IMG/VR virus record: IMGVR_UViG_3300037502_002993
Coordinates: 1 to 64,000 of that record
DNA length: 64,000 bases
Reading direction: 5' to 3' (one strand)
Part shown: positions 1-64,000 of the stretch, one piece after another
Layout: every line of letters starts with the position of its first letter
Numbering within the stretch: position 1 is the stretch's first letter
Notes under the pieces: generated by a model
Databases searched by the model: none
What the model saw: only the letters and a program-made list of their open reading frames with translations
Told to the model about the DNA's origin: nothing
Made by a program: the position numbers and the translations under genes

Positions 1-175
1 ATTAGGTGATCTTACCCAGGGGTGGCCGAACCAGCCCCTGGCTCTAAGGTGCGTCGTTAAAAGTCCTGTGAGGTAGGGGCGGTGCGGCGTGCATGACAAG
101 CCTTTTGAACATTGTCGAGGTTCACGTTACTTTCCTTTCAGCAACGGAAGGAAAGACGATTAGGGAAACCTAAAC
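1..175 (+). ncRNA. Probable IscB omegaRNA scaffold (5' part cut by window edge)
   Basis: Non-coding, hairpin-rich stretch directly upstream of iscB, where IscB omegaRNAs are normally encoded. Confidence 0.6.
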
Positions 176-1633
176 ATGTCAAACTACGTATTGGTGTTAG
201 ACACTAATCGACAGCCCTTAGCACCGTGCCATCCGGCACGCGCCAGGGAGTTATTACGCAAGGGGAAAGCGGTCGTCTTCAGACGGTACCCCTTTACGAT
301 CATTCTTAACTATGTTCCTAAGGGGTCGATTCGGAACGAGTTCTCGATTCAGATCGACCCTGGCAGTAAAACCACAGGCATTGCGGTGATCTCCCATGAT
401 AAACGGGGAGATCGCTGTATCCTCGGGATCAATCTGGAACACCGGGGAGAGATAATTAAGAAACGACTTGCGGATAGAACGCTTTATCGTCGATCAAGAC
501 GTTCACGTAAAACAAGATATCGCCAACCGCGTTTCTTAAACCGTACTAAACCCAAAGGGTGGCTCCCACCCTCCGTGATGCACCGAGTACTGACGACTCA
601 GACGTGGATTGACCGCTTCATGCGATGGTGTCCCATCACCAACGCAAAGATCGAGGAGGTCAAATTTGACACGCACTTACTGAAAAGCCCGGAGGTGAAA
701 GGGAGGAGGTACCAGTTCGGTAAGCTCTTCGGCACGGAAATGCGGGAGTATTTGTTGTATCGCTATCAGCATACCTGTCAATATTGTCTTGGTGTCTCAG
801 GGGATAAGATTCTGCAATGGGAGCACAAGGTTCCCCGCTCCAGAGGGGGCTCTAACAGCGAGATGAACGCCACCCTCTCCTGTCGTCGTTGTAACTCTGA
901 GAAAGGAAACCTCACGCCAGAAGAATGGCTGCGCGCCATTGGCAAACCCAGAACCAAACTGGACAAGGTCTGGATAAAAACCCTTCCTAAAATCATCGCG
1001 CAAAAGAAACCCCCGCTGCGCGATGCCGCGGTGATGAATGCGACTCGCTATCGGTTGTTTGATTACCTAGAGTTAGTAGGACTCACCCCCACGTTACATC
1101 CGGGATGGGTGACCAAACGCAATCGCTTGGACCAGGGGTATCGAAAAGACCACTGGATCGATGCGACTTGTGTTGGGAGTGTGGGGAGTCGAGTCTACAT
1201 TCCGAAAGGAATGAGGGTGTTATCAGTCAAAGCCATGGGCCATACTTCACGAGTGATGTGTCGTCCCGATCGCTTTGGGTTTCCAAGAACCCGTCCGAAA
1301 GGACCGTCACGAGCGTTTACATTTAAAACTGGGGACGTCTGTAAAACCAAAATACCCACCGGCAAATATCTTGGAGGATGTATTGGTCGTTTAGTAGTCA
1401 GAAGTTCCGGTAAGTTTAGATTAAACGGAACTCCAGTCCATTATCGCTTCGTTGTTAGAATACAACACCGCGATGGGTATTCTTACCAAAATGGTGGTTT
1501 TTCCCACGCTGTTATTATAACACACACCTGCGACCCACTTCCTAAAAATAGTGGACGTGTTTTAAAGAAAACCCGTAGTGGAGATAGTGACGTGGTCATA
1601 ACTAGGAAGAAGTTCGCAATTAACTCGCCTTAG
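176..1633 (+). CDS. iscB: IscB RNA-guided endonuclease (IS200/IS605 family)
   Basis: N-terminal VLVLD..PLAPCHPARARELL (PLMP/RRXRR-like), RuvC-I IDPGSKTTG, Arg-rich helix RRSRRSRKTRYR, RuvC-II EEVKFD, HNH CQYC..EHKVPRSRGGSN..CRRCN, RuvC-III HWIDA. Confidence 0.93.
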   Translation: MSNYVLVLDTNRQPLAPCHPARARELLRKGKAVVFRRYPFTIILNYVPKGSIRNEFSIQIDPGSKTTGIAVISHDKRGDRCILGINLEHRGEIIKKRLADRTLYRRSRRSRKTRYRQPRFLNRTKPKGWLPPSVMHRVLTTQTWIDRFMRWCPITNAKIEEVKFDTHLLKSPEVKGRRYQFGKLFGTEMREYLLYRYQHTCQYCLGVSGDKILQWEHKVPRSRGGSNSEMNATLSCRRCNSEKGNLTPEEWLRAIGKPRTKLDKVWIKTLPKIIAQKKPPLRDAAVMNATRYRLFDYLELVGLTPTLHPGWVTKRNRLDQGYRKDHWIDATCVGSVGSRVYIPKGMRVLSVKAMGHTSRVMCRPDRFGFPRTRPKGPSRAFTFKTGDVCKTKIPTGKYLGGCIGRLVVRSSGKFRLNGTPVHYRFVVRIQHRDGYSYQNGGFSHAVIITHTCDPLPKNSGRVLKKTRSGDSDVVITRKKFAINSP

Positions 1634-1671
1634 GACCGCGATGGTGACGTCGTGTTGGACGAGAAACGCTT

Positions 1672-1696
1672 GCCCTCCTCCGGGAGGGCTTTTTTG
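1672..1696 (+). terminator. Intrinsic terminator after iscB
   Basis: GCCCTCC-TCCG-GGAGGGC stem-loop followed by a T-run. Confidence 0.7.
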
Positions 1697-1875
1697 CCGT
1701 CTCCTCCAAAACGCCCTATTTGCTCGCCTAAGCCACGAACCTACCTTATCCAACCTAGGTATCATCTGTTATAGTAAACACAGCTTAGAACGCCTTACAG
1801 GGCGATACAGCCCCATTCCTGAACCAAAAAAGAAAGTGACACAGCTGGGGACCCCCGAAGGAGTCCCCTTTCACC

Positions 1876-2460
1876 TCAGCTGTGATCACTTCCCGTGTAG
1901 CACACCGCCCCCAATATATTACCATTGACAACTCGCTCAGTGGCCGTATATTCAACTACATTGCCACTGCGGATGCTAAGCCACTGCATCCCGCCATCAG
2001 GTCCCTCTACTGAAAGGGAGTCCCACTCCCGCAGCTTGATCTCCCCTTTCATTCCTGCGTCCTTCAAATAGTCAAGGGTTACCTGACTCTTATCTGCACT
2101 CAGCGTACAGGCAGTATTCTCCAGCAGGCAGTGTTGGTTCGTGTACAGCATGCGTGGAGTCAGTCTCAACGTCACCTCCCCATAGTTCACGACCAGAATT
2201 CCTTCTTCATCCCGCATACTGATGGCACGATTCCCAACCGTAAAGGGGTATTGGTCTGTCTCACTCTTATAGCAACGAACGCCGTTGAGCATAAGTACGC
2301 GTTCAAAGGTCCCATCAAACTTACGATCTACCCACACTACTGCAGGAACCCCCATTACCGTAAAGCTGTACTCCGCATGGGTCATTGCAGCATCGTCGAC
2401 CAGTGTCCAATAGTTCATGAGTCTTACCTCTTTAGTGATTGATTGAACGGGTGTGTTCAC
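1876..2460 (-). CDS. Hypothetical protein
   Basis: 194-aa ORF with the conserved promoter-like motif just upstream and a hairpin downstream. Confidence 0.65.
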   Translation of the reverse strand: MNTPVQSITKEVRLMNYWTLVDDAAMTHAEYSFTVMGVPAVVWVDRKFDGTFERVLMLNGVRCYKSETDQYPFTVGNRAISMRDEEGILVVNYGEVTLRLTPRMLYTNQHCLLENTACTLSADKSQVTLDYLKDAGMKGEIKLREWDSLSVEGPDGGMQWLSIRSGNVVEYTATERVVNGNILGAVCYTGSDHS

Positions 2461-3046
2461 TAGTAGAATATAGGTGTCATTTCCTTTGCATTTATCTAGA
2501 TGACGGCATAACAGGAGCCCTCGATGGGACTCCTTAGTGGTATCCTCTCAAGCTGGGTCGCGTTTTGCGACGCTCCCATGGCCTTCCCTTCCTTATCCCC
2601 AATTTTGGAAGATGCTCCCTCGCTGCCCTCGGTCCCATTGCTCGTCGTTATACTCCTCACGCCATCTCCTTCCCATTGATCTACTTCGTGATCATGGTAT
2701 CCAACACCTAAGGCTATAGCACTTACAGTGCTACGCTAAATGTTTCATAAACCCCCTCCCCTTGAAGGTCCTCCCCCTTAAGAAGGAAGAGAAGCTCAAT
2801 AGATACCTATTCTCAGTATTTTTTGTTATTAGTATCCTGTAAATAACACTTCCATACCCCCATGATAGCTCTATTGTTCAATATCATTCCACAGGGCGTT
2901 CTAAGAGACGTTAGACGGTGAGTAGTACATAGCCCTACCTCTAAGGGTTAAAACGTCTTAGAGGGCCTTACAGGACGTTCTAGGGGCATTCTTACGGCAA
3001 AAGAGAAAGGATCATATCGGGGACCCGAAGGTCCCCTGACATCTAG

Positions 3047-3694
3047 TTAAAAATCTAGATAGTATATTTCCTTGAGATAAGTTTGGAGTGTACTAACTGG
3101 AGCTGATTCACCGCTATTGAACGTAACGTGTAACATGGCCACACCTACCCTTTCACCGTCTTCAATGGAGGTACAGTGTTTGAGAGGGATATAATCCAAC
3201 GGAATTCCTGTTCTTCTGGGATCGATGAAGAGGACCCCCTCGTCTCGAAGTTTCATCCAACATTCCCCTGTAGTTAATTCACCCTTTCCGACAGGAAAGT
3301 CAGTCCAGATAACACGACCGTCAGCTGTAGTGGAGTAGACGTAACTACTATCATCATTATCGATCCATTTAACAAGGCGTGGGTCGATCCAAACCTCACC
3401 CCCACACTCAACTACAGTGGGGAGAAGACTTAAGGAGGTGTTATCTACGGTAATGGGGAGTGTGTCCCGATCCAACACATCGAAGCGTACAGTGAAGCCT
3501 CCTTTAATCAGGGTTACAGTAACCTCACTTGATGCCGAACTAACGGTATCAGCGATGAGTATCTTCTTAAAGTATAACTTTAAATAACTAAGTCCTTGGG
3601 TCTGGGTGTGTTTGACCGTAAACCAACAACCTCGATGGCTGAAGTGGTACCAGCGTGTAACTGTAGTGTTGTCCATATTTACCTCTTCGTTCAT
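3047..3694 (-). CDS. Hypothetical protein
   Basis: 215-aa ORF followed by a GGGGACC-TTCG-GGTCCCC hairpin. Confidence 0.7.
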   Translation of the reverse strand: MNEEVNMDNTTVTRWYHFSHRGCWFTVKHTQTQGLSYLKLYFKKILIADTVSSASSEVTVTLIKGGFTVRFDVLDRDTLPITVDNTSLSLLPTVVECGGEVWIDPRLVKWIDNDDSSYVYSTTADGRVIWTDFPVGKGELTTGECWMKLRDEGVLFIDPRRTGIPLDYIPLKHCTSIEDGERVGVAMLHVTFNSGESAPVSTLQTYLKEIYYLDF

Positions 3695-3697
3695 TGT

Positions 3698-3985
3698 TTA
3701 AAGATATCGAGCTGCTTTGTTGGTTAGGTCCTCTAGGCGTTGTTCGAGGTCCTCCACCATTGGACGCAGTCCCCCACTGGCATCCTCGTCCAAGATCGTG
3801 ACCATTTGCTCTATCGCATCCAATTTACCCTGGAGTGTTTCCACATCCCTCAGCTTCAATGTTTCCACTATGTCACGTCCAGTGTCGTTGGCAAACAAAT
3901 AAAACACCTTGAACAGGTCACCGTGGATACTAGTTACATTGGAGTTTAGTGCATGCCAACGGTCGACGACTCCCCCAACATCACC
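3698..3985 (-). CDS. Coiled-coil ORF, in-frame continuation of 3986..4615 beyond its TAA
   Basis: Same frame as the upstream gene and open from 3985 to the stop at 3698. Confidence 0.5.
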   Translation of the reverse strand, partial: GDVGGVVDRWHALNSNVTSIHGDLFKVFYLFANDTGRDIVETLKLRDVETLQGKLDAIEQMVTILDEDASGGLRPMVEDLEQRLEDLTNKAARYL

Positions 3986-4615
3986 TTACTCCTCCATTGG
4001 CTGTGAGAGGTGCTCTTCGAGCTCCTCATCTGTTACAGCTTCCAACACCACACGCCACCCATAATTCGCGAGCGTGCCCGAAGAAGCGTCCGTGAGCAGG
4101 CCCTCTGCAGACGAAGACCAACGGTAGACATGACAGTTGGGGTCGTCAGGGTCTGCCCCTTGAACCCAACTTGATCTACCTTCTCCGGAACCCAATCCTA
4201 AGTCATCATCGGTGTAGTTGACGTCCCACTTCCAGTTAAACGGATCGTCCACATGGATCGGATACATAAACCGATCCCATTCATCACTCGTTAGCAGGCG
4301 TATCTTGTAGCGGTGATTGCCAATAAATATAACCCTAGTGCCGTCTACCACACCGCCAGCCACTAGTGCATCATAAGAGACTGAGTGGACTAGAGTACGG
4401 ATAGATACGTATAGCGGCCTGCCATTGTCCTCGAATACTAGCCAACCCTGGTCTTCGTTGTGTGGGACTCCGTCTTCCAATCCAACCAACTCAATCAGCT
4501 CTGGGTAGGGGATCAGATCTTCTCCCGATATCACACCGTAAAAGCCAAGGGTGTTGTAACCATACTCTTTTCCTTCAAAACCTGGAACTGATGGATTAGT
4601 TGCTACCGTCTTCAT
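3986..4615 (-). CDS. Jumbo-phage GFYG..GWRxxL family protein (putative C-type-lectin-like fold; candidate DGR target)
   Basis: GFYG, WLVF, IRLL..EWDR, G.SSWVQG and GWRVVLE motifs; paralog of 4632..5396 and 43265..44089. Confidence 0.75.
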   Translation of the reverse strand: MKTVATNPSVPGFEGKEYGYNTLGFYGVISGEDLIPYPELIELVGLEDGVPHNEDQGWLVFEDNGRPLYVSIRTLVHSVSYDALVAGGVVDGTRVIFIGNHRYKIRLLTSDEWDRFMYPIHVDDPFNWKWDVNYTDDDLGLGSGEGRSSWVQGADPDDPNCHVYRWSSSAEGLLTDASSGTLANYGWRVVLEAVTDEELEEHLSQPMEE

Positions 4616-4631
4616 TTTAAATACCTCACTT

Positions 4632-5396
4632 TTAAGTTTGATTGCTATAGTTTCGAGCTTTCAGTTCTGATTCTACTCGAATCAATGTTTTTCGAAGGGA
4701 TGCAGTGCTGATCTGCGACCAGTTAATGTCATCGACTGCCCTAGAATCCACTGGTGTGTGGTCGAGATCCGCCCCCACGGTAGGCTGTGCTAACCCCACC
4801 GGCTCCAGCACCACACGCCACCCAACATTCGGGTGCGCGTCCGAAGAAAGGATCGCGATCCCGTTCTCTACAGACGAATACCCACGACAGACACGGTAGT
4901 GGGGGTAGTGACAGTTGGGGTAAATGGGGTACACCCCTTGAACCCAACTGGCCTGTCCATCTCCGGAGCCTACTCCTAAGTCATCATCGGTGTAATCACA
5001 CCCCAAATTTTGGCCGGTGGGGTCAGATACATGTAGCGGTGAAATGAGGTGGTCCCACTCCTCATTTTCAGGTATGCGTACCCGATAGTTAACCCCTCCA
5101 ATCTGATGGATGATTCTTGAACCATCCACTAGACCGCGCTCTTCCAACTCCCGAAAACTGACGCCGTAGGCAGTTGTCAACATGGATATGAAAAGTGGCT
5201 TTCCACGCCAGAAGAACTTCAGCCATTCTCCGTTTCTGTTATGTACTTTTTCGGGGTGTATGCCTGCCCATTCAGCGAGGTCTCCGTAACTGATTAGAGT
5301 TTTGGGATCTACCCGACCGAAGAATCCCAAATCACGATCTCCTAACAATAAAAGACGACCACCAGGCACTGTCTTTAGTAATTTGTTCATGTCCAT
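4632..5396 (-). CDS. Paralog of the same family (candidate DGR target)
   Basis: GFFG, WLKF, YRVR..EWD, SWVQG..RG..GWRVVLE motifs. Confidence 0.75.
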   Translation of the reverse strand: MDMNKLLKTVPGGRLLLLGDRDLGFFGRVDPKTLISYGDLAEWAGIHPEKVHNRNGEWLKFFWRGKPLFISMLTTAYGVSFRELEERGLVDGSRIIHQIGGVNYRVRIPENEEWDHLISPLHVSDPTGQNLGCDYTDDDLGVGSGDGQASWVQGVYPIYPNCHYPHYRVCRGYSSVENGIAILSSDAHPNVGWRVVLEPVGLAQPTVGADLDHTPVDSRAVDDINWSQISTASLRKTLIRVESELKARNYSNQT

Positions 5397-5816
5397 ACTA
5401 AACTCCCATTATCTAGTCTTCGGTTGACGATACAACGTCTTGGTTCAGGGTCCTCCCTCCTCGTACTTTGAGGTTCTTTAAGATTTCCCGAACTTCCTCT
5501 CCAGCTTGGATTCTTCCATATGCACCACCTGGGGGCATTACACCCCCAGGCAAATGCACTGTTATGCCATCTCTACCTCTTCCGGGTAATCCAGCACACC
5601 GAGCGCAGCAACATCACTATGGGTGGAGACATAGTCAACCACATAGCCGTCCCCCCACCATGGAGGGATGGATTGGTGTGGATCTCTAATCACATTCTGG
5701 TGCAAAGCACCTGATTTGCTCGTTCACGCGCTGTTTTGGGTTGGCCTTGGCCTTGACCCCCCGCGCAACTTAAGGCGCCCTACGGTCCTTACAGGGGGGA
5801 TTCCTGAGGCATTTGC

Positions 5817-6272
5817 TCACTCATACAAAACTACCTCTTTATTCCAGTGTCCTAGGTAGCGCATGATCATCGGCTTGACATCCATGTCGTAGTTCAGTCC
5901 GCCATTACTGCATCCCAAAGGAATCATCGCCAGTCGTTCGATCTGACTCAAGGGAAAGCAATCCCCTTCACGTACTAGGTACTCCAGTCCCCACTCAATC
6001 CATTCCAACTGACTGGGGTTCCTCCAGTGGCGCTTGGTAGGGAATAGCAATAGCTTCTTGTCCCCATCGGGACTGACCCATAGGTCAGGACGACCTACTT
6101 CATGCAGTCCGTGTTCACACAGCCAGTGATAGTGACGGTACATCTCAGGAAAGCGCTTCTTTGCTTCTAAAGCAATACCCCTCCCCATAACACCGACTGT
6201 GTTGGTGGTGATTACTATTGTATCACAATCGGTTTTAAAGATGTCTCTATCTTGGTAAACTTGAGTGATCAT
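5817..6272 (-). CDS. Macro domain (ADP-ribose processing, DarG/Poa1p-like) protein
   Basis: DIF..IV..TNTVGVMGRGIA, FPTKRHWR, P.LGCSNGGL motifs. Confidence 0.88.
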   Translation of the reverse strand: MITQVYQDRDIFKTDCDTIVITTNTVGVMGRGIALEAKKRFPEMYRHYHWLCEHGLHEVGRPDLWVSPDGDKKLLLFPTKRHWRNPSQLEWIEWGLEYLVREGDCFPLSQIERLAMIPLGCSNGGLNYDMDVKPMIMRYLGHWNKEVVLYE

Positions 6273-6537
6273 GGTGAATCCCTAAGTCGGTACTACAGGA
6301 GTATACCAGTTACGCGATCCCTTTGAAAGGGATCGCTTCTATGTCGTCTCCCCCAGAGTCCAAATTTGGAAGATGCTCTAACCCTAGGGTAAGTAAGGGG
6401 TATCACTCCCATAGAGAGGTAATGTAGCTAAAAGCTCCTATAGGGCTCCCTAAGTTGTTTTATCTACCAACCTGATACATCGTTGGGGTTTCCTAAGAAA
6501 ACTCCTTAGAGAGCAAAATAGAAGGATCTAGGGGGTA

Positions 6538-7443
6538 TTAGTATTCAGTGAGTCGATGTTGTAGTTCTTTGATCTTCTCCTTGTATTGCCCCAGGGCACT
6601 CAGTGCTTCATGACACACCCTCCACTCCTCGTTATGGGGGAGTGCCTCCAAATCCAGTTCCTCCAACCCTAGGAGTTGGTTGATGGTGTTGATCTTGACT
6701 AATGTCTCATCGATCACCTGAACGATGTTAGCTTTACCATCCCACTCCTCGAGAACACTTTGTACCGACTCCTTCCAACCTTCCTGTTCCAGCCCACCTT
6801 CGGACTTGGTCTCCTCACCACTCCAGTCCTCTGGGGGACGTACAGTTAAATGAGCGACCAACCACTCCCGGAAGGATTCCTCCTCGATACCTCCCTTACG
6901 CACGTACCAGTTCAGGAAATCCCTTAAGGAGTGTGCCATCAGGACCCCCAGTGGGTCGACCAGCTGCTGTATACCAGCTTCTGCATCTGGGTGGGGACCG
7001 AACAAACGGCAGACTGAGTATAGAGGAATGTTGTAATCCCCCTTACCAAACTCCTTGAGGCGCTCTAGACCACGTTCCCAATAGCTTGCTATTTCGGGAC
7101 GACTCAGGTCCTCGTCCGGACTGATGGTCAGGAATGTTACCGTACGCCTTCCAGCCACCCCGGTGGCGTAGGCAATGTGGTGTTGTTTAAATTGCCAGTC
7201 CAGAAGGGTGCGGTCCCAGGATGGTGGGTTTTCGGACGGCCAGTTAAAGACGGGTGGTTTGTACCCAAATCTCGAGTTTATACTCGACATTAAACCATAC
7301 GGCAATGACGCCGTTCCGGAGGTGGCCAGGGCAATCACATCTCCCGGACGGTGTTTGCTGACCTGAACTGGCTCGGGGTTTTCGATCTTCAGCTTGCGGG
7401 TGAACAGTCTACGCGTAAGTTCTGCTGTTTTGGGGTGGGGCAT
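6538..7443 (-). CDS. Hypothetical protein
   Basis: 301-aa ORF with GAGG RBS. Confidence 0.7.
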   Translation of the reverse strand: MPHPKTAELTRRLFTRKLKIENPEPVQVSKHRPGDVIALATSGTASLPYGLMSSINSRFGYKPPVFNWPSENPPSWDRTLLDWQFKQHHIAYATGVAGRRTVTFLTISPDEDLSRPEIASYWERGLERLKEFGKGDYNIPLYSVCRLFGPHPDAEAGIQQLVDPLGVLMAHSLRDFLNWYVRKGGIEEESFREWLVAHLTVRPPEDWSGEETKSEGGLEQEGWKESVQSVLEEWDGKANIVQVIDETLVKINTINQLLGLEELDLEALPHNEEWRVCHEALSALGQYKEKIKELQHRLTEY

Positions 7444-7573
7444 GAGAAACCTCAGAGAAAGAATGCAGTATCACCGATGGCATCGCCTGCCCTGAGGCAG
7501 GCCGTGATACTTTCGAAGAAAACGCCATAAGTGCCAGCCCAAAGGCTGGCACTATCACACACGCATTACTGAG

Positions 7574-7966
7574 TCAGAACTCGTCGAGTTCACCCACCCC
7601 TTTGGTCAGGGGGTTGAAGACCATGGCAATTCCGTTACCGTAGCCCACAAAGCCGTCTTTCAGGAGATACTCCAACAGGTGCCCTTTCCCATGGGAGATG
7701 CCAAAGGCGTCGGTAAAGGCCTCAATGAAGTCTTTCGCGCGCGCTTCCCACTCCTCCCCATCATACTGCAGTTGGGGGATTACCTTACACTCAAGGATAC
7801 CGTCTTCCAACCCGAACTGGAGGACACCTTTGGTGACCACGATCCGTTCGAGTTCATCATCCTCTACGATAAAGACCTCAGGGGTGGTCGTAGGGTCTTT
7901 GCTGCAGGCCCGTTGAAAGGCATCCCACACTTTACGCAGGGTCTCATTGGTAACGGGTTTTCCCAT
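7574..7966 (-). CDS. Hypothetical protein (start MGKPVT)
   Basis: AAGGAG RBS before the ATG at about 7966; the longer track ORF overlaps the helicase end. Confidence 0.7.
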   Translation of the reverse strand: MGKPVTNETLRKVWDAFQRACSKDPTTTPEVFIVEDDELERIVVTKGVLQFGLEDGILECKVIPQLQYDGEEWEARAKDFIEAFTDAFGISHGKGHLLEYLLKDGFVGYGNGIAMVFNPLTKGVGELDEF

Positions 7967-7980
7967 GGTAGTGCTCCTTG

Positions 7981-10560
7981 TTAAAGACGTAGGGTTCGGT
8001 GAGACTTGACTTTTCCGTGAAAGTAGGACTTCTTGTTGCGGTGATAGGCCAGGTGGTGAGGGATATCCACACAGACGAAGTAACACATCCGTGGGGTGAC
8101 CTCTGGAAAGTCCTTCAGTGGCCTCAGGCGCCCAAGGATCTGGAGGTTGTCCTTTTTGGAGTTCATGGCATGTAGCAACACCACCTCCTTTAAGTTCCTC
8201 ACATCTACCCCCGTGCCACTGCTCTTCGCTGTACTGACGGTAATGTCTTGCTTTAAGAGTTTGTTATACGGAATGCCCTGGTAGTAGGGTCCGATGGCGA
8301 ACTGCTGCTTGTAGTGAGCCCTGAGGGCCTCTGAGACCTTATCAATGAACGCGACCGTGGCACAGAGGACCAATGCCTTATGCCCCTTCTCAAACTCTCG
8401 AACAAACACCGCATCGAGCACCTTTACAATCTTTCGGATGTAGGCCTCAAACCGTGGCTTGTTCTTGAGCATCTGTGACTCGTAACGCATGTGAGAATAC
8501 ATCCCCCGCATGGGTACGAGAAAGTCCCGTTGATGGATGGGTAGGTCATTATACAGCAGACCAATCACATCTTGATAGACCTTGTGTTCAGGTAGTTGAC
8601 AATGGGTCTCCTCTGGCAGCATGACATTGATCATACCTGTGACGAAATCATTCCCCGTGAACGGCGTAGCTGATAGGTTAATGATTTTACGTACATTGGA
8701 GAATAGATCAATCCGAAAGTAAAGGCCCGGGTCCTCCTGGATCTCGTCATTGATCTGCACACCTATGCCCGCTACCTCATGGAAGGTCGTGGGAAGACAC
8801 CCGTACTCTTCTAAACACGCCTGCTCCCCGTTTTCTTCGAGGTAGTTCAGAAACGCCCGGTAGGTGGCATTACTGATCATAACGCAATCAGCCTTCACCT
8901 TGCCCTCAAGCGCCTGACGGATGAACGCCTTGAGCTTGGGCGATCCATCGATGGTGTAATAACGATGCTCGACCCTTTTCTTTCCAAAGGCGTCATTAAG
9001 GGTCCCTACCCACAGATCAAAGTACTTAGGGGGGATCATAATCGCGAAGCGCATACCGAGTGCAACACATGCTAACATGGTCGTAAGTGAGTTGTGGGTG
9101 ACGATAAAGTCATCAGTCACATAGAGATGATCCGGGTGTGCTATCGTGATACATTGGGTAGGTTCATCCCCAATATACTCAACTGACCGCACTCTAAGTT
9201 TGAGTTCCTCCGAGTACTGGTTGGTCTCTTCTAGACGATCACGTTTACGTGGTAATCGGAAGAGTTTCCGCTGTCGCGGGTGACGGATATTTACCTGGTA
9301 GGCGATGCGCCCGTTACGTTTCTCGCCATTGTGGGTATAAGTAGGGTTGCGTTCACTGATACTGGCAATACCACCGACCGAACGCACTAGGTACTGAACC
9401 TGGGCGGCCAATACTCGGCTGGTACTGCAGAAGGAGACTGTTCCACTGGTTCCTTTACCAGGTTTGTCTACAGTGCCGTCAGTGTCCATCAGGCCCTGGA
9501 GGATCGCATACCGCTGTTCCAGAGAGCCATGTAGGTATTCCTTGGGAATGAACTTCTCCCAACTCCGTCTACCCCACAGTCCGTAGTCTTTTAAGGCTGT
9601 CCGGTATGGGTGCCCTCCATTGGTATATCGGAGCGTGCGGGTTTTATGACCGATGTCATTCCAGTAACTACCTTCAGGCGCCTCAGCTAACACCTCATCG
9701 AAGATGAAATCGTCTAGTTTTGTTATGTTAATAACACCGTTACTAATACCCCCATCACCTAGGATGACTCCTAGTGAGTACGGAGGAATCTTAACATCCG
9801 CAGCCGGACCGTCTTCTGGTTTGCAGAGCGGTATGTACACGCGCGGATTCGGCATCTCACACAACCGCTTGACTTCCAGGGTATCGACTGTTCTCCATCT
9901 ACGGTGCGGAACCGTGTTCACATAAAACACTTTCCAAAGATGTTCAGGACCAGCGTCTGTGTAGCGTCCATCCCAAAAAGTGACTCGATAAAACGGCGTC
10001 ACTCCTTGCGGGTGAACGGCAGTTACTTGTGTGGTGGTGCCGTCCCAAGCAGTGACTTCAGTACCGACCTTCATATCCCCCATGGTGGACCACCCGCCAG
10101 GGATTTTGATCTTAGATGATAATGGCTGTTGCTTACCTCCACCGGTCTGAAGGTAAAGGGCATTGGAGTAACTGTCATTAGACAGGTCACTTACCAGGGG
10201 TATTTGATAATCGCGGGCCTCAATCCCCTTACGGATCTTAAGCTTGAGGGGCTCTGCCTTAGGTACGGCGCGATGGGTGTGGGTGATCACTCGTTCAACG
10301 TAACCGTATTCCTCGATGAAACGTAGGAAGTCAGGTAAGTGGTGTCGATGGAGATAGAGCACCTGACGATCATGGGTGAGGCCAAAGAAACGTTTCTTTA
10401 ATACCATTTCAACGCGACCAAAGCGGTCGGTCTCGGGCTCGACTAGTTTCAGCCCTTTTAGGTACTCACCGATGATCTCCAAGAACTTGGGCTCGTAGCC
10501 CGAAATGCGACACCCGTGGGTGTAGTGCTCAACGTGCAAAGAAAAAGCCATCAGTGTCAT
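7981..10560 (-). CDS. SF2 (UvsW-like) helicase, phiKZ gp75-like, containing an intein
   Basis: RDYQ, Walker A QTGGGK|S split by an intein, DEIQ, SATP, QILGRLR. Confidence 0.9.
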   Translation of the reverse strand: MTLMAFSLHVEHYTHGCRISGYEPKFLEIIGEYLKGLKLVEPETDRFGRVEMVLKKRFFGLTHDRQVLYLHRHHLPDFLRFIEEYGYVERVITHTHRAVPKAEPLKLKIRKGIEARDYQIPLVSDLSNDSYSNALYLQTGGGKQQPLSSKIKIPGGWSTMGDMKVGTEVTAWDGTTTQVTAVHPQGVTPFYRVTFWDGRYTDAGPEHLWKVFYVNTVPHRRWRTVDTLEVKRLCEMPNPRVYIPLCKPEDGPAADVKIPPYSLGVILGDGGISNGVINITKLDDFIFDEVLAEAPEGSYWNDIGHKTRTLRYTNGGHPYRTALKDYGLWGRRSWEKFIPKEYLHGSLEQRYAILQGLMDTDGTVDKPGKGTSGTVSFCSTSRVLAAQVQYLVRSVGGIASISERNPTYTHNGEKRNGRIAYQVNIRHPRQRKLFRLPRKRDRLEETNQYSEELKLRVRSVEYIGDEPTQCITIAHPDHLYVTDDFIVTHNSLTTMLACVALGMRFAIMIPPKYFDLWVGTLNDAFGKKRVEHRYYTIDGSPKLKAFIRQALEGKVKADCVMISNATYRAFLNYLEENGEQACLEEYGCLPTTFHEVAGIGVQINDEIQEDPGLYFRIDLFSNVRKIINLSATPFTGNDFVTGMINVMLPEETHCQLPEHKVYQDVIGLLYNDLPIHQRDFLVPMRGMYSHMRYESQMLKNKPRFEAYIRKIVKVLDAVFVREFEKGHKALVLCATVAFIDKVSEALRAHYKQQFAIGPYYQGIPYNKLLKQDITVSTAKSSGTGVDVRNLKEVVLLHAMNSKKDNLQILGRLRPLKDFPEVTPRMCYFVCVDIPHHLAYHRNKKSYFHGKVKSHRTLRL
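9091..10131 (-). mobile_element. Class 3-type intein with LAGLIDADG endonuclease (347 aa)
   Basis: Starts QQPLSSKI right after Walker A GK and ends VTHN|S; EHLW, TQCITI, and LAGLIDADG motifs LGVILGDGG and LQGLMDTDG. Confidence 0.9.
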
Positions 10561-10594
10561 TGGGGGGAGTTACCTCCCCCCAGTCCCTATGTCA

Positions 10595-12580
10595 TCATGT
10601 AGTTTTCACCCCTCCCATTAACATGACGTCATAGGGGTGGTCGGGTCGATTCTGGTTGAGGAATAGGCGGGGATGAGTCACGGCTGCTTGTTGCTTCTCC
10701 AAGGCCATCAACCCACCCAGACTGCGGTTCTCCATCAGTTCACTATAGCGTGCAAAGCGTCCTTTGATGGCGGGCTTTGGAAAGGTGTAATCTCCATTGT
10801 CCTTATCCCGGGCCGTCATGGCGAATAACAGCATTTCTGAATGGACCAGGTTCACATAGAGCTTCTCATTGATCAGCTGGTTGAAATGGATCAGCGCCTC
10901 TGTATGATTTCGATATTCAGTCAAGAACCGCTTGCCGTTGATGTTGGCCTGACTGCTCTTATCAAGCTTGATGCCCTTATCGTCACTTTTGGATTGGATA
11001 AAGGTACTGATGCGCTTCATCACCTCATGCATGTGAACGTGTTTCATCGGCATGACCAGGAAGGGTTTCTCCGGATCAAAGTCCGACATGTCGATCACAA
11101 TGTTACCACTGTCATCATGGGTCCAGCGTTTCTTCACCAGGTACTGCAGCATGGCATGGGAGAATGACGCCTTCCGATTGTGCAGCGAAACCGTTAGCAT
11201 ATCACGAATGGGTTCGTCGCAGTCTGCAATGCTAAAGAGGATCTGGGTGATCTGACTGGCACTGCGGATGGGATAGAGATTGATCTTTCTCACCATCAGG
11301 ATATCGGCAAGGTTCTTTGCCTCCGTGTGGTGAATGGTCATGATCAGCTTACGTCCCATCCACTTCTTCTTTAAGAAGATGACCTCATCCATTCCCCGAT
11401 ACTGCAGGTACTTACTTTCCACCTGACCCAGTTGGAACTTGTCCACCCCTCCAATGCTGTCTTGGTGCTTGGTCGACAGTACCGCTGAGGTGATCTTATC
11501 TCCGGTGTCTACCGCACTGACCTGACCGATATTGGTGTCTTTAGGGATACTAAAGGCAATCCGTCCGTAACAGGTAGAGCAGACCCCCTGGGGATCGGGA
11601 TGGGTACAGCCCAACACTGAGCGCAGCTGAATGGTCTGTCCGATTAGGTGGGTGTGGTCTTTGGTGATCCAATCCAACACCACACTGCCGTCCTCCTGCT
11701 TGGCGTAGTAATATTTCCCCACCAAGGTTTTGAACATCTCCCTCATCACCGGGAATTGGATGCTGTAGGAGGTACCACAGTCACCATGATGGAGGCGCTG
11801 GATATAGGCGGCCACCATCTGCAATTTCCGGTTGAAGTATTCGGTATCGCGAATCAACTCCTTGTTAAATGCCAAGGCCTTAGACCCACTGCGGGATTCA
11901 ATCAGATTCCCATAAAGCCCCGGTACGCCTTCGAGCAGTCCTCGGGTAATGGGCACACGGAAGATATCTGAGTTCACATCAGTTCGATCCCCTAAAGGAC
12001 CAAAGCACTGCAGGGCCTGCCCCATCTTGATGGTCCCGCTGCGCAGGGATTCTGCAATCGGGTTTCCAATCAAGTCATCTGAGGTCAGCAGGGTCTTTTT
12101 GATAACCTCATAGGTCTTGGCAATGCTTGCGGTGTTGGGCTGTACTGCCGCATTGGCCTTCTTGATGTCGGGGTGCTCCATAACCTGAAGGGCATCAATC
12201 AGCGACATGGTCGTGACGTAGCGCCCGAGGTTGGTGATGATGGCATTGTACAGGCGGTTATTGGTTTTAAATACCTGATGGGCCAGTGTCTCCGTATCGG
12301 CGGGCTCCCCCAACTGTTGGTGGATGTGCCAGGCGACTCGGTTCATCCGATCCAGAATGCTCCCTCCACTCAACCGCCCTTTCCCTAGGTGGAAGTCTTT
12401 AAGCAGAGACACCTCGGGATAGAAGGTGAGGGGGTACCAGAAGTACACGGAGATGATGGTGGCGCGGGTGTGGGTTTCGATCTCTCCGTCGTCAAAGACG
12501 ACAACATGACGCTCCTCGGGAAGGGCCCAAAGGGCCGCTTCCTCCATTGCCAGTAGGTCTCTTGCGGAGTACCGATTCAT
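10595..12580 (-). CDS. nvRNAP beta'-like C-terminal subunit (phiKZ gp74-like)
   Basis: Bridge-helix-like SRSGSKAL..TEYFNRKLQ, DCGT, Zn site RSVLGC..GVCSTCYG, LSTKH. Confidence 0.88.
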   Translation of the reverse strand: MNRYSARDLLAMEEAALWALPEERHVVVFDDGEIETHTRATIISVYFWYPLTFYPEVSLLKDFHLGKGRLSGGSILDRMNRVAWHIHQQLGEPADTETLAHQVFKTNNRLYNAIITNLGRYVTTMSLIDALQVMEHPDIKKANAAVQPNTASIAKTYEVIKKTLLTSDDLIGNPIAESLRSGTIKMGQALQCFGPLGDRTDVNSDIFRVPITRGLLEGVPGLYGNLIESRSGSKALAFNKELIRDTEYFNRKLQMVAAYIQRLHHGDCGTSYSIQFPVMREMFKTLVGKYYYAKQEDGSVVLDWITKDHTHLIGQTIQLRSVLGCTHPDPQGVCSTCYGRIAFSIPKDTNIGQVSAVDTGDKITSAVLSTKHQDSIGGVDKFQLGQVESKYLQYRGMDEVIFLKKKWMGRKLIMTIHHTEAKNLADILMVRKINLYPIRSASQITQILFSIADCDEPIRDMLTVSLHNRKASFSHAMLQYLVKKRWTHDDSGNIVIDMSDFDPEKPFLVMPMKHVHMHEVMKRISTFIQSKSDDKGIKLDKSSQANINGKRFLTEYRNHTEALIHFNQLINEKLYVNLVHSEMLLFAMTARDKDNGDYTFPKPAIKGRFARYSELMENRSLGGLMALEKQQAAVTHPRLFLNQNRPDHPYDVMLMGGVKTT

Positions 12581-13506
12581 TAGGGCGAATCCTGTTCTGG
12601 TTGGTAGTGAAACTTAATGCCGCGGCAGTTAAAGAAGTGCTGTGTGATCGCCACGGGCCGACTCCCGCCATAGGGGAACCGCTCCCGGTCAACAACGCGA
12701 TCAATGTTGGTGGGTTTTGGTGCCTCCAGGATATTCTGGGTGACATGCCGATGCACATCAGGGCTATTGCTCTGGTCAAGAAACTCCATGGTCACCTCTG
12801 GGGTGACATAGGCGTTATACGAGCGGGTTTCTGATTCCCCGAGGCCTCTCACGGACTGCTGCCGCCCTGGTGAGGTCGACCGATCATACTGGTTCAGTTT
12901 GGCGGGAATGCCAAAGTGTTGGAGCTTTACTGAGGCCACCCCACTCCAGTCCTCCGCGGTCTTCTCCAGCAGTAAGAACTGCATATTGCCAATCAACACC
13001 GGGTGTTCAGTGGTGACCATCTCCCCTCGCATGTCCCGATAGGTCACAGGACCGTAATGGGGCTTGAAGGGAGAGTTCTCTAATGCCAGTGCGGTCTGCA
13101 GGTAGTTATTGGGACTGTCTGACGGGATGTGTAGGAAGATCCCATCGCGCAGGATACATCTTACGTGTTCTGCGGGGTTGGGGTGTGCTTTGATGATGGG
13201 AACCATCAAGGGCGCTATGATACTGTAGAACTCAAGCAGGGTGTCGAATGTTCGGGTCACCCACCCACTGTCCTGCAGGGCGTTATTGAGTTCAACGTCG
13301 GTGGGTTTCATGTGAGAAGCAATCCCCACCTCGTTTCTCAGGCGTTGAGTGAGGTCATAGGCCGCTGCGTTAAAGTATTGGTCATAGAACCTTCCCATGT
13401 TGGTTCGGTTAAACGTCGATACGCCGTAGATCGCAACATCGGCTACCTTCCCCGTGCCATCCTTGGGCATGGCTTCATCGGGGTAAATACGACAGATGAC
13501 TCCTTT
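12580..13506 (-). CDS. nvRNAP beta-like C-terminal subunit, exon 2 (phiKZ gp73-like)
   Basis: KGVICRIYPDEAMP..DV, RTNMG, RGLGESE beta-subunit motifs; begins right after the intron-terminal G. Confidence 0.88.
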   Translation of the reverse strand, partial: KGVICRIYPDEAMPKDGTGKVADVAIYGVSTFNRTNMGRFYDQYFNAAAYDLTQRLRNEVGIASHMKPTDVELNNALQDSGWVTRTFDTLLEFYSIIAPLMVPIIKAHPNPAEHVRCILRDGIFLHIPSDSPNNYLQTALALENSPFKPHYGPVTYRDMRGEMVTTEHPVLIGNMQFLLLEKTAEDWSGVASVKLQHFGIPAKLNQYDRSTSPGRQQSVRGLGESETRSYNAYVTPEVTMEFLDQSNSPDVHRHVTQNILEAPKPTNIDRVVDRERFPYGGSRPVAITQHFFNCRGIKFHYQPEQDSP

Positions 13507-13916
13507 CGAGATCTTCAAGTGGGGTCGTTACGCCCACCCCGCGGTGTGTCTCCCTCACGGGAGTCATCCGCTGCTCCAGGCTTTCCCTGGATGCCGAGAC
13601 TATCTCTTGATCCTCTCCCAGATGGAGTAGGACCCTCCCCATTTCCCCGACCGATAACTTGCCGGGTACAGGCTGGTAAGACCTTAGTCGTTGAGCACAT
13701 CCCATATCCATCCGCAGGGAATGGACTTAGGGACTTCGCTGCGGATTACCCATTTCACTCCAGGGACTGGAGATCATCCTTACGCTTTTTACCGCACCCA
13801 AGTAGTTAGCTTGGACCCCGTGGGGTGTCTGACGACACCGGTCACTCTTTCGAGCACGAGTTGGTACGTAAGGCTTTAGTGGCTTCCCGCGATTAGAGGA
13901 GGTTCACTCAGGACTC

Positions 13917-14736
13917 TCATCCTGAGCGGGCCGTAGGTACGTAATAATGCAATCGGTATCCTTCCACAACGCGACATCTAGCGATTGCTTTGATGACGTC
14001 GTTTTTACTTCCAAGGGTATTGGAAAAGTGTTCAGCTGCTTTAGTGATATTGGTGAAGAACAACTCACCGCCTTCATTGTCAACAGCAATCACACCACGG
14101 GCACGGTTTTTGGGGTTATCTCTAAAGATGGCCAAATCCCGCTCGTTGAACTCCGGCCAGGGAGTGTCATCGCCCTCTTGACGAAACAGGTAGCCGTAGT
14201 AAGGCCTGTCCCATTTTTTCTTGATCTGATTAAGAAGTCCTCCAGGATACTCTAACCTTAAGTCTTCATTGACACTCCCCTTCTTTTAAGAAGGGGATTC
14301 TTGCTTCATTGAACTGACTTACCTTCGGTAAGGAAGGCAGTGGTCACTTTCTCCACAAGCGTTTAGTGAGTCCGTATGCCCTACGGCCTCTGCTAAAGTC
14401 ACACTCAATGGGCCAGCGATAGCGATACCCAATGTTTGATGGGTGGAGGTTATCCCAATTCCCATCGATGTGAAACGGTTCGACCTTCCACCAATGGTGA
14501 TAGCCTAGCCTTAACTTCCCAAACGCCGCCAGTACCAACAGAGCGACGGGGATTTCACTTATCACCCCTCCAGTGTTAACGCTAACTACCCACCCTAGCA
14601 TCTCATCAAAGCTAGGGGTTATTTCCACCCCGTTATGGAAAACCTGGCCGCTTTCCATAACCCTGACTTCCCCGGTAGTCAATGCCGGATCAATCAGTCC
14701 AAACCCTTGTTCGTTAGAAAGGTACTTTTCAAACAT
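13917..14736 (-). pseudogene. Intron-encoded HNH-type homing endonuclease, disrupted by a TnpB right-end insert
   Basis: N-terminal part 14409..14736 has HIDGNWDNLHPSNI; C-terminal part 13917..14267 is open for 116 codons with GYLF..PWP and a NUMOD1-like FTNITKAAEHF. Confidence 0.75.
14269..14408 (-). mobile_element. Stand-alone IS200/IS605 right end / TnpB omegaRNA, copy 1
   Basis: Near-identical to 50072..50212; ends GGGGAGTGTCAA on the minus strand; no tnpB and no left end. Confidence 0.88.
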
Positions 14737-14801
14737 TTCAACCTCCTAAACTCCTGCAATAGGAGGAAGAATATCGTTATGCATTAGTTACGGGTCGCTC
14801 C

Positions 14802-15992
14802 ACCATGCAAAAAATCCGTGAGCTTATAGCCCCCATCGACCATCATTGGCCAATCATAGGTGATCTCCACGCGCCACTCATCCAGGGTATCGAGCTTATG
14901 CATACGCGTAAGCTTGCGTTCATGGAGCGGTGTGGGGAGATAGATCAGGGCCTCTACGATCAGCTGTTGAAACTCAGGGGTGATACGCGGTGAGCCGCGA
15001 CGATCCCTCTTGAGCTGTTCATAGACCTTAAGGATGCGGCGATAGTACTCGCACTGGGCTTCGTAATACTTACGGGCTTGGCGATCCATTCCCGTGGGTG
15101 TTGGACTTGGGTTAACGCGCTCGTCATGGTAGACCTTCACATCCACAATGCGCGCGCCGGCCCGCGCCCACAGCACGCGATCAAAATCGTGCTGAATCTC
15201 ACGCAGTGCCCTTGGCGTCATATCGGCAATCCCAAGAACGGGATCGCGATCTCGGGTCGCCATGACAACCCCATCAGGGCCGATGATATCGCCGATATCG
15301 GGAAACGCCTTGTAGGTGTTAGCATCACCATGGACATTGAGCGGAAATGACTTCTTACCGAAGCTTCCGACAATGGTCTGATAGCGGTGAGCGGTGAGTT
15401 TCTTCAGAAACCCCTCGCGGACCAGAAACCCATCCTCGATGGTACTGGGCAGTGAGAAGAAACAGACCTGGGCTTCGGTACCAATACCGTAGCTCCCATC
15501 ATCCATCTTGGCAATGCTGTCAGCCAGTGACTCCCCTTTCTCGAAGTTGGCACCAGGGGCAAGTCGCTCCAAAGCACGGGAGTTGGGCCTTAGCGGGTAA
15601 CCAAACTCCGTGTGTAATGCCTCGTATTTCTTAAGGCGCAAGATCCCGACGGTTTTATAAGGGTCATCGAAATCCTCATAAACGATCAGGGTTTCGGGGT
15701 TTTCACGAATGCTATCCTCCCCTACCCCTGGCGTATAGCGACGGATCACATCCCTTACCGTGGCGTTACAAGGAAAGGTTGCACCAAAGGTCTCTCTGCC
15801 GTACTTGATCTCCTGACCAGTTTGGATTTTTCTTGGCTCCACACCTTCCACCACCAGGGCTTGCCCTAGCTGGGTCGCGCCCATGGCCTTACGCGCAGCG
15901 GTGTTATTGCGAAAGAAGGGGTCGAGTGCTCCCGTACCCAGTAGTGTGGCTTTGAGTTCACGGGCTTCTTCAGTGGGATTAGGGTTGATCAT
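14802..15992 (-). CDS. nvRNAP beta-like subunit, exon 1 (phiKZ gp71-like)
   Basis: R..M..QLGQA, TIEDG and terminal GYKLTDFLHG motifs. Confidence 0.88.
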
Positions 15993-16041
15993 TACCTACC
16001 TCTTCTCTTCTATGAGTTACCAGTCCATAGCCTACATGCGG

Positions 16042-16056
16042 ATAATGTAGGTGTCA
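16042..16056 (-). promoter_or_regulatory. Conserved phage promoter-like motif (also 2465-2479, 21250-21264, 31811-31825, 32455-32469, 41398-41412)
   Basis: Minus-strand TGACACCTACATTAT-like motif recurs just upstream of minus-strand operon starts and resembles the phiKZ early TATTAC-type element. Confidence 0.65.
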
Positions 16057-16072
16057 CAAGAGAACGAATCAC

Positions 16073-16438
16073 ATGGCCTTTACCATCGAATCACTCTCTA
16101 AGGAAACACAAGGGCAGCTACGAGACCGTCCCGATTACCGCTGGATGATCGAACAGCACCTTCCTCTACTGCGGCAATCACCCAATGTTCGGGCTGAAGT
16201 CATTCCCTCTGTCGTGGTCTTGCAGTTTCAAGGGAACTTCTATGCCCTGCTGCTATCACTCGGGATAGAGCGACGTCATCACTGGCTCTACTTACGGATG
16301 AATCGAATGACCCACCCCATGCAGTTTGGTGAGTCACTAGGGGATCAGGTGTCAGGGGGTGATTACCCACTCCTCCACCCGCCCATGGAAGACATCGAGC
16401 GATTAAGGAAGCGCTTCAGTACCGTAAAGGGACGTTAG
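16073..16438 (+). CDS. Conserved jumbo-phage protein (phiKZ gp70 position)
   Basis: 121-aa counter-oriented ORF next to the gp71-like gene; synteny. Confidence 0.7.
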   Translation: MAFTIESLSKETQGQLRDRPDYRWMIEQHLPLLRQSPNVRAEVIPSVVVLQFQGNFYALLLSLGIERRHHWLYLRMNRMTHPMQFGESLGDQVSGGDYPLLHPPMEDIERLRKRFSTVKGR

Positions 16439-16491
16439 GGCAAAGAAAAAGCCCTCCCCATTGGGGAGGGCCACTATGCCGCCAGCGTCAG

Positions 16492-17838
16492 TTAAACGGC
16501 CGTATAGGGGTTACCTGACGGCCCTGAGGGTTGGTAGTATGACTGTTGTTGCGGTTGTTGGTATTGCGGTTGTTGGGGGTGTCCTCCTTGGAGGTAAGCT
16601 GGGCCCTGCTGCATTGGCTGTTGCGGCTGGGGCGAAGGCCACCCTGGGGGCTGCTGTTGGTACTGGGGTTGACCATACCCCATGGGAGGTTGGGCATACT
16701 GCGACTGTTGATACCCCATCTGCTGTTGCGGATACCCCATCTGTGGTTGTTGGGGGGCCTGCGCTTGATGACGCTGGCGCAGCTCTTCCATGGTCAAACC
16801 ACGACGCGGTTCTTCCTTAGGTGCCTTTGCAGCTTGACGTGAAGTTGGGGCTGGGGTCTGCTGATTGGGGGTTTGACGAGAAGCTTCCCAGGGTGGCTCA
16901 CGATCCACGATAGAAAGGGCAGCCTTCTCCGCTTCCCGATCGTACTCCCCCTCGATCTCCTCTTGCCCTTTAGCCAGATTGCCCTCATTACCTTCCAGTA
17001 TCGGGATGGCTCGATGGAAGTCATCGATCTTTTTCAGGTGTTTCATGAACTTCAGATCGAAAGGCTCCAGGTCCAGATTGACCTGATCCCCAAACAGCGC
17101 GATCAGCTCATTGAACCGAGCGGCCAGATTACCAAACCCCTGAAGGAACGCCTCAAGGAAAGGGGCCGTTTGGTTATTGCTCCCACCACTGTAGGTTTCG
17201 ATCTTATCCCCCTCGGGGAAAAGGTAGTCGAGGAGTCCCAGAATCGCCTTGCGATGCTTCTTACGCATGGTGACCCCATAGGGCGTTTCATCCGACTCAT
17301 CCCTCAACGTCTCGATGAAGGGGAAGCGTACCACACACAGCCGGTTGTAGGCAACATCCCCCAACTCGCCATTGGGCTTAAGATACACTGTGATCAGGGC
17401 ATTCTTCTTCAGTGCCGCGGTGATGAGTTCGTTAAGTACCTTGGGGGTTTTGCTGTCCGCTGTGGTGGTCTGCTTGAGGAACTCACTGCACTCCGGTGAG
17501 AGGTCCTTGTGCAGTGACGGGGTGGCGGCAATGGACATCAGCGTCTCTGATACCCGCAGTGTGTACTGCGCCAACCGTGCCTTTGCGATCTGCTGCATCT
17601 TGGTCAGGACGTGAGAGGGCCCCTTACGGGCCAGGTTCTCACCGATGGGGTGAAAGGCGATCAACTCTTCAGTGATGCCATCGTCCAAGCGCTTTTTGGT
17701 GGGAAGTACCAGGCGACGCCCATCAATGGAAATGGGCTTGGCAATCCCCCCAGGTTCGCAGAAAGAGATATACCCTTCACGATCGGCTGAGCAGGAGAGG
17801 CCCTTGAGGACCTCCCGGTAAAAGGTTAAAATATCCAT
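16492..17838 (-). CDS. picA: Probable nuclear-shell import factor PicA/Imp1 (phiKZ gp69-like)
   Basis: Position directly downstream of the gp68-like gene; RLVLPT and FHPIGEN motifs; Q/P/Y/G-rich tail. Assignment rests mainly on synteny. Confidence 0.6.
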   Translation of the reverse strand: MDILTFYREVLKGLSCSADREGYISFCEPGGIAKPISIDGRRLVLPTKKRLDDGITEELIAFHPIGENLARKGPSHVLTKMQQIAKARLAQYTLRVSETLMSIAATPSLHKDLSPECSEFLKQTTTADSKTPKVLNELITAALKKNALITVYLKPNGELGDVAYNRLCVVRFPFIETLRDESDETPYGVTMRKKHRKAILGLLDYLFPEGDKIETYSGGSNNQTAPFLEAFLQGFGNLAARFNELIALFGDQVNLDLEPFDLKFMKHLKKIDDFHRAIPILEGNEGNLAKGQEEIEGEYDREAEKAALSIVDREPPWEASRQTPNQQTPAPTSRQAAKAPKEEPRRGLTMEELRQRHQAQAPQQPQMGYPQQQMGYQQSQYAQPPMGYGQPQYQQQPPGWPSPQPQQPMQQGPAYLQGGHPQQPQYQQPQQQSYYQPSGPSGNPYTAV

Positions 17839-17848
17839 GGGGTGTTCC

Positions 17849-19489
17849 TTAGATCAGACCCGTGTAACGGTCAGCGTTGGAGGAAGTGGGAGACGCATTG
17901 TTATCTGGCGTTTGCGAGGAGGTGGTGAGGACGGCGTTATCGAACGCAGGGATATTGGGATTGTAAGCTACCCCAGAGATCGTGGGTTCAGGAATGACCT
18001 CATCGAGCAGATAGAGGAGATCGGTTGAGATCTTATCGGCCCGTTCGCGATCATTGGTCACCACCGGGGTGAACAGGGAATCCACAAAGGTGGGCGCTAC
18101 CCACCGGATGGGTCCCTCTGCCCCAAGTCGCAGCATGATCACCGTGTCCCCGGAGATATCACACCCCACTGAGAGTTCAAAGGAGATCTGGTTGTTACGG
18201 GTGATCACATTGAGTAGATCCACCCCAAGTCTCCGTTCGAACTCCGCCAGGTGGGGAGCCAGGTAGAGGTTATCCTCAATGGCCCGTACACTGTTGTTGT
18301 CCGCAAACGACATCCGGTAGTTACCCGGTCCATGACCATTAGTCACGTTAATCGCCACATAGCGCAGCAGGTTGTCCATCATAATAGCAGGCAGTATCTG
18401 AGCGATAGAGCTCGCCGCTACCGTGATTTCATTACTGCCCCGCCAGTGCTCGCTGTCCTCTGCTTGGTTGACGCGACGAATAGATTGCCCGGTGTCCATT
18501 CCCGGTGGTGGGGTCACCTGCTCACTGCTGACTTCCGGGAAGATACTGGAGAGTTCCGCCAGAGTGACAAAACCCTTCTCCATGTACCCTGCCTGGGTCT
18601 TGAGGAGCTGGAAGAAGCTGACCTTGTGGATATGGTCATTGGCAATACGACTCCCGGCTTCCCGGTAGAGCGATGCCTTATCATACCCAAAGTTCCCCTC
18701 CATGACGTTTTCTTTATGTGCGTGCTGGTACCCCAACAGGGTTTTGTGCAGGTACCGACTCGGGGAGGCATCGTGTCGGCGAGAATATTGGTACATGGTA
18801 CCGTCTGACACTGTTGAGCGCTGGTCAAGAATCTCCACCGGACCATTCCCGAAGTTACCAAACTGGCGCAGCTTCTCTACCGCCTGTTGACTGTGCCCGT
18901 GATAGAAGATATCATCCGGACGGATCAAGAAGTTGGTGTTATGACCAAAGGCGGTGGTAACGCCTGGGGCATTGGCCATGTCCACGGGAGAGACAATCTG
19001 GTTAGAGCCGATGGGTCGGACGTTCCAATACCCCCCTTGCGGTGAGGTCTCGTAGGTACATGAAAGGGTGGTCTCACTGTTGAAGTAGATACGCATGTTG
19101 GGATCAGGGCGCCCGGTATGGCTCAGATCGGCCGCATCGGAGTACCCAAAGAAGATCCGCTTGATCTGCTGGTGGGGCTCCGCCGGGTTATACTCAAGGA
19201 CTTTCATCATGAAGCGAAAACGCCGCGTGCGCCAGCCGTTTACCACATGAGCCTCACCCTGGGTGGTGAACTGGGGACGCAGGATATCCCCAGCCACTCC
19301 TTCTACCGCAGAGATCCCAACATTGAGGCCCCCTTGGGTCGCTTCAGTGAGGGCGTCTCTGAGACCGCGTGCGACATTGGTTTCAAACGGACGGATCATC
19401 TGTTCGGTATAGGTACCGGATTGTACCAATAAGAACAGTTGAACGCTGACTTTCTTATCGGCATTGAACCCTTCGGTATGACTGAACAT
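17849..19489 (-). CDS. nvRNAP promoter-specificity subunit (phiKZ gp68-like)
   Basis: 546 aa; synteny; GTY..Q..RPF and NGW..RRFRF motifs. Confidence 0.7.
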   Translation of the reverse strand: MFSHTEGFNADKKVSVQLFLLVQSGTYTEQMIRPFETNVARGLRDALTEATQGGLNVGISAVEGVAGDILRPQFTTQGEAHVVNGWRTRRFRFMMKVLEYNPAEPHQQIKRIFFGYSDAADLSHTGRPDPNMRIYFNSETTLSCTYETSPQGGYWNVRPIGSNQIVSPVDMANAPGVTTAFGHNTNFLIRPDDIFYHGHSQQAVEKLRQFGNFGNGPVEILDQRSTVSDGTMYQYSRRHDASPSRYLHKTLLGYQHAHKENVMEGNFGYDKASLYREAGSRIANDHIHKVSFFQLLKTQAGYMEKGFVTLAELSSIFPEVSSEQVTPPPGMDTGQSIRRVNQAEDSEHWRGSNEITVAASSIAQILPAIMMDNLLRYVAINVTNGHGPGNYRMSFADNNSVRAIEDNLYLAPHLAEFERRLGVDLLNVITRNNQISFELSVGCDISGDTVIMLRLGAEGPIRWVAPTFVDSLFTPVVTNDRERADKISTDLLYLLDEVIPEPTISGVAYNPNIPAFDNAVLTTSSQTPDNNASPTSSNADRYTGLI

Positions 19490-19536
19490 GGAGGTGTGCT
19501 CCTTACATTAGGCCTAATGTGTGTTGCCGTTCAAAC

Positions 19537-21204
19537 TCACTGATTGATCTCAGCCAGCTTGATGATCATTTCTGAGATATTGTTTTTGATATCGAGAGGG
19601 ACCGTAAGGAGACGTCTCCCCTCCGGTTGATTGGCTTCCCGATAGAGCGCCTGAGGTCCCAGATACTCCCAGGTGCCACTGAAGATCAGTTTGGTCAACT
19701 CCTGTGCCCCAATCACCGCGACGTTACCCTGCTTGGGGTCGGGGTTGCGGCCTGATACAGGATATTGGTGGGGGAAGTAGGTTACCATCTCATCCTGCCT
19801 ATCCCGGTTATACCTCACTAGCGGCTGGGTCCCTTCAGTAAGACCCATGACGATACCGCCTTGTTCCATGTCTACCCGCTTCACCAGCATCAGACACGCC
19901 AGGTCGAAAAACCCCCAATGCCACAGCAGCGCTTGGGTGGTTGTGAGTAAACGCAATGTAGCGGGTTTATGGATGTAGCGAAAAGCCCGCGCGGGAAAGG
20001 CCTTGGCCATCACCCACTGAGCCAGTAGGATCTGGTGTTCATTGACCCGCACCTCATCAGCACGCCCCATTGTTTTAATGCACTGCTCTAACAGCTTCAG
20101 GTTGATCGTGGGGTCGATGTGTGTGGCCATCCCCACCATGTCCTTACTGTAGACCTCATGTAAGACAATGTCGCCCTCAGCGGCCTTCTGCTTGATCTTG
20201 TACTCTTCAAGTACCCCCGTGTTATCGGAGTCCTCCTCACTGATATTGCTGTCTTCGCTTTTCTTGGCTTCTATTCGATCCGCCCCCATGTCCTGGGGGG
20301 TGAGTTTGGTCTTGACGTAGTTATGCACATTGGCGATGATGTTCGCCCCTACCCGATGATCCGTCAGGGGGATGATTGTCAGTCTCCTCAGAAACACCAT
20401 AGCAAGCAGCCGGATGGCCACTTCACTTGAAGGCACCCCTTTCCAGAGGAACATCTTCATGGCGTCAGCATTACCGGCCTTTCCCAGCCCCTTTCCATTA
20501 GGGTTGGCTACCCGGATCTCGATATAGCGTTCGAGTTTATCCTTAGCGCCCGGTTCGAAATACCCATCGGCTTTTACCTGTTGGTGATTCGGCCAAGTGA
20601 GCAGTTCCGTATTGGCAATCAAGGAGTAGGCTTCTAATTCCTTATAGAGATCATCCCCAAGGCCCAACCCCCCTTGATTCAAGAACTCCCCCCAGATGGG
20701 AATTAGCGGCCTCAGGGCCAGAGACAGCGTCGCCAGATTAATGTAGTCGTTTTTCAGGTAGGTTTGATCGGGGTCGGGATAACGCCCTTTCGACTGATCG
20801 ATGTGGTCCAGGGTATCGGCCGGAATGAACAGGTTGGTTTTGGTCAGTAAGAAAGCCTTCAGGTCATCCATACGGAAGCATTCTGTAATGCGTCGGATGT
20901 TCTCCTGAATCAAAAATGTGTTGGTGGCGACACTCTCACTCCCCGGGTCCTTCATGTCGTTCGGGTCTACCAGGATTTCATGAATCGTCCTGTAATAGTC
21001 CCACACGACATCGTGTGTTTTCGGAGAGAGGCCTTTAAGGAAGGCGTTGAAGTCGCCAAAGACCCCATCAACATTGGCCAGTTTGACTTTACTGAATAGC
21101 GGGGTAGCGAAACGTAATACGTCTTTTTTGTGGTGTAGGGAAACTTCCTGGAATCCCTCGCCTCGCCGTTCGGAAATTTGAAACTCCACAGTGGCGCTCC
21201 TCAA
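19537..21204 (-). CDS. Conserved core protein (phiKZ gp67 position)
   Basis: 555-aa ORF upstream of the gp68-like gene; TYLKNDY and PIWGEF motifs. Confidence 0.65.
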   Translation of the reverse strand: MRSATVEFQISERRGEGFQEVSLHHKKDVLRFATPLFSKVKLANVDGVFGDFNAFLKGLSPKTHDVVWDYYRTIHEILVDPNDMKDPGSESVATNTFLIQENIRRITECFRMDDLKAFLLTKTNLFIPADTLDHIDQSKGRYPDPDQTYLKNDYINLATLSLALRPLIPIWGEFLNQGGLGLGDDLYKELEAYSLIANTELLTWPNHQQVKADGYFEPGAKDKLERYIEIRVANPNGKGLGKAGNADAMKMFLWKGVPSSEVAIRLLAMVFLRRLTIIPLTDHRVGANIIANVHNYVKTKLTPQDMGADRIEAKKSEDSNISEEDSDNTGVLEEYKIKQKAAEGDIVLHEVYSKDMVGMATHIDPTINLKLLEQCIKTMGRADEVRVNEHQILLAQWVMAKAFPARAFRYIHKPATLRLLTTTQALLWHWGFFDLACLMLVKRVDMEQGGIVMGLTEGTQPLVRYNRDRQDEMVTYFPHQYPVSGRNPDPKQGNVAVIGAQELTKLIFSGTWEYLGPQALYREANQPEGRRLLTVPLDIKNNISEMIIKLAEINQ

Positions 21205-21461
21205 CGTGGATCGTCAATAACAGATACTGTCCGAGTGAACAGCACCTTCATGATGTAGATCTCTAACTCCTTTGGTTAAACCCCTTCTAAAACGCTCTAT
21301 TTTACGCTGTAAGCGTTTTTATGCCGTAAGTAGTAGTTGGGTTAGGGGTGGGTTCTTTTAAGCCTTAGAAGAGCAAATAGAGCCCATTCCTAACATTTTA
21401 CTGTGCTCAGTGCCTCGCGGCAAAATGGACCTCCGAAGAGGTCCACTTGGATAACTGATAC

Positions 21462-22187
21462 TTACCAGTCCTCAATGCCGTCATCGCCGAATTCCGCATC
21501 GAAGCTCTTGGCTTTGGATTGCCCACCACCACCGTTGTTGTTCTGCTGGTAGCCACCGCCACCGCCTTGATTGCGGTTCTGCTGCTGACCGCCCCCCTGG
21601 TTGAACGTGCCGGGCATCTTGGCCACGTTCTTGGCATCGGGGTTGAACTCACTGATCAACAGGTGACTGACCAGGGTTTCCCACTGGTGTGCAAAGCCGT
21701 AGGCGTATTGACGGGAAAGGTCGGCCTCACTCATCGGCTCACCGTTGACACTGATGGCGTGGAATTGACTCGGACCAAAGAAGAACTGAATCTTCGGACG
21801 GTTGTTGGCCAGTACCGCGATAAAGAGTTTGCCGCTCTCCCGCTCTACATCGAACCGCAGGGTGGCTAGCTTGATTTTCTTATCGAGCTTCTTACCGGCA
21901 ACAAAGTCGTCGATAAAGTCAATCTCAATCTTCCCCTCACGTTTCCCTTCGGCCAGCTCACGCAGCATCTTCATGGCCACCGTAAAGGTTGAGAGATCGA
22001 CATTAAAGTCAATACGGCCGTTATTGCGATCGTCCGGTACGTTGGTCTTGACCACAATCCGGGGAACATTGTTGAAGACCTTCACCTGGAGATTGGGGCG
22101 CTTCTGGGCACCGGCGACTGGGACACCGTAGACCCAGTTAGACATGACGTTGGTGATGTTGGGTTTAAACGCGGGACGATCAGACAT
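21462..22187 (-). CDS. chmC: Probable ChmC-like nucleic-acid-binding protein
   Basis: About 240 aa with a G/Q/N-rich disordered tail and acidic end; synteny; RBS favours the start MSDRPAF or the nearby MNM. Confidence 0.55.
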   Translation of the reverse strand: MSDRPAFKPNITNVMSNWVYGVPVAGAQKRPNLQVKVFNNVPRIVVKTNVPDDRNNGRIDFNVDLSTFTVAMKMLRELAEGKREGKIEIDFIDDFVAGKKLDKKIKLATLRFDVERESGKLFIAVLANNRPKIQFFFGPSQFHAISVNGEPMSEADLSRQYAYGFAHQWETLVSHLLISEFNPDAKNVAKMPGTFNQGGGQQQNRNQGGGGGYQQNNNGGGGQSKAKSFDAEFGDDGIEDW

Positions 22188-22283
22188 GTTCATTTCCTTA
22201 TTAACGTAAGAATCAAGCGCCACTCTGCCTATACGGTAGTGACCCTCGGTAGTGCACTGAGAATGGATGCGATTGATCTCAAG

Positions 22284-23105
22284 TTAGCTGAGCGTCTTTA
22301 CCCAGGCCTTGAGATCAGGACTTGCATGATGGAGGAGATCGTGTCGAACCTTCTCATCCGTCGTAAGGCTATGCCACTTGGCGGTCATGCCAATGGTTCT
22401 TACCTCACGTCGTAACTTGGCGTCAATCCCCGCCAACAGGGTCCCCTCCCCAAGTAGTTGGATTAGGGTGCGGGTCAACGGGAAATGGTCTTCTGACTTC
22501 ACGCCATGCAGCTTGCTGCCCCACTCGTTGCGCTCTTTGATCTTCCCGGTGTGGGATTCCAAAAGCATAAGGGTGGAGAAGCGGAATACCCAGAGCAGAT
22601 GATGGGCATGGTGGGTGAGCATCAACACTCGACGAGGAACGACCTCGGGGACGCCTTTAATCGTGGTTAAAGGAAGCTCCCGTCTGGCAAACACCTCCAG
22701 AAGAAGTCGGTAGAGGTAATCCTGACAGTAGTGTTGGTGCTGCTGGCGCTCAGTGCGGGGCTCTTTCAGTGGCGCATGGGGAAAGAGCCATTTCACCTCA
22801 TCAAGTGTTTGGTGATAGATCACAAGTTCAAGTGGGGCTTCCAGGCCATTGAGTATCTCCTGTAGATGGTAGAGCTCATCCATGAGGTGATCTCCCCCCT
22901 CATGAAGATCCACGTGAGAGAGGTCCTCCGTTGAGTAGGCACTGAGGTAGTTCCTGACAAGTGTCGGTAGGTTTACCCACAACTGTTCAAAGGCTTTGGG
23001 CTGGATGGTATTCGTGTGTTCAGGGTGTGTCCCCACCAACCCCTCAATGGCTAGAGAGGTCCCAATGGATAAGGGGTAGTTCCCAAACTCGCGCTGCACC
23101 TCCAT
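22284..23105 (-). CDS. Conserved core hypothetical protein
   Basis: G.YPLSIGTSLA, NL.TLVRN and LLESHTG motifs. Confidence 0.75.
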   Translation of the reverse strand: MEVQREFGNYPLSIGTSLAIEGLVGTHPEHTNTIQPKAFEQLWVNLPTLVRNYLSAYSTEDLSHVDLHEGGDHLMDELYHLQEILNGLEAPLELVIYHQTLDEVKWLFPHAPLKEPRTERQQHQHYCQDYLYRLLLEVFARRELPLTTIKGVPEVVPRRVLMLTHHAHHLLWVFRFSTLMLLESHTGKIKERNEWGSKLHGVKSEDHFPLTRTLIQLLGEGTLLAGIDAKLRREVRTIGMTAKWHSLTTDEKVRHDLLHHASPDLKAWVKTLS

Positions 23106-23111
23106 GGGGCG

Positions 23112-24293
23112 TTACTCCAGTATGTCCTCCATCAAGGCGAGACAACGCTGTTGTTGGAGGGGGTCGGTGGTGTGTTTGGTGATCTCATCTCGGAGCAGGC
23201 CGGGGAGTGTCTTGGGATCAATGGGGATGAACTCCTCAATGTCCATATGGAGTAACTCATCCATCTCTTTAGCGGTCTGCTGCTTGGAGGTCTTAATATC
23301 AGGCTTTGCCCACTCAAACTGCGGGTGGCGCTTTTTGAGCTCCTCTACATCCTTCGCAATGGGATCGTCACTGCGACACCGTATCTTCACACTGCTGCCA
23401 TTAGGTAGAGTGGCTAGGTGTTTGGAAATGACACTGGCTGCCTGTTGGCTATCCAGATCCACGCAGTCGATGGTGTCGTAGCGTTTGGCGTCTTTGTTTT
23501 CAACAAAGGTGACCGTCCAATCGTTCTCACTGCGTAAACTGACATCATAGAAGCCTTTAGGGTGTTCTTGACCATGGGTATCACGATCAAAACTACCGGC
23601 CGCTAAGATGCGCTCTTTCTGTGTGGGTTCATGCACATGCCCAATCAGGATCAGATACCGCACTAACTCCAGATAAGTATCAGAGTCGTGAGTTGGCTCT
23701 GGGACAATGCTGGGCAGTTGATACTCAAAGGCCCCATGCATGATGGCGAAGTCCAGTTGGTCCAGGCCTTCCTTGGCCATCAACTGTTTCACCTCAATCA
23801 GGGTGTCTTGTGTATGCGGGCGCCATTTATCTGGTACATAGAGCACATTGATATTGAACCGCTCAATGTGCTCAATCGACAGCGTGGTGGCGTAATGCAG
23901 ATCCACGGGGATCTTGGCATTGGTGGCCTGTTCCGTGAAGAAGCGTGACTGCTCCCGATCGTGAGAGGGTGTCCCTTCTACCACGCGGACGATCACATCA
24001 AACCGCGCACAGCGCCACAATAGCTCCGTGATAAACCGATTGATCTCATGCACCTGAGGATCACCATTATTCAGCAAACGGTCGAATACATCTCCGGTGA
24101 TGAACAGGGCATCTACTTGAGATAGGCGGTGATCGTTGTTCAGGTACTGGTTAAGGTTCTTGATGATCCAACTGGTCGGGGTTCTCGGATGTCCTAGGTG
24201 GATATCGCCAATACTCAAAAACCGAAAAACGCCTTTGTGTTTGGTGGCTGTTAAGTTGATTCCGCCGTATTCTGACTCAGTCGTCAAACTCAT
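23112..24293 (-). CDS. sbcD: SbcD/Mre11-like metallophosphoesterase nuclease
   Basis: GDIHLG, ITGDVFD, GTPSHD, MHG, GHVH, AGS motifs. Confidence 0.85.
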   Translation of the reverse strand: MSLTTESEYGGINLTATKHKGVFRFLSIGDIHLGHPRTPTSWIIKNLNQYLNNDHRLSQVDALFITGDVFDRLLNNGDPQVHEINRFITELLWRCARFDVIVRVVEGTPSHDREQSRFFTEQATNAKIPVDLHYATTLSIEHIERFNINVLYVPDKWRPHTQDTLIEVKQLMAKEGLDQLDFAIMHGAFEYQLPSIVPEPTHDSDTYLELVRYLILIGHVHEPTQKERILAAGSFDRDTHGQEHPKGFYDVSLRSENDWTVTFVENKDAKRYDTIDCVDLDSQQAASVISKHLATLPNGSSVKIRCRSDDPIAKDVEELKKRHPQFEWAKPDIKTSKQQTAKEMDELLHMDIEEFIPIDPKTLPGLLRDEITKHTTDPLQQQRCLALMEDILE

Positions 24294-24900
24294 CAGTGAA
24301 GGTACTCCCAGTTTGGCCTGACTGACCCGGTACCGGTGACGTGGTAGATCCCTGGGCCAGGACCAACTTCCCTTGGTGGATGGTCAAGGGTTCACCGTTA
24401 GGGGTGACCATGGTACGACCATAACGCTCAAGGATCGCCATAATAGGAGCGATCACGGCGTTAATGTAATCGGGGTTATCCGATACGGAGTGCAGGAAAT
24501 TCGCCACCTTCTTATAGAGATTGGGGTTACCGATCTCAATGTCCCGACTCAGGCTGCGGAAGAAGTTTTCCGCAGTAAACCCACCGCGACCAGTCGCGAT
24601 TGTGGGGTTCATGGTGAGGGTCAGTGCTGGGACTTCAAACAGCACGATGTTGTTGTCTTGATTGTCGACCACCTGAAGGGGATGGATGAACTCCCCTACA
24701 TAAGGCAGGTAGCGCGCAAGGGCGTCCGGTCCAAACGGACAGGTGAGGATGTCAAGCACCTCACGCTGAAACTGGTACTCAGAGATCCTCGGGAGATACT
24801 CTTGGGTTTTCTGAAGGATGGTCTCCAGGGAGTTGCCCAGGAGCAGATCCATATGGGTTTTGATGGCGTCATTGCCACGGGCGTTCTGATCATCCGTCAT
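24277..24900 (-). CDS. Conserved hypothetical protein
   Basis: 207-aa ORF coupled to its neighbours. Confidence 0.7.
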   Translation of the reverse strand: MTDDQNARGNDAIKTHMDLLLGNSLETILQKTQEYLPRISEYQFQREVLDILTCPFGPDALARYLPYVGEFIHPLQVVDNQDNNIVLFEVPALTLTMNPTIATGRGGFTAENFFRSLSRDIEIGNPNLYKKVANFLHSVSDNPDYINAVIAPIMAILERYGRTMVTPNGEPLTIHQGKLVLAQGSTTSPVPGQSGQTGSTFTDEFDD

Positions 24901-25357
24901 GACGATTACTCACCTTGTGAAGATTAACAGGGAGAATGGGGACTTCGTTGAGATGGGGGAGGAGGTCACTCAGATTCAACACCCGGTACTGTTCCAGTGC
25001 GATCTGCTGCATGTTCCCCTCGACCATCTGTAGGAGTTTGGGCTCTCCGTGACTGTCGAGCGTGAGCAGGCAGGTACTGTCATCAGCCTCGACGCCCGTA
25101 CCTACGCCCGCAGGCACCAACTGAATCGTAGGGAGGGTCTCCTTACGCGGTGGGGGGTTGAGGAGTTCTGCTTGCTGTCCGTACATCCGTGCCCACACCA
25201 GCATGAACTCTCCCATGCGTTGATCAACTCGACGGTTGATCTCTTGGTGCAAGTTAGTCTCCATGTCCATCAGGCGCTTCTCTATCTCCAGCAGGCGGGT
25301 TTCCTCTTCAGTATAGATGAGTTGTTCGTCAGGGGCGTTCTGCTCATTCTGGTCCAT
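24890..25357 (-). CDS. Hypothetical protein
   Basis: 155-aa ORF with GGAG RBS and N-terminal coiled coil. Confidence 0.65.
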   Translation of the reverse strand: MDQNEQNAPDEQLIYTEEETRLLEIEKRLMDMETNLHQEINRRVDQRMGEFMLVWARMYGQQAELLNPPPRKETLPTIQLVPAGVGTGVEADDSTCLLTLDSHGEPKLLQMVEGNMQQIALEQYRVLNLSDLLPHLNEVPILPVNLHKVSNRHDG

Positions 25358-25405
25358 GGGGGCTCCGTTAGGTGGGTTGGTTCGTATTATGACGACAATC
25401 AGTAA

Positions 25406-25810
25406 TCAGCCGTTATTCAAGTTAATCACCTCAGCCAATACCCCGTCCACAAAACGAATTCGGCGTCCCAGCGAATGGGACTGGCCGTCTTCACGGACGG
25501 TGCAGTTCAGTCGAATGGTCATCTGCCCGGGCTTTTGTGGATCAGTGTCCTCTACCGTAACGCGCACCACAGCGTTGTTATTGAAGTTACGCATCAACAA
25601 CCGCTCAAGGCTTTCGGTCACCTCACTCTGTAGGAGCGTGCGATCATGCCCATACTCCTTGATCAAGTGGGCGAGACTTGCAATCTGCCCGTAATAGAGT
25701 TCAGATTGAGAATATTCACTGGTGATGAACCAGGCGATCACTCGATCCCCTTTCTCTTCGATACTAGAGACCCACCCTTTGGTGGAGAGTGTGGGAATGG
25801 CAGTCGGCAT
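25406..25810 (-). CDS. Conserved protein, possibly gp25-like fold
   Basis: AGGAGG RBS before MPTAIPTLS; IPTLS.KGW and S.YSQS motifs. Confidence 0.7.
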   Translation of the reverse strand: MPTAIPTLSTKGWVSSIEEKGDRVIAWFITSEYSQSELYYGQIASLAHLIKEYGHDRTLLQSEVTESLERLLMRNFNNNAVVRVTVEDTDPQKPGQMTIRLNCTVREDGQSHSLGRRIRFVDGVLAEVINLNNG

Positions 25811-25869
25811 AATAACCTCCTTAAACGAAGAAAAAATAAAGGGCAACACGAGGTTGCCCAGAGGATCAC

Positions 25870-26070
25870 CTACTCAGGTGGATCTGACAAGCCTGCCAAA
25901 ACCGCCGCCTGTTGCCGCGAGACCCCTTCTTCTAGGTGGTCCTTAAAGGTTAGGTAATCGTTAAGGTACCCGAGATCGAGGTGTTCCTGGCACAACTCCC
26001 CACCCTCCACACGAGGTTCCCAACAACCCGGAATGCCACACTTCGTAGCGTAAGTAACCTTAGTCGCCAT
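25870..26070 (-). CDS. Small Cys-rich hypothetical protein
   Basis: CGIPGC..LCQEH; GGAGG RBS. Confidence 0.6.
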   Translation of the reverse strand: MATKVTYATKCGIPGCWEPRVEGGELCQEHLDLGYLNDYLTFKDHLEEGVSRQQAAVLAGLSDPPE

Positions 26071-26169
26071 ACAGTCCCTCCAGCAGCTTCTGCGCTCGTG
26101 CTTTAGTGTACTTCACATCAGTGGAAAAGATAAACATAGAGTCCCCACCCGAAGGTGGGGACTGGTGTG

Positions 26170-26781
26170 TTACAGCATGTTGCCGTACAGACTGGTGGGG
26201 TCTTCGCCCCCCTCTTCGAGGATATGTCGTACACGGGCCCAACTGTCCAGGACATCGAGCTTCTCGAAGCTGGTGAGTTCCCGTTCTCCCTCAGGGAGGT
26301 AGTCCTGGTAACGCTTCAGGATGTAGTCATCTCCTTCCAGCCGCCCAACGCCATCCATAACACGACGCCAGTCATACTGGGCTTCGCCCACAGCGTTCCC
26401 TTGGAGGTTTTTATAGCTATCGGAATAACCGTCCACCTCTTGATGGAGATATTTGCGCCTCAGGGTTTCCTCCGCCATCACCCATCGCTGCATGGTTAGA
26501 GATGCGGTTTGGAATTGGGCCATGTCATAAAGGGCTTGGATCTGATTAGACACCCAGAGACTGTCCAACTTGCTCTTGGCGTTTCTCAGCATCTGCATGG
26601 CTTGGGATTCTGAGATGGTCTGGTGAATCTGTTTGGCTTGCGAAAAGAACTGCTGCGCGCGTTCACCAAGGGCACTATAGAACCCATCACCACGCTGCGC
26701 AATCCAGTCCTTTGTCTGTTCATCCACCATTCCACCCCCAAGCGCATCGATGAGATCGTTGCCGTAATTGAGGGCCTGCAT
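26170..26781 (-). CDS. Conserved core protein downstream of the beta' gene
   Basis: AAGGAG RBS; MQRWVMA..DGYSDSY..DPTS motifs. Confidence 0.75.
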   Translation of the reverse strand: MQALNYGNDLIDALGGGMVDEQTKDWIAQRGDGFYSALGERAQQFFSQAKQIHQTISESQAMQMLRNAKSKLDSLWVSNQIQALYDMAQFQTASLTMQRWVMAEETLRRKYLHQEVDGYSDSYKNLQGNAVGEAQYDWRRVMDGVGRLEGDDYILKRYQDYLPEGERELTSFEKLDVLDSWARVRHILEEGGEDPTSLYGNML

Positions 26782-26806
26782 TAATGGAACACTCCTTTAC
26801 GTTGGG

Positions 26807-26992
26807 TTACCCACGACCATTGAGGTAGTCAGCGTGTATCCAGTTGGCCGCCATGTCCACCACAGGACCTTGAAGGGCTAACTTACCTGTAATCTCGTGG
26901 GGCTTACTGACATCCCAACACCACAGGTGAGGGGCCAGCCTTGAGGTCTTCTCAGTTGCCCAGTTATCCAGATTCAGGATTAAAATCAGTGC
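26807..26992 (-). CDS. nvRNAP beta' N-subunit, exon 4 (phiKZ gp56.1-like)
   Basis: ALILILNLD..RLAPHLW..PHEITGKLALQGPVV follows DFDGD after splicing. Confidence 0.88.
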   Translation of the reverse strand, partial: ALILILNLDNWATEKTSRLAPHLWCWDVSKPHEITGKLALQGPVVDMAANWIHADYLNGRG

Positions 26993-27436
26993 CAAATGTC
27001 TTCAGTGTGGTTCGTTAGGCCACACCCGCCACCTCCCCGCCTCACGGCGGTAAGGCGCTGCTCTGGGCGTTACCCAGACTGTTGAGATCATCTCTTATTC
27101 CACTTCCTGTGGAATCCTCCCGTTTTGACCCCACTTGGGGCCTACGCTACTCATCACTGTGATCCATTCCTTGGCAGTGCTTTCGCTGACCGTTGAGCCC
27201 ACTCCTTATCAATTAAGACTTAGGAGCTTCGCTGCGTGATTGGACAATCTCCACCGTTATTACCGACTGGCGTGTTTGTAACGCCAGGAGCGGCTAGTAG
27301 CCGCCCGTACCCAGTTAATTAGACTGGCCGCTAGTTTGTTTCCAGAACTAGTTTGGTAGATGGAGCTCTAAGCCCGTCCCCGCAATTAGAGAGGTTGTTT
27401 AGCTGTATGTTACCATACAGGGTGACATCACTGTTT
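26993..27436 (-). ncRNA. Group I intron 3 of the beta' gene (444 nt, no ORF)
   Basis: Exon GGUGAU pairs with internal guide GUCACC with a U-G at the splice site; AATTGCGGGGA and AATCACGCAGC core elements; ends GAAGACATTTG. Confidence 0.88.
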
Positions 27437-27448
27437 ATCACCATCAAA
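27437..27448 (-). CDS. 12-nt micro-exon 3 encoding FDGD
   Basis: TTT GAT GGT GAT lies between an intron-terminal G and the next 5' splice site. Confidence 0.88.
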
Positions 27449-27929
27449 CAAATATCTTCGACTGGAGTCGTTAATTCCAGCCCGTCTTCCCTGGGACTAC
27501 TGCACCAGGAGACAGCTTCAGGATTTCCCTGAATGATTGAGACCATATCTTCCACTGTGTCTAAACACAGCAGCCTCCCGTTTCGATTTAAAGGACTTAC
27601 GTCTAGTGCCATTCCACACTAGCGGCCTACCCAAACACTTGGCTCTACTCTACTCACTTTAATCTCCGTAGAGACCAGCGCACTTTACAGCGCTGTCACT
27701 CCGCTTGCTTTGAGCAAGCCGCAGCTTTCGATGGTCGTTGAACACATGCCGTAGTTCCTAGTGTAGAAACCTTAGGCACTTCGTTGCGCTGATTCTGCCT
27801 GTTCAACACGTTTTTACCAAGCCACCCACTTCCATTACTGGGGGTGGTATTGTAGTGGGTTTCCCCCTACAAGTGGTAGTGTTGACATACAGCAAGTTCC
27901 CGCAGTTAGAGAGGTAAGGACCTTGATCG
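27449..27929 (-). ncRNA. Group I intron 2 of the beta' gene (481 nt)
   Basis: Exon GGAU pairs with GUCC; AACTGCGGGAA and AAGATATGGTC core elements; ends GAAGATATTTG. Confidence 0.88.
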
Positions 27930-27935
27930 ATCCGC
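27930..27935 (-). CDS. 6-nt micro-exon 2 encoding AD
   Basis: GCG GAT directly after the intron end GAAGGCACCG. Confidence 0.85.
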
Positions 27936-28402
27936 CGGTGCCTTCAGTAGGGGGCGTTACTCCCTACCCGCTACCCTTCTGTCTCTCGACAGTAAGGCGC
28001 TGCTCCAGGTTTTCCCTGGATGCCGAGACTATATCTTCACCCGCCAGCTTTAGACTGGGTAGGGTGTCTTCCGTTTCCCCGCCCGATCACTTGGCAGGTA
28101 CAGGGGCCCGAATCCCTTAGTCGTTGGGCACATCCCATATCCCTGTAAAAGGAACTTAGGGACTTCGCTGCGTGATTCCCCATTTTGCCTTATCTAGCGC
28201 ATCCTCGTCTCTTTTACTGTACCGCTGTGGTTAGCAGCGCCCCTGTGGGGTGTCTGACGACACCGGTCACTCTTTCGAGCACAGGTTAGTGTACGAGGCT
28301 TTAGTGGGTTCCCGTCAATTAGGAAGAACACCGCCCAGAACTTTCATCCTGGGGGAACATTAGGAAAGTTTCTCCAATCGAGGTATTTTAACTTTCCTGT
28401 CT
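27936..28402 (-). ncRNA. Group I intron 1 of the beta' gene (467 nt)
   Basis: AATTGACGGGAA, AATCACGCAGC, GACTAAG and AAGATATAGTC core elements; starts after CCC AAT; its P1 pairing is not obvious by eye. Confidence 0.85.
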
Positions 28403-29650
28403 ATTGGGGGCTTTCAAAACTAGCGCAGAAAGTCCAATGGTGTTATCAGCCACATTGGACTTAAACTTGGTAATGAAGAATTGCTGGGTACTCCCTCGTT
28501 GAAGTGTTGGATTCCTGGAGAAGATACAACTGATGCCTTTTCCTGGTGCCTCATCTACCAGTTCTTTCAGTAATGCCTCCATCATGGGGTTGAATGAGGA
28601 CACACTGCGGTAGACAAAGTCCATGGCTTGTGTGCTGGTCATGCCACGCTTAAGCAGCTTATTGACCAGGTGGTACTTAAACAACTGAATACCCAACCCC
28701 CACGGCAGGTGCAGTTCATCGTAGTCATGGGGGTCGGTAATACTGGTGATAACAGCTCGTGCTGTGTAATGCAGGCGAGAACCGAAGACATGCTTACGCA
28801 GAACCCCACTCTTTGAGGCCATGCGGTCCTTCATGAAACTGTGGTAGTACTGACACAGTGACTTGATGGACGAAGAGACCCGATTCTCCACATCCGCCTG
28901 CCGGAGTGGGACCACGCTACTACTGGCACTGGCCATAGTCAATACCGCGTCTTTAGCTGCGTTCAGTGGGTTGTCCACATAGCGGCCCGAGTTGGTACTC
29001 TCCATGACGAAACATACCCGATTGGGCACCATCAGGTATTTCGGAAAGAACAGATGTCGGTAGGTATCGATCCACGTCATAAACTCATGGCGTTCTTTGA
29101 CGTTGTTGCCGAACATTTTCTCGCTAGCAAAGAACTCAATGTGTTTATCAAAGTCCTCCACAAAGGCTTTAAACCCCCGTCTCGGGTTATACGCCAGAAA
29201 CCGATCCAGTCGTTTTCTGGTTTCCTTCCCCATGGGTTTTTCCATATCAAACCGATATTTGGTATTGATCAGATACTCAAGGAAATCCACATGGCCTGTC
29301 TTGAGTTTGGGCTCAAGGATCAGGTACATCTCCGGGTGCATAAGAGCCGGTACCCCTTCCGGGGCCTGTAGCCAGAGCACACTCTTAATGGCTTGGGTGG
29401 TGGTGGATTCCACTGGGGTTTTACACACACTACACACAATGCCGATCTCATCCACACGGGTGTGCTTCTGACAATGGCACGTAGCTCCGAACTCGATGGT
29501 ATCGGTGTGATCGTAATGGGTGATGAGGTGCTTGTCCAATAACTCCTTTTGTTCCGGAATGGAGATGTCAAACTTGTTGGCGATGAGGGGATCAAACGTT
29601 AGACGCGCAAACTCCTCATCATAGTTGACCATTGTAGCAACAATGCCCAT
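28403..29650 (-). CDS. nvRNAP beta' N-terminal subunit, exon 1 (phiKZ gp55-like)
   Basis: Zn-finger CHC..CSVC, KSGVLRKHVFGSR, ARAVITS, RNPTL; ends LKAPN just before ADFDGD. Confidence 0.92.
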
Positions 29651-29756
29651 GTTATCCTCCTACAGGCACAAGCGGCAAAGAGGCCCTCCCGAAGGAGGAC
29701 CACTTGAAAAGAAAAGGGGTCCCCGAAGGGACCCCATCCAGTGCTACTACCGGTGA

Positions 29757-31736
29757 TCAGTAGTAACGACCGGAACCCGCCACGTTGCCCTGATAGACAT
29801 GCCCGCGGTTCTGGTTCACCGTGGAACCGCCCTGGTGAATGTGTGCCTGACCGTCCACCGCGAACTGACTCATGAACTGGTTGCCGGCGAAGCGCTGGTT
29901 GCCACCCAGGACCTGAGAGATGTTCTCCAGCTCGACCTGCAAACCAGCACCAGCAGTGGCATCGTCCAGTGCCTTGATGAAACCAGGCGTCAGCGCCAGA
30001 CGCGCAGCACGACCAGTCACCTCCACACGAGAGCCCGCGTACTGACGGGTCAGCTTCTCCAGGCGATCCAGGCGCATGGCAGCCGGCATGGTGCCGAAGC
30101 CGCCCGGGTTGTTGCCGCAGAAGATCGCGTACCACTCATCGAACGCCACCTGGTCGCCCTTGGTGATGTTGAGCATCGCCAGCACGTCCAGTTCACGCAG
30201 ATCGCGGATCTGACCCTGATCATCCACCCAGCGACCCAGCAGGATCTCCTGGTTGGTGTGACGTACCAGTGGATCGCCCTCAGCAATGGCCTGGGAGAAA
30301 CGACCACTGGTCAGGTTATCAGCCGCGGCAATCAGACGCTTGCGTGCCTGGTTCTGGTACTTGCCAGGGGTGGCAGCGTCCAGCAGGAAGGTTTCGAAGG
30401 CGGAGTTCTCACTCATCGGCTGTACGTCGATGAGAAACGCCGGCATCGCTTCCATGGCATGACGAACGAACTCCAGGAAGTTCTGATCGGAGTAGTTCTT
30501 GGCCTTCAGGTCCACGTACTGGAACTCGGAGAAGGGCATCTTGTAGCCCAGTGCACCGATATCCTTCCAGTCCACCCCTTTCACACCCAGGCGCGGCTTG
30601 AGGGCTTCCAGCCAGGCGTAGTTGTAGGTCAGGCGGAATGCGTTGGACAGACCCAGCATGTAGAACTCACCCGTCTGGGACTGGATGTGCGGGGCCGGGC
30701 AGTTATTGGTGATGACCACAGTGGGCATGAAGGGTTGGGTCACCTGCTGCTGATTGGGAGAACCCCAACCGCCCTGCGGCTGACCACCGATGACACGACC
30801 GCCAGTGAACTCCACCCCAACGAAGCAGGACAGTTCATTGAGGGCGGTGTTCTCCTCGTAGAACTCATCCTCGTCCTTGGTATCCCCTTCGACCTGAGCG
30901 CCCATCCGCACAATCACGTCAGAGCGGATCGGATTGCCGACAATGTCGAACTTCGGCTCAGCAGTGAAGTCGAAAGAGGCTACGAAGCGGGTGTTGCTCG
31001 CTGCCTGACCGTTTTCGTTGATCGGCTTGAGGTCTTCGATACGGAAGGGCACTTCCCCAGCGAAGATCTGGATGCCATCGTCCACCCGGTTGACGGAATC
31101 GATCAGCAGGCGCTTGACCTCCACGGACTCCAGCTTGAAGTCGAAGTGACGTGGCACCAGAATGGGACCTGCGTCGATCGCGGTGACGTCACGACCTTCC
31201 GGCTGAATGCCCAGTTGGTTGAAGACGGTGTTGACCACCTTGGCCCAGTACTTCTCAGTGTAGACGTCCTGGCTGAAGGTTGTGACCTCGATCTGGGTCT
31301 GACCCACCCACTCCTTGCGCTTGCGCAGGGGGCGATCGGAATCCAGCATCACAACGCGGATGGCCACGGCGGTCTTCTGAGCGACCTGAGCGACCTTCAC
31401 CACCAGGATGGAACTACGACCCACACGGTGGGTTTCGGAGTCGAAGCGGATCAGGTGGAAGTCGTCGGGCATGCGCTGCATTTCGACTTCGGTTTTGTAG
31501 GCATCACGGATGGCGGTGAAGGCCTGGGAGGTGCGCTCTTCGCCACCGTCCATCTGACCGGAACGACGGAACACGGTGTTGATGTCACGGGGGTCGTTCA
31601 GGCCCCGTGCGGCGGGTTTGGGCGCTGCAGCACCCACATTACCGCCATAGCCAGTCGGACCACGACCCGTCGGCTGCGGTTGTGCCTTGGGCTGCTCGGG
31701 CTGGTTCTGGTTGCTTTCGTTATCGCGGATACCCAT
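29757..31736 (-). CDS. chmA: Chimallin, major nuclear shell protein (phiKZ gp54-like)
   Basis: 659 aa from MGIRDNE; directly upstream of the gp55-like gene; strong codon bias; disordered N-terminus; GNPIRSD, DIGALG, RDLRELD motifs. Confidence 0.85.
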   Translation of the reverse strand: MGIRDNESNQNQPEQPKAQPQPTGRGPTGYGGNVGAAAPKPAARGLNDPRDINTVFRRSGQMDGGEERTSQAFTAIRDAYKTEVEMQRMPDDFHLIRFDSETHRVGRSSILVVKVAQVAQKTAVAIRVVMLDSDRPLRKRKEWVGQTQIEVTTFSQDVYTEKYWAKVVNTVFNQLGIQPEGRDVTAIDAGPILVPRHFDFKLESVEVKRLLIDSVNRVDDGIQIFAGEVPFRIEDLKPINENGQAASNTRFVASFDFTAEPKFDIVGNPIRSDVIVRMGAQVEGDTKDEDEFYEENTALNELSCFVGVEFTGGRVIGGQPQGGWGSPNQQQVTQPFMPTVVITNNCPAPHIQSQTGEFYMLGLSNAFRLTYNYAWLEALKPRLGVKGVDWKDIGALGYKMPFSEFQYVDLKAKNYSDQNFLEFVRHAMEAMPAFLIDVQPMSENSAFETFLLDAATPGKYQNQARKRLIAAADNLTSGRFSQAIAEGDPLVRHTNQEILLGRWVDDQGQIRDLRELDVLAMLNITKGDQVAFDEWYAIFCGNNPGGFGTMPAAMRLDRLEKLTRQYAGSRVEVTGRAARLALTPGFIKALDDATAGAGLQVELENISQVLGGNQRFAGNQFMSQFAVDGQAHIHQGGSTVNQNRGHVYQGNVAGSGRYY

Positions 31737-31957
31737 GAGGGCTTTCTCCTTGCGTTTTATTGCAGTCGACTGCAATGCTGTCCAGTTAACTGGACGGCTC
31801 TTGCCTGTGAATGATGTGGGTTTCAAATCTGTTCGGATAAACCCACACCAGAATCCTTGCGTTACGACATACCGCTTAATGGCCTAGAAGGCCCGTGAGA
31901 CTGTCAGGTGACAATCCCCTATAAGATAACATTCCCAGTATTTTTCTACATGGGCAT

Positions 31958-32410
31958 TTAGAAGGGTCCTGCCTGAGTGACGATCTCGATCTTCAACACG
32001 GTGAACCCATCTCGCTCGACGTCATGGAACTCTTCGGCTAGGTGGTTAAGGGTCTCGATGAGTTTCTTATGGAGGTTAAACTCCTCCTCTTCTCCATCAA
32101 GCAATGTAGCGTGGGTATGGTGGACCTTCTTGACGTGGCCGGTTTCGTTCTCACACAGGGTAATCTCCACCAGCGGATAACGAAGGCCCGGGAGGTCCCA
32201 CTCCTCAATAGGGCGATCCTGACCTCCCATGGCATCCACCAGGGCGGTATGAGGAACCCCCTCGGAGGGGTAGTGGCCTTTACTCTTCTCCTTCTTCAAC
32301 ACCCCTTGCAAGGTGGAGATGGCCTGTTCCAGGTTCTGGATGATCGCTGCGTCCGGCGCTTCGTGAACACGGGGGGTATCGGTAGCGTCGGTGTTAGTGG
32401 TGTCAGACAT
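31958..32410 (-). CDS. Hypothetical protein
   Basis: GAGGAG RBS and promoter motif upstream. Confidence 0.7.
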   Translation of the reverse strand: MSDTTNTDATDTPRVHEAPDAAIIQNLEQAISTLQGVLKKEKSKGHYPSEGVPHTALVDAMGGQDRPIEEWDLPGLRYPLVEITLCENETGHVKKVHHTHATLLDGEEEEFNLHKKLIETLNHLAEEFHDVERDGFTVLKIEIVTQAGPF

Positions 32411-32516
32411 GATGGTGCTCCTCTCAGTGGAAGGGTGGGGTACTGCTCACCTTCATGATGTAGATGTGAAATTCACTGGATCTTATAGTCAACCTGTTTC
32501 CCGCGGAGTCCCTGTC

Positions 32517-33626
32517 ATGTATGAGCTCTTCCGTCGTCCAGCTACTCGTTTCAGAGGTCGCTTGCATTTCCCGGAGACGGCGTTTCTCCGTCGTCAATAT
32601 GACGCTCAGATCGACCAGGTGAAGCTCCACTATCGGCGTTACCCAAAACGAGTGGACAGCGATAACCTCTTTGGGAAGATGCTCACACACATTCCACTGC
32701 GTTGGGATCTGGATGATCGCAACTATGTACGCTATGTCGAGGACATGCATAGTGGGGTGAGTCGTGCCCATGGGTTAACCTCCCCCATTCATCGAGGTCG
32801 GGTGCATGAGCAGGGAGTGACCCTTGGGAAGAACAGTGACGAAATCCTCCTGGTGAGTGATGATGAGTTCCCTTTGCCGGAAGGGGAAGGGTGGCGTGAC
32901 CTCACCCCTATTACCTACCTTTACCATACCCGGGTGGATTTGGGGTTTCCTATCCTAAACAACCACGACCAGGTCCGGGGGTATGGGGTAACTGTTGTCA
33001 ATGTTCCGATGTTAGCGTTACAGTACCGTTGCTGGATAAAGGAGCAGCAGCAGCGCTTTGCCGATATAGCGGACAGTCAGGTAAATAGTGTCTTCCGCTT
33101 TATTGGAAGCTACCCACTGCCCAACGCCATCGTCTCCTATTTTGACATTGCGGTGTTCAATCGCCTGACCAAGCGCTTTAAAGGCATGGGCTTGCCCAAA
33201 CTCCCCGTACCTCATCCGTTTTATCTCACGGACTACAGCGCGAGAGTAGACAGCTACTGCGATAAGATCCTTGAAAGTAATCGTCAACGCAGTGGGGATC
33301 TGGAGCAAGTGGTCTATACAACACCCATGGTCCTCAAAGAGTCACTGTGGGAGGTGATGTACTTACCGAGTGACCCCGTCACCCGTCACAATGAATGGGC
33401 CCTCAACATTGCCAGGTTGCCCTATATTCGCTATTTGATTGAAGCCACCGTCACAAGCAGTGGGGGCGACAAGCGCTTTACCAATGAACTCTATACCAGT
33501 CTGATCGATGCTCGCTATGACAGAATCTTTCAGGGGGTGGGGTCGCATCGAGTCGTACAACAATACCGTCAGTCCATCCAGGAGCTGATCGAGATGCTGG
33601 AGGCCCTTGGCCATGGGTGGCGTTAA
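32517..33626 (+). CDS. Conserved core protein (phiKZ gp52 position)
   Basis: GGAG RBS before MYELFRRP; counter-oriented gene between chimallin and the DNA polymerase. Confidence 0.75.
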   Translation: MYELFRRPATRFRGRLHFPETAFLRRQYDAQIDQVKLHYRRYPKRVDSDNLFGKMLTHIPLRWDLDDRNYVRYVEDMHSGVSRAHGLTSPIHRGRVHEQGVTLGKNSDEILLVSDDEFPLPEGEGWRDLTPITYLYHTRVDLGFPILNNHDQVRGYGVTVVNVPMLALQYRCWIKEQQQRFADIADSQVNSVFRFIGSYPLPNAIVSYFDIAVFNRLTKRFKGMGLPKLPVPHPFYLTDYSARVDSYCDKILESNRQRSGDLEQVVYTTPMVLKESLWEVMYLPSDPVTRHNEWALNIARLPYIRYLIEATVTSSGGDKRFTNELYTSLIDARYDRIFQGVGSHRVVQQYRQSIQELIEMLEALGHGWR

Positions 33627-33656
33627 CCAACAGCAATACACATAAGGAGACTTCCT

Positions 33657-33755
33657 ATGTCACACCACTACGACCTGGAAACCCAACACCATCTCATTCA
33701 ACAGGCTGTTATAGTAAAACGGCTTGAGGTGGCACTCATAGCCCACCTGGGCTAG
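33657..33755 (+). CDS. Small 32-aa ORF
   Basis: TAAGGAG RBS, ATG to TAG, followed by a hairpin. Confidence 0.4.
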   Translation: MSHHYDLETQHHLIQQAVIVKRLEVALIAHLG

Positions 33756-33811
33756 GGGAATCCATAAAGCGCCTCCCCACCGGGGAGGCGTCTATGCCGT
33801 GACACATGGTA

Positions 33812-34019
33812 CTAGGGCTTGCGATTCAGGTTTAGAACCGCCTGCGTGGCGAAGCGCTCCAAGATATCGCCGTGGCACGCCTGGGGTGCACAGAAACACA
33901 CCAGGTCCTTTCCATCGAGTTCGGCCAGTTCCTCCAAAGAAACCTCCCCTGCACGAATTCGGCGAATGAGGTCGAGGCGGTAGGCCTCCACTACCACTTC
34001 TCGTGTACCGTCCTTTCCG
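33812..34019 (-). pseudogene. DUF4326-like gene, C-terminal remnant (N-terminus MAVLNKHKQ at 35172..35198)
   Basis: GTREVVVEAYR..ELDGKDLVCFCAPQACHGDIL; split by the tnpB element. Confidence 0.8.
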
Positions 34020-35173
34020 TTGACACTCCCCCTCCTAAAGTAGGGGGATTCTTGCTTCATTGAACTGACTTACCTTCGGTGAGGAAGGCAGAGGCCCTGT
34101 TCTCCACAAGCGTTTAGTGAGTCCGTATGTCCTACGGCCTCTGCTGACTCATAGCTCAAGCTACATCTAAGCGGTGTTCTTGGATAAACACCGCCGTCAG
34201 TGTTTGTCTTAAGTGACTCGCTGGTGGGAGTTGTTCCAATGCCATGTTCCGCAGGTTGATGGCGGCATTGTGATCTCGATCATGCTGTGTTCCGCAACTA
34301 GGGCACTCCCACCAGCGTTCGTTCAGTTTAAGTTTGTTGGACCCTTCTAGTCGATGGTCACACGCACTGCACGTCTGTGTACTCGGAAAGAATCTCTCTG
34401 CAATGACGACCTTGCAGTGCTGCGACTCATCGGCCTTGTAGACCAACATGGACAGGAACTGACGCCATCCACAATCAGCAATGTGTTTGGCTAGACGTCG
34501 GTTCCTGACCATGCCTTCAATGTTGAGGTTCTCAATAGCAATGGTCATGCATTGGTCTACAAGACCTCTGGAGAGCTTGTGCTGAAAGTCCATCCGACAC
34601 CGCTTGGTTTTTGCGTATATCTTGGCGACTTTCAGCCGTTGTTTTCTGTAGTTGGCACTACCCCTCACCATTCTTGCTAACTTCCGTTGTGCTCGTGCCA
34701 ACCTGACCGCATGTTTCTGTTGGTATTTGGGATTGTCATACTCCTTCCCTTCTGAGTCTACCGCAAAGGTCTTAATCCCTAAGTCCAATCCCAAATGAGA
34801 CTCCCCATTCGTGAGTCTTGGTTCACATTCACAAATGAAACAGGCGTAATATTCCCCACTAGACTCACGAATAATACTGACAGAACTGGGTGGGGTGGGG
34901 AGCACCCCACCCCACTTTTCGTTCTTGTAACTCCATTTAGTTTTGATAGGGGAATGCATTGCCTTAGCAATGCAGAATTCCCCACTCTCCAAATCTAAGG
35001 AGAATGCAGCGTTCGTCAGTCGGATGGACTGACGACTTTGTTTCTTTTTAAACTTGGGAAATCCAATCTTCCCTTTTCCTTTAAAGAAAGATTGGAAAGT
35101 TGTCCCGAGGTCCCTAAGAGACTGCTGCAAGATGACTGAGGAGACCTCATAGAGAAACCCATGCTCTTTCTTT
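34020..35173 (-). mobile_element. 5'-truncated tnpB element, copy 2 (right end/omegaRNA at 34020..34155)
   Basis: Colinear with 50072..51232; homology stops at 35173; no left end. Confidence 0.88.
34156..35173 (-). pseudogene. tnpB: TnpB lacking about 68 N-terminal residues
   Basis: RuvC GLDLG, IENL, DRDHNAA and the Zn finger are retained; in-frame TAA just upstream and no native start. Confidence 0.85.
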
Positions 35174-35210
35174 GTTTGTGTTTATTCAGTACGGCCATTA
35201 AAGGACATCC

Positions 35211-37343
35211 TCAATAGTAGTCACTCACCAAGCGAGAAATCTTCTTGTCCTGAAAGAAGAAACCGAATGACTCAAGCATCAGGTAGAAGGCTCCCATGGT
35301 GTTAAAGATGATCTTACGGGCATCAATGCCTGCGACAATCTCCTTAGGGATGCCGTGAGTTTCTGCGACACTCTCGGGAACGAGGATGGTGGTCAAGCCC
35401 TTCTTACCTGTATCAGCGAGATAGGTTTTAAGACGGTGTGCTAAGTGATCATTTCCCATCCTCTCACACCACTCATCAAGCTCTTTTCTTCCATCGGCCC
35501 TTACCGAGACCTTCACGACACTGTAAGGGGGTGGCAAGGTATCGCCAAGAGACTGTGCGAACACATCTCGCCACAGGAGGTACTGCTGGTAGGCTGGGGC
35601 ATTCTCACCTCCCTTATACGAATCCGCAGGCTTCACCTGACCGGTGGTCATGTAAAGATACCCGCCTCGTTCAATGTCCTGATAAATCTCCCGTTCGATA
35701 TCGCCAACATCCTTTAGGAGGTCCCGCATGCAGATGAGTTTCTCTGCCTTAAATGTCGCAATGATCTTTTCCATTAGTGCTCTGGCTTTATCATTTACAT
35801 GCTTGGGCACCTTAGAGTCCCTTAGCCCAACTCCCTTCACTTCGAGTTGGGCTTCGGGGAACATCACCCCTTCCTTGGCATCGCGAGACGCATAGTAGTG
35901 CTTTGATCGCGTAGTCAGTGAGATCACGGAGAAGTAATATTCATTTTTCATCGCAAGCAGACGTAGCTTGGCTTTCGCAACCCCCATGTTGGCTGATTGA
36001 ATTGCCAGGATGTGGGCCACCATGTGAGAGACCAGATAGATGATCACAAACACGATACGTTTGGCATCTGCACTGTGCGATACTCGCCCAAAGGCTTGCT
36101 CAACCCAATACTGGCAGGTAAACATAGTGGAGTCGGTATCGGAGATCAGGGCGGCTCGACGATAGGCTGAAGGGAACGCATGGATGCTGGAGGGGACGGT
36201 ATTAGTCAGCCACAATGTCTCGATGAGTAGACGATAGCGCTCCATTAACCGAATGGTTTTCACTCCAGTGGCTTTTACCCGAGCCCACAGGTGCATGTCA
36301 CCATCACGTTCCAGACGTTCGACATCTCGTGACTGTAGGGCATCGAAATTCAAGAAGTTAGCAAGGATCTTGGTATCGTCGTCTAACTGACTGTACTCAC
36401 TGTCCTCTACCTGGTCAAACTTTTCATCCCCCGGCATGGAAAGTTCGTTGAGAAACGCCATCACAAACTCTGGGTTGTGTTTATGTAGGTGGTACAGATC
36501 TGCTACATACACCACTGCGGTTCTTTCCATGTCAGTGAAGCCCGACACCAGGGTTTCAATCAGTGCCAGATTCTTCGGACTGATCCAGTATTTATCGGTG
36601 CTCCACCGGATGCAAGCCATCACCTCAGCGACGGATGGGATATGTAAGTTAAAGATCTCAACACACTGCTTGAGCTTCTCCAGGTCGGTACTGGTGACCA
36701 CCGCAAGGAGATTGGTCTTGGTGATCTCAGGGGAGTAGTAGTGACGACTGCCCATCAGAAACTTTTCATTTGCTGCATTGGCGTAGCTGGTCGCTGTGCG
36801 GGTGTTGCTGGTCAATGAGGAGTGAGTGCTCTTAAGACGGAGCATAGTGGCGGCACTGACAGTAGCGCCACTGTAGGAGTTATTGTTTTCTTTGTAGACC
36901 GCCTGAATGGCATTCTTCACCTTGGCGAGCTCAAAGTCACCTCTCGCGTTAGCTTGGTTCATCTCCTTCTTGACCTTTTTACGGTTTCTCACGCCCTCTT
37001 CCAAGAACTGCGCGTGTTTGGCCTGACGTACCGTCTCCGGGACATAGACTGCCATGGAGGGGGAAAGCAACAGGTCCTGTTTCTTAACTCGCTCTAGGAA
37101 TTTGGTGAAGGGAACCGATACCGCTTTCTTATCCCAATGTTTGTCCTTGGTCAATACCAACGATTGGGGGTCAACTAACTTTCCACGCTTGAAATCCAGG
37201 TACTCATGAATAAAGGCCTCCGCTTGAGACGGGTCGCATTGGGTATGTGCCGTCAGGTAGCGTGCTGCTTGTACTCTTGCACTATCGAGCAGATCCAAAT
37301 CACGCTGGTAGCTATCAACACTTGGAATAAACGGATTTTGCAT
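35211..37343 (-). CDS. Family B-related DNA polymerase subunit (phiKZ gp50-like)
   Basis: K.NNNSYSG, ISDTDSTMF, KHYY, EVKGV motifs. Confidence 0.88.
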   Translation of the reverse strand: MQNPFIPSVDSYQRDLDLLDSARVQAARYLTAHTQCDPSQAEAFIHEYLDFKRGKLVDPQSLVLTKDKHWDKKAVSVPFTKFLERVKKQDLLLSPSMAVYVPETVRQAKHAQFLEEGVRNRKKVKKEMNQANARGDFELAKVKNAIQAVYKENNNSYSGATVSAATMLRLKSTHSSLTSNTRTATSYANAANEKFLMGSRHYYSPEITKTNLLAVVTSTDLEKLKQCVEIFNLHIPSVAEVMACIRWSTDKYWISPKNLALIETLVSGFTDMERTAVVYVADLYHLHKHNPEFVMAFLNELSMPGDEKFDQVEDSEYSQLDDDTKILANFLNFDALQSRDVERLERDGDMHLWARVKATGVKTIRLMERYRLLIETLWLTNTVPSSIHAFPSAYRRAALISDTDSTMFTCQYWVEQAFGRVSHSADAKRIVFVIIYLVSHMVAHILAIQSANMGVAKAKLRLLAMKNEYYFSVISLTTRSKHYYASRDAKEGVMFPEAQLEVKGVGLRDSKVPKHVNDKARALMEKIIATFKAEKLICMRDLLKDVGDIEREIYQDIERGGYLYMTTGQVKPADSYKGGENAPAYQQYLLWRDVFAQSLGDTLPPPYSVVKVSVRADGRKELDEWCERMGNDHLAHRLKTYLADTGKKGLTTILVPESVAETHGIPKEIVAGIDARKIIFNTMGAFYLMLESFGFFFQDKKISRLVSDYY

Positions 37344-37577
37344 GGTGTCTCAACTCCTTAAGTCTATTCCATTTGACGGCCCAGTAGAGCACCATTTTTG
37401 ACGCTTAGGGCATAAGCACCCAACCTCCCTGGCTGGGTAAAAAAAGAAGACGGCGGAAAACCCCCCACCCGTAGGTGGGGGAAATGGATCGTTCAGAACT
37501 AGGAATTGCCATGCAGGGCTCCGCATTCCCCACACCGCTAAGGACTACGCAAGGAGACGCTGTCCATATCATAGTCA

Positions 37578-38003
37578 TTATCCAAACGAATGGTTCTCAA
37601 CCTGCACATTACTGGGACTCTCTCCATTGGCGGAGAGGACTTGAAGGATGCGCTGTACGTCTGACTGTGTCTTATTGTCGAAGGTGAGAACGACTCGACC
37701 GCCCTGAAACAGTTGAATGGTCTCAGGACGAATCCATGGAATACCAATGATGTCACTGGCACCATTGGGGTGTCTGATGCGAATGTAATCGTAACTCTGT
37801 GCGCTGTCTGCTACACTCCCATGGGGGAGGGTGGGGTAGACTTTGGCGTGGAGGGCTTCGATGTCCAGGCCTGATGCCTGTGCAAGGCTTGGGGTGAGAA
37901 TGCCCTCCAGATAAACATCTCTGAAGTAGTTTCCGATGATTGAGGTCGGATAGACTTCAAACGAGAAACGCTGTCCAGGGCGGACGTCATATGCGCTAGG
38001 CAT
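37578..38003 (-). CDS. Conserved core protein (phiKZ gp49 position)
   Basis: SFEVYP..IG and IIGIPWI motifs; synteny. Confidence 0.75.
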   Translation of the reverse strand: MPSAYDVRPGQRFSFEVYPTSIIGNYFRDVYLEGILTPSLAQASGLDIEALHAKVYPTLPHGSVADSAQSYDYIRIRHPNGASDIIGIPWIRPETIQLFQGGRVVLTFDNKTQSDVQRILQVLSANGESPSNVQVENHSFG

Positions 38004-38016
38004 GTCAAGATCTCCG

Positions 38017-38334
38017 TTATCTTAACACAAACAGCACCGCACCGGTCTCATCGAGTGGCACGACAGCCATGAGTGTGTTGGTCTCCATCCTAGAGAACAC
38101 CCATTCTGTCAAAAACTCACAGACGTCAGAGACCCGTGCATCCAGTGCTATTTGTGACTGATCGAAACACTCCGGGATGAAGTAGGCCTCCATCTCGTCT
38201 CTTAATTCGACCAGAATCTGGTGAAGTCCTATCCGCGAGATAGGGGCGTCGGGATAGGCAGATTGAATCAGTGTGTTCACAAGATCAGCGACCTCATCGA
38301 ACACGCCGATAATAGCAGTGTAGTGTGTAGGCAC
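38017..38334 (-). CDS. Hypothetical protein
   Basis: 105-aa ORF in operon. Confidence 0.6.
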   Translation of the reverse strand: MPTHYTAIIGVFDEVADLVNTLIQSAYPDAPISRIGLHQILVELRDEMEAYFIPECFDQSQIALDARVSDVCEFLTEWVFSRMETNTLMAVVPLDETGAVLFVLR

Positions 38335-38583
38335 GGAAAATCCCTTACGTCCGTTATACCGCTCCGACCCGTTACGGTGGAGATTGTGGTTTTCTTGGGT
38401 GGTATATCATGTCACTTCCTGGGGGTGTTATTGGAATAGTGTCATAGGGTTTCCTCCTCTCAATACCGCGGGGGGTCTTCTCCTTCTTCTTTCACTGGGC
38501 ACATGGTCCCTCCATTTCCCCATTCACGACGACTGGTCAGATGGGGGTCTCAGTGAACACAGCGGTGTTGTGCCGCTGCCTCA

Positions 38584-39039
38584 TCATTCTGCATTTAAAC
38601 GATCAGCTAACTGCTCAACAAATTCACCCTCCTCCACATCCTCTTTGAAGACAAAGTGGATAATAGGGGTGGTAAGGAGCATGAAATCCCAATACCCACA
38701 CACCTCTACTTCACGCCCGCTGGCCAGATGATGCCAGCACTGCGGAACCAACTTGGAGAAAGAGTAATGATAAAACTCAAGCAGTTGATCTGTCGCCTGC
38801 TTAAACACTGGGGGGGTGATGTAGTGGTGGAGGTGATAGTGGGCGATCAGGGTTTCAATATCAACAGCAGTCAAGGGGAGTTTATTGACCACACTGTGAT
38901 GGACCACTTCAGTAAATGCGTCCCACAGCTGAGACCCATCGCCGTGATCGTCGATCAGGCGCTGAAGCGGTTCACCAAAAGCAAAGTGGACATGCGCTAA
39001 ATCGAAGATCATTATGCGATCAGTCATGAGGTGACTCAC
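38584..39039 (-). CDS. Hypothetical protein
   Basis: 151-aa ORF coupled to the upstream stop. Confidence 0.65.
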   Translation of the reverse strand: MSHLMTDRIMIFDLAHVHFAFGEPLQRLIDDHGDGSQLWDAFTEVVHHSVVNKLPLTAVDIETLIAHYHLHHYITPPVFKQATDQLLEFYHYSFSKLVPQCWHHLASGREVEVCGYWDFMLLTTPIIHFVFKEDVEEGEFVEQLADRLNAE

Positions 39040-39548
39040 TATTGCAGTGGACCGCGCACGGGGGCAGGTAGGAAGCGGGGGGTGTTATGAAACCCCATAC
39101 CGATGGCCTCACCCACTGGACTAAATTCCATCACCACCACAGCAAAGGTGGGATCTCCCGTGAATTCAAAGCGCACCTCCTCTAGTTCCATTAATTGGAG
39201 CATGTGGTTTTCCACTGGAACTTTCAGGTACGGTAAGAGGTTATCTGCCGCTTCTGCAAAGGTGCGTTGAAGGTAGGCGTAAAGATCACTCTTTCGGGAG
39301 GGGTCAAGGGTGTCGGGATCAATGAGGTAGGTACGCATGAGGTAATCTATGTCATTCGCACCCATCGTACCCGACAGGTGATGGTAGAGGTAGTAAGAAA
39401 AGGCTTCATACACCTGGAGTACCAGCTGCTGCGACCACTGATAGAGCTCATTGGTAAGGGGAACATTAACCGATGCACGAACCGCCATGGCGGCTCTCTC
39501 CACCTGGGGTTCAAATAACCAACGTTGAAGCAGTACAGCAGAATACAT
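39039..39548 (-). CDS. Hypothetical protein (start MYSAV)
   Basis: AAGGA RBS; this start avoids overlap with 39559..39990. Confidence 0.65.
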   Translation of the reverse strand: MYSAVLLQRWLFEPQVERAAMAVRASVNVPLTNELYQWSQQLVLQVYEAFSYYLYHHLSGTMGANDIDYLMRTYLIDPDTLDPSRKSDLYAYLQRTFAEAADNLLPYLKVPVENHMLQLMELEEVRFEFTGDPTFAVVVMEFSPVGEAIGMGFHNTPRFLPAPVRGPLQ

Positions 39549-39558
39549 AACTCTGTCC

Positions 39559-39990
39559 TTACTTGGTCTGGGCGTGGAGGAGAAAGGCGTGGCGGTCCTC
39601 AAGGAGTCCTGCCTGGACGACCCGCGATGGGCGAAAGTCTGGATTGACCTGACCAATAGCGGCGAGAAACGCTGACCCGTAAGATTGAAACAGAAAGTGA
39701 ACCACCCGTTGAAATAGTTCATAGTACTGCCCGTCAATACCACTGGGAAGAGACCCCTCCTGTACCAACTCCAGATAGTGCTGGTAAATGATGGAGTTCA
39801 ACACATCGGGTTCAAAGAGAATTCTATCACCACGCGTGTCCAGGAAGGTTTCGTAAACCAGTGCTGCTGCCAGATGAATCAATCGTGCATTCCCATTGAG
39901 TCCTGTTTGGTGGACAAACTCCTTTAGGGGGTGGGGATTGAACAGCAGAACATCATTACGTGGTGGGGTAGGAGCGTAGCTATAGCCCAT
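39559..39990 (-). CDS. Hypothetical protein
   Basis: GGAGG RBS; coupled ORF. Confidence 0.65.
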   Translation of the reverse strand: MGYSYAPTPPRNDVLLFNPHPLKEFVHQTGLNGNARLIHLAAALVYETFLDTRGDRILFEPDVLNSIIYQHYLELVQEGSLPSGIDGQYYELFQRVVHFLFQSYGSAFLAAIGQVNPDFRPSRVVQAGLLEDRHAFLLHAQTK

Positions 39991-40420
39991 AACTCACCTC
40001 CACAGCGACATAGCTTTCGGTGTGGTTGAGGTAGCGGATTTCAAAGGCACACGGAAGCCCCATGCGAATGGCAGTGGCTAGTTGGATCATGTCCTCCTCC
40101 CAATCGTGCATAGTGGGTAGCTCCTCCGGTTTTCCCAACCAGCCGTGGTCTGCAAACACATAATGGCAGACGTCATACAAGGGGTCTCGTTGAAAGACAT
40201 CGGGTTGGGCTTTCAGGTCCCGAGGGAGCATGTCGGCTAATGCGCAGGCCGTGTGCCACATGGTGCGTTCTGAAATGGCGAGCATAGCCCCCCTCTCCTT
40301 AAGGAGAGGGGAGGTCACCATCATCACCGCGGGGTCAAGCAATACAATGGCTGGGGGACGGTTAAAGTCCGGCCAGGCGGCGCTCTCGCTCCGGGACGTA
40401 GTCGCCGTTTTCGATCGCAT
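39980..40420 (-). CDS. Hypothetical protein
   Basis: 146-aa ORF in operon. Confidence 0.6.
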   Translation of the reverse strand: MRSKTATTSRSESAAWPDFNRPPAIVLLDPAVMMVTSPLLKERGAMLAISERTMWHTACALADMLPRDLKAQPDVFQRDPLYDVCHYVFADHGWLGKPEELPTMHDWEEDMIQLATAIRMGLPCAFEIRYLNHTESYVAVEVSYGL

Positions 40421-41348
40421 TAAGAATGTCCTGCAAATAAGAATCGGTGATGGGCTTCTGTTCTATTTCCACTGTCAGTATCCCACTGCGGGACAGGACG
40501 GCGGTGTAGGTGTGCTTTTTCTCCAAGGCGAGTTCCAGTTGCTGTACCATCAGCTTGACCACGGGTACGATCACATCAGCAATGGAGCGCTCCAACTTCC
40601 ACCGTTTGCTCGGGGGGAGGGTCTGTTCAAGGACTGCCTCTAAGATCTCCTGACGGCTCTGTGGGGCTCTGTGATCAAACCGCAGGGTCGGGAAGGACTC
40701 CTCTAATACCTTGGCCACCATCAGTCGGAAGGGTAGCTTCTCACCAAGTTCTCCTAGCAGGCCACTGATACGATCCCGCAGCATATTGAAAAGTCCACTG
40801 AAGTCAAAGGTAAGATCAGCGTCCTCTTCATTACCTGTCAGGCGCTCGTACTCCATGATGCGGTAGTCGCGCCCTTTAGCAATTGCATAGAACCCCCCAG
40901 TGGTCACTAAAGTGCACTTCTTCCACCGATCGGCTGGAGGAATGGCCAATTGCAACTGGCGGTAGCATTCCGCATCCATGTCCAGGTAGGTGTCACTCTC
41001 GACTAGGTTATCAAGTCCCTCTGTGGTGATCTTGGCAATGTCTGAGGCTGAGGGTGCCCCGTCCATATGGCGGGACAGGAAGGATGCCACTAGACCTGAG
41101 ACGTCTGCTAGATACTCTTGAAATGCTGATTCCCCCTCGCAATAGGCCACGTGGCGCGAGATGGCGTATTTCAGATAGTGCTCCAGAAGTTGATGAGTGA
41201 ACTCCTTAAGGTGGCTAGACCGACCCTCAAGGATCATCACGTTAGCTTTCCCGGTAAGAAAGCCACTGAACTCATTAACAATGGCCGCGAGCCATTGGTT
41301 TCGGTAATCGCGCTCATCGAGGATAATGAGACTTTGTGTATCGGACAC
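40362..41348 (-). CDS. Hypothetical protein
   Basis: 328-aa ORF with promoter motif upstream. Confidence 0.7.
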   Translation of the reverse strand: MSDTQSLIILDERDYRNQWLAAIVNEFSGFLTGKANVMILEGRSSHLKEFTHQLLEHYLKYAISRHVAYCEGESAFQEYLADVSGLVASFLSRHMDGAPSASDIAKITTEGLDNLVESDTYLDMDAECYRQLQLAIPPADRWKKCTLVTTGGFYAIAKGRDYRIMEYERLTGNEEDADLTFDFSGLFNMLRDRISGLLGELGEKLPFRLMVAKVLEESFPTLRFDHRAPQSRQEILEAVLEQTLPPSKRWKLERSIADVIVPVVKLMVQQLELALEKKHTYTAVLSRSGILTVEIEQKPITDSYLQDILNAIENGDYVPERERRLAGL

Positions 41349-41596
41349 GTTGTTCTTCCCTTAGCCGTAAGTTCAGCTGTCTACACCTATCTTGGAGATG
41401 ATGTAGGCGTGAAAAAAACTCAACTGGAGCGCCCATCTGTGTGTCCAGAGGGGTCATCTGTCGTTAACCCTGCGAAAACGCTCTGTAAGGCTCTACAGGC
41501 CGCGTTCTATATAATCCGCTACCCAAGTATTCCTCTAACCAGAAAACGGCACCTAGGTACCTTATCGTGCCTTCTCGCCCTATATAGGAGCTGTCC

Positions 41597-42394
41597 ATGA
41601 ACCCCATTAGCGTTGCCCTGGAAGAAATCGGCTTTCGTATTCCCCAGCAGCTGCTTCAACAAACCTTTATTACCCAAGACTTGAGAAACTGTTTGGAGAT
41701 GGTCTCATTGGAGACCCGCATCAAAGAAGCGGTGATCGATACCCGTGTGATGCGTGACATTAACCTGTTGGGAGGGACTGAAGCTTTCATTCCGTTATCC
41801 CCTCCGGTAAATGCCCACCAGACCGATCCATACACCATCGTCTACCAGATCCCGGCAGAGGTCGTGCAGAACCGTAATATCGTACAGGTTTACTCAGTCC
41901 ACTTTGCGATGATCGGCTATCAGAACGCTGGCATGGCCATGAGCTACACCGAGACCCCACTGGCCAGTGCCACTCGGTCAGTGCTGGACAGTGCCATGCA
42001 GACTCCCCCAGCAGCGACGAGCTATTTGAATCTGATCGCCCCCAATACAGTAATGGCCCGGTTTGTCTATGCCCCCTACCCCCAGGCATTCATGCGAGTG
42101 CGTCTGGGGAGTGATGCGTCCTTAAGTCATATCCGCCCCCAGATGTACCCCACCTTCTCTGACCTATGCGTGCTTGCCGTGAAAGCGTACATTTATAACA
42201 AGATGGTCATTGTGGTGGATGAAGGGCAACTGCATGGGGGTCAAATGCTTGGGACGTTCCGGGAGATCATGATGAACTACGCTGACTCCGATGAGCTGTA
42301 TCGGGAGACACTAAAGAAATGGCGCAAGCAGAGTGTCCTGAATGATCCAGAGGCTAACCGTCGTCATATTCGCACGATTGTGGGTCGTCCTTAA
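41597..42394 (+). CDS. Conserved core protein
   Basis: AGGAG RBS; MNPI..IP.QLL and LAVKAYIYN motifs. Confidence 0.8.
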   Translation: MNPISVALEEIGFRIPQQLLQQTFITQDLRNCLEMVSLETRIKEAVIDTRVMRDINLLGGTEAFIPLSPPVNAHQTDPYTIVYQIPAEVVQNRNIVQVYSVHFAMIGYQNAGMAMSYTETPLASATRSVLDSAMQTPPAATSYLNLIAPNTVMARFVYAPYPQAFMRVRLGSDASLSHIRPQMYPTFSDLCVLAVKAYIYNKMVIVVDEGQLHGGQMLGTFREIMMNYADSDELYRETLKKWRKQSVLNDPEANRRHIRTIVGRP

Positions 42395-42412
42395 CTGTTA
42401 GGAGTCCGGACT

Positions 42413-43249
42413 ATGCTCTATTCGCTGTTTCAAGACCAACAGGATTCCTTGTTTGGTGGGATGGCTGATGGGGGGTTTATTCACCCCATGTTCCACTCCT
42501 TGACGTTTCGGTTCGGTATTGCGGGGAATGTGGTTACCCCTCTGGTAGAACTGAATTTCTTCGGGCCCTACCGGATCTGGTTGATACCCAATGTAGAAGT
42601 GACAGGGACTACACCGAGGCTTGATTTTATTGGTCACCACTCAAGGCGTTACACTGGGAAGGCACTACACCAACTCGCCTTCTCTGAGTCTGGGGAGGTG
42701 TCACTCCTCACTGAACGTTGGGAGGTCATTAACCTCACCGTAGGGACCTGGCAGGACAGTGCGCGCAAATGGCGCGTAGCGGAATCTGTGGAAGGTCTGT
42801 GGCGGAACATGGCCAACCGTATTGCGGGGAGTGAGTTTGTTTCACGTGAAGTGCTGTCCATTGATGATGCCCTGGCGGAGTTCGACATCGACCACACATT
42901 GACTAACCTTGATACCGACCACCTGATTGTGACGGGTATCCAATGGGTCGGTGGGGTGTCTGCTCACCTTCAGTTAGGGTTCAACGAGACTTACGTATTG
43001 AAGGTCTTTGGGGGTGGGGATACCCCGATGTTCTCAACTGATCCCACCGCACTGGTTGGCGAGGTATTACGCCGACTCCGGTTTGAAGAGAACGGTGAGG
43101 TCGTGGTAGACACGTACCGAGGTTCGCTGACGGTTGAACGCTTTGATGGAGGGAGTGGTGAACCTCTGTATCTGGTGGATGAGGGCACCTTGGGTTTCTG
43201 GATTGGGATACGTCCTCGGGTGACTGGGGTTCGATTCACTGAACTGTAA
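42413..43249 (+). CDS. Hypothetical protein
   Basis: AGGAG RBS, 278 aa. Confidence 0.7.
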   Translation: MLYSLFQDQQDSLFGGMADGGFIHPMFHSLTFRFGIAGNVVTPLVELNFFGPYRIWLIPNVEVTGTTPRLDFIGHHSRRYTGKALHQLAFSESGEVSLLTERWEVINLTVGTWQDSARKWRVAESVEGLWRNMANRIAGSEFVSREVLSIDDALAEFDIDHTLTNLDTDHLIVTGIQWVGGVSAHLQLGFNETYVLKVFGGGDTPMFSTDPTALVGEVLRRLRFEENGEVVVDTYRGSLTVERFDGGSGEPLYLVDEGTLGFWIGIRPRVTGVRFTEL

Positions 43250-43264
43250 AATGAAGGAGTTAAC

Positions 43265-44089
43265 ATGAAAAGCAAGCTACAAATCGGCAGTACTGCGGAT
43301 AACAATCAACTCAACCTGCCTTCTGGGATGTTGACTATTGACCGGGAGCGTAACGCGCTCCGACTGTTCGATGGAGAAACCCAAGGCGGCTTTGAGGTCC
43401 TGGGAACACGGGCCTATGAGCCCTCACCTCCTGGACCCACTGAGTTAATTGCGGGTGATTTAACCACTGGTTTTTATGGCGAGGTGGGGCCTGAGGAGTT
43501 CATCACCTACGGTGCCCTGAGTACCTTGGTTGGGTTGAGTGCGGGGACCCTCCAGCATGATGCTGAATCCCTCTGGCTGAAGTTCTCCCTCGATGGGTCC
43601 CCGCTGTACGTCATGAAGAAGCCTGCACGACACACGGTGTCGTGGGATCAGCTGCACGCAGCGGGCCTGGTCTTTGGGACCAACACTGTGGAGATTGATG
43701 GACTCACCTACCAGGTCCGCCTGCTCCGTGGCGCTGCCTCCGACCCCACCACCGATGCCACGGGTTGGGACCTCCCCACCAGCCACGGGTCGGAGTGGAA
43801 CCGGTTGTTGTACCCCATCCACTCCGGTGTGCACACCGACACCAGTAACCCCAGTGTGCACACCGACCCCACTGCCGCGCCTTTCGGCGCCTGGGCGCAG
43901 TACAGTGACAGTGATTTGGTATTACGTGGTACCGACAATGGTCGCGCCAACTGGTGTCAAGAAACCACCGCCACCAGCACCCAGCGCGTGTCTCGTGGTT
44001 CTGGTGTTACGTCCTTGTCTCGCTCCACCTCTTCGGGTACGGCTTCGCTTTTCGGTTGGCGTGCCGCTCTAGTCTTCGTTGGCGACTAG
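43265..44089 (+). CDS. Putative virion/tail protein of the GFYGEV..GWR family; candidate DGR target
   Basis: N-terminal LRLFDGETQGG module; GFYGEV, WLKF, SEWNRLLY, WCQE..RG..GWRAAL; adenine-depleted 3' end. Confidence 0.8.
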   Translation: MKSKLQIGSTADNNQLNLPSGMLTIDRERNALRLFDGETQGGFEVLGTRAYEPSPPGPTELIAGDLTTGFYGEVGPEEFITYGALSTLVGLSAGTLQHDAESLWLKFSLDGSPLYVMKKPARHTVSWDQLHAAGLVFGTNTVEIDGLTYQVRLLRGAASDPTTDATGWDLPTSHGSEWNRLLYPIHSGVHTDTSNPSVHTDPTAAPFGAWAQYSDSDLVLRGTDNGRANWCQETTATSTQRVSRGSGVTSLSRSTSSGTASLFGWRAALVFVGD

Positions 44090-44246
44090 CGCGAGCGACT
44101 GGCCTTTCAGGCCGAATAAGCTACAGGTGTAAGTACGTTGGGACCCTTAGTACAGTAACGCCTGGACATGGGTCCCAACCGTGGTTAAGAAATAAAGCGC
44201 AACGTAACCCCCCTCCCGCAGTGGGAGGGGGGTTTATGTCGTTTAC

Positions 44247-44954
44247 CTAAGACATTACGTCTTCCACATCCCACAGTAAATGTTGAAGAAATCCGGCACC
44301 GGCCTCTTCGGTTCTATTCCACCAACGGAAGATCCAACTAACATACGCTTCACTGGATTCCTCGTTTGGGTGGGATTCCAGGGTACCGATCTCAAATACC
44401 ATGCCGTGCGGGAGCCATGCGTCGACTAACAACTCCCAGGTCTCACTATTACCTTCCTCAACTACCACGCACAGGTATCCCGGTTCGTCGTCAACGTCTT
44501 GGTGGATATGTCCACTACATGACCAGACCGTGGCGATTCCGGGAAGTTGGTTCAGTGCCTGCACTAACTCACGAATGGGCTCATCCAGACAGCTAATGTC
44601 AAGTGCCAGGGCATGGGTCTTAAAGAAAGCAAAACGTTCCGTCGGTAAGTATTGACACTCCCCTTCTTTTAAGAAGGGGATTCTTGCTTCATTGAACTGA
44701 CTTACCTTCGGTAAGGAAGGCAGTGGTCACTTTCTCCACAAGCGTTTAGTGAGTCCGTATGCCCTACGGCCTCTGCAGCCAAATGACCTCACCAGGAGGT
44801 CACGCTGTTTCGCATTCGGATAGATCCGAAAGCGAAACGCTTTCGTAACCATGATGACCTCCTGGGAAAGTGGATTGGTGTGTATGTTAGTATTTAGTGG
44901 TCTTATATCCCCGCCATAAATGACGGGGTTTTACGACCACAACTGATAAGGCAT
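44247..44954 (-). pseudogene. 137-aa gene with D.PI..N..T..SCSGH motif (Tyw3-like N-terminus), interrupted after codon 3
   Basis: Removing 44652..44945 gives ATG CCT TAT|TAC TTA CCG (MPYYLPTERF..LDEPIRELVQALNQLPGIATVWSCSGH). Confidence 0.8.
44652..44945 (-). mobile_element. 294-bp internally deleted (MITE-like) tnpB element, copy 3
   Basis: Left end and first about 25 tnpB codons joined to the right end/omegaRNA; inserted 3' of TTAT. Confidence 0.92.
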
Positions 44955-45028
44955 AGTAGAATTCCTAGGGCATAGGCGCCCTCCCGAAGGAGGGCAGTGT
45001 GTTGGGTGTTAGGGAATGTAAGGAGAGA

Positions 45029-45529
45029 TCATGACACCTCCCCCAGTTTAGAGGGGCATAAATAGCTATCCCAACACGGTACACTTTCACGCATTTCCAG
45101 TCTGGCTTTCTTTCTCAGCCACATCTCGGGCTCGGGTGAATCAAGGATCACGTTTTCACGGGGGATGTTCTCCGTTTCACGAAACACAAAGGTCTCTAAC
45201 AATACCTCGGGCTTTACCTTCTGCAGTGGGTAGAGGTAATCGCTATCATAGAAGAACCACATTGCGTAAGACTTCTGTAATAAGCGTCCCACAACCGACT
45301 TAGGGATAGGGAAGTAGGCAGGTTTGATTGGGAGACCATTGCACTCGGCAACCACTTCGACTCGATGATAGAGGTGGTGGTCGAACTGTGTGGTAGTAAC
45401 AAAGAGAAACCCTCCGCGTTTAGCATTAAGCTGAACCACGTGTTTGAGTGTTAGGGTAAAGGGACTCAGGACGAGTCCCAGTTCCTCACTCAGCGCTTGA
45501 CCCACCCGATGGGTTTTCTTCTTGCCCAT
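45029..45529 (-). CDS. Hypothetical protein
   Basis: 166-aa ORF. Confidence 0.65.
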   Translation of the reverse strand: MGKKKTHRVGQALSEELGLVLSPFTLTLKHVVQLNAKRGGFLFVTTTQFDHHLYHRVEVVAECNGLPIKPAYFPIPKSVVGRLLQKSYAMWFFYDSDYLYPLQKVKPEVLLETFVFRETENIPRENVILDSPEPEMWLRKKARLEMRESVPCWDSYLCPSKLGEVS

Positions 45530-45703
45530 CGGGATTCCCCAGGTTATTTAATTTTCACGCGCTCTTCTGCACTCAGGTGCTGGCCTTGCTTTTTAAGCGT
45601 AGCCACCTTGTTAGCACGCCTCTTAAAATGCTTGTTATTCTTCATCATCCGTTCTTCGATCTTCGGAGGGAGTTTATCCATGGTAGTTACTCCGTAGGTA
45701 GGT

Positions 45704-48058
<2,355 letters not shown>

Positions 48059-48068
48059 TTAGTGGGCG

Positions 48069-48392
48069 TTATTTCGGTAGGTAGTCGTCGACATTAAGGT
48101 GTTCGTGCTGACAGAACGCCTCAAAGGACGTAACCTCCACTGGGAAGGTCGGTGGAATGCTACTGCCGGCTAGACGCACCAGCTCAATCTTAGCTACCTC
48201 TTCGGCTTCATCGATCACGTGGTACCAAACCCCATCAGAGAAGGCACCTGGAACAACACCGTGCTTGCGCTTTAACTCAACGATAGCGCTAATGGTCAAA
48301 TCGTGCTCTTCAGTGCCAATCGGCGGAAGGGGAAGACGATAAACCGCTTCATGCGCATACACGCGAATGCGTTTGATCAGCAGTGCACTCAT
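48069..48392 (-). CDS. Hypothetical protein (start MSALL)
   Basis: ORF in operon. Confidence 0.55.
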   Translation of the reverse strand: MSALLIKRIRVYAHEAVYRLPLPPIGTEEHDLTISAIVELKRKHGVVPGAFSDGVWYHVIDEAEEVAKIELVRLAGSSIPPTFPVEVTSFEAFCQHEHLNVDDYLPK

Positions 48393-48409
48393 AGTCAGAC
48401 TCAACTCTA

Positions 48410-48700
48410 CTAATGGATGGCAGTTCGCCTTGCATGACTGACAATTTGGCTGACTCTCGACTCCCCTATACCGAAGGCCCTTCCAATAACGGCATAAGAG
48501 AATCCCTGCTGGGCATACACCGTGATGGCGTGGTCTCTGAGTTCCGTCAACTGGCAACTGAGTCGCCTTAGCTCCTCAATATCCTCTAACGTCATCATCT
48601 CTCCCGACTCAATGCGGGCCTGCGCTAAATCTAACTGCTGCTTGGCCTCTTGGAGATACTGCAGGGCATTCTTGTTGTGGTTCTGAATGGTGGGGGTCAT
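48410..48700 (-). CDS. Small HTH protein (sigma region-4-like)
   Basis: GFSYAVIGRAFGIGESRVSQIV. Confidence 0.7.
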   Translation of the reverse strand: MTPTIQNHNKNALQYLQEAKQQLDLAQARIESGEMMTLEDIEELRRLSCQLTELRDHAITVYAQQGFSYAVIGRAFGIGESRVSQIVSHARRTAIH

Positions 48701-48732
48701 GGTCGTGCTCTCTGTGGTTAGGTGAAGTGATA

Positions 48733-49152
48733 TTAATGGATAAAAGGTGAATCAGAATTTTCGATCGACATCACCGCCATCGGAACGCGGGGGTCAAGTT
48801 CCATGATGCTGGCAATGATATCTGTGTGTTCTTTCAGCTGTTCACTCACTGTGCTTTTACCAACTCCACGAAGTTTGGTGTTGATTCCGCTGACCTCTTT
48901 GAGTCTAGCGATCAACTCATCCAAGGTAAATTTCACCTCAAGTATTCCAGGAACTAGTTCATTGAGAAACAGATAGCCAACACTGAGGTCATGGCAATAG
49001 CACAGTATCTCAAAACCAAACTCGGGTGAGAGACCGAGTGTAGTGACAAGACCTCCCGTCTCGTCGCTTGGCTCAATCCCAAGCAGAACCACCCTCCCCT
49101 TACTTATTTCAACGCTAAGCTCTTGGTAGAACTCGTCACTGTGATCTTCCAT
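48733..49152 (-). CDS. Hypothetical protein
   Basis: 139-aa ORF. Confidence 0.6.
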   Translation of the reverse strand: MEDHSDEFYQELSVEISKGRVVLLGIEPSDETGGLVTTLGLSPEFGFEILCYCHDLSVGYLFLNELVPGILEVKFTLDELIARLKEVSGINTKLRGVGKSTVSEQLKEHTDIIASIMELDPRVPMAVMSIENSDSPFIH

Positions 49153-49170
49153 TATGGACCTTCCTTGGTA

Positions 49171-49419
49171 TCATGAGAGGGGGTGGGAAAGTGCCCGATT
49201 GAGAAGCGCTGTGTCCTCCTCTAGGCTTTTACATTGCAGAGAAACTGACTCTCCATAGCAGATTAACTCACCGTCAACATGCTTGACAAACCCCGCTGAG
49301 ATTACTCCCACTTCATCTTTCCCCAGCGATTGGGTAAAGTCACGATGTTGCACTCGTTTATCAAACGTGACCATGACGTCACGAGCCATCCCTATCTTCT
49401 TATATCGTACATATTTCAT
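49171..49419 (-). CDS. Small phage protein
   Basis: MKYV..F....QH..ISAGFV..CYGESVSL; GGAG RBS. Confidence 0.7.
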   Translation of the reverse strand: MKYVRYKKIGMARDVMVTFDKRVQHRDFTQSLGKDEVGVISAGFVKHVDGELICYGESVSLQCKSLEEDTALLNRALSHPLS

Positions 49420-49434
49420 TGTTGTATTCTCTCC

Positions 49435-50034
49435 TTAATTGCCAAGTGTGCGCAGTTGGTGGGCAATTCGCTCATCCAGTGACAATTCTTCATCAGGGTA
49501 GCGGTTCTCCTCGGCATCGAACTCGTAGAGCTCAACTTTTTCATTTAAGTACCCCTCGATGCCCTGAAGGTCCTCTGCCGTGAGGTGTAGCGTTTTGGCG
49601 TGTTTCTTCACCAAAGGCAAAAGGTCCGGGTATTGCTTGCTCCAAGGGGCTAGAATATACCCTCGGGCGTAAAGGTGTTTGAGGTTGGCATTGCCTTCCG
49701 CGTACTCCTGCGCTACTTTCAGTACCGGATCAAGCGGTTCGTAGTAACTCTTTAAGGGGTCATTGGTTTTAGCAAACCCCCAACTACGATATCGCTTACC
49801 GAAGGGGTCTTCGAAATAGGAAATCGTCACGCACTGCCAAAAGCAGGGATGGTGGGAAAGTTGGAAGGTAGCCGCATCGATCATTTCACGCCGTACGGCC
49901 AAACGGTGATGCACGCCGAGGGGTCCTGCTTCTCCCGCGATGTTGTAGCGGACGAAATAGATTCCTTCCGCCTGTCGTCTAAGGCGCTTAAAATCGGTAC
50001 CGGTGAGTTTACGCTTTTTGATTTTCTTTGCCAC
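49435..50034 (-). CDS. Hypothetical protein (start GTG, MAKKIKK)
   Basis: AAGGA RBS; the longer track start lies inside the IS right end. Confidence 0.65.
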   Translation of the reverse strand: MAKKIKKRKLTGTDFKRLRRQAEGIYFVRYNIAGEAGPLGVHHRLAVRREMIDAATFQLSHHPCFWQCVTISYFEDPFGKRYRSWGFAKTNDPLKSYYEPLDPVLKVAQEYAEGNANLKHLYARGYILAPWSKQYPDLLPLVKKHAKTLHLTAEDLQGIEGYLNEKVELYEFDAEENRYPDEELSLDERIAHQLRTLGN

Positions 50035-50071
50035 GCTTTTTTCCTTTTTCATCACATTCACTACAGTGCGG

Positions 50072-51528
50072 TTGACACTCCCCTTCTTAAAAGAAGGGGA
50101 TTCTTGCTTCACAGAACTGACTTACCTTCGGTAAGGAAGGCAGAGGCCACTTTCTCCACAAGCGTTTAGTGAGTCCGTATGCCCTACGGCCTCTGCTAAA
50201 GTCACTACTCAAGCTACATCTAAGCGGTGTTCCTGTAAGAACACCGCAGTCAGTGTGTTCCTCAAATGGCTCGCTGGTGGGAGTAGCTCCAATCCCATCT
50301 TCTTAAGATTGATAGCGGCATTGTGATCACGATCATGTTGAGCGCTACAACTGGGACACTCCCACCAACGCTCGCTGAGCTTGAGTTTGTTCTTACCATG
50401 TAGTCGATGGCCACACGCACTGCAAGTCTGTGTACTCGGGAAGAATCTCTCTGCGATAATCACCTTGCAGTGCTGCGACTCATCGGCCTTGTAGATCAGT
50501 TGGGACAGGAACTGCCGCCATCCACAATCACTGATGTGTTTAGCGAGTCTCCTGTTCCTGACCATGCCTTCAATATTCAAGTTCTCAATAGCTATTGTGG
50601 AGCATTGGTCTACAAGGTTACGAGAGAGCTTATGCTGAAAGTCTAACCGACACCGCTTGGTTTTTGCGTATATTTTAGCGACTTTCAGCTGTTGCTTTCT
50701 GTAGTTACTGGAACCTTGCTTTTTCCTAGCAAGAGAGCGTTGCGCCCTCGCCAGTCTCCTGGCGTATTGCCCTTGGTATTTGGGATTGGCATATTCCCTT
50801 CCTTCTGAGTCCACGGCAAAGGTCTTAATCCCCAAATCCAATCCCAAATGGGCGTCTCCATTCGTGAGCCGGGGTTCACACTCGCAAATGAAACACGCGT
50901 AGTACTCTCCATTGGACTCACGAATGATACTGACAGAACTGGGTGGGGTGGGGAGGACCCCACCCCACTTCTCATGCTTCTGTTTGTAACTCCATTTAGT
51001 TTTGATAGGGGAATGCATGGCTTTAGCCATGCGGAATTCTCCACTCTCCAAATCTAAGGAGAATGCAGAGTTCGTCAGCCGGATGGACTGACGACTGAGT
51101 CGTTTTTTAAACTTGGGAAATCCAACTTTCCCTTTCCCTTTGAAAAAGGATTGGAAAGCAGTCCCGAGGTCCCTAAGGGACTGTTGTAAGATGACTGAGG
51201 AGACCTCATAGAGAAACCCATGCTCTTTCTTTAACTCGGGGAGTCTCACCACGAGTGCATTCGCACTCAGTTTGGGTTTCTCTAGTGTTGGGTTTGTCTG
51301 GTAAGCCTCATACTCCTCCCGTACCCTGTTGAGTACTTGATTCCAGACAAACCGTTTACAGCCAAATGACCTCGCCAGGAGGTCACGTTGTATGGCATTC
51401 GGATAGAGCCGAAAGCGAAACGCTTTCGTAACCATGATGACCTCCTGGGAAAGTGGATTGGTGTATATGTTAGTATTTAGTGGTCTTATATCCCCGCCAT
51501 AAATGACGGGGTTTTACGACCACAACTG
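50072..51528 (-). mobile_element. Complete tnpB-only IS200/IS605 (IS1341-group) element, copy 4
   Basis: Minus strand: TTAT|CAGTTGTGG left end with CCCCGTC-ATTTAT-GGCGGGG hairpin, tnpB, omegaRNA, right-end hairpin and TCAA; no target duplication. Confidence 0.93.
50209..51435 (-). CDS. tnpB: TnpB RNA-guided endonuclease
   Basis: KAFRFRLYPN, FGC.RFVWN, GFPKFKK, RuvC D (GLDLG), E (IENL) and D (DRD.NAA), CSAC..CPSC. Confidence 0.95.
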   Translation of the reverse strand: MVTKAFRFRLYPNAIQRDLLARSFGCKRFVWNQVLNRVREEYEAYQTNPTLEKPKLSANALVVRLPELKKEHGFLYEVSSVILQQSLRDLGTAFQSFFKGKGKVGFPKFKKRLSRQSIRLTNSAFSLDLESGEFRMAKAMHSPIKTKWSYKQKHEKWGGVLPTPPSSVSIIRESNGEYYACFICECEPRLTNGDAHLGLDLGIKTFAVDSEGREYANPKYQGQYARRLARAQRSLARKKQGSSNYRKQQLKVAKIYAKTKRCRLDFQHKLSRNLVDQCSTIAIENLNIEGMVRNRRLAKHISDCGWRQFLSQLIYKADESQHCKVIIAERFFPSTQTCSACGHRLHGKNKLKLSERWWECPSCSAQHDRDHNAAINLKKMGLELLPPASHLRNTLTAVFLQEHRLDVA

Positions 51529-52164
51529 ATAACGACGATCTGACGAATGAAAACTGACATAGAAGCCAGCAAGGGGTTTAACTGCTCTACAACGAGAGCA
51601 GCGCTTGAGTTGGTGGTCAGGAACGTCGTTGAGTCCCTCCTCAAGTACCAGTCTTAAGGTCTGGCGTTTGCGAAACTCCAACACCGTCTCATCCACCACC
51701 CCATCGCGAGCTTGGCTTCGTTCTCTAACAGAGCGACTGACACAGGCTTTACAACGTGAACCACGCCCTGTCTTCTTGCGTCGGTCAATACTGAAATCTG
51801 TTATCGGTTTTTCTTCGCTGCATAACCGGCACTTCCTCTCGCCCTCCATCTGCGGTGGAAAGGTAGTCCTGGCCGCATCCTTACAAACGCGGCATGTTAG
51901 GTTGAGGCCGTACTTGTTGCGACCGACCAGATCAAAATCCGTCACCAGACGAACCTGATCGCACTTCCTACAGGCAAACAGCAAGGCATCATCAGGGAAT
52001 GTCGCCGTTACTCGCAGACGCAACTCCTGTTGAAGTTCCAGTAGACGATAGCGTTTACTTGGCACCACCTCTCGCCCGTCGGCGTATCGCATAGCCAGGT
52101 CCTTTATGCCATAGTGGGGTGCCGTTAGGCACCCCTTTAACAGGAGGGGGTTAACCCCCATCAA
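51514..52164 (-). CDS. Triple Zn-finger (CxxC) repeat protein, C-terminus cut by the IS
   Basis: CRKC/CRVC, CRLC/CKAC, CSRC; IS removal restores DRRY|PHCSECDEK..KA* (50009..50071); start uncertain. Confidence 0.75.
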   Translation of the reverse strand: MMGVNPLLLKGCLTAPHYGIKDLAMRYADGREVVPSKRYRLLELQQELRLRVTATFPDDALLFACRKCDQVRLVTDFDLVGRNKYGLNLTCRVCKDAARTTFPPQMEGERKCRLCSEEKPITDFSIDRRKKTGRGSRCKACVSRSVRERSQARDGVVDETVLEFRKRQTLRLVLEEGLNDVPDHQLKRCSRCRAVKPLAGFYVSFHSSDRRYQLWS

Positions 52165-52936
52165 CTTCTGTGGTTTCAGGCGGTTCGTTTTCCAAATTGA
52201 TCAACTTACCGAACAGTACGGCAGAAGCAGATATCACGTCATCCATAAAGGCATACACGTTCTGGATAAGGTAGAACGGCTTACCCACTGCCTTTACATG
52301 GATGTCCTGTCCGCAATAACGCCCCTTGTGAAGCTGCTCGATTAACCCAGCCACGTGGGCGACATACCCCGCATAATGGTACCCGCCAGTATGAATGGTA
52401 GTATCCTCAAGTTCTATCATACCAGGCTCAACGAAGAAGTCATGTTCCTTATGTTTGATCGACCGGAAGTGTTCTCCATCCCAGAGGAGTTGGTTTTTGC
52501 CGAGGTAGTCTGCACTGATAAGAATCAGTCCGTCGGCAATAAACATGTGCGGCTCATTACCTCCGAAGTGGGTTAGCTCCCGCATCCAGAAGGTCCATTC
52601 CTCTTCCGGTATCGCCTCGATGACGGCTGCAAGTTCTATCCCGTTAGTGATGGTGATCACCCTCACCACAGTGACCTCAGCACCCCCACCCGAAAAGAAA
52701 TCACTCATGTGGTAGGCGATTTCCGGGTTCTCCAACAACGCCCCAACTAAAGGGTGGGTCTCAGGAACTTCGAAGATGTCACAGATGAGCTCTTTGGCTG
52801 GGTTCAGAGAGACTGTCTCTTCCCACGGACGCGAGTAGCGATAGACGATGTGCGCGAGAGCTATTGGGTCCTTTTTATACATGTCCGGGTTAAGGCGAAA
52901 CAGTGGAGTATTGGCCAGTTTTGTTAAATCGATCAT
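52151..52936 (-). CDS. Hypothetical protein
   Basis: GAGG RBS, 261 aa. Confidence 0.7.
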   Translation of the reverse strand: MIDLTKLANTPLFRLNPDMYKKDPIALAHIVYRYSRPWEETVSLNPAKELICDIFEVPETHPLVGALLENPEIAYHMSDFFSGGGAEVTVVRVITITNGIELAAVIEAIPEEEWTFWMRELTHFGGNEPHMFIADGLILISADYLGKNQLLWDGEHFRSIKHKEHDFFVEPGMIELEDTTIHTGGYHYAGYVAHVAGLIEQLHKGRYCGQDIHVKAVGKPFYLIQNVYAFMDDVISASAVLFGKLINLENEPPETTEVDGG

Positions 52937-53070
52937 TTTAATTACCTCGGTTCTTCGGTTTCATAGCAGTTTCCCGTCAGTCTTAGGCCAGGTTCAAGGT
53001 TCAATGTTTTTCCCAGAGAACCGATTTCGTGGTGTATGCAGTATACACCATAGCAGCTTAATGAATGTTA

Positions 53071-53310
53071 CTAGCCTCTTCCTGAAAAATGAACACCGTT
53101 GGCAATAACAAAACCTTCGGGATCGACATAAATCCTTCCGTTTTTACAAGGTTCGCCATTTACCGTTATGGTTCTTGGTCCGCGAACCTGAATGTCCATC
53201 TCCTCTAGCCACGCGCTAATGGCATTAGCCACTTCGTCACCTGATAGTTCAATTTTCACACCTGGCCCAAACATGGTTATTCCGTCACCATATTCAATAT
53301 TCATTACCAT
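53071..53310 (-). CDS. Small hypothetical protein
   Basis: AAGGAG RBS; GPGV.IELSGDEVA..RIYVDP motifs. Confidence 0.7.
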   Translation of the reverse strand: MVMNIEYGDGITMFGPGVKIELSGDEVANAISAWLEEMDIQVRGPRTITVNGEPCKNGRIYVDPEGFVIANGVHFSGRG

Positions 53311-53409
53311 ACTCCTTGTTATTAACCATAGGCCCCTCCCATGAGCGGGAGGGGCCTTGTACTGATTTATACCGCTACATCACCGAAATCAATCAGTCCA
53401 TGTGGGTGG

Positions 53410-55083
53410 TTAAACTGCCGCCTGTGGAAATTTAATCGCAGGGAGTGGTTCATAATTGACGAGTTCGAAATCGTCAATTATGAATTCATTGAGTTCTTTA
53501 CGATTTCTATTTATTACTACCTGAGGTTTGTCCTCTCCACACTCCGCGTTTCTCCCAAGTTGTTCAACAATCCCCTCAATTTGGTTTTTATAAATATGTA
53601 CGTCGCCCCCTGTCCAAATAAATTCCCCCACTTCCATATTCACAACTTGAGCAACCATCATTAACAGTAGTGAGTAGGAAGCTATGTTGTAGGGAACACC
53701 CAGACAAAAATCCGCAGACCTCTGAAAAAGCTGACAGGATAGTCTATAACGATCGCCACCGGGGATGGGTTTCGCGTAAAACTGAAACATAACGTGACAC
53801 GGAGGGAGTGCTTGGAGTCCTTGAGCGGGATTTAAGTTAGGTTGAATTGTTTCATTGGACAAAACTTCAGGATTCCAACCACTGACAATGTGTCTTCTTG
53901 AGTTAGGTCTTTCTCTGAGCCCTTTTATGAGGTCTGATATCTGATCTGAGAAGAGTCTCCGCCTGACTAATTTACCCTCAGGAGGGCTGTAGTGTTCAAT
54001 TTTATATCCATCGAACTTCCTACTCTCATAGATACCATTTCTGAAATTACGGTAGGTTTCTACGTTGACACCAAGAAATCGCGTAAAATCAGTTATTGTT
54101 TCAAAGAGATATTTATTACCGGAAGTATCTTCCACTTCAACAGGAACACCATCCCTATTTAGTCCGATGTTGTACGATCTAGGTAGAAATATAGTAGTCG
54201 ATATATCGTAGCAATTACTCCCAAAATAATCTTTGTCAAGGGAGTAAAGATGTGGAGTTTGGCACCACTCTTCGTAAAAGGGAATACAGGAAATGTCTTC
54301 CAGGAAATTTTCGAAACACAACCACCGTGGCGACACATAAGTGCCCTCTAACCCATAATACTTATACGAAGGGTGGGTGGCCTGATGACACCTCACTACC
54401 ATGTTTCTCCAAAGTGAATAAGCCTGCTCGTTAAAAGGGCGCTTGGGATTTCCTATACATGCTACATCTGCGACAGATGGAACATGTGTGTCTTTGACGT
54501 GAATATTGTTTCTTATATTTGGTCTGGTGACTTCAGCGTAATTTCCCGTGTTTACAAATCTTACTAAATAAATAGTATTACGACCCCCAAGAGTCCCTAA
54601 CTCTTTTATAATCTCGTACGGGTCACCGTAATTTTCCTGGAACCTTTCCAGATCACCCGCATATTCGCTATCAATATGCTCGGGACGACTTGCTATAGGT
54701 AGCTCAACTGGTCCCGGTGCAGGGCCGGTTCGTACATCCACTAATTCAGCAAACGGTGATTGTACAGGCCAGCGTCTCCACATGGCCGAATATATCGGGC
54801 CTAAGTTACCTTCATCGTCAGCCCAAGCGTTCCAAATGTTCACTCCTCTACTCTTAAGGTAGAAATTATTAGTATCACCCCTCAGGAACCACAGGAGTTC
54901 GTGTATGATCGAACGCAGGTTGATATTTTTTGTTAGTAGTAAAGGAAAATGTTCGCTTACATTGAAACGCATCTGCTTACCGATCAGTGATAGAGTTCCT
55001 ACCCCAGTCCGGTCATCAGTGTCTATGCCGTCGTTGAGAATATCCCTGGCAATATTTAAATACTGCTTATCTACACTATTCAT
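53410..55083 (-). CDS. thyA: Thymidylate synthase with a ~270-aa in-frame endonuclease-like insertion
   Basis: DRTGVGT, ELLWFLRG, LGPIY, SRRHIV, ALPPCH, QRSAD, PYNIASY, DVHIY. Confidence 0.93.
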   Translation of the reverse strand: MNSVDKQYLNIARDILNDGIDTDDRTGVGTLSLIGKQMRFNVSEHFPLLLTKNINLRSIIHELLWFLRGDTNNFYLKSRGVNIWNAWADDEGNLGPIYSAMWRRWPVQSPFAELVDVRTGPAPGPVELPIASRPEHIDSEYAGDLERFQENYGDPYEIIKELGTLGGRNTIYLVRFVNTGNYAEVTRPNIRNNIHVKDTHVPSVADVACIGNPKRPFNEQAYSLWRNMVVRCHQATHPSYKYYGLEGTYVSPRWLCFENFLEDISCIPFYEEWCQTPHLYSLDKDYFGSNCYDISTTIFLPRSYNIGLNRDGVPVEVEDTSGNKYLFETITDFTRFLGVNVETYRNFRNGIYESRKFDGYKIEHYSPPEGKLVRRRLFSDQISDLIKGLRERPNSRRHIVSGWNPEVLSNETIQPNLNPAQGLQALPPCHVMFQFYAKPIPGGDRYRLSCQLFQRSADFCLGVPYNIASYSLLLMMVAQVVNMEVGEFIWTGGDVHIYKNQIEGIVEQLGRNAECGEDKPQVVINRNRKELNEFIIDDFELVNYEPLPAIKFPQAAV

Positions 55084-55128
55084 TCCCACTCCTATTAACA
55101 TAGTCAATAAACAATTGTTTGTTGTTTA

Positions 55129-55419
55129 TTATTTATCTGTTTTGGCTTCTTCCACTATAGTGAAAGGCATCTTGGGAAGACCGTGTTTCAGCGTGTGTGA
55201 AAACATTGACTTGTGAGAGATGTCCTCTCCTTTATAGGTGGGATTCAGATTTTCGACGTCACCCCCAGAAAGCTCTATGCGCTTTCGCCAGGTCAGGGGT
55301 GACGTGCAGGGCGCCTGTAGTCCCTCGGTATTTTCATCGGTAATGCCGCACTTAACGCACTTGTGATCATAGAGAGATGAACTCATTGACATCCTGAGAA
55401 CGTGGCTATCGTGGTACAT
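55129..55419 (-). CDS. Hypothetical protein with CxxC
   Basis: AAGGA RBS. Confidence 0.55.
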   Translation of the reverse strand: MYHDSHVLRMSMSSSLYDHKCVKCGITDENTEGLQAPCTSPLTWRKRIELSGGDVENLNPTYKGEDISHKSMFSHTLKHGLPKMPFTIVEEAKTDK

Positions 55420-55599
55420 GGTGTATTTCCTTTTTGATGTTAAAATAGAAGGGTCGTTATACTGCTACTTCTTTCTGCTGTACTGGATCGAGAATGAAGC
55501 GGTACTGCATGGCGGCGTCATAGACGCTCCCCTGCAAATGTTGAGGCCAGTCTTCGCGGTTTAGACCAGAGTATTTTGAGGGGGGATAACTACCTTTCT

Positions 55600-56286
55600 T
55601 CAGTCAGTGAGGTTATCTAGTCCACCGGACCATTTCTCTACGTTCTTCTTGATGGTTTTGAGTAAGTCAAAGTCGAACATGATGTCAACTTGTTCAACAT
55701 CATTCACCATGACGAACGTAATCTTACCACCGTCTGTTACAGTCCCTGAAAGACGGTAACCATTTTCTGTCATTGCGATTAACGCATTTGCAGTGATCAA
55801 TATTGGTGTGTGGTTATTGGTAGTGGGAAGCTCTTGCTCTTTTGCAAACGCAATGAAGGTATCAATTACCTCAGCCTCACTTGACCCCACAAAGGGGATG
55901 GATTGTTCTGTAATGGGTTTTGAGTGAAAAGTGCTCAACTTCCAGTTATCGAGGTTGTTATCCCAGGTCTCTTTGGTGGGGGACAGGGTATTAAACAAGG
56001 TAATGATGATCTCAGCATCCGGCGGTTCGCCTATACCGGCAAACGTTAGCTTGGTCCAGTCATAGCGCCCTGGGATTTTATCAGTTTCACTATGTTGTTC
56101 TCCGACTTCTTTCACCACGGCAATCTCGTCCCGAATGCCTTTTGCAAGGTGAAGAAGCGATGGGCGATTCATCTCGCCCGAGGTATGGATCTCTTCAATG
56201 TTATCAGCGAACTCACTGAGGTAAGTAATAGTTTCCTTTACGTTGCGATTGGTCTGTAGTAATGCAAACGACGTCACGTTTGACAT
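55600..56286 (-). CDS. Hypothetical protein (start MSNVTS)
   Basis: GAGG RBS. Confidence 0.65.
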   Translation of the reverse strand: MSNVTSFALLQTNRNVKETITYLSEFADNIEEIHTSGEMNRPSLLHLAKGIRDEIAVVKEVGEQHSETDKIPGRYDWTKLTFAGIGEPPDAEIIITLFNTLSPTKETWDNNLDNWKLSTFHSKPITEQSIPFVGSSEAEVIDTFIAFAKEQELPTTNNHTPILITANALIAMTENGYRLSGTVTDGGKITFVMVNDVEQVDIMFDFDLLKTIKKNVEKWSGGLDNLTD

Positions 56287-56347
56287 GATGTACCTCAATG
56301 AACTAGGGCATAAAAGGTAATGGTGATTAAAGCGCCTATAAGGCCCA

Positions 56348-56581
56348 CTAGGAGCTTTGCGAACCAAGGGGGTATCCTGCCCACTGAAGCTGATAACGCT
56401 GCTTAGAGAGCCTCCCAGCCCGATATCCAGCAGCATAGGCAGGGCGGTACCAGACAAGGTACCCTGGCACCCTCCCCCTCAGGGGTTTTGGGGGTTTGGT
56501 GTAGTGAAACGGCCGTCCTAGACGACCATCGGCCATACCCTGTTGGTATGGTGTATTAAACCGCTGTTTTGCCTTACTCAT
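56348..56581 (-). CDS. Small basic hypothetical protein
   Basis: YQQGMADGR..YAAGYRAG; coupled to the upstream stop. Confidence 0.55.
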   Translation of the reverse strand: MSKAKQRFNTPYQQGMADGRLGRPFHYTKPPKPLRGRVPGYLVWYRPAYAAGYRAGRLSKQRYQLQWAGYPLGSQSS

Positions 56582-56987
56582 GCAGTGCCCTCTTTTTCAA
56601 TCGGGCGATAATGGCATTCATACTGAGATGGGGGTTCTGCCGCTTGAGGTTCATGAGGTGGTCATAGTTCACCCCGTAGTGTCGAGACATTGCCCGATAG
56701 TGATGGGTGTAGCTTGGTGTGTCGCGTAAGACCGCATCACGGTAGGATGTTTTCATGGTCTCAACACGATACTTCAGCGTTGCTCTGGAACGCCCGAATA
56801 GTTTTTCTAACTTCTCATAAGACATGCGACTTAAGCTATTTTCAGAATAGGCATCGCTAGGGTGGGGCTGCCACCCTATCTCAGTGCCGGGAAAACGAAT
56901 ATCGTCATCAGTCAACCCAGGCATGGGGCGTGTGGATTCCCCGTGAAAATTGATCACACGCATCTCATGTAGGCGAATCTGCATCAC
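56574..56987 (-). CDS. Hypothetical protein, possible HTH
   Basis: SYEKLEKLFGRSRATLKYR. Confidence 0.6.
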   Translation of the reverse strand: MMQIRLHEMRVINFHGESTRPMPGLTDDDIRFPGTEIGWQPHPSDAYSENSLSRMSYEKLEKLFGRSRATLKYRVETMKTSYRDAVLRDTPSYTHHYRAMSRHYGVNYDHLMNLKRQNPHLSMNAIIARLKKRALHE

Positions 56988-57092
56988 TCATTCCTTACTG
57001 TTTGCTCTACGAAAACATAGATGCCAACACACCAGTCAACATTGTACCTCTCCCTAGATGAATGGTGGAAACACGGTAAACCTCTAGACTAT

Positions 57093-57482
57093 TCAGAACT
57101 TGTTAATTTCGTTGGCCTTGTTTTCGAGCTTTTTAATGTAGAAATCAGAGCGAAAGACCAGCTCGTCATCCTCTTCCAGTCCCAGTCTATCGATGATTTT
57201 TTCTCGAAACCCCACCATTGCCTGGTGGAGGGTTTTTGTAAGTCCTAACTGGCGGCCTTCATAATAACCAATCACTATCTCCAAGAGTAGTTCATCTACT
57301 ATTTCTGATTGGAGATGTTCTTCAGTGAAGTCAGGCCACTCCAACACCTCTGGCAGTAGTGTGGGATGCTCTTCTGAGAAGGCCTTAATGAAAGCAGCTA
57401 CCGCTGGTGATTGGATGTTCGCCAGCGCTTTCCTGTAGCGCCTTCCTCTTGGTGGAAATTTTACCACGTTGTTATTAGACAT
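57093..57482 (-). CDS. Hypothetical protein (start MSNNNVVKFP)
   Basis: AAGGA RBS. Confidence 0.6.
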   Translation of the reverse strand: MSNNNVVKFPPRGRRYRKALANIQSPAVAAFIKAFSEEHPTLLPEVLEWPDFTEEHLQSEIVDELLLEIVIGYYEGRQLGLTKTLHQAMVGFREKIIDRLGLEEDDELVFRSDFYIKKLENKANEINKF

Positions 57483-57717
57483 CGCTCTCTTCCTTAGTGC
57501 GTTTATTAATACCAAGACCCAGATGCGGTGTGAGCTCACACGCCTCTCGACGAGAGAGGTCTTTATTGAGCACCCTCCAACGAATCGTGTCATGACTAAT
57601 GCCGGTGAGTTTCCCAAGCGCTCGCCATGACATCGCTTCTAACTCCTCATCGGTGTAGGGGTCAGTTGGGTTAATACGGGTATTGCAGTTACGACGTTCT
57701 CTAGCGGTGATAAGCAT
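57475..57717 (-). CDS. Small HTH protein
   Basis: SWRALGKLTGISHDTIRWR, similar to the motif in 56574..56987. Confidence 0.55.
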   Translation of the reverse strand: MLITARERRNCNTRINPTDPYTDEELEAMSWRALGKLTGISHDTIRWRVLNKDLSRREACELTPHLGLGINKRTKEESDV

Positions 57718-57732
57718 TATTACTTATGCCTA

Positions 57733-58350
57733 TTATTCATCGAGTGGTTTGAGGGCATCCATGATGCCAAGAATGCGATCGGTGTAGATAGAAACGTCCG
57801 ATTCGAAGTCATTCGTCTCCAGGTGAAACTTTCTCACCGCCCCGTTGAGTGGATCGCCAGACACTGACGTGTATTGAAGTGAAGCCAGCTGCTGATACAG
57901 GTCAAGAGCAACGCTCGGAACAGCGACAGGCAACTCAGACTCTGCGGACAGAAAGCTATTAAAGAAGTCCAGCAGTGGGGGGAGTTGCTCAGTCGAAAGC
58001 GCCACCACGTTACTTTCGGGTTTTGCCAGTGAGGTGAACTCAAGTATTGTAATGGGGGCGGTGTGATCGTCTTTTGATAGGTTTGTGAAATCCACCCAGA
58101 GCCTGCCGGCCTCCGTATCTTGGTTGATACGAAAGCTCAACACGTAGATAGAGGGGAGTTGTGAGATTGTCGACACCAGGCAGCGCACTACCTGGTCATC
58201 GAACTCAGACATCCCCTTTGGGTTTTGATCATCAATGTACACACCTGCGTCAATATCACGCAGGATGTCTTTGTAGACCTCACGAAAGGCGTCGGCCTTA
58301 TTGTCAATCATTGCTGAAGTAAACCGTGCTTGATGGTTAATGCTCATCAT
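57733..58350 (-). CDS. Hypothetical protein
   Basis: 205-aa coupled ORF. Confidence 0.65.
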   Translation of the reverse strand: MMSINHQARFTSAMIDNKADAFREVYKDILRDIDAGVYIDDQNPKGMSEFDDQVVRCLVSTISQLPSIYVLSFRINQDTEAGRLWVDFTNLSKDDHTAPITILEFTSLAKPESNVVALSTEQLPPLLDFFNSFLSAESELPVAVPSVALDLYQQLASLQYTSVSGDPLNGAVRKFHLETNDFESDVSIYTDRILGIMDALKPLDE

Positions 58351-58662
58351 TCATCCCTTTTTGTTAATGGTGAACACCTGACCGGAAGGGTCGTAAAGGC
58401 GGTAAATGGTAGCTTGCACCAGGGCATCGGGATCGAAATCCATATCAGTTCCTGACTCCGTTGCGCTCTTCACCCCCTCCATCACGGCTTCTCGGATGAG
58501 GGTCTTGAGCATCGGACTCTCCCTCAGGATTAACGGAAGGACTTGGGGGTGTTCGCGAGTCGTGGAGTAAATCCAGTGGCCCTTAGGAAGGGCCATCGAT
58601 ACCACCGCACAACCTGATCCGTCGGGTAACTCAACACCGAAATTCCGTTCGTCCATGGTCAT
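58351..58662 (-). CDS. Small phage protein
   Basis: LPDGSG...SMALPKGHWIY..DMDFDPDALVQ; AAGGAG RBS. Confidence 0.7.
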   Translation of the reverse strand: MTMDERNFGVELPDGSGCAVVSMALPKGHWIYSTTREHPQVLPLILRESPMLKTLIREAVMEGVKSATESGTDMDFDPDALVQATIYRLYDPSGQVFTINKKG

Positions 58663-58722
58663 CTCCTTAGCGTACAAAAGCGTGCAAAAAGCCCTCCCCG
58701 TTTGGGGAGGGCGGTTATGTCG

Positions 58723-59667
58723 TTAGAACACCATCCCGTCATCCATCATCTCGTCGTCTCGATCGACGATAGACTTCCGCTGGCTGTAGCTTGTGTGAAT
58801 GCGAGAGAGCTCTTTCTGTCGCTCTTGAAGGTGTGTGAAGATCCGCTCGACGTCAGCATGGTTGATAACGAAGTGCAACTGATCCCCGGAAGGGATCTGG
58901 TCAGTGAATCCAACAGTGTTGTAGTGGGGATTACCGAAGGCTGCTTCCTTATCCGGATCGTCATACAGGCTCGCCACTGAGATCGGCTCCAGCACAGCCC
59001 CTGCCTCTTTGCGGTTGAGGTGAACGGTCAAGGAGGAGAGTTGATGCCCTACTGAAACTGCTTGGTTGTAGTAGACCCAGTTAGTGACGTCCTGCGCGTC
59101 GAGCTCTGCATTGGTTTGAGAGCCGAGTTGGGCCAGTGCCTCGATGTTAAAGATGACGTTCTCATCCACGTGGGAACGAGACCCTTTGTAGTTCTCATGG
59201 TAGCAGAGCACAGCAGGACGCATGGCTTTAGCGCTCATAGCCTCAAGGGTCTTGAGCGTACCGATGGTGTTATCCGTACGGCGCTCCGTGTCGTCGGCTC
59301 CCACAGCGACGCCCACCACCGGAATGCCCTCCTCCATCAGTGCTGACATGATAGCAGGCGCGGCTACACTACCCGTGCCACCACTGGCGCTGAAGAGCAC
59401 GATGTTGAATTCAGCCGGGGTAAAGTGCTCAAGGAACCGTGGGATCTCTCGTGCAATCACTCGGTAGTTGTGCTGGCGCACACTGCCTGATCCTTTTACT
59501 CCTTCGATATAGACCCGTTTCTCAGGGTCGATGTTATCGGCGATGTTGGCTTTGCTGGAGTCCAGGTATACCACATCCACGTAGGGACTCTGAATCCGCT
59601 GACCCAGGTTGATTCCCAAGCCGCCGCAGCAGTAGATATTTACGCGCTTATTTACCGTACTGTCCAT
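58723..59667 (-). CDS. phuZ: PhuZ tubulin-like spindle protein
   Basis: CGGLGINLG, DSSKAN, GSG, tubulin signature SASGGTGS, ELD.QD, acidic tail DDGMVF. Confidence 0.93.
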   Translation of the reverse strand: MDSTVNKRVNIYCCGGLGINLGQRIQSPYVDVVYLDSSKANIADNIDPEKRVYIEGVKGSGSVRQHNYRVIAREIPRFLEHFTPAEFNIVLFSASGGTGSVAAPAIMSALMEEGIPVVGVAVGADDTERRTDNTIGTLKTLEAMSAKAMRPAVLCYHENYKGSRSHVDENVIFNIEALAQLGSQTNAELDAQDVTNWVYYNQAVSVGHQLSSLTVHLNRKEAGAVLEPISVASLYDDPDKEAAFGNPHYNTVGFTDQIPSGDQLHFVINHADVERIFTHLQERQKELSRIHTSYSQRKSIVDRDDEMMDDGMVF

Positions 59668-60418
59668 ATTTCACATACCTCTCTAATCGGTTAAATTTAA
59701 TCAGTCGGTCTATAGTGCTAATGTGAACATTTAAGCCTTCCGCAGCTTCTAACCTTGACTCGTAAGTAACGCCATTTATCGTTACGGGCCTTTTTGGTCT
59801 CCCCATACGAGACGCGACAGAAGGGTCTTTCCATAACCGTCTAGAATTGAGACGATGTTTTTCTATTGTCTCTGTCGAACACTTACGGCCAAGTTGCTTA
59901 CGTCTGTACTCAGGATCCTGCCATTTTTTAATTACTGCCTGACGATGTATTTCCTTCTTCTTTGGGTCGGAAAACTGTTCCGCATGCTGCTGACGTATGA
60001 GTGTCTTGGTCTCTTCTTTATGCTTGCGCCCGTTGAATGCAGCATAAACATCAACTGCAATATTAATCAACCCAGGGTTATTTTTACACTCCTCGATTAA
60101 CAGTTGTTCTAATCGTAGGGCATCTTCTGTAGTCTCCATCACCGTATAGGTGACCAGAAAATCGTTCGCATTACTAAAGAGTACTTGAAATCTAGGATTT
60201 TTATGCTCTTTTAATCTCAATGCTCTTAAATGTTGGCGAACTCTTACATAAATGTCCTGGCTACTGCCTATATAAAAACCACCAGTGGGAGTGTGTTCTA
60301 TGACATATGTACCAGTAACCGAATCTAATCTGCGGCTGGTGGAGAATGTTGTTCTATGGTACAGCCTGGGTGGGTCACACCCACCACAAGCGTATACGCG
60401 AACAGTTACTTCAGACAT
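59648..60418 (-). CDS. GIY-YIG homing endonuclease fused to the original PhuZ N-terminal peptide
   Basis: GTY..FYIGSS..R, LEQ..IN, NUMOD3-like GRKHKEETK, NUMOD1-like VTINGVTYESRLEAA; begins MSEVTVRVYACGG. Confidence 0.88.
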   Translation of the reverse strand: MSEVTVRVYACGGCDPPRLYHRTTFSTSRRLDSVTGTYVIEHTPTGGFYIGSSQDIYVRVRQHLRALRLKEHKNPRFQVLFSNANDFLVTYTVMETTEDALRLEQLLIEECKNNPGLINIAVDVYAAFNGRKHKEETKTLIRQQHAEQFSDPKKKEIHRQAVIKKWQDPEYRRKQLGRKCSTETIEKHRLNSRRLWKDPSVASRMGRPKRPVTINGVTYESRLEAAEGLNVHISTIDRLIKFNRLERYVKYGQYGK

Positions 60419-61163
60419 GCTCATTTCCTTCTCGTTTTTGGTAAGGGTAATGGGAGGCAATCAGAAAGAGTGCTTCCCCGTCGATGAACACTTCAAAGAA
60501 CCGGTAGTCACCGGGTAGTTGGATGATCATATCCCACAGACCCGTTTCTCTTAATTCGTACTGCAGTCCACCATGCTCATCGAACGCTTCTTGGAAATGC
60601 TCCAAGATGATGCTGTCCAGATGAGCGGCTACAGCATTGTAGGCATGAGGGTGGATCATATCGATCCACCACCGCCACCAGAACTCCTCAAGTTCCTTAC
60701 GGGCAAGGAATTCATAGCGCGTAGAGACGGCCTTAGCGTTATCCCGGTACAACTCTCGATACAGCGGGTCAATAAGCTCATCCACCACATCACGATAGGG
60801 CCTGAGATCGTACACCCACACAGACGTACGGTCTTTGCGTACCCCTTTGTGATTTTCATTGAGTGAAAAGAGTAGGAGGTGGGGCTTGCCCTCCACCCAA
60901 CGCATCTCCACCCAAGAGAGCCCGTCCTCATCAACGGCACCAAAGATGGTGATCAAGTGTCTAGCTAACTCAACAGCTTCAAACAGGGCGTCAAGTTGAT
61001 CCTCCCACTTAGAGTCCCACTCCACGGTGTCGTTAACTAGGATGATGCCCGCATCGGCACAGGCAGCACTGACATACCGCTCGATACCGCATTTCAGGTC
61101 GTGGTGCTCTTCTTCCGGTGTGGAACGGAACAACTCATCGAACCTTAACGTGGTTTCCAACAT
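60411..61163 (-). CDS. Hypothetical protein
   Basis: GAGG RBS, 250 aa. Confidence 0.7.
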   Translation of the reverse strand: MLETTLRFDELFRSTPEEEHHDLKCGIERYVSAACADAGIILVNDTVEWDSKWEDQLDALFEAVELARHLITIFGAVDEDGLSWVEMRWVEGKPHLLLFSLNENHKGVRKDRTSVWVYDLRPYRDVVDELIDPLYRELYRDNAKAVSTRYEFLARKELEEFWWRWWIDMIHPHAYNAVAAHLDSIILEHFQEAFDEHGGLQYELRETGLWDMIIQLPGDYRFFEVFIDGEALFLIASHYPYQKREGNEHV

Positions 61164-61173
61164 AGCGGTGTCC

Positions 61174-61581
61174 TCAGAAGGGGGTCAGTTCTTCTATCAC
61201 CAGATAGTGAGCGGTAGTGATGTACAGCCTGCTCTGCCCCTCTACCACAATCAACGGAAACTCTTCATGGGCAAGAGCCATCTCAATCTTCAACCACTCT
61301 GGCAGCGGAGTGAGTTCCGACAACACCCGCATCACCGGGGGGTATTCAGCTAATGCATAGTGGTTAATATTTCCCTCCCGGACCAAATCCCCTTGACTGC
61401 AGTCCATCTGCACTAACGTCCGCAGGGTGATTAGGTGCTGAAGGGTCGCTTTGATCTTGCCAGGAAGTAGTTCCTGACTCGGCTTATTGTGTTCCATGGG
61501 CTTGGGAAGTGACCGGTGGCCAGTGCGGAGAGAGGGAAGGGTGAACTCACTGGTAGTAGGCTCAAGTATGGTGGTGGTCAT
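61174..61581 (-). CDS. Hypothetical protein (start MTTTIL)
   Basis: AAGGA RBS. Confidence 0.6.
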   Translation of the reverse strand: MTTTILEPTTSEFTLPSLRTGHRSLPKPMEHNKPSQELLPGKIKATLQHLITLRTLVQMDCSQGDLVREGNINHYALAEYPPVMRVLSELTPLPEWLKIEMALAHEEFPLIVVEGQSRLYITTAHYLVIEELTPF

Positions 61582-61743
61582 TTGTTGGTTCCTTCGGACG
61601 GTTTCATGATGGGGTGGTGCATTGATATATTGAAGGTGTGAAACTTTCTCTATTCGTCCCATGCGGCAAAAAGGGGTCCCCCGGAGGAGACCCCCATTAT
61701 GCGGCAATCCCTGTCTGTTTAATGGCTGTGTGGCGTGTTTCTC

Positions 61744-62967
61744 TTAGCCGTAGTGATTTTTGGTGAGTGACCTTAGGATCAGGTAGAGTAGAGCTGCGGT
61801 TCTCACTGACGCCACCACCGCGTTATTACGGGTTTTGACACTATCGCGCACCAACATCTCCATCTGCTTTCTCAACTTTAGCACCGTGGGATCAACACTC
61901 CTTGAGGCCGTCAGTAGGTTCTTCAGACTGGCCAGGATTCCTGCAATGTCATTGGTGTCATCAAGGAGACGTCGGTTTCTCACCAGGTAGTCAAAGCAGT
62001 AGAGTTGGGTCTCCTTCACCATCTCTTCCAGGTAACGATACTTCCCACCCCTACCGTAGTTGGCTGAGAGGACCGTAAGGGTCTCTTTTAGCAACTGCGG
62101 CGGCATGGTGTGCATGGCACTGGCAATCACATCCACTAGCTCCTGCCGGATTAAGCTGCGTTCATTGCGACACACCTGATCCATGTAGCGGATATAGGAA
62201 CTAAAACCCCCACGCCGATCGCGCAGGACGGTATCCCCATCCATGTTGATGGTGGTGGCACTCACGCTCTTGTGACGTGTTCCGGCTTCCTTCAGTTTGA
62301 TGTACTCATCGTAAAGGGTCTTCACCAACTCACGAATACGCCCCTGGGTGTCAGTGACCGTACGAATGATCATCGGCTCGTCTTCAAATTCCTGTAAAAC
62401 CCCCTGATAGATCCGGTTGACTAACAGGTCCTCGCTGCGGGCTTCTAACAGCGCCTTCCAGCTGCCGTAACGTTTCAGGTCAAAGCGTCGGTTCAGACTG
62501 GCATAGAGCGCCTGGGCAATCTCTGGGTCTGCCAGATAGCGAAACCGTGGCACCAAAAGACTGGTCAGGAAACGGTAATGTAGTACCATGAAGCAGTGCT
62601 TCTGTGCCTCTTTCCTCAGCTGACTGGACAGCCCCTTCTCTTGATTCAATCGATAGACCACATAGACGGGGGTATAATTGAACACATCCCCGCTGACTTT
62701 AAAGTCGTGGTTGATGGCACTGGCGTTCTCAAAGTCCTTCTCAAGCAATGTCTCGTCGACATCAAGTACCATGTCGTACCAATAGTCACGATCACTGTCC
62801 AGAAAACGTACTGGATGGACACCTAATAATGCCCCACCAAAGAAGGCCGCGTGGTCATCATTGCGGGTCATGAAACGATTGGAGTATTGGATGATGCGCT
62901 GACACATCATTCGATCAAACTTGACTTCAGAAAACTGCCGGTCAAAGATCTCTTTTAACGTAGCCAT
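61744..62967 (-). CDS. Conserved jumbo-phage core protein
   Basis: FFGG.LLGVHPVRF, FDLKRYGSW, DTQGRIR, SVRTA.LLYL motifs. Confidence 0.8.
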   Translation of the reverse strand: MATLKEIFDRQFSEVKFDRMMCQRIIQYSNRFMTRNDDHAAFFGGALLGVHPVRFLDSDRDYWYDMVLDVDETLLEKDFENASAINHDFKVSGDVFNYTPVYVVYRLNQEKGLSSQLRKEAQKHCFMVLHYRFLTSLLVPRFRYLADPEIAQALYASLNRRFDLKRYGSWKALLEARSEDLLVNRIYQGVLQEFEDEPMIIRTVTDTQGRIRELVKTLYDEYIKLKEAGTRHKSVSATTINMDGDTVLRDRRGGFSSYIRYMDQVCRNERSLIRQELVDVIASAMHTMPPQLLKETLTVLSANYGRGGKYRYLEEMVKETQLYCFDYLVRNRRLLDDTNDIAGILASLKNLLTASRSVDPTVLKLRKQMEMLVRDSVKTRNNAVVASVRTAALLYLILRSLTKNHYG

Positions 62968-63547
62968 AAGAAGGGGGTATCCATATCACCAGGTAAGGGG
63001 GATCGTCAAACGATCAGGCATCATCGTATCTCATCTGTCTACACCACATCTTAAAATTTGACCGCGCGCCGGGCCGCGGCGTCACTCCCAGCCCTTGGCA
63101 AGGTGCGTTAGCACAATGGGTTGTTGGGGTTAGACAAATAAACCATTGGAGTCCTCTCATCGGGTTAATCCCATTTATGAGAGGACTCTATGGGAAGGAA
63201 TGAGAACAGGACGTTGACCTTATAGAAACGGATGAGCTTGTCTCATCCTTCCTTAGCTTTTATCTTTTGATGTAGAAAAATACTGAAAATATTTATAATT
63301 TGGATAAAAGCCGACTGAGCGAAAGCGAAGGAGAGCCCTGTTTCGGGGGGCCTGGAGGGCCCCCTTTTATTCTTTTATAAATAAACCCCCCTCTTATGAT
63401 GGAAACATAGCAGTATTTTACCAATGGAGAGGAAACGGTAATAGAGGCCCCCATCAAGGGGCCCATTATGCCGTATGAATCGAAGGGGGTAGCCAAAAAA
63501 AGAAAGGGTGTAAGGGGAGTCCCCACCAAAGGGACTCCAATGTGAAT

Positions 63548-64000
63548 TCAGGAAGAGCGTTTAATCTTTGCAATAACGTCAGTGATCTGGGCTACCGTAT
63601 GTTGGAACTCCAAAGGAAGATGTGAAGGCATCTGGTGATGTTGGTGGACCTCGTCCAGTGTGTGGAAGTGACCACGGTTGTCGACCCAGCGATAGGGGGT
63701 CAGGTCGCGTTGTTGTTGGTCCGTGAGTGTGGTTCCTGCCGAGGTGACCACAGGAAGGAGGTCAACTAACGCAGATGCGTCCTCAGGCCCCACCATCGTG
63801 AACTGAAATTCATCATCACTGTCGGTGTAAAACAGAGGGCCCAGCGATACGTCTTGACGATGGAAGTTGTAGAGGTGAATCAGACCAGCATCCAATGCTG
63901 ACCACTCCTCAGCTTGGAGGTGATGACGTGTGACTAGTTGTCCTTCTCCACCCAAGACCCCTACAGTGAGCCTCGGGCATTGCAACTGAAAGGAGAACTC
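63548..64000 (-). CDS. Hypothetical protein, 5' end outside window
   Basis: Frame stays open to the window edge. Confidence 0.5.
   Translation of the reverse strand, partial: EFSFQLQCPRLTVGVLGGEGQLVTRHHLQAEEWSALDAGLIHLYNFHRQDVSLGPLFYTDSDDEFQFTMVGPEDASALVDLLPVVTSAGTTLTDQQQRDLTPYRWVDNRGHFHTLDEVHQHHQMPSHLPLEFQHTVAQITDVIAKIKRSS

What the first reader, a model, noticed from the sequence alone, without database searches (positions are those of the whole stretch)
4040..4900. DGR-like hypermutation signature between two tandem paralogs
Seen: the 20 codons before GWRVVLE (4061-4120 versus 4824-4883) differ at 19 nucleotides. All 19 are at codon positions 1-2 and none at position 3 (for example GGC/AAC, GAC/ATC, GCT/CTT, GCG/CCG, TAT/GTT). 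TCT TCG and GGG TGG CGT GTG GTG are invariant, while the upstream YTDDDLG region shows ordinary synonymous changes. Known: diversity-generating retroelements mutate adenines of AAY-rich templates and give this pattern in C-type-lectin-fold variable regions ending in a G(F/W)R motif. Inference: both genes were rewritten from one template, approximately AAC AAG AAC ACG AAC AAT TCT TCG AAC ACG AAC ACG AAT AAT GGG TGG CGT. That would imply a remote, multi-target DGR acting in a nucleus-forming jumbo phage. Two differences (TGG/GGG, GCA/GTA) may be non-adenine changes, and no template or RT is in the window.
Basis: partly seen in the sequence, partly recalled or inferred. Interest (0 to 1): 0.85.

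Follow-up and report, generated by a model that had tools for sequence, protein, structure and literature searches.

The report
Retroelement-written variable regions, writer missing
Two neighbouring virion-type lectin-fold genes of a nucleus-forming jumbo phage carry the unmistakable footprint of a diversity-generating retroelement, but the template and reverse transcriptase that wrote it are absent from this genome, although an intact copy sits at the same locus in a related phage.

Summary
The 20 codons before GWRVVLE in the two minus-strand paralogs (3986-4615 and 4632-5396) differ at 19 bases, none at a third codon position. Elsewhere in the genes 59% of third positions differ.

The proteins belong to a large phage family of lectin-fold domains. 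In cultured phiKZ-like phages its members are annotated as virion structural proteins. In other phages, family members are true DGR targets with Avd, template repeat (TR) and reverse transcriptase (RT). One of these is a chimallin-encoding relative that carries the whole cassette at the locus syntenic with this one. Its template adenines predict which positions vary here (p = 3e-5).

The same genome holds a second set of five such variable regions (VRs); one of them lies in the window at 43265-44089.

No cognate template exists anywhere in the 220.6-kb contig, which closes on itself. No RT was found in the roughly 87% of the contig I could read. A divergent Avd gene and a 25-base template remnant survive at about 114.7 kb.

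Best reading: these are footprints of a DGR that this lineage has lost or degraded, not a working remote DGR. The variable regions look oddly fresh, so a writer that was not found is not excluded.

The parts
3986..4615 (-). wA: 209-aa lectin-fold paralog, ending at an in-frame TAA (3986-3988). The ortholog in a relative reads on for 305 aa.
   Evidence: ORF list. Ortholog P0002/r305 is 78% identical across 305 aa, including the stretch beyond the stop. AlphaFold model pLDDT 89.6.
4061..4138 (-). Variable region of wA (codons -26 to -1 before GWRVVLE).
   Evidence: differences confined to codon positions 1-2 and mapping onto adenines of the homologous template of L007.
4046..4060 (-). Invariant 3' anchor GGG TGG CGT GTG GTG of the wA variable region. 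In true DGRs of the family the template covers this part.
   Evidence: Identical in all seven set-1 variable regions. Template/variable-region homology runs 16-20 nt past the G codon in L007, L025, L076 and L032.
3698..3985 (-). Coiled-coil tail that is fused to wA's ortholog in the relative. Here a single TAA cuts it off.
   Evidence: tblastn of r305 aligns 4615-3701 in one piece. ORF 3698-3907. No Pfam family above threshold.
4632..5396 (-). wB: 254-aa lectin-fold paralog in tandem with wA.
   Evidence: 40% aa identity to wA and 82% to r249 of the relative.
4824..4901 (-). Variable region of wB.
4809..4823 (-). Invariant 3' anchor of the wB variable region.
43265..44089 (+). w43: a third family paralog in the window. 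It belongs to a second set of five variable regions in this genome (tail GWRAxLV). Its variable region is about 43988-44053.
   Evidence: 17 of 19 variable positions of this set (computed on three of its five copies) fall on L007 template adenines, p = 2e-10.
29757..31826 (-). Chimallin (nuclear shell protein). It identifies the phage as the nucleus-forming type.
   Evidence: Pfam PF25677, E 3.4e-129. 33-34% identical to annotated nuclear shell proteins of Noxifer, PA7 and PhiPA3.

Best explanation
wA and wB are tandem paralogs of a phage family of FGE-type C-lectin-fold binding domains; in cultured phiKZ-like phages these are virion structural proteins. The roughly 26 codons before GWRVVLE are a DGR variable region. 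In an ancestor, a reverse transcriptase copied a template-repeat RNA into cDNA, put random bases opposite the template's adenines (which lie in AAY and ACG codons), and the cDNA replaced this stretch of each target gene. That process changes codon positions 1-2 and leaves third positions as in the template. It would vary the ligand-binding face of the domain and hence, presumably, adsorption specificity.

Shown: the footprint itself; homology to proven targets; the fold; a full cassette at the syntenic locus of a chimallin-encoding relative; and the absence of a cognate template from this contig.

Inferred: the writer was lost or degraded in this lineage, probably after its split from the closest relative, so the variable regions are now frozen.
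For: 1. Footprint: 19 differences, 0 at third positions, against 59% third-position divergence in the flanks.

2. Family: the profile finds 1715 representative proteins, typically ending in GWRPVLEL at the C-terminus.

3. Proven targets: family members in L006/L007, L025, L076 and L032 have target, Avd, template repeat and RVT_1 RT. Template/variable-region mismatches fall at template adenines in 10/10, 15/20, 13/14 and 7/11 cases.

4. Synteny: L007 shares the two helicase-like genes upstream and the 511/182/281/447-aa block downstream. Its contig encodes chimallin.

5. Adenine mapping: 14 of 21 wA/wB differences align with adenines of the L007 template, against 9 of 57 identical positions (p = 3.3e-5). 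For the second set the count is 17 of 19 (p = 2.3e-10).

6. Fold: model pLDDT 89.6. The best PDB match is TvpA (2y3c), followed by EgtB, PvdO and FGE. BFVD matches virion structural proteins of phiKZ-like phages at TM 0.74-0.86.

7. No writer: N-masked exact scans of all of IMG/VR return only the variable regions themselves, plus one unrelated chance match. No RVT_1 appears among window ORFs. The cassette RTs and Avds give no tblastn hit in about 192 kb of the genome, and no RVT_1 appears in the gene tables. The genome closes on itself, so nothing is missing at the contig junction.

8. Remnant: a 115-aa bAvd-like gene (E 1.5e-5) follows another paralog pair. Starting 39 nt after it is a 25-nt stretch 84% identical to the predicted set-2 template, with A at the variable positions, followed by scrambled sequence and an unrelated gene.
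Against: About 28.7 kb of the contig (roughly 81.3-110.0 kb) could not be fetched, so an RT there is not excluded.

The variable regions look fresh. wA and wB show 0 and 1 third-position deviations from the leave-one-out consensus in 28 codons, where roughly 6 in total would be expected from the flank divergence to the relative.

In the second set, w43 and the 151.5-kb copy differ at 2 bases in the 231 upstream but at 12 in the 63-base variable region. An ortholog from another sample (P0279) differs mainly in the variable region.

These facts fit very recent or continuing activity. They could also arise from gene conversion of the flanks.

The PDB fold match is weak (E 1.8e-3, TM 0.34), and no Pfam lectin or FGE family is hit.
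Confidence: 0.62

Rival explanations
1. A working DGR still diversifies these genes. Its RT would lie in the unread 13% of the genome, or the RT and template would sit on another replicon (a co-infecting phage, a satellite or the host) and act in trans on at least seven targets.
For: The variable regions look fresh: third positions are unchanged while the flanks diverged. Variable-region differences sit between nearly identical flanks in the second set. Variable regions differ between close orthologs: r293 versus P0004 has 21 position-1-2 changes in 26 codons, against 43 in 164 codons upstream of the variable region, and P0279 differs from the 151.5-kb copy mainly there. An intact Avd-like ORF persists.
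Against: A DGR needs a cognate template. Masked scans that leave every variable position free and keep only positions invariant in all copies find none in the whole contig, for either set. True templates of this family do include the 3' anchor used in those masks. The only template-like stretch is 25 nt long and scrambled. No RT was found in about 87% of the genome. Two different templates would be needed for the two sets. Trans action from another replicon has no precedent that I know of (my own knowledge).
Confidence: 0.2
2. No retroelement was ever involved. Diversifying selection on the binding loop, plus gene conversion that homogenises the flanks and silent sites, produced the pattern.
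For: Recombination between paralogs plainly occurs, or assemblers produce such chimeras: P0278 joins the N-part of one paralog to the variable region and tail of another. Patches of near-identity are flanked by diverged sequence.
Against: Selection does not freeze third positions of codons whose amino acids differ. The variable positions coincide with the adenines of an independently verified template in a relative (p = 3e-5 and 2e-10). The register and the AAY/ACG codon design match true DGR templates of the family. An Avd remnant and a template remnant lie in the genome.
Confidence: 0.05
3. The two variable regions were exchanged as cassettes among the many paralogs of the genome by recombination. 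Diversity would then be shuffled from a standing pool rather than newly written.
For: There are at least nine family paralogs in this genome and a chimeric variant, P0278.
Against: No other copy in the genome resembles the wA or wB variable region; blastn-short finds only the pair itself. Shuffling cannot create position-1-2-only differences. It would only redistribute variable regions that a DGR had made.
Confidence: 0.08

Closest known systems
Bordetella phage BPP-1 DGR (Mtd target, Avd, TR, Brt reverse transcriptase)
   Same: The variable region sits at the 3' end of a C-lectin-fold receptor-binding domain. Variation is confined to template adenines in AAY-type codons. Family relatives here show the same gene order: target, Avd, template, RT. 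Some family members carry an Mtd_N-like N-terminus below Pfam's cut-off.
   Different: This genome has no template and no RT. It has many targets in two sequence sets. In wA and wB the variable region is followed by a further 17-56 residues (about 110 in the full-length ortholog of wA), so it does not end the protein. The domain is not detectably related to Mtd in sequence.
Treponema denticola TvpA (PDB 2y3c), a DGR variable protein of the FGE-type C-lectin fold
   Same: It is the best PDB structural match to the wA model. It has the same kind of C-terminal variable loop ending in an aromatic-Arg motif. The T. denticola DGR is multi-target (my own knowledge).
   Different: The match is weak (E 1.8e-3, TM 0.34, 9% identity). 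There is no Pfam FGE-sulfatase hit. TvpA is a bacterial lipoprotein, not a phage virion protein.
Paralogous virion structural proteins of phiKZ-like phages (phiKZ gp83, PhiPA3 gp081, Noxifer gp078/gp079, RisingSun, EL, 201phi2-1)
   Same: Clear homology: tblastn 29-33% identity over 84-94% of wA. BFVD structural matches at TM 0.74-0.86. Several copies per genome. The Noxifer copies lie within genes annotated as virion structural proteins.
   Different: The matches in cultured phages carry no DGR annotation. None of the 200-320-kb IMG/VR loci examined has a template within 6 kb. [quoted passage not shown]
The intact DGR in chimallin-encoding contig IMGVR_UViG_3300009194_000005 (loci L007/L085; the same phage also appears as 3300027365_000009)
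   Same: It occupies the same genomic neighbourhood. The target family is the same and the variable region is in the same register.
   Different: It has Avd, a template with 10/10 adenine-specific mismatches, and a 345-aa RVT_1 RT. Its targets are closest to the pair at about 115 kb in this genome (48-51% identity), not to wA or wB.

Membership tests
Diversity-generating retroelement (complete system in this genome) | A DGR-clade reverse transcriptase is encoded | tested here: not met
   No RVT_1 among 49 window ORFs of at least 120 aa. tblastn with three family-associated DGR RTs finds nothing at E <= 0.1 in about 192 kb of the 220.6-kb genome. No RVT_1 in the precomputed gene tables. About 28.7 kb (81.3-110.0 kb) was not read.
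Diversity-generating retroelement (complete system in this genome) | A template repeat cognate to the variable region | tested here: not met
   In the window only the two variable regions match, even with 3 mismatches allowed. Masked exact scans over all of IMG/VR, including the whole contig, return only the variable regions (for set 1; for set 2). blastn-short with the predicted templates finds only a 25-nt remnant.
Diversity-generating retroelement (complete system in this genome) | Variable-region/template mismatches lie at template adenines | tested here: inconclusive
   The genome's own template is absent. By proxy, 14 of 21 wA/wB differences and 17 of 19 set-2 variable positions align with adenines of the homologous L007 template (p = 3.3e-5 and 2.3e-10).
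Diversity-generating retroelement (complete system in this genome) | Accessory protein Avd next to the template | tested here: inconclusive
   None in the window. A 115-aa ORF at about 114.7 kb hits bAvd at E 1.5e-5 and 25.9 bits, below the 40-bit cut-off, covering profile positions 3-98 of 107. It lies just downstream of a paralog pair.
DGR variable-protein (target) family | Homology to proteins with a verified template/variable-region pair, with the variable block in the same register | tested here: met
   Profile and alignment. Verified pairs in L006/L007, L025, L076 and L032. Codon-for-codon register with the L007 template.
FGE-sulfatase / C-type-lectin fold | Sequence match to Pfam FGE-sulfatase or DUF1566 | tested here: not met
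   No Pfam family for wA. wB has only a chance-level hit. Ten other family members tested have no such hit either.
FGE-sulfatase / C-type-lectin fold | Three-dimensional fold similarity | tested here: met
   Model pLDDT 89.6. The PDB matches down to E about 0.5 are all of this fold: TvpA, SenA, EgtB, PvdO, CarF, PorK, FGE. Scores are weak (best E 1.8e-3, TM 0.34). BFVD also lists a sulfatase-modifying-factor-like protein and a DUF1566 protein far down the list.
phiKZ-like virion structural protein paralogs | Sequence and structure similarity to annotated virion structural proteins of cultured Chimalliviridae | tested here: met
phiKZ-like virion structural protein paralogs | Physical presence of wA and wB in the virion | not testable with these tools
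   Needs virion proteomics or cryo-EM.

The most novel reading that the evidence does not exclude
A DGR that is still active, and whose template and RT are not beside any target (in the unread 29 kb or on another replicon), rewrites at least seven virion lectin-fold genes scattered over a nucleus-forming jumbo phage genome, using two distinct templates. Retrohoming would then have to work on DNA enclosed in the phage nucleus.
Probability: 0.15. Interest if true: 0.85.

Novelty: new member of a known kind. Interest (0 to 1): 0.6.

Why it matters
DGRs are the only known dedicated protein-hypermutation systems of prokaryotes and their viruses. In the held paper library I found no report that links them to nucleus-forming (chimallin) phages, and a survey of jumbo phages reported no such lectin domains.

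Three points follow from this work:
- The paralogous virion-protein family of phiKZ-like phages is a DGR target family.
- One chimallin-encoding phage carries a complete DGR at this very locus.
- A relative keeps seven or more written variable regions after losing the writer.

This gives a concrete system for two questions. Can reverse transcription and retrohoming work on a genome sealed in a protein nucleus? And how is host-range plasticity kept or frozen when the retroelement decays?

Tried and rejected
- A megablast of 12 kb of the window against cultured phages found nothing.
- The first AlphaFold model, built from 7 sequences, was too poor (pLDDT 53.9) and its fold search was meaningless. 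It was redone with 48 sequences.
- A profile search of PDB sequences gave only chance hits in the coiled-coil tail.
- A metagenome pattern scan found nothing, not even the source contig, so that collection does not hold this sample. The protein-based metagenome scan gave one distant relative.
- The relaxed template mask hit one unrelated high-GC phage gene by chance.
- A search of the 5.8-billion protein set with an RT profile listed only the best 120 of 4310 hits, none from this contig. This is not informative about absence. The RT-based scan of IMG/VR listed the best 80 of 303, again none from this contig.
- A weak tblastn hit of the L007 RT in L168 (24% identity over 79 aa) proved to be noise.
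- No conserved hairpin was found just downstream of the variable regions, either here or in the true DGRs of the family, so that feature was dropped.
- Walking the contig was stopped by the look-up caps. The last look-up returned a short Logan contig and added under 1 kb.
- The sample SRR12611921 holds the same phage at 100% identity over every stretch compared, and may be the same dataset. It therefore gave no independent view of the variable regions.

Full report
**Where the window comes from**

The window is the first 64 kb of IMG/VR contig IMGVR_UViG_3300037502_002993, which is JGI Ga0310151_0000032 and is 220,598 bp long. It encodes:
- chimallin at 29757-31826 (Pfam E 3.4e-129),
- a PhuZ-type tubulin,
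- the divergent family-B DNA polymerase of phiKZ-like phages.

Its chimallin is 33-34% identical to annotated nuclear shell proteins of Noxifer, PA7 and PhiPA3. The phage is therefore a distant, uncultured member of the nucleus-forming group.

**The observation**

The two genes lie on the minus strand. wA is 3986-4615 and wB is 4632-5396. Anchored on GWRVVLE, the 20 preceding codons differ at 19 bases: 10 at position 1, 9 at position 2 and none at position 3. Elsewhere the paralogs are old, with 86 of 145 third positions differing. The contrast is significant (Fisher p = 9.6e-8). Positions 1-2 are about as diverged inside the block as outside it. What is odd is therefore the frozen third positions, as if both blocks had been copied from one sequence and then altered only at chosen bases. 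The only inexact detail is that the YTDDDLG codons themselves are identical, and the silent changes lie beside them.

**What the proteins are**

Pfam finds nothing. A profile of seven close homologues finds 1715 representative proteins. Most carry the domain at the extreme C-terminus and end in GWRPVLEL.

With a 48-sequence alignment AlphaFold gives a confident model (pLDDT 89.6). Its best PDB match is TvpA of Treponema denticola (2y3c), a DGR variable protein. The next matches are EgtB, SenA, PvdO, CarF, PorK and FGE, all of the FGE-type C-lectin fold, though the scores are weak.

Against predicted viral structures the model matches virion structural proteins of RisingSun, EL, PhiPA3, Noxifer, PS119XW, RSL2 and 201phi2-1 at TM 0.74-0.86. 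tblastn finds the domain in phiKZ gp83, PhiPA3 gp081 and others, often several times per genome. In Noxifer it lies within genes annotated as virion structural proteins, gp078 and gp079.

**The family is a true DGR target family**

An IMG/VR scan with a family alignment returned 79 loci. I compared each C-terminal block with its own surroundings. Five loci have a second, non-coding copy 450-500 nt downstream whose mismatches fall on its adenines:

| Locus | Mismatches at template adenines |
|---|---|
| L006/L007 | 10 of 10 |
| L076 | 13 of 14 |
| L025 | 15 of 20 |
| L032 | 7 of 11 |

Where the flank is present, the gene order is target, Avd (bAvd E 1e-16 to 1e-19 in two of the loci), template, then a 345-377-aa RVT_1 reverse transcriptase. 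In all of them the template runs 16-20 nt past the G of the GWR motif. This matters for the masks described below.

**A relative with the cassette at this very locus**

L007 shares the two helicase-like genes upstream of wA and wB (52% and 48% identity). It also shares the block of 511-, 182-, 281- and 447-aa genes that, in the window's phage, lies across the contig junction. Another locus of the same phage carries phiKZ-type structural genes at 50-63% identity. The L007 contig encodes chimallin at 93450-96189, 42% identical to the window's. So a complete DGR exists in a chimallin-encoding phage, in the position where this window has wA, wB and three ORFs of no known family.

**Do the differences map to template adenines?**

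Of the 21 positions at which wA and wB differ in the 78-nt stretch, 14 align with an L007 template adenine. Of the 57 identical positions only 9 do (p = 3.3e-5). Across seven set-1 variable regions (two from the window, four from relative L005, one from a Logan contig), 21 of the 23 template adenines are variable.

**A second set in the same genome**

The family scan also hit this contig elsewhere. Five further paralogs end in GWRAxLV: w43 in the window at 43265-44089, and copies at about 115.3, 136.5, 151.5 and 172.5 kb. They share nearly identical cores and differ in a 22-codon block. In three of these copies, 17 of the 19 variable positions fall on L007 template adenines (p = 2.3e-10). With two more divergent paralogs, the genome has at least nine family members.

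**Search for the writer**

The window has no third copy of the block and no RVT_1.

I then scanned all of IMG/VR with patterns that leave every variable position free. The last masks keep only positions invariant in all known copies, plus the 3' anchor that true templates include. They returned only the variable regions themselves and one chance hit in an unrelated phage (for set 1; for set 2). The earlier masks were too strict, because they fixed a T that one relative shows to be variable. The conclusion therefore rests.

I walked the contig with exact-protein look-ups and reached about 192 of the 220.6 kb (map). None of the gene tables lists an RT. tblastn with three cassette RTs and three Avds finds nothing at E <= 0.1.

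The far end of the genome is syntenic with what follows the wA ortholog in relative L005. A Logan contig of the same phage ends in the first 23 bases of the window. The genome therefore closes on itself, and nothing is hidden at the junction.

**A remnant**

Directly after the paralog pair at about 115 kb, which is the closest homologue of L007's targets, lies a 115-aa ORF that matches bAvd over nearly the whole profile. The match is below Pfam's cut-off (E 1.5e-5, 25.9 bits). Starting 39 nt after its stop, where templates begin in the intact cassettes, is a 25-nt stretch 84% identical to the predicted set-2 template, with A at exactly the variable positions. After that the sequence is scrambled, and the next gene is a DUF4376 protein, not an RT. 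This looks like a decayed cassette.

**What does not fit neatly**

The variable regions look fresh:
- wA and wB show 0 and 1 third-position deviations from the leave-one-out consensus over 28 codons, while the relative's copies show 3-5. Flank divergence would predict about 3 per copy.
- In set 2, w43 and the 151.5-kb copy differ at 2 of the 231 bases just upstream but at 12 of the 63 in the variable region.
- Orthologs in other samples differ mostly in the variable region.

So the writer worked until recently. Alternatively, gene conversion homogenises the flanks while selection keeps the variable regions apart; a chimeric variant, P0278, shows that paralogs recombine or that assemblers merge them. 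I cannot separate these with sequence alone. Read mapping would.

**Verdict**

The signature is genuine, and it is a DGR signature. It lies in a virion lectin-fold family that is a DGR target elsewhere, including in a chimallin-encoding relative at the same locus. In this genome the template is absent, the RT was not found, and a remnant of the cassette is degraded. I put 0.62 on 'footprints of a lost or decayed DGR', 0.2 on a still-active writer that I did not find, and little on explanations without a retroelement. In the held library I found no report of DGRs in nucleus-forming phages. I rate the finding as a new member of a known kind.

Noticed in passing
window 176-1633 (+): A 485-aa protein with an RRXRR domain (E 9e-67) and an HNH domain, resembling an IscB-type nuclease. 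It sits right at the contig junction. The 175 bases upstream, plus the genome's far end, would hold any guide RNA. Rfam reported nothing there.
   Followed up: partly
window 34156-35130 (-) and 50209-51435 (-); repeats at 14269, 34020, 44652, 50072 and 34155-35173 / 50208-51232: Two TnpB-type ORFs (OrfB_IS605 plus Cas12f1-like TNB domain), with four copies of a 134-nt repeat beside or near them. A further TnpB lies at about 190 kb of the contig.
   Followed up: partly
window 13574-13948 (-) and 28003-28379 (-): Two group I introns (Rfam RF00028, 73.8 and 65.5 bits). They explain repeat families D6, D7 and D9.
   Followed up: partly
window 7981-10560 (-): A helicase-like gene of 859 aa carries an intein-like insert with a LAGLIDADG domain. 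The orthologs in two relatives are 509-510 aa and align on both sides of the insert.
   Followed up: partly
window 3986-3988 (-): A single in-frame TAA ends wA where the ortholog has a Glu codon. The following 95 codons stay open and encode the coiled-coil tail that is fused in the relative. This could be a recent nonsense change, a read error, or a split or read-through gene.
   Followed up: partly
window 43265-44089 (+): A third lectin-fold paralog with its own variable region. It is one of five near-identical-core copies spread over the genome.
   Followed up: yes
contig about 114.4-114.7 kb (L176 15867-16459): A divergent Avd-like ORF and a 25-nt template-like remnant follow another paralog pair. 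An unrelated DUF4376 gene sits where the RT would be.
   Followed up: yes
protein P0278 (1434-nt JGI contig): This protein is identical to the 151.5-kb paralog up to the variable region, and then identical to w43 through the variable region and tail. It is either a real recombinant between paralogs or an assembly chimera across the shared 231-nt core.
   Followed up: no
window 3047-3694 (-): A 215-aa ORF between wA and the conserved 194-aa gene. It has no Pfam match and is absent from the syntenic region of relative L005, so it is an insertion at the place where the relative L007 has Avd, template and RT.
   Followed up: partly
contig about 138.0-139.5 kb (L178 854-2371): A 505-aa protein with an RNase H domain (E 1.6e-25) and no RT domain. 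It may correspond to the RNase H-clamp protein recently described for this phage family.
   Followed up: no

What the first reader, a model, noticed from the sequence alone, without database searches (positions are those of the whole stretch)
13507..14801. Nested elements: TnpB guide module inside a homing endonuclease inside a group I intron of RNAP beta
Seen: the intron HNH ORF breaks at about 14408, where a short ACTCAA microhomology with the tnpB stop region marks the junction. It resumes after TCAA at 14268. Only the omegaRNA module of the IS is left, in the same sense as the intron. Inference: the excised intron would carry scaffold plus guide, and the guide matches the intact endonuclease allele. 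A protein homing nuclease has thus been replaced by a potential RNA guide against endonuclease-positive relatives. This differs from described IStrons, where the IS ends coincide with the intron ends.
Basis: partly seen in the sequence, partly recalled or inferred. Interest (0 to 1): 0.72.

Follow-up and report, generated by a model that had tools for sequence, protein, structure and literature searches.

The report
Dead intron endonuclease with TnpB-guide remnant
In a giant phage's RNA-polymerase gene, a self-splicing intron carries a homing-endonuclease gene that lost its catalytic core when a transposon inserted and was then mostly deleted, leaving only the transposon's ~130-base guide-RNA module; the four-level nesting is real, but whether the leftover guide still works is unproven.

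Summary
The window is part of a 220.6-kb phiKZ-like jumbo phage. Its non-virion RNA polymerase beta gene (minus strand) has a 1,295-nt group I intron at 14801..13507. The intron's P1 loop holds an HNH homing-endonuclease gene (HEG). Intact homologs are about 445 aa. Here only residues 1-113 and the last 116 remain.

Between the two pieces lie 129 nt (14269-14397). They are the 3' end of an IS605-family tnpB element, from just past the tnpB stop to the right end ...GAGTGTCAA. The genome has eight copies: three full, with intact TnpB. The left junction is an 11-of-12 microhomology.

In public metagenomes, one ~97% identical relative has 668 nt in place of the 129 nt, which is the intact HEG. Four have the intron without the HEG.

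Most likely history: a full IS inserted into the HEG, then a ~2-kb deletion removed the HEG core, the left end and tnpB.

The remnant equals a complete omegaRNA core (ISDra2 needs 116 nt). It is in the intron's sense, and its guide matches the intact allele by construction. The TTAT before the target could not be read, and no RNA data exist. So the nesting is confirmed, and a working guide remains possible (about 0.2).

The parts
14802..15992 (-). Exon 1 of the non-virion RNA polymerase beta subunit (phiKZ gp71-73 homolog). Coding ends ...FLHG at U14802. The ORF as listed reads 5 codons into the intron, to the stop at 14784.
   Evidence: phmmer to PDB 7ogp_C gives E 2.5e-114, ending at chain residue 393. 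Exon 2 starts at that same residue.
13507..14801 (-). Whole group I intron, 1,295 nt. The 5' splice site follows U14802 and the 3' splice site follows G13507.
   Evidence: The same intron at the same site is found in L009, L011-L013 and the phiKZ-like HUST_1.
14780..14804 (-). P1 5' strand: GGU|G at the base and CGUAA(C)UAAUGCA (14792-14780) in the extended helix.
   Evidence: MFE fold of the HEG-less relative L069 has z -4.66. L009, L012 and L013 pair equivalently with different sequences; this was worked out by hand.
14398..14736 (-). HEG N-terminal fragment, residues 1-113 (M...RWPIECD), with RBS GGAGG upstream. The listed 130-aa ORF reads on into the IS remnant, to the stop at 14344.
   Evidence: Aligns to residues 1-114 of 28 intact ~445-aa homologs. 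Weak hit to phrog_959 HNH endonuclease. No Pfam HNH_3 hit.
14398..14408 (-). Deletion junction. An 11-of-12 microhomology between the HEG (TTGAGT-GTGAC, coding IECD) and the IS (TTGAGTAGTGAC, spanning the tnpB stop).
   Evidence: Three-way comparison of ours, L075 and IS50k. The X2 contig matches the window down to 14398.
14269..14397 (-). IS605-family right-end / omegaRNA core remnant, 129 nt, ending GAGTGTCAA.
   Evidence: 8 genomic copies. 100% identical over 126 nt to the MITE copy at 44651-44776 and 95% to the module behind the full tnpB at 50 kb. Conserved fold with 7 compensatory pairs. Single-sequence z -2.93.
14249..14268 (-). Guide-equivalent flank, TGAAGACTTAAGGTTAGAGT. These are the first 20 nt of the resumed HEG frame.
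   Evidence: Position directly 3' of the right end, as in all copies. No second match in the genome with 3 or fewer mismatches plus a TAM. Present in the X2 intact allele.
13917..14268 (-). HEG C-terminal fragment, 116 codons (EDLRLEYPGG...GYRLHYYVPTARSG) plus stop. It is the DNA-binding tail, out of frame with the N fragment.
   Evidence: Aligns to residues ~333-448 of intact homologs at 58-65% identity.
13907..13951 (-). P1 3' strand (UGCAUUAUUACG 13951-13940, GCC 13931-13929) and the P2 hairpin (13926-13907). They overlap the last HEG codons.
13574..13948 (-). Catalytic core of the group I intron.
   Evidence: RF00028, 73.8 bits, E 7e-17.
12580..13506 (-). Exon 2 of RNAP beta (KGVICRIYPDEAMP...).
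   Evidence: PDB 7ogp_C residues 393-699, E 1.4e-93.
50072..51536 (-). Full-length IS of the same family: TTAT, left end, tnpB (51435..50209, 408 aa) and right end. It is a possible trans source of TnpB.
   Evidence: Pfam OrfB_IS605, Cas12f1-like_TNB and HTH_OrfB_IS605. ISDra2 TnpB E 2e-61. RuvC D/E/D and CxxC..CxxC intact.
44652..44953 (-). Protein-less derivative (MITE/PATE-like): TTAT, left end, 77 nt of tnpB and a 125-nt right-end module.
34020..35173 (-). 5'-truncated IS copy. Its tnpB is 324 aa and lacks about the first 100 residues.

Best explanation
This is a layered pile of selfish elements caught in decay.

Shown: the essential nvRNAP beta gene carries a group I intron whose long P1 hairpin loop houses an I-HmuI-like HNH homing-endonuclease gene. 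The arrangement is shared by a clade of jumbo phages.

Inferred history: a tnpB-only IS605-family element inserted in sense orientation after codon ~336 of the HEG. That family has three intact and five partial copies in this TnpA-less genome. A roughly 2-kb deletion then joined HEG codon 113 to the tnpB stop region across an 11-of-12 microhomology. It removed the HEG catalytic core, the target motif, the left end and all of tnpB.

What is left: 129 nt, which is the complete omegaRNA core, plus its native flank (the 'guide').

Consequences, all inferred:
- The endonuclease is dead. It is a 130-aa chimeric stub with no HNH_3 or NUMOD domain.
- The intron should still splice, because the ribozyme core and P1 are intact and the host gene is essential.
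- The remnant is transcribed inside the intron RNA.

I judge the remnant to be primarily debris of element turnover. It is the kind of debris that can still be loaded by TnpB made in trans. I put a TnpB-loadable RNA at about 0.4, and real cleavage or homing on HEG-positive alleles at about 0.2. The confidence given here (0.7) is for the anatomy, the insertion-then-deletion history and the 'mainly debris' reading taken together; the anatomy alone I put at about 0.95.
For: - Intron and exon borders.
- HEG family and the missing ~222 residues. Pfam HNH_3 and NUMOD hits fall only in the missing part.
- IS family, copy list, left and right ends, TTAT at 4 left ends and at the g81k junction.
- Chimeric junction.
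- Natural alleles. Intact HEG: 668 nt replace 14269-14397, and 668+1 = 223 codons, in frame (X2). HEG-less intron: 772 nt absent in X4, X5 and X6 and in L069.
- The allele is real. The Logan assembly of the source run crosses the left junction (L072 starts at 14373). The junction 31-mers occur in two samples of one study.
- TnpB paralogs are intact, and no TnpA is present.
- omegaRNA core size in ISDra2: PMC10097598.
- Conserved, compensated fold of the module.
Against: - No genome with the full IS at this site was seen, so insertion-then-deletion is inferred from the exact right-end/flank junction and the microhomology alone.
- The 4 nt that preceded the flank in the intact allele are unknown. 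Family conservation (Gly in 23 of 28 homologs) does not predict TTAT there.
- In-genome protein-less or truncated derivatives have 5' breakpoints bunched in a 33-nt stretch right at the omegaRNA 5' boundary: q1573, ~1597, 1595 and 1605 of a 1,460-nt element. One more lies at the same place in run X2. That looks like selection for intact omegaRNA modules rather than random decay.
- Splicing and RNA processing are untested.
Confidence: 0.7

Rival explanations
1. Working solo guide. The intron RNA releases a ~130-150-nt omegaRNA whose guide is TGAAGACTTAAGGTTAG. TnpB from one of the three intact copies loads it. In mixed infections it cuts the intact HEG allele of relatives at TAM+target. Repair from this genome then spreads the HEG-dead, guide-bearing intron. 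This would be non-restorative transposon homing without a transposase.
For: - The full omegaRNA core is retained, at 100% / 95% identity to sister modules.
- TnpB paralogs are intact and diverged by 14-17% without frameshifts.
- The guide matches a natural intact allele.
- The self copy is protected, because TCAA rather than TTAT precedes it.
- Canonical IS605 insertion implies the target motif stood directly before the flank.
- Deletion endpoints cluster at the omegaRNA 5' edge.
- PATEs with omegaRNAs acted on in trans are recognised (bioRxiv 10.1101/2023.03.14.532601).
- TnpA-independent spread through a plasmid population is noted in PMC13565253.
- Intron nucleases act as weapons in jumbo-phage RNAP genes.
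Against: - The TAM is unread, and Gly conservation argues mildly against TTAT.
- There are no RNA data.
- The remnant is buried in an ~800-nt P1 loop of a structured intron.
- The exact junction words were found only in one study's samples, so there is no sign of spread.
- HEG-less alleles, which are common (4 of 5 related samples), lack the target.
- If this is a nucleus-forming phage, TnpB must enter the phage nucleus (my own knowledge; not tested).
Confidence: 0.2
2. One-step acquisition. The 129-nt module was copied into an already degenerate HEG from another copy, for example by template switching or break repair primed on the TGA/GTGAC microhomologies. No full IS was ever at this site.
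For: - The remnant is 100% identical to the 44.7-kb copy over 126 nt.
- Short homologies sit at both edges: GTGAC on the left, and TGA shared by CAA|TGA and ATTGA.
- No full-IS allele was seen.
Against: - The right edge is exactly the transposon's own cleavage end, TCAA|, as in all 8 copies. That is expected from transposition, not from random break repair.
- The remnant extends 8-15 nt further 5' than the 44.7-kb copy, so that copy cannot be the donor.
Confidence: 0.1
3. Assembly artefact. A repeat-induced chimera joined unrelated contig ends through the multi-copy module.
For: - The module is an 8-copy repeat, and Logan contigs break inside it.
Against: - The left junction is crossed by an independent assembly of the source run.
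- Junction 31-mers are present in two samples.
- Both flanks are the two ends of one HEG, in correct order and orientation, inside one intron.
Confidence: 0.02

Closest known systems
Group I intron of the phiKZ nvRNAP beta gene (gp71-73; spliced protein in PDB 7ogp chain C)
   Same: Same gene and same insertion site...HGG|KGVIC in phiKZ...LHG|KGVIC here. Same Rfam family.
   Different: The phiKZ-like HUST_1 copy is ~340 nt with no ORF. Here and in L009 and L011-L013 the P1 loop holds a ~445-aa HNH gene, and in this genome that gene is gutted and carries IS debris.
PhiPA3 gp210, an intron-encoded I-HmuI-like HNH endonuclease in a jumbo-phage RNAP beta gene (Birkholz et al., bioRxiv 10.1101/2023.09.30.560319; Science 2024)
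   Same: A mobile group I intron with an HNH nuclease in an RNAP subunit gene of a phiKZ-like phage. It was shown there to act in competition between co-infecting phages.
   Different: It sits in a different RNAP gene (virion RNAP) and its nuclease is active. Here the catalytic domain is deleted.
IStrons (CdISt1-type; PMC4227781, PMC10690162)
   Same: A group I intron physically combined with IS605/IS607-family tnpB sequences, with omegaRNA and intron on one transcript.
   Different: In IStrons the intron forms the 5' part of the transposon and the omegaRNA overlaps the 3' splice site, so the element moves as one unit. Here the IS piece lies inside a HEG in the P1 loop, ~530 nt from the 5' and ~760 nt from the 3' splice site. 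It has no left end and no tnpB.
PATE/MITE-like protein-less IS200/IS605 derivatives that encode omegaRNAs (Meers et al., bioRxiv 10.1101/2023.03.14.532601)
   Same: A protein-less derivative that keeps the omegaRNA and would need TnpB in trans. True PATE-like copies exist in this genome, at 44.7 kb and 95.8 kb.
   Different: The 14-kb copy has no left end, so TnpA cannot move it. Only homology-directed copying could.
ISDra2 TnpB-omegaRNA (PDB 8exa/8h1j; PMC10097598)
   Same: TnpB of equal length (408 aa), E 2e-61, with the catalytic triad conserved. The omegaRNA is built from the right end. A possible pseudoknot (GAC at -104 with GUC at -5..-3) sits at nearly the ISDra2 position.
   Different: There is no detectable sequence similarity of the RNA to any Rfam family. 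The TAM is inferred as TTAT rather than TTGAT. Activity is untested.
Homing-endonuclease life cycle: invasion, fixation, decay, loss (summarised in PMC13565253)
   Same: Intact, decayed and HEG-less versions of one intron coexist in related phages.
   Different: Here the decay step was caused by a second mobile element, which left a potentially active RNA part behind.

Membership tests
Group I intron (Rfam RF00028) | Covariance-model score above the curated gathering threshold | tested here: met
   73.8 bits against a threshold of 50, covering model positions 1-253.
Group I intron (Rfam RF00028) | 5' splice site after a U paired with G in P1, and 3' splice site after G | tested here: met
   GGU(14802)/GCC sits at the base of P1 in the fold of the HEG-less relative. 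G13507 precedes AAA GGA GTC = KGV. The exon junction matches the spliced phiKZ protein.
Group I intron (Rfam RF00028) | Self-splicing demonstrated | not testable with these tools
I-HmuI-like HNH homing endonuclease (Pfam HNH_3 + NUMOD) | HNH_3 catalytic motif present | tested here: not met
   No Pfam hit in either fragment. In intact homologs HNH_3 lies at residues ~194-229, inside the missing part.
I-HmuI-like HNH homing endonuclease (Pfam HNH_3 + NUMOD) | Homology of the remaining parts to the family, and location inside a self-splicing intron | tested here: met
   The N fragment is 33-48% and the C fragment 42-65% identical to 28 full-length members, aligned end to end. The same intron context is seen in L009 and L011-L013.
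IS200/IS605 tnpB element | tnpB ORF with RuvC D-E-D and zinc finger | tested here: not met
   Absent at the 14-kb locus. Present in the copies at 50 kb, 92 kb and 190 kb.
IS200/IS605 tnpB element | Left end with its hairpin next to a target motif, and right end with its hairpin and cleavage site | tested here: not met
   The right end is present and ends in TCAA|. No left end and no TTAT on the 5' side.
IS200/IS605 tnpB element | Y1 transposase TnpA available | tested here: not met
   No PF01797 match in the 220.6-kb genome, while the control genomes ring. A host copy cannot be excluded.
TnpB omegaRNA | Complete scaffold (about 116 nt in ISDra2) directly 5' of a guide, with a conserved structure | tested here: met
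   129 nt retained. The alignment of 8 copies gives 35 pairs, 7 with compensatory changes. The size criterion comes from PMC10097598.
TnpB omegaRNA | TAM immediately 5' of the guide-matching target in the allele to be cut | not testable with these tools
   The intact allele is seen only as '668 letters between'. No retrievable close ortholog exists.
TnpB omegaRNA | Expression, processing and binding to TnpB | not testable with these tools
IStron | Intron 5' end coincides with the transposon left end, and the omegaRNA/right end overlaps the 3' splice site | tested here: not met
   The remnant is at 14269-14397, inside the HEG in the P1 loop. The splice sites are at 14802/14801 and 13507/13506.
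PATE/MITE derivative of IS200/IS605 | Both transposon ends retained, no ORF | tested here: not met
   Only the right end is present at 14 kb. The feature is met by the copy at 44652-44953.

The most novel reading that the evidence does not exclude
In this TnpA-less jumbo-phage lineage, TnpB and a set of protein-less omegaRNA modules work as a distributed homing and competition system. Deletions are selected to strip tnpB but stop exactly at the 5' edge of the omegaRNA. Each orphan guide, supplied with TnpB in trans, cuts the uninterrupted allele in co-infecting relatives and is copied in by repair. At 14 kb this has converted a protein-guided homing endonuclease gene inside an intron into an RNA-guided one aimed at endonuclease-positive introns. 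That would be one selfish element overwriting another with its own drive.
Probability: 0.2. Interest if true: 0.8.

Novelty: new variant of a known kind. Interest (0 to 1): 0.55.

Why it matters
All parts are known kinds: a phiKZ-type RNAP intron, an I-HmuI-like HEG, an IS605 TnpB element, and protein-less omegaRNA derivatives. What has not been described is their nesting, together with the natural three-allele series (intact, gutted with an omegaRNA, and HEG-less).

This gives a concrete, sequence-defined case for two open questions:
- Can TnpB guides drive homing between co-infecting phages without a transposase?
- Are orphan omegaRNAs functional units under selection?

If the guide is inert, the locus is still a clean example of how one mobile element ends the life cycle of another inside an essential phage gene.

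Tried and rejected
Searches for relatives of the module or the HEG pieces:
- GenBank phages gave nothing, by blastn on the module or tblastn on either HEG piece.
- The exact 19-nt guide is absent from IMG/VR.
- A 15-nt right-end pattern gave 34 IMG/VR hits. None was related when checked by BLAST, so they are chance matches.

Searches for the IS in cellular genomes, aimed at a host and more TAM evidence:
- The best TnpB relative in 185,579 species genomes is only 39% identical.

Attempts to obtain the DNA of a close intact HEG allele:
- JGI metagenome scan: best 64%, plus the HEG-less relative.
- Protein search with the C fragment: best 69%.
- 90%-cluster look-ups: only a 546-nt ENA contig covering the N part.
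- Neighbour-gene look-ups: only the source sample and HEG-less relatives.

Other attempts:
- Protein-RNA complex prediction of TnpB with the remnant was not folded by the tool.
- Rfam in permissive mode has no family matching the module.

Readings considered and rejected:
- A 5' splice site after AAC (14787), which would add GATRN to the protein. Rejected because of the phiKZ protein length, the U-G rule and the 1-nt indel in L069.
- A clean in-frame insertion of 139 nt into an otherwise complete ~226-aa HEG, which was my first reading. Rejected once the 445-aa homologs were found.
- A free-standing HEG between two split RNAP genes. Rejected by the P1 pairing across the ORF and by the HEG-less allele.
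Full report
CONTEXT. The window is the first 64 kb of a 220,598-bp IMG/VR virus record with terminal repeats. Nearly all genes are on the minus strand. The ORFs at 15992..14784 and 13518..12580 match the two halves of one protein, the beta subunit gp71-73 of the phiKZ non-virion RNA polymerase. The PDB 7ogp chain C hits have E 2.5e-114 and 1.4e-93. Both alignments meet at chain residue 393. This is therefore one gene interrupted by about 1.3 kb.

THE INTRON. Rfam's group I intron model scores 73.8 bits (threshold 50) at 13948..13574 on the minus strand. The same gene is interrupted at the same place in several relatives:
- a phiKZ-like Pseudomonas phage, with a ~340-nt intron and no ORF;
- the metagenomic relatives L009, L011, L012 and L013, whose introns carry a ~445-aa ORF.

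The 3' splice site follows G13507, and exon 2 starts AAA GGA GTC = KGV. I place the 5' splice site after U14802 (...FLHG|KGVIC...) for three reasons:
- it gives the same protein length as the spliced phiKZ protein (...FHGG|KGVIC...);
- GGU pairs with GCC at the foot of a long P1 hairpin, just 5' of P2, in the minimum-energy fold of a 97-98% identical HEG-less relative (L069, z -4.66);
- that relative differs from the window by a 1-nt indel a few bases downstream, which a coding exon would not tolerate.

The endonuclease ORF lies in the loop of P1. The 5' strand CGUAA(C)UAAUGCA (14792-14780) pairs with UGCAUUAUUACG (13951-13940), which is also the codons LHYY at the end of the ORF. L009, L012 and L013 have different sequences at both places that pair in the same way; I worked this out by hand.

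THE ENDONUCLEASE GENE IS GUTTED, NOT JUST SPLIT. The ORF starting at 14736 (RBS GGAGG) and the frame ending at 13917 are the two ends of one protein family. A search with the L009 ORF found about 30 full-length members of 439-479 aa.
- The window's first 110-113 residues align to their residues 1-114.
- Its last 116 residues align to their residues ~333-448.
- The missing ~222 residues hold the only Pfam-recognisable domains, HNH_3 at ~194-229 and NUMOD.
- The retained N part has a second, weaker HNH-like motif (HIDGNWDNLHPSN). Its phrog_959 hit has E 0.0013.

As it stands, the locus encodes a 130-aa stub that runs into foreign sequence.

THE FOREIGN SEQUENCE IS THE 3' MODULE OF A TnpB TRANSPOSON. 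The stretch 14269-14408 recurs seven more times in the genome, always in the same orientation and always ending GAGTGTCAA. Mapping a full copy against the genome gives:
- three full elements at 50 kb, 92 kb and 190 kb;
- one 5'-truncated element at 34 kb;
- two protein-less derivatives that keep a left end, at 44.7 kb and 95.8 kb;
- two right-end-only copies, at 81 kb and 14 kb;
- two ~45-nt left-end/right-end hybrid hairpins.

The ORFs are TnpB. They hit Pfam OrfB_IS605, Cas12f1-like_TNB and HTH_OrfB_IS605, and ISDra2 TnpB at E 2e-61. The three full paralogs are 83-86% identical, with the RuvC D/E/D and zinc-finger cysteines intact. Four left ends are preceded by TTAT. By analogy with IS608 and ISDra2 I take TTAT as the target-adjacent motif. 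The genome has no Y1 transposase.

The module has a conserved fold of 35 pairs, 7 of them with compensatory changes. For ISDra2, a 116-nt scaffold plus a 16-nt guide is the functional omegaRNA, and everything further 5' is dispensable (PMC10097598). The 129 nt kept here cover that core. GAC at -104 can pair with GUC at -5..-3, close to the ISDra2 pseudoknot position (my inference).

THE JUNCTIONS. On the right, the element ends at its own cleavage site, and the HEG frame resumes at once: TCAA|T GAA GAC TTA..., position 14268. On the left, the HEG reads CCC ATT GAG TGT GAC (PIECD, as in the family consensus PIEC[DE]). The IS reads GC TTGAGTAGTGAC TTTAGCAG, where TGA is the tnpB stop. The window reads ATTGAGTGTGACTTTAGCAG. 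This is the signature of a deletion across a short homology.

NATURAL ALLELES. Laying Logan contigs of four other metagenomes on 12600-15900 was the most informative step.
- In run X2 (sludge, 2024), one 3,523-nt contig matches 15900-14398 and 14268-13665 at ~97%. It has 668 other letters in place of 14269-14397. Since 668+1 nt = 223 codons, the ORF is restored to ~452 aa. This is the intact allele. It also fixes the remnant's limits independently.
- In X4, X5 and X6, contigs skip 13967-14738 (772 nt, with a 4-nt ambiguity). The JGI contig L069 shows the same at sequence level. This is the intron without the HEG, keeping the last ~16 HEG codons that form the P1 3' strand.
- A more distant ENA relative (L075, 81% nt) reads PIECD|NLPGFYYIPFF and then hits a stop at codon 165. 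That is another decayed copy.

The remnant-bearing allele was found only in two samples of the source study. An independent assembly of the source run crosses its left junction, so it is not an assembly artefact. Depth over the module is about 8-fold (X2) and 5-fold (X4) that of the flanks. Loose ends read into tnpB and into the 44.7-kb-type junction, so the relatives carry the same IS family.

MOST LIKELY HISTORY AND MECHANISM. A full tnpB element transposed into the HEG after codon ~336, in sense orientation. That step is inferred: the right junction is the element's exact end, which transposition gives and random repair does not. A ~2-kb deletion between the two TTGAGT..GTGAC sites then removed 223 HEG codons, the target motif, the left end and tnpB. 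The nuclease is dead. The ribozyme core and P1 are intact, and the gene is essential, so splicing very probably continues (inferred).

The remnant is transcribed within the intron and is a complete omegaRNA core in front of its original flank. Intact TnpB is made elsewhere in the genome. The self copy is safe, because TCAA rather than TTAT precedes it. PMC13565253 calls this non-restorative transposon homing. Meers et al. note that PATEs encode omegaRNAs used in trans. Intron nucleases in jumbo-phage RNAP genes do act in phage-phage competition.

WHAT KEEPS THIS FROM BEING SHOWN.
- The four bases before the target in the intact allele could not be read. The tool reported only '668 letters between', and every route to a close ortholog failed.
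- Canonical insertion argues that the motif was there. However, the homologous residue is Gly in 23 of 28 family members, which as GGT would give NNGG. One distant homolog has GG-TTAT-GAC, three bases out of register, which proves nothing.
- There are no RNA data.
- The allele shows no sign of spread beyond one study.
- Most related samples have the HEG-less intron, which lacks the target.

AN OBSERVATION THAT FAVOURS FUNCTION. Four independently truncated copies in this genome begin at positions 1573, 1595, ~1597 and 1605 of the 1,460-nt element. A fifth, in run X2, begins at about the same place (loose end at 14390). These positions fall within ~33 nt around the tnpB stop, so each copy keeps 125-156 nt and no less. 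Only one truncation, at 34 kb, lies elsewhere. Random deletion endpoints would not bunch like this; my rough estimate is of the order of 1e-6. Either orphan omegaRNAs are selected, or the spot is a recombination hot spot.

VERDICT. The nesting and the guide-to-intact-allele match are real. 'Replacement of a protein nuclease by an RNA guide' remains a hypothesis that I put at about 0.2. Compared with known systems this is not an IStron and, at this locus, not a PATE. It is a new configuration of known parts.

Noticed in passing
window 44652-44953, 34020-35173, 14269-14408; genome 81215-81370, 95816-95950: The 5' breakpoints of four independently truncated IS copies, plus one in run X2, bunch within ~33 nt around the tnpB stop. 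Each copy keeps 125-156 nt of the omegaRNA end. Only the 34-kb copy breaks elsewhere. This suggests selection for orphan omegaRNA modules, or a recombination hot spot.
   Followed up: partly
genome 96095-96144 and 180818-180866 (outside the window): Two ~45-nt mini-elements: TTAT, then the first ~25 nt of the left end fused to the last ~20 nt of the right end through a hybrid hairpin, ending GAGTGTCAA. They may be footprints or minimal substrates of the transposase.
   Followed up: no
genome 81215-81377 (outside the window): A right-end-only copy whose 5' junction reads TTGTTAT|ACCGCTTAG. TTAT is retained exactly where the left end should begin, so the deletion started precisely at the transposon's left cleavage site.
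   Followed up: no
window 7981-10560 (-): An 859-aa helicase-like ORF contains an intein-like insert, with Cys/...THN boundaries visible in the translation. Pfam LAGLIDADG_3 is recorded for the identical product on the source contigs.
   Followed up: no
window 28003-28379 (-), also 27517-28003 and 27063-27446; genome 165870-166310, 167734-168108, 212895-213348: At least four group I introns score above Rfam's threshold in this genome. Three weaker matches include two directly adjacent to the 28-kb intron.
   Followed up: no
L011:4213-4875: In one relative, the same RNAP intron region carries a LAGLIDADG ORF (220 aa) downstream of the intact HNH gene. That is two homing-endonuclease genes between the same exons.
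   Followed up: no
run X2 record 4 and run X4 joint 13857->14269: In relatives, contigs join the IS right end to sequence resembling this intron. X2 has the right end, an 18-nt flank-like stretch, then a 32-nt match near 13756. X4 has the right end next to ~13857. These may be IS copies in paralogous introns or in diverged copies of this locus.
   Followed up: no
window 14455-14520 (-), HEG residues ~73-94: The HEG family has a strongly conserved N-terminal HNH-like motif (EPFHIDGxxxNLHPSNIGYRY), in addition to the Pfam-recognised HNH_3 domain in the middle. This suggests a tandem of two HNH-like modules.
   Followed up: partly
L075 (ENA contig, 546 nt): A more distant relative's copy of the same HEG ends at a stop after 164 residues. 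This is an independent decay of the gene.
   Followed up: no
window 34156-35130 (-): A tnpB copy lacks about the first 100 residues but has the RuvC and zinc-finger motifs intact and its own omegaRNA module. It is probably inactive, and a TldR-like regulator role was not examined.
   Followed up: no

Follow-up and report, generated by a model that had tools for sequence, protein, structure and literature searches.

Putatively RNA-guided tnpB-only insertion sequences and their deletion derivatives in a chimallin-encoding jumbo phage

Right-end modules and their host phage

The DNA analysed here (the window) comprises 64,000 nucleotides, positions 1 to 64,000 of IMG/VR record IMGVR_UViG_3300037502_002993, and belongs to a virus record of 220,598 bp, a 220.6-kb phage genome. 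It encodes a chimallin homologue (29781-31589, minus strand) that matches the nuclear shell protein of PhiPA3 (E 1.9e-102, 38% identity), and the phage is therefore a jumbo phage of the nucleus-forming, Chimalliviridae type; its divDNApol is 52% identical to PhiPA3 divDNApol. A repeat search of the window returned one family of 134 nt with four copies, 84-96% identical to the reference copy and all on the minus strand, at 14269-14402 (c1), 34020-34153 (c2), 44652-44785 (c3) and 50072-50205 (c4). Aligned on that strand, they share a near-invariant block of ~125 nt ending in GGGGAGTGTCAA, beyond which the four flanks diverge completely; all four modules (~125-134 nt) finish in GTGTCAA. An earlier note, made by inspection of the same DNA, had described four such modules with TCAA ends and these flanks, and the repeat search and the alignment agree with its positions, strand and flank sequences. 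The copies are also co-oriented with their flanking genes, as it had said, and no minus-strand terminator was found between the upstream genes and c3 or c4.

RNAalifold predicts three stem-loops in the modules, with 35 pairs, seven of which carry compensatory changes. A covariance model (R1) finds eight copies in the genome at 118-155 bits and also detects modules beside distant TnpBs, and the module core is conserved even beside TnpBs of only 33-52% identity. Modules c1-c7 are 87-100% identical, even though the adjacent genes are close to saturation at synonymous sites. None of the RNA sequencing runs contained the phage; the only RNA-labelled run with a match (X11) has a ~93% identical copy from a different organism and a different site, which is not proof of transcription.

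Judged by sequence and predicted fold, the module is the right end, the putative omegaRNA scaffold, of an IS200/IS605-family tnpB-only element. The arrangement is that of OMEGA systems: a structured, conserved module at or after the tnpB 3' end, reaching the right end, with a variable flank beyond. To this extent the reading of the module as omegaRNA-type, with the flank as guide, holds as anatomy. By their predicted proteins and ends, the elements belong to the tnpB-only, IS1341-like IS200/IS605 insertion sequences with IS608-like ends. Three other assignments were rejected. The only Rfam group I matches (13574-13948 and 28003-28379) lie outside any element, unlike in an IStron; intact RuvC residues and guides that match only their own flank speak against a nuclease-dead TnpB regulator (TldR); and the modules stand 5-20 kb apart with one flank each and no repeat-spacer array, unlike a CRISPR-Cas12 locus.

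Across the 220.6-kb genome, the inventory comprises eight full modules (covariance-model search) and 10 right-end tips, with three intact tnpB genes, one N-truncated tnpB, four orphan modules and two mini-elements of 45 nt. The intact tnpB genes are c4 in the window and two more at 92.7 kb and 190.3 kb of the record. The window being only part of that record, the earlier claim that one copy alone has a full tnpB with the catalytic D-E-D triad is correct for the window and fails genome-wide. Y1 (HUH) TnpA (PF01797) gave no match at E<=1 in the 220.6-kb genome, window included, in a search to which controls responded, and no serine-recombinase (resolvase-type) TnpA was found in the window or the whole genome. 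The noted absence of tnpA from the window thus extends to the entire phage, and the elements are therefore non-autonomous.

The intact element and its empty allele

Copy c4 lies on the minus strand and is complete. Its right-end scaffold module (50072..50205) terminates in TCAA at 50072 and is supported by membership of the repeat family (D1), the alignment, a covariance score of 155 bits and the three predicted stem-loops. It is followed by an uninterrupted tnpB of 408 aa (50209..51435), a left end with an imperfect subterminal hairpin and the tip CAGTTGTGGTCGTAAAACC (51436..51528), and a TTAT target, the predicted TAM, 5' of the left end (51529..51532). The same tetranucleotide precedes five of the seven left ends in the genome. 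The guide-encoding flank CCGCACTGTAGTGAATGTG (50053..50071) falls within what was originally the 3' end of a zinc-ribbon gene, and the following gene also starts in it. The ends read TTAT|CAGTTGTGG...hairpin on the left and hairpin-AGTGTCAA| on the right; there are no terminal inverted repeats and no target-site duplication, and insertion is 3' of the conserved tetranucleotide.

The c4 protein contains HTH_OrfB_IS605, OrfB_IS605 and Cas12f1-like_TNB domains (Pfam, E 6e-17, 2.5e-28 and 7e-20, respectively), the catalytic residues D200, E284 and D370 and a CxxC..CxxC zinc finger, and it matches the ISDra2 TnpB structures 8bf8/8exa/8h1j over its full length (E 2e-61). The catalytic residues are invariant across c4, c6, c8 and the c2 remnant. 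With dN/dS of 0.07-0.17 at dS of 0.6-0.9 (0.11-0.17 for c4 against the other copies), substitution patterns show the three intact tnpB genes to be under purifying selection. The closest TnpB relatives, 78% and 52% identical, are both on jumbo-phage-like contigs; the lineage was not found in representative bacterial genomes, its matches being confined to such contigs.

The boundaries of c4 are fixed by an empty allele in the relative L019, which reads ...CGTCGTTAT|CCGCACTG..., i.e. ...CGTTAT|CCGCAC..., and is scarless, and by sequencing runs X2 and X6, in which a joint from 50070 to 51528 omits exactly the 1457 nt of c4. Furthermore, the element-free allele (TTAT followed by CCGCACTGTAGTGAATGTG) occurs in >99% identical relatives from at least three other samples. 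As judged from these alleles, c4 is shown to be a recent, precise and scarless insertion whose element-free allele circulates in related phages. Through its insertion the zinc-ribbon gene has lost 20 aa, a CxxC among them.

Deletion derivatives and their guides

The remaining copies of the window have lost parts of the element. In c3, an orphan module (44652..44776, minus strand; repeat search, alignment and covariance model) that is 100% identical to that of c1 is fused to a left end with the first ~26 tnpB codons (44777..44945, minus strand; D5, 97% to 51359-51532). Together they form a MITE/PATE-like element of 294 nt, with TTAT in front of it at 44946-44949. Its guide-encoding flank TACTTACCGACGGAACGTT (44633..44651, minus strand) follows a full element in the relative L074, where a complete right end and the 3' half of tnpB stand at the c3 guide, and in relatives L015/L016 the sequence runs on into tnpB beyond the c3 junction. 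Comparison with these relatives shows c3 to be an internal deletion, in situ, of a full element, and since the full element persists at this site in a >95-99% identical relative, the deletion is young.

The c2 module (34020..34153, minus strand; repeat family, alignment, covariance model 151.6 bits) adjoins a tnpB remnant (34159..35178, minus strand) in which codons 67-408 are open and no ATG is present (tblastn 67-408, 86.5%). The tnpB N-terminus and the left end are deleted, with the boundary 33 nt past the stop codon of the DNA-polymerase gene. Its flank CGGAAAGGACGGTACACGA (34001..34019, minus strand) has no other match in the genome or IMG/VR. The c1 module (14269..14408, minus strand) is a right-end-only orphan that reaches ~6 nt into the tnpB stop region; its flank TGAAGACTTAAGGTTAGAG (14250..14268, minus strand) likewise has no other match. 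The 5' junction of c1 lies on ~10 nt of microhomology with an HNH-like ORF that is 34 codons longer in the relative L014, and this comparison shows c1 to be a deletion in place, fused to the HNH gene.

Copies c1, c2 and c5 have no left end at all. Outside the window, c7 has both ends, a whole module and no protein gene, and the minis c9 and c10, of 45 nt each, consist of the left-end tip, the right-end hairpin and TCAA, with the scaffold lost. Both ends without a protein gene, as in PATEs or MITEs, are thus present in c3, c7, c9 and c10 and not in c1, c2 or c5. The earlier note had proposed that different deletions removed tnpB and/or the left end and left the module essentially intact. Relatives bear this out for c1 and c3, but the two 45-nt minis mean that the module is not always kept.

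The guides differ because the copies inserted at different sites, an automatic by-product of transposition. In occupied alleles the guide is directly preceded by TCAA, not TTAT, and nowhere else in the phage genome does a guide sequence occur next to TTAT, each guide matching only its own flank; the proposed sparing of self is therefore in keeping with the whole genome. The predicted TTAT-adjacent matches in related phages exist for c4, in its >99% identical relatives, but database searches found no TTAT-plus-guide target for the right-end-only guides c1, c2 and c5.

Probable selfish elements, rival explanations and known systems

We consider it likely that these are selfish, non-autonomous tnpB-only insertion sequence copies and their deletion derivatives, RNA-guided and resident in a chimallin-encoding phage, with orphans that are plausibly served in trans. 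By analogy with established TnpB biology, a module and its downstream flank would be transcribed by read-through as an omegaRNA, which TnpB would bind and trim and with which it would cut any genome carrying TTAT plus the flank, i.e. the element-free allele. Such targets may be sites left after TnpA excision or the genome of a co-infecting relative, and recombinational repair off the element-bearing genome would restore or spread the element. The orphan modules would have arisen incidentally, through internal or left-side deletions. With scaffolds 88-100% identical to those of intact copies, they could plausibly be served in trans by the three TnpBs and may hitch-hike on the same drive. The system would be mainly a selfish one; if the phage gained anything, it would be secondarily, through marker exclusion. 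Against this account, c1, c2 and c5 lack a left end and could not be re-mobilised by TnpA, the searches gave no target for their guides, and the chimallivirus nucleus generally excludes DNA-targeting nucleases, including Cas nucleases.

Plain decay of insertion sequences has a real chance of being the correct account, though we lean against it. The orphans would then be inert relics, intact through recent deletion or gene conversion, and TnpB, if active, would serve only its own full elements. The modules of c1 and c3, and those of c4 and c6, are 100% identical, so that the intactness of c1 and c3 may reflect recency or gene conversion rather than selection; the youth of the c3 deletion, the complete loss of the scaffold in two derivatives and the lack of targets for c1, c2 and c5 also fit. 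However, retention is bimodal, either of the whole module (c1, c2, c3, c5 and c7) or of minimal ends only (the two minis), with no partly eroded module among 10 genome copies. Four of five 5' deletion boundaries lie <=32 nt from the module start, and one-ended remnants are right-end-only in three cases and left-end-only in none, small counts from deletion events that may not be independent. Equal decay of both ends, which the earlier note had taken as the mark of plain decay, is thus not what these few copies display. Additionally, c5 and c7 have diverged (87-94% identity to other copies) but have lost none of the stems, and each has a compensated pair of its own; whole-module orphans recur in seven unrelated viral contigs.

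It is rather improbable that the derivatives are MITEs or PATEs without RNA function, kept since TnpA needs the right end. Both ends are present in c3 and c7, the 45-nt minis resemble minimal TnpA substrates, the terminal hairpin is compensated and c4 shows recent transposition. These same minis, however, indicate that ~22 nt of right end suffice, so that 125 nt are not needed for transposition; the full module is kept in c1, c2 and c5 though without a left end transposition is impossible; c3 formed in place, not via MITE transposition; and the phage has no tnpA. A little less probable still is an adaptive, distributed guide set, in which tnpB-less loci are kept as a CRISPR-like weapon that destroys element-free co-infecting relatives to the benefit of the phage. 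Its anatomy and logic hold, with natural element-free alleles for c4, self spared, modules conserved and PhiPA3 gp210 as a protein-guided precedent among chimalliviruses. However, insertion history fixes each guide for its own empty site, leaving no mechanism for acquiring useful ones; the truncation of a zinc-ribbon gene by c4 and the position of c1 within a disrupted HNH gene are what selfish insertions produce; cutting and repair would convert a rival rather than kill it; and three intact tnpB genes provide no single hub.

The selfish reading places the family among known elements. IS200/IS605-family tnpB-only elements with an omegaRNA (ISDra2, IS608 and ISGst elements) have reportedly been described by Karvelis 2021, Altae-Tran 2021 and Meers 2023. 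The phage copies resemble ISDra2/IS608-type elements in TnpB domain architecture, D-E-D triad, 408-aa size and full-length match to ISDra2 TnpB; IS200/IS605 elements in their subterminal hairpins, scarless empty site and integration on the 3' side of a T-rich tetranucleotide, with a TCAA right end as in IS608; and omegaRNA-bearing elements in having a structured module at the right end and a flank beyond it as putative guide. Unlike known tnpB-only elements, they reside in a chimallin-encoding jumbo phage whose genome lacks tnpA, their closest TnpB relatives are on jumbo-phage-like contigs and not in bacteria, and their TAM is predicted. To our knowledge, demonstrations of the proposed RNA-guided homing role of TnpB come from bacteria and plasmids and not from competition between phages.

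At c1, no more than 320 nt separate a group I intron from an IS605 right end, a combination known from IStrons (PMC10690162), but here the module comes upstream of the ribozyme core, an inverted order, the intron does not belong to the insertion sequence and the remaining seven modules have no intron. PATE omegaRNAs are acted on in trans (Meers et al., PMC10055086); c3 and c7 resemble PATEs as protein-less elements with both ends and a whole module that would need TnpB in trans, whereas c3 arose by deletion in place rather than MITE amplification, and c1, c2 and c5, without a left end, are not PATEs in the strict sense. In PhiPA3, the intron-encoded HNH homing endonuclease gp210 is imported, tells element-plus from element-minus alleles and cuts a co-infecting chimallivirus in the phage nucleus (Birkholz et al. 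2024, PMC11620839). The window has the same arrangement of intron and HNH gene in an RNAP beta gene, with c1 within it; unlike gp210, which is protein-guided and whose import and activity are shown, the phage TnpB would be RNA-guided and is known here from its sequence.

A bolder reading, which we regard as unlikely, is that this TnpB lineage is endemic to nucleus-forming jumbo phages and imported into the phage nucleus, mediating RNA-guided gene drive or interference between co-infecting phages with orphan modules as trans-served, guide-only loci. If true, the system would represent a naturally occurring step between transposon nucleases with a single guide and CRISPR-like arrangements with several, and no RNA-guided DNA nuclease would have been known before it to work inside the phage nucleus. 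With its three intact TnpBs, its eight guide modules, of which four lack a nuclease gene, and occupied and empty alleles of one site in near-identical phages, the family is a natural test system, including for entry of an RNA-guided DNA nuclease into the chimallivirus nucleus; if TnpB cannot enter, the elements must persist by another route, which would itself be informative. The mode envisaged in the earlier note is exactly 'transposon non-restorative homing' (PMC13565253), where a co-infecting phage or plasmid is cut by TnpB at the orthologous site that lacks the transposon and then receives a copy of the element; this is a conceptual category with plasmid data for which we found no documented phage example. 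Both this homing and the trans use of orphan omegaRNAs have thus already been proposed (PMC13565253, PMC10055086), and what is described here is an ordinary selfish-element pattern, though one well suited as a natural setting in which to test RNA-guided homing between co-infecting phages.

Module copies and the TnpB lineage

The four-copy repeat reported in the earlier note, a right-end module forming the omegaRNA scaffold of an IS200/IS605-type tnpB element, is real. A repeat search of the window recovered a 134-nt family at 14269, 34020, 44652 and 50072 with 84-96% identity to the reference copy. Minus-strand alignment revealed a nearly invariant block of ~125 nt ending in GGGGAGTGTCAA and common to all four, immediately after which the sequences diverge into flanks that read as the note quoted them. 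The window covers the opening 64 kb of an IMG/VR virus record of 220,598 bp with terminal repeats. Over this whole genome, BLAST, pattern searches and a covariance model derived from the modules give exactly eight full modules (c1-c8) and ten right-end tips. All modules and tips (10/10) lie on the minus strand, in the same orientation as the neighbouring genes. Such a bias is compatible with alignment to transcription, with selection that removes antisense insertions and with a lagging-strand preference of TnpA.

Full elements are found at c4 (window 50072-51532 including TTAT, with tnpB at 50209-51435), c6 (genome 92.6-94.0 kb) and c8 (genome 190.2-191.6 kb). Copy c2 (module at 34020) is N-truncated, retaining tnpB from codon 67 only and lacking a left end. 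The left-end-plus-module elements, 220-300 nt long, are c3 (module at 44652), with a left end, ~26 tnpB codons and the module, and c7 (genome 95.8-96.0 kb); right-end modules alone remain at c1 (14269) and c5 (locus L007, genome 81215-81370). Two 45-nt derivatives, or minis (genome 96096-96140 and 180818-180862), fuse the left-end tip to the right-end hairpin and TCAA, reading TTAT/CAGTTGTGGTCGTAAAACC-hairpin-AGTGTCAA/; they contain no omegaRNA scaffold and may be minimal TnpA substrates. TTAT lies directly 5' of five of the seven left ends in the genome, and neither a Y1 TnpA nor a resolvase-type TnpA was found in the 220,598 bp. At c5 a phage ORF runs in frame into the final five codons of tnpB (RLDVA*) and ends at the tnpB stop codon, and the guide region contains an intrinsic-terminator-like hairpin.

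The tnpB of c4 encodes an uninterrupted 408-aa protein with HTH_OrfB_IS605, OrfB_IS605 and Cas12f1-like_TNB domains, which aligns along its whole length with the ISDra2 TnpB structure (E 2e-61). Only within the window is it the single intact TnpB that the earlier note described; the whole-genome census finds three (c4, c6 and c8), so that count was an artefact of the window. The three share about 83% identity and keep D200/E284/D370 and the zinc finger, and dN/dS among the full genes is 0.07-0.17 at dS 0.6-0.9, that is, purifying selection. The 408-aa ORF is absent as such from the protein collection, where the source's calls at 50209-51435 are fragments, namely a TNB piece of 84 aa and an ORF of 79 aa on the opposite strand; automatic annotation would therefore miss the intact protein. 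Searched for among 5.8 billion proteins, the lineage turned up nowhere but in this genome and on a single 50-kb contig that carries phiKZ-type structural genes (78% identity), and the next-nearest TnpBs, 52% identical, sit on contigs carrying jumbo-phage DUFs. A scan of GTDB representative bacterial genomes by just two peptide patterns returned no TnpB above 51% identity (range 43-51%). By these comparisons the lineage looks phage-resident. More broadly, phages often carry tnpB: 413 INPHARED records contain TnpB matches.

Origin of the copies and retention of the module

Relatives were found via small flanking proteins and their cluster membership. NAD-ligase was a poor anchor, its matches being swamped by bacterial LigA, and searches of IMG/VR with the flanking Stc1-like protein and DNA polymerase yielded no close relatives. 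At the c4 site, contig L019 has no element (...GATCGTCGTTAT/CCGCACTGTAGTGAATGTG...) and is 99.3-99.8% identical on both sides; metagenome contigs from runs X2 (freshwater) and X6 (sludge) skip exactly 1457 nt, joining 50070 to 51528, and in X5 the empty site is diverged. These alleles mark c4 as a recent, scarless insertion and thus place the predicted TnpB target in nature, bearing out the earlier note's element-free allele for this copy. Through the insertion a zinc-ribbon protein lost its C-terminal 20 residues, a CxxC among them, and received four others in their place, which is the behaviour of a selfish insertion.

Contigs L015 and L016, from other samples, share the TTAT/left-end junction of the c3 site and read on into tnpB past the c3 deletion junction, and on L074 the exact right flank of c3 is joined to a full right end and the 3' half of a tnpB, 97.6% identical to c4. 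Together, these contigs identify c3 as an internal deletion made in place. Comparing L074 with the genome also brought out a ~180-nt repeat family, 83-89% identical and unrelated to the IS (window 43883-44063; genome 115311-115491, 137063-137243, 151485-151664 and 172358-172537). For c1, the upstream HNH-like ORF extends in relative L014 34 codons beyond the point at which the module starts in the window, and the 5' junction of c1 sits on ~10 nt of microhomology; on this evidence c1 arose by deletion, which joined the HNH gene to the stop region of tnpB. Relatives thus support the proposal that deletions left the module behind at c3 and c1, although the two minis lost the scaffold.

Retention of the module may nonetheless reflect dependent or young deletion events with no selection involved. 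In the minis the scaffold has been lost, c1 and c3 are young as well as identical, and deletions may be non-independent, for example through stepwise trimming from MITE-like intermediates. Against this, partly eroded modules are absent: derivatives hold either the whole module or only its ~22-nt tip. The 5' boundary lies within 32 nt of the module start in four of the five module-retaining derivatives (c4 coordinates 1318, 1334, 1340 and 1350), a clustering with a probability of about 1e-6 to 1e-5 by a hand estimate that assumes independent one-step deletions and uniform end points. The equal decay of both ends that would point to plain IS decay was not seen, since a sensitive nhmmer search found no left-end-only remnants versus three right-end-only ones, but these counts, like those of the boundaries, are small. 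Seven orphans, modules without a nuclease gene of their own, also retain the whole module on unrelated viral contigs. Selective constraint on the scaffold is suggested, but not proven, by these patterns.

Module conservation, guides and a possible mechanism

RNAalifold predicts three stem-loops across the eight copies; of the 35 pairs they comprise, seven carry compensatory changes. Identity among modules c1-c7 is 87-100% while the adjoining tnpB genes approach synonymous saturation, which indicates constraint, gene conversion or both. Two pairs are 100% identical, c1 with c3 and c4 with c6, the latter despite tnpB genes that differ at dS 0.9; such identity suggests gene conversion between right ends inside the phage genome. 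The core GAGGCCGT..ACGGACTCGTAAAACGCTTGTGGAG..GAAGCAAGAATCC-hairpin-AGTGTCAA also adjoins TnpBs of only 33-52% identity on 28 IMG/VR contigs. A long-range helix of GCAGAGGCC with GGCCTCTGC is not claimed, having two mismatches in c1 and c3 and a missing segment in contig L039. Read antisense, the right-end hairpin followed by TTCTTGCTT (44659-44680 and 50079-50100, plus strand) scores as an intrinsic terminator and might stop antisense transcripts from entering the element.

By analogy with well-studied TnpB systems (Karvelis 2021; Altae-Tran 2021; Meers 2023, PMC10055086), read-through transcripts would yield omegaRNAs with the flank as guide, TnpB would cut TTAT plus flank, and repair off the occupied genome would restore or spread the element; orphans could be served in trans. 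In known TnpB systems the omegaRNA is self-processed from the mRNA (PMC10278001). The sparing of self expected in the earlier note holds up, as every guide's own locus has TCAA directly 5' and no TTAT-adjacent near-match to any guide occurs elsewhere in the genome. Its suggested search of related phages succeeded in part: TTAT plus the c4 flank is present in L019, while the guides of c1, c2 and c5 have no match in IMG/VR.

No minus-strand terminator was found separating c3 or c4 from the genes upstream. The sigma-70 promoter and terminator scan itself performed at chance level, and its relevance is doubtful where a phage brings its own RNA polymerases. X11, the only RNA-labelled run, shows no more than a copy of ~93% identity, which lies at another site and in a different organism. 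We give even odds to the orphan modules being loaded and competent, judging from this analysis. That this would measurably bias inheritance is doubtful, and it is distinctly improbable that a benefit to the phage is what maintains the arrangement.

The phage setting and known systems

The phage DNA polymerase belongs to the divergent family B type known from jumbo phages, with 52% identity to that of PhiPA3. A homologue of the nuclear-shell protein chimallin is encoded at 29781-31589 on the minus strand (38% identity to PhiPA3 gp53, E 1.9e-102), so the phage nucleus assumed in the earlier note is reasonable by homology. A long plus-strand ORF at 29799-31814 is the antisense shadow of this gene.

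Two related group I introns (13574-13948 and 28003-28379, minus strand) score 73.8 and 65.5 bits in Rfam. Each splits a phage RNA-polymerase beta gene, and they account for repeat families D6, D7 and D9. One PHROG RNAP beta family is matched at positions 5-400 by ORF 14784-15992 and at 404-696 by ORF 12580-13518, and ORF 28388-29650 matches 1-416 of the 478 positions of another. Families D8 and D10 are two ~100-nt direct repeats, 75-79% identical and ~770 nt apart (4041-4216 and 4804-4994). The 1.26-kb insert at 13519-14783 (minus strand) comprises an HNH-like ORF, the c1 module, 320 nt of unassigned sequence and the ribozyme core; the position of the Rfam intron and the order of these parts rule out an IStron reading of c1. 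The HNH-like ORF (14344-14736) carries the motif HIDGNWDNLHPSN and has no Pfam match; it spans 164 aa in L014, and the module shortens it to 130 aa in the window.

A 2026 review (PMC13565253) describes 'transposon non-restorative homing', with targets including coinfected phages and plasmids. The novelty lies in the setting: a phage that is nucleus-forming by homology carries a TnpB lineage, apparently resident in phages, as several diverged copies together with orphans, and both plus and minus alleles occur naturally. The arrangement of intron and RNAP beta gene in the window matches PhiPA3 gp211/gp210/gp209. In PhiPA3, gp210 is an intron-encoded HNH nuclease that enters the nucleus by import and cleaves the DNA of a co-infecting relative (PMC11620839). 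c1 lies in the same genomic context, an RNAP beta gene that contains a group I intron and an HNH gene. That precedent is protein-guided, whereas the nuclease here would be guided by RNA.

Follow-up and report, generated by a model that had tools for sequence, protein, structure and literature searches.

A giant nucleus-forming phage carries three group I introns packed into 18 bases of its RNA polymerase catalytic motif, NADFDGD, so that all three catalytic aspartate codons are located in exons of only 6 and 12 bases. These micro-exons are shorter than the shortest natural phage or bacterial exons between group I introns named in the papers that we read, which measure 23 nt (Twort) and 34 nt (Coxiella). 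The analysed window is a 64,000-nt stretch of the IMG/VR record IMGVR_UViG_3300037502_002993, and the gene is located on its minus strand. An earlier note had claimed, from the sequence alone, that three tandem group I introns without endonuclease ORFs split this motif into two micro-exons, and our check confirmed every sequence statement that it made. In the absence of RNA evidence splicing in vivo remains an inference, but we consider the reading of a gene restored by three separate splicing events to be well supported (probability about 0.85). The locus is composed of the following features, with a hyphen in the site names marking the insertion point:

28403 to 29650, minus strand: exon 1 of the gp55-type RNAP beta-prime (N-terminal) subunit gene, 416 codons ending LKAPN; its last bases are GTTTTGAAAGCCCCCAAT, with the T at 28403
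27936 to 28402, minus strand: intron 1, group I, 467 nt, at the N-A site, with a terminal G at 27936
28374 to 28378, minus strand: candidate internal guide of intron 1, AUUGG, pairing with exon CCAAU and giving U-A, not U-G, at the cleavage site
27930 to 27935, minus strand: micro-exon A, GCGGAT (Ala-Asp), 6 nt, followed by CGATCAAGG
27449 to 27929, minus strand: intron 2, group I, 481 nt, at the AD-F site, with a terminal G at 27449
27918 to 27927, minus strand: guide of intron 2, 5'-AUCAAG-GUCC-3'; AUCAAG pairs with UUUGAU of micro-exon B (P10, 6 bp) and GUCC with GGAU of micro-exon A (P1, U-G at the splice site)
27437 to 27448, minus strand: micro-exon B, TTTGATGGTGAT (Phe-Asp-Gly-Asp), 12 nt
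26993 to 27436, minus strand: intron 3, group I, 444 nt, at the FDGD-A site, with a terminal G at 26993
27421 to 27433, minus strand: guide of intron 3, 5'-CAGUG-AU-GUCACC-3'; CAGUG pairs with CACUG of exon 4 (P10) and GUCACC with GGUGAU (P1, U-G at the splice site)
26807 to 26992, minus strand: exon 4, 61 codons plus stop (ALILILNLDN...YLNGRG), starting with GCACTGATT

The identity of the gene is clear. Exon 1 matches positions 1-416 of the PHROG profile phrog_2987 (E 4e-131) and exon 4 matches positions 424-476 (E 5e-08) as well as phrog_35368, and the gap that remains between both matches is the one that ADFDGD fills. Exon 1 is 46.8% identical to PhiPA3 gp54 and, in a tblastn comparison, 44% identical to phiKZ gp55, and the equivalent in Noxifer is annotated as non-virion RNAP beta-prime. 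Chimallin (PF25677, E 3e-129) is located immediately upstream at 29757-31826, and the gene is that of the N-terminal beta-prime-like subunit of the non-virion RNAP of a nucleus-forming jumbo phage (chimallivirus). The conceptual mRNA of 1452 nt contains a single ORF of 483 aa that aligns without gaps to five uninterrupted homologues, with 45-54% identity (47.5% to PhiPA3 gp54), and NADFDGD is restored only after joining the four exons. The gene is under constraint, since a 98.8%-identical strain from another sample, which shares the junction of exon 1 and intron 1, differs at 18 exon-1 positions with 16 silent and only 2 conservative residue changes. A megablast search of the locus against the phage collection found nothing, and the phage has no close cultured relative. 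The closest relative of exon 1 (P0002, 80% identical; P and L numbers are our labels for relatives) and several others lie on contigs that end before or inside the motif introns, so that no near-isogenic empty site could be shown.

The three intervals contain group I cores, and the observation as a whole is far beyond chance. Each intron ends with a hairpin whose loop is NNUAACGNN, followed by YGAAG-N5/6-G. The Rfam model RF00028 passes only intron 1 (65.5 bits, gathering score 50); intron 3 obtained a sub-threshold 21.8 bits (E 0.008 in a local search) and intron 2 gave no hit, even at permissive thresholds on 26700-28500. Because a MAFFT alignment of the three full introns was poor in the 5' halves, we modelled the 3' module only and established a covariance model (R1) that was trained on seven other introns, excluding introns 2 and 3. 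Within the whole window this model hits only four places, namely, intron 1 (179 bits), intron 2 (86.7 bits, E 5e-27), intron 3 (83.5 bits, E 6e-26) and a fourth intron at 13507-13755. The helices P3, P4, P6, P7, P8 and P9 could be written out for each of the three introns. The P7 of intron 2 (GACCA/UGGUC) is compensatory relative to intron 1, and intron 3 exhibits a P7 of GGUCA/UGAUC and a P2 of CUGUAUG/CAUACAG. On 26 related introns 92.9% of the cells are paired and 33 of 39 pairs show compensatory changes, compared with 33-40% paired cells in the slid controls; P7, P8, P9 and P9.2 covary. A twintron can be rejected, because each R1 hit covers the full model within its own interval and the intervening 6 and 12 nt are coding and required by the ORF.

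The guides of introns 2 and 3 pair with both flanking exons, and their P1 helices (GGAU/GUCC and GGUGAU/GUCACC), each with a U-G at the splice site, are also the minimum-free-energy folds, although the P1 of intron 2 comprises only 4 exon base pairs. P10 is 6 bp for intron 2, 5 bp for intron 3 and at most 3 bp (CGG/UCG) for intron 1. The best guide of intron 1, AUUGG, gives U-A instead of the near-universal U-G, a 3-bp alternative (GUU) would give U-G, and the minimum-free-energy fold does not form the AUUGG helix but prefers a competing hairpin, GGAAAGUU/AACUUUCC, so that its P1 could not be settled. The P1 of the paralogous beta-gene intron is also unclear. The candidate guide is located at the place homologous to that of the phiKZ-type introns (UCGUUGGG versus UCGAUUGG), and Bobae, a cultured and viable phiKZ-like phage, has the same G-to-A state at the same site. 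The earlier note had rightly claimed a U-G P1 only for introns 2 and 3. The 30-nt spliced junction is absent from metagenome contigs, but this collection is mainly DNA and the absence says little.

None of the three introns carries an endonuclease gene. The largest ORFs inside them are 93, 65, 48 and 45 aa, without any Pfam or PHROG endonuclease hit, and the 93-aa ORF, which spans intron 2, the micro-exon and intron 3, is not on record on any other contig. In contrast, the paralogous intron at 13507-14801 holds an HNH-like ORF (phrog_959, E 0.0013). The introns are not recent duplicates. Introns 2 and 3 are 61-67% identical to every other intron in conserved columns, while the nearest relative of intron 1 is the intron in the RNAP beta gene of the same genome.

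Interestingly, each of the three sites is occupied singly in relatives. An intron at the N-A site is present in phiKZ, L014, Bobae, L312 and L314, the AD-F site is occupied in L013, L098, L099, L104, L105 and L107, and ORFs break at the FDGD-A site in P0019, P0034 and P0083. The earlier note had placed the phiKZ intron near this motif, and it is located at exactly the site of intron 1. Stacks of two introns are present in other metagenomic phages, namely, in L256 with a 12-nt FDGD micro-exon (NAD-FDGD-AMN) and in L108 and L121 with a 9-nt YDG micro-exon (NAD-YDG-DQLN), whereas three introns were seen only here.

The best explanation is that three ORF-less group I introns interrupt the gene in phase 0, after the Asn codon, after Ala-Asp and after Phe-Asp-Gly-Asp. 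Under this reading the pre-mRNA must undergo three separate two-step guanosine-initiated splicing reactions, each directed by the internal guide of the respective intron, which together ligate exon 1, GCGGAU, UUUGAUGGUGAU and exon 4. The earlier note had inferred that splicing may be ordered because the 6-nt exon must serve both P10 of intron 1 and P1 of intron 2. The short P10 of intron 1 does overlap the P1 nucleotides of intron 2, but the clearer dual use is found in the 12-nt exon, which consists exactly of the P10 half of intron 2 (UUUGAU) and the P1 half of intron 3 (GGUGAU). We infer that the micro-exons are consumed by guide pairings and that neighbouring introns therefore cannot adopt their catalytic conformations at the same time, so that the three reactions probably run one after another rather than concurrently. 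The introns are most simply explained as relics of three independent invasions of a homing hot spot that later lost their endonuclease genes.

An alternative, which we consider rather unlikely, is that the stack is maintained by selection as an armour, because the conserved NADFDGD-coding DNA no longer exists as a contiguous target for homing endonucleases brought in by co-infecting chimalliviruses; the loss of such target sites had also been proposed in the earlier note and is plausible, but it remains an inference. The motif is a heavily used hot spot with five break classes within or at its end (after N, NA, NAD, NADFDG and NADFDGD) among 88 family proteins, plus a possible sixth just upstream (after AP) and another in the upstream RNPTLQRG motif, several of them with HNH ORFs. 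Moreover, an intron-encoded HNH nuclease of PhiPA3 is known to damage the RNAP gene of co-infecting phiKZ (PMC11620839), and stacks recur in three lineages. However, a single intron already disrupts a target that spans its own site, ORF-less introns are the expected neutral end state of the homing cycle, and stacks are rare, with three lineages among dozens of occupied genes. A more speculative and rather unlikely scenario regards the stack as a functional unit. Every nucleotide of the 12-nt exon and most of the 6-nt exon is claimed by a guide of one intron or its neighbour, and the three ribozymes would therefore have to fire in a set order, making the synthesis of the catalytic subunit conditional on three successive RNA-folding checkpoints inside the phage nucleus. 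The stack would at the same time erase the DNA target of every homing endonuclease aimed at NADFDGD, and any mis-splice would give an in-frame subunit without catalytic aspartates that could act as a brake on transcription.

It is improbable that the locus is decaying, with at least one intron, most likely intron 1, no longer splicing efficiently and the gene being a pseudogene or producing mostly dead or exon-skipped protein. The U-A splice site, the weak P10 and the alternative hairpin of intron 1 would be in agreement with this view, as would the phase-0 position of all introns, which leaves any exon-skipped product in frame, and exon skipping between phage group I introns has been shown for Twort orf142 and SIOphi (PMC10136302, PMC11878797). 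But all core helices are intact in all three introns, the ORF is intact across the four exons, the exon-1 differences between the two strains are silent or conservative, the viable phage Bobae shares the U-A state, and no other D[FY]DGD-coding sequence exists in the window. An assembly chimera of three single-intron strain variants is very unlikely, even though contigs of relatives often break inside these introns (L008-L010, L013, L106, L290), whose cores thus do act as repeats that confuse assemblers, because the joins would need k-mers spanning an intron end, a 6- or 12-nt exon and the next intron start that exist in no single-intron variant, because the guides of introns 2 and 3 are complementary to the very micro-exons that flank them, and because independent contigs from other samples show the same kind of stack (L256; L108 and L121 from two samples).

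Group I introns at catalytic codons of phage polymerases and mini-exons in fungal mitochondria are already known, but in the papers that we read we found no report of a phage gene whose whole catalytic triad is located in exons of 6 and 12 nt between three ribozymes. A close equivalent is the intron of phiKZ gene 55 with gp56, including its ORF-less or degenerate versions in Bobae-type phages, L008 and L014, which shares the gene next to chimallin, the insertion point after the Asn codon, the UAACG-loop hairpin and the tail ending in G. The phiKZ gene has a single intron here, which carries an HNH endonuclease gene, and Bobae has a second intron 126 nt upstream in RNPTLQRG; neither has micro-exons, and ADFDGD is contiguous in both. 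Staphylococcus phage Twort orf142 also contains three self-splicing group I introns and a very short internal exon (Landthaler and Shub 1999, as described in PMC10136302), thus raising the same question of how neighbouring ribozymes choose splice sites. However, its shortest exon is 23 nt, it encodes a structural protein rather than a catalytic motif, and Twort introns 2 and 3 are highly similar, whereas the three introns investigated here are only about 63-65% alike. Exons of a few nucleotides between complete autocatalytic group I/II introns at conserved coding positions are known from organelles, including a 3-nt exon in Podospora, 1-nt exons and 12-15-bp exons in Armillaria cob/cox1 (PMC8971849, PMC6506933, PMC12308204), but these occur in mitochondrial genomes, while the present case is a phage with ORF-less introns that presumably self-splice. 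The PhiPA3 gp210 intron interrupts a virion-RNAP beta subunit gene right next to catalytic aspartates (Birkholz et al. 2024, PMC11620839), but it is a single intron with an active HNH nuclease in a different subunit and motif.

The present stack is a natural test of how short an exon can be and still serve as P10 for one ribozyme and P1 for the next, and it bears on how exon skipping is avoided when every skipped product would be in frame but catalytically dead. The use of NADFDGD as an intron hot spot with recurrent stacking fits the emerging picture of intron-endonuclease conflict between co-infecting nucleus-forming phages, in which transcription is separated from translation, so that ribosomes cannot assist intron folding as they do in T4. 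Remarkably, the two-intron stack of L256 uses exactly the sites of introns 2 and 3, but neither L256 nor L108/L121 has the 6-nt AD micro-exon, and their introns are not close relatives of introns 2 or 3.

On the minus strand, the ORF at 29650-28388 encodes 416 residues ending LKAPN and then runs into a stop, and a second reading frame from 26992 to 26807 reads ALILILNLDN...YLNGRG*. The PHROG family phrog_2987 ("RNA polymerase beta subunit") matches the first piece to profile positions 1-416 of 478 (E 4e-131) and the second piece to positions 424-476, and the gap between them is what ADFDGD plus the first residue of exon 4 would fill. The best cultured relatives are PhiPA3 gp54, which is 46.8% identical and uninterrupted (...LKAPNADFDGDQLNLTLMPDN...), and phiKZ gp55; the homologue of Noxifer is annotated as non-virion RNAP beta-prime. 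The gene is located directly downstream of a chimallin gene (PF25677, E 3e-129, 29757-31826), as it is in all relatives that were retrieved. The window is part of the IMG/VR contig UViG_3300037502_002993 with a size of 220.6 kb, which represents a nucleus-forming jumbo phage. The organization of the locus is as follows:

29650-28388, minus strand: ORF of the first coding piece, 416 residues ending LKAPN, then a stop
28402-27936, minus strand: intron 1 (I1), 467 nt
27935-27930, minus strand: micro-exon GCGGAT, 6 nt
27929-27449, minus strand: intron 2 (I2), 481 nt
27448-27437, minus strand: micro-exon TTTGATGGTGAT, 12 nt
27436-26993, minus strand: intron 3 (I3), 444 nt
26992-26807, minus strand: exon 4, ALILILNLDN...YLNGRG*

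Each of the three long intervals ends in G. Joining the four coding pieces gives 1452 nt with one ORF of 483 residues, which aligns without any gap through ...LKAPNADFDGDALILILNLDN... to five uninterrupted homologues at 45-54% identity. All three introns are in phase 0, and the three Asp codons of NADFDGD are located in the two micro-exons. After NADFDGD the window phage has ALI (codon 3 of exon 4, 26984-26986), whereas 16 aligned homologues have an invariant Asn (QLN, AMN and the like); an Asn appears four residues later instead (ALILILN versus QLNLILI).

The Rfam model RF00028 passes intron 1 (65.5 bits, gathering score 50) and a fourth intron at 13574-13948 (73.8 bits), while in a local permissive search intron 3 reached 21.8 bits (E 0.008) and intron 2 gave no hit. 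We therefore aligned the 3' modules (P4' to the terminal G) of seven introns that pass Rfam, namely, I1, the intron at 13.5 kb, the phiKZ intron, two introns from Bobae, and those of L014 and L011, two contigs of related phages. RNAalifold recovered P6, P7, P8, P9 and a terminal hairpin with many compensatory pairs, and the covariance model R1 was built from this alignment without introns 2 and 3. In the whole window R1 finds exactly four places, which are the two training members plus intron 2 (27802-27450, 86.7 bits, E 5e-27) and intron 3 (27249-26994, 83.5 bits, E 6e-26), both as full-length matches. Among 26 introns from 18 sources aligned to the model, 92.9% of the cells are standard pairs and 33 of 39 pairs show changes on both sides, while controls with the 3' partner slid by 1-3 columns give 33-40% pairing. 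Within the window itself P7 covaries (GACUA/UAGUC in I1, GACCA/UGGUC in I2 and GGUCA/UGAUC in I3), as do P3, P8, P9 and the UAACG-loop hairpin. The core motifs AAUC..GCAGC and AAGAKAURRUCU occur only at these four places in the window.

Intron 2 begins with CGAUCAAGGUCC. Its GUCC pairs with GGAU of the 6-nt exon, with U-G at the cleavage site, and the adjacent AUCAAG pairs with UUUGAU, the first six bases of the 12-nt exon; the ligated junction GGAU-UUUGAU is therefore complementary to ten consecutive guide bases. Intron 3 begins with AAACAGUGAUGUCACC. Its GUCACC pairs with GGUGAU, the last six bases of the 12-nt exon, again with U-G, and CAGUG pairs with CACUG at +2 to +6 of exon 4. Both P1 helices are also the minimum-free-energy folds. 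Remarkably, the 12-nt exon is thus exactly one P10 half plus one P1 half. Intron 1 is weaker. Its best guide is AUUGG (28378-28374), which pairs with CCAAU and is located at the place homologous to UCGUUGGG of the phiKZ-type introns, but it puts A, not G, opposite the splice-site U. Its P10 is at most CGG/UCG and overlaps the P1 bases of intron 2, and a competing hairpin is favoured energetically. However, the cultured phage Bobae has the same G-to-A state at the same site, and this state is thus probably tolerated, but it remains the main structural caveat. Interestingly, phiKZ-type introns (L002:3760-3800 and L008:6250-6285) contain an internal CCCCCAAU that pairs perfectly with their own guide GUUGGG, better than the real exon CCUAAU does. 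In phiKZ this sequence is the end of the HNH ORF, and it may be a P1 mimic that competes with the 5' splice site.

Our comparison with related phages showed that phiKZ, L014 and Bobae have one intron exactly after the Asn codon (AAT, an intron ending in G, then GCNGAT TTY GAC GGC GAT). The C-termini of 88 family proteins document where ORFs leave homology, namely, after RN of RNPTLQRG, after AP, after N (6 proteins), after NA, after NAD (at least 13 proteins), after NADFDG (5 proteins) and after NADFDGD (3 proteins). Several of these positions are confirmed by DNA: the site after NAD in the contigs L013, L098, L099, L104, L105 and L107, and the site after NADFDG in L011. In the contig L109 (5234-5668) a single intron is inserted in phase 1 inside the Tyr codon of NADYDGD (GGACT, an intron ending CCG, then ATGACGGGGAT), one base downstream of the common site after AD. 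All three sites used in the window are therefore occupied singly elsewhere.

Two further stacks of tandem introns were found. One example is the metagenome contig L256 (2383-3020), which represents a second phage and reads ...AATGCTGAT, a 335-nt intron, TTCGATGGCGAT, a 291-nt intron and GCAATGAAT..., that is NAD-FDGD-AMN. The two group I introns flank a 12-nt FDGD micro-exon at the same two sites as introns 2 and 3 of the window, they are scored 160.7 and 117.5 bits by R1, and no intron is present at the site between N and A. Another example is a third lineage, represented by the contig L108 (5237-5987) and by L121 from a sister sample (JGI samples 3300018411 and 3300018412), which reads ...AATGCGGAT, 404 nt, TACGACGGT, 338 nt and GACCAGCTC, that is NAD-YDG-DQLN with the 9-nt micro-exon TACGACGGT (YDG). 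The R1 scores are 113 and 57 bits, and the second intron has a GACGGU/GCCGUC P1. In the pattern scans, only the window has an AD micro-exon and only the window has three introns.

A contig from another sample, 3300018411 (L290), which represents a 98.8%-identical strain of the window phage, covers 29751-28308. All 18 differences fall in exon 1 and only two of them change a residue (I/V, T/A). The first 95 nt of intron 1 are identical, and the contig stops where the conserved core begins. No other D[FY]DGD-coding stretch exists in the window. A chimeric assembly would need k-mers spanning intron, micro-exon and next intron, which no single-intron variant has, and the guides also match the flanking micro-exons. 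Contigs of several relatives (L008-L010, L013, L106, L290) end within about 100-350 nt after exon 1, inside the intron core. The conserved intron sequences thus seem to act as assembly-breaking repeats, and intron stacks are probably under-sampled in metagenome assemblies.

The three introns are 63-65% identical over their shorter length and 61-67% identical to everything else in conserved columns, and they are not recent tandem duplicates. The nearest relative of intron 1 (79% over 441 nt, with a 45-nt identical block) is the fourth group I intron, which splits an RNAP beta-subunit gene (phrog_3295) of the same genome at 12580-15992 on the minus strand:

15992-14802, minus strand: exon 1, ending ...FLHG
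about 14801-13507, minus strand: fourth group I intron
14736-14344: HNH-like ORF within the intron (phrog_959, E 0.0013)
14135-13917: possible C-terminal fragment
from 13506, minus strand: exon 2, starting KGVICRIYPDE

The flanking exon sequences are unrelated to those of intron 1, which suggests ectopic spread within the genome; the P1 of this intron could not be assigned. None of the three motif introns has an ORF longer than 93 aa or any endonuclease match. The simplest history is three separate invasions of a homing hot spot followed by loss of the endonuclease genes, and possible routes for the entry of a second and third intron next to an occupied site are nickases that recognise one exon only, or reverse splicing.

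Splicing itself, its order and any benefit are inferred. The guide pairings use up the micro-exons, and the terminal G of one intron is located 2-6 nt from the P1 of the next intron. We therefore expect neighbouring introns to be unable to dock at the same time, so that splicing should be sequential, although no data fix the order. Because all introns are in phase 0, every exon-skipped product would be an in-frame subunit without catalytic aspartates, and the strong P10 helices of introns 2 and 3 may be what prevents this.

The presence of group I introns in the phiKZ genes 56, 72 and 179 was already predicted in 2002 (cited in PMC10914365), and a PhiPA3 intron nuclease that attacks the RNAP gene of phiKZ has been described (PMC11620839) and reviewed (PMC12908238). 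Twort orf142 has three introns and a 23-nt exon with exon skipping, and the Coxiella 23S rRNA has a 34-nt exon (PMC10136302), while phiNIT1 has a small exon between two introns (PMC11878797). Fungal mitochondrial genes have mini-exons down to 3 nt or 1 nt and 12-15-bp exons (PMC8971849, PMC6506933, PMC12308204). What is new in the present case is the combination of a phage, three ribozymes, and 6- and 12-nt exons that carry a whole catalytic triad.

Interestingly, a different RNAP large-subunit family (...[FY]DGD[TM].S...YLNSK.AYL.P.GG; contigs L096, L103, L117, L147, L151, L154 and L224) also carries a group I intron with the same tail type, ending immediately before its [FY]DGD. Based on loci that were found by the 3'-tail pattern only, without their upstream exons, the same kind of site thus seems to be hit in a second, different polymerase large-subunit family, possibly the virion polymerase of jumbo phages.
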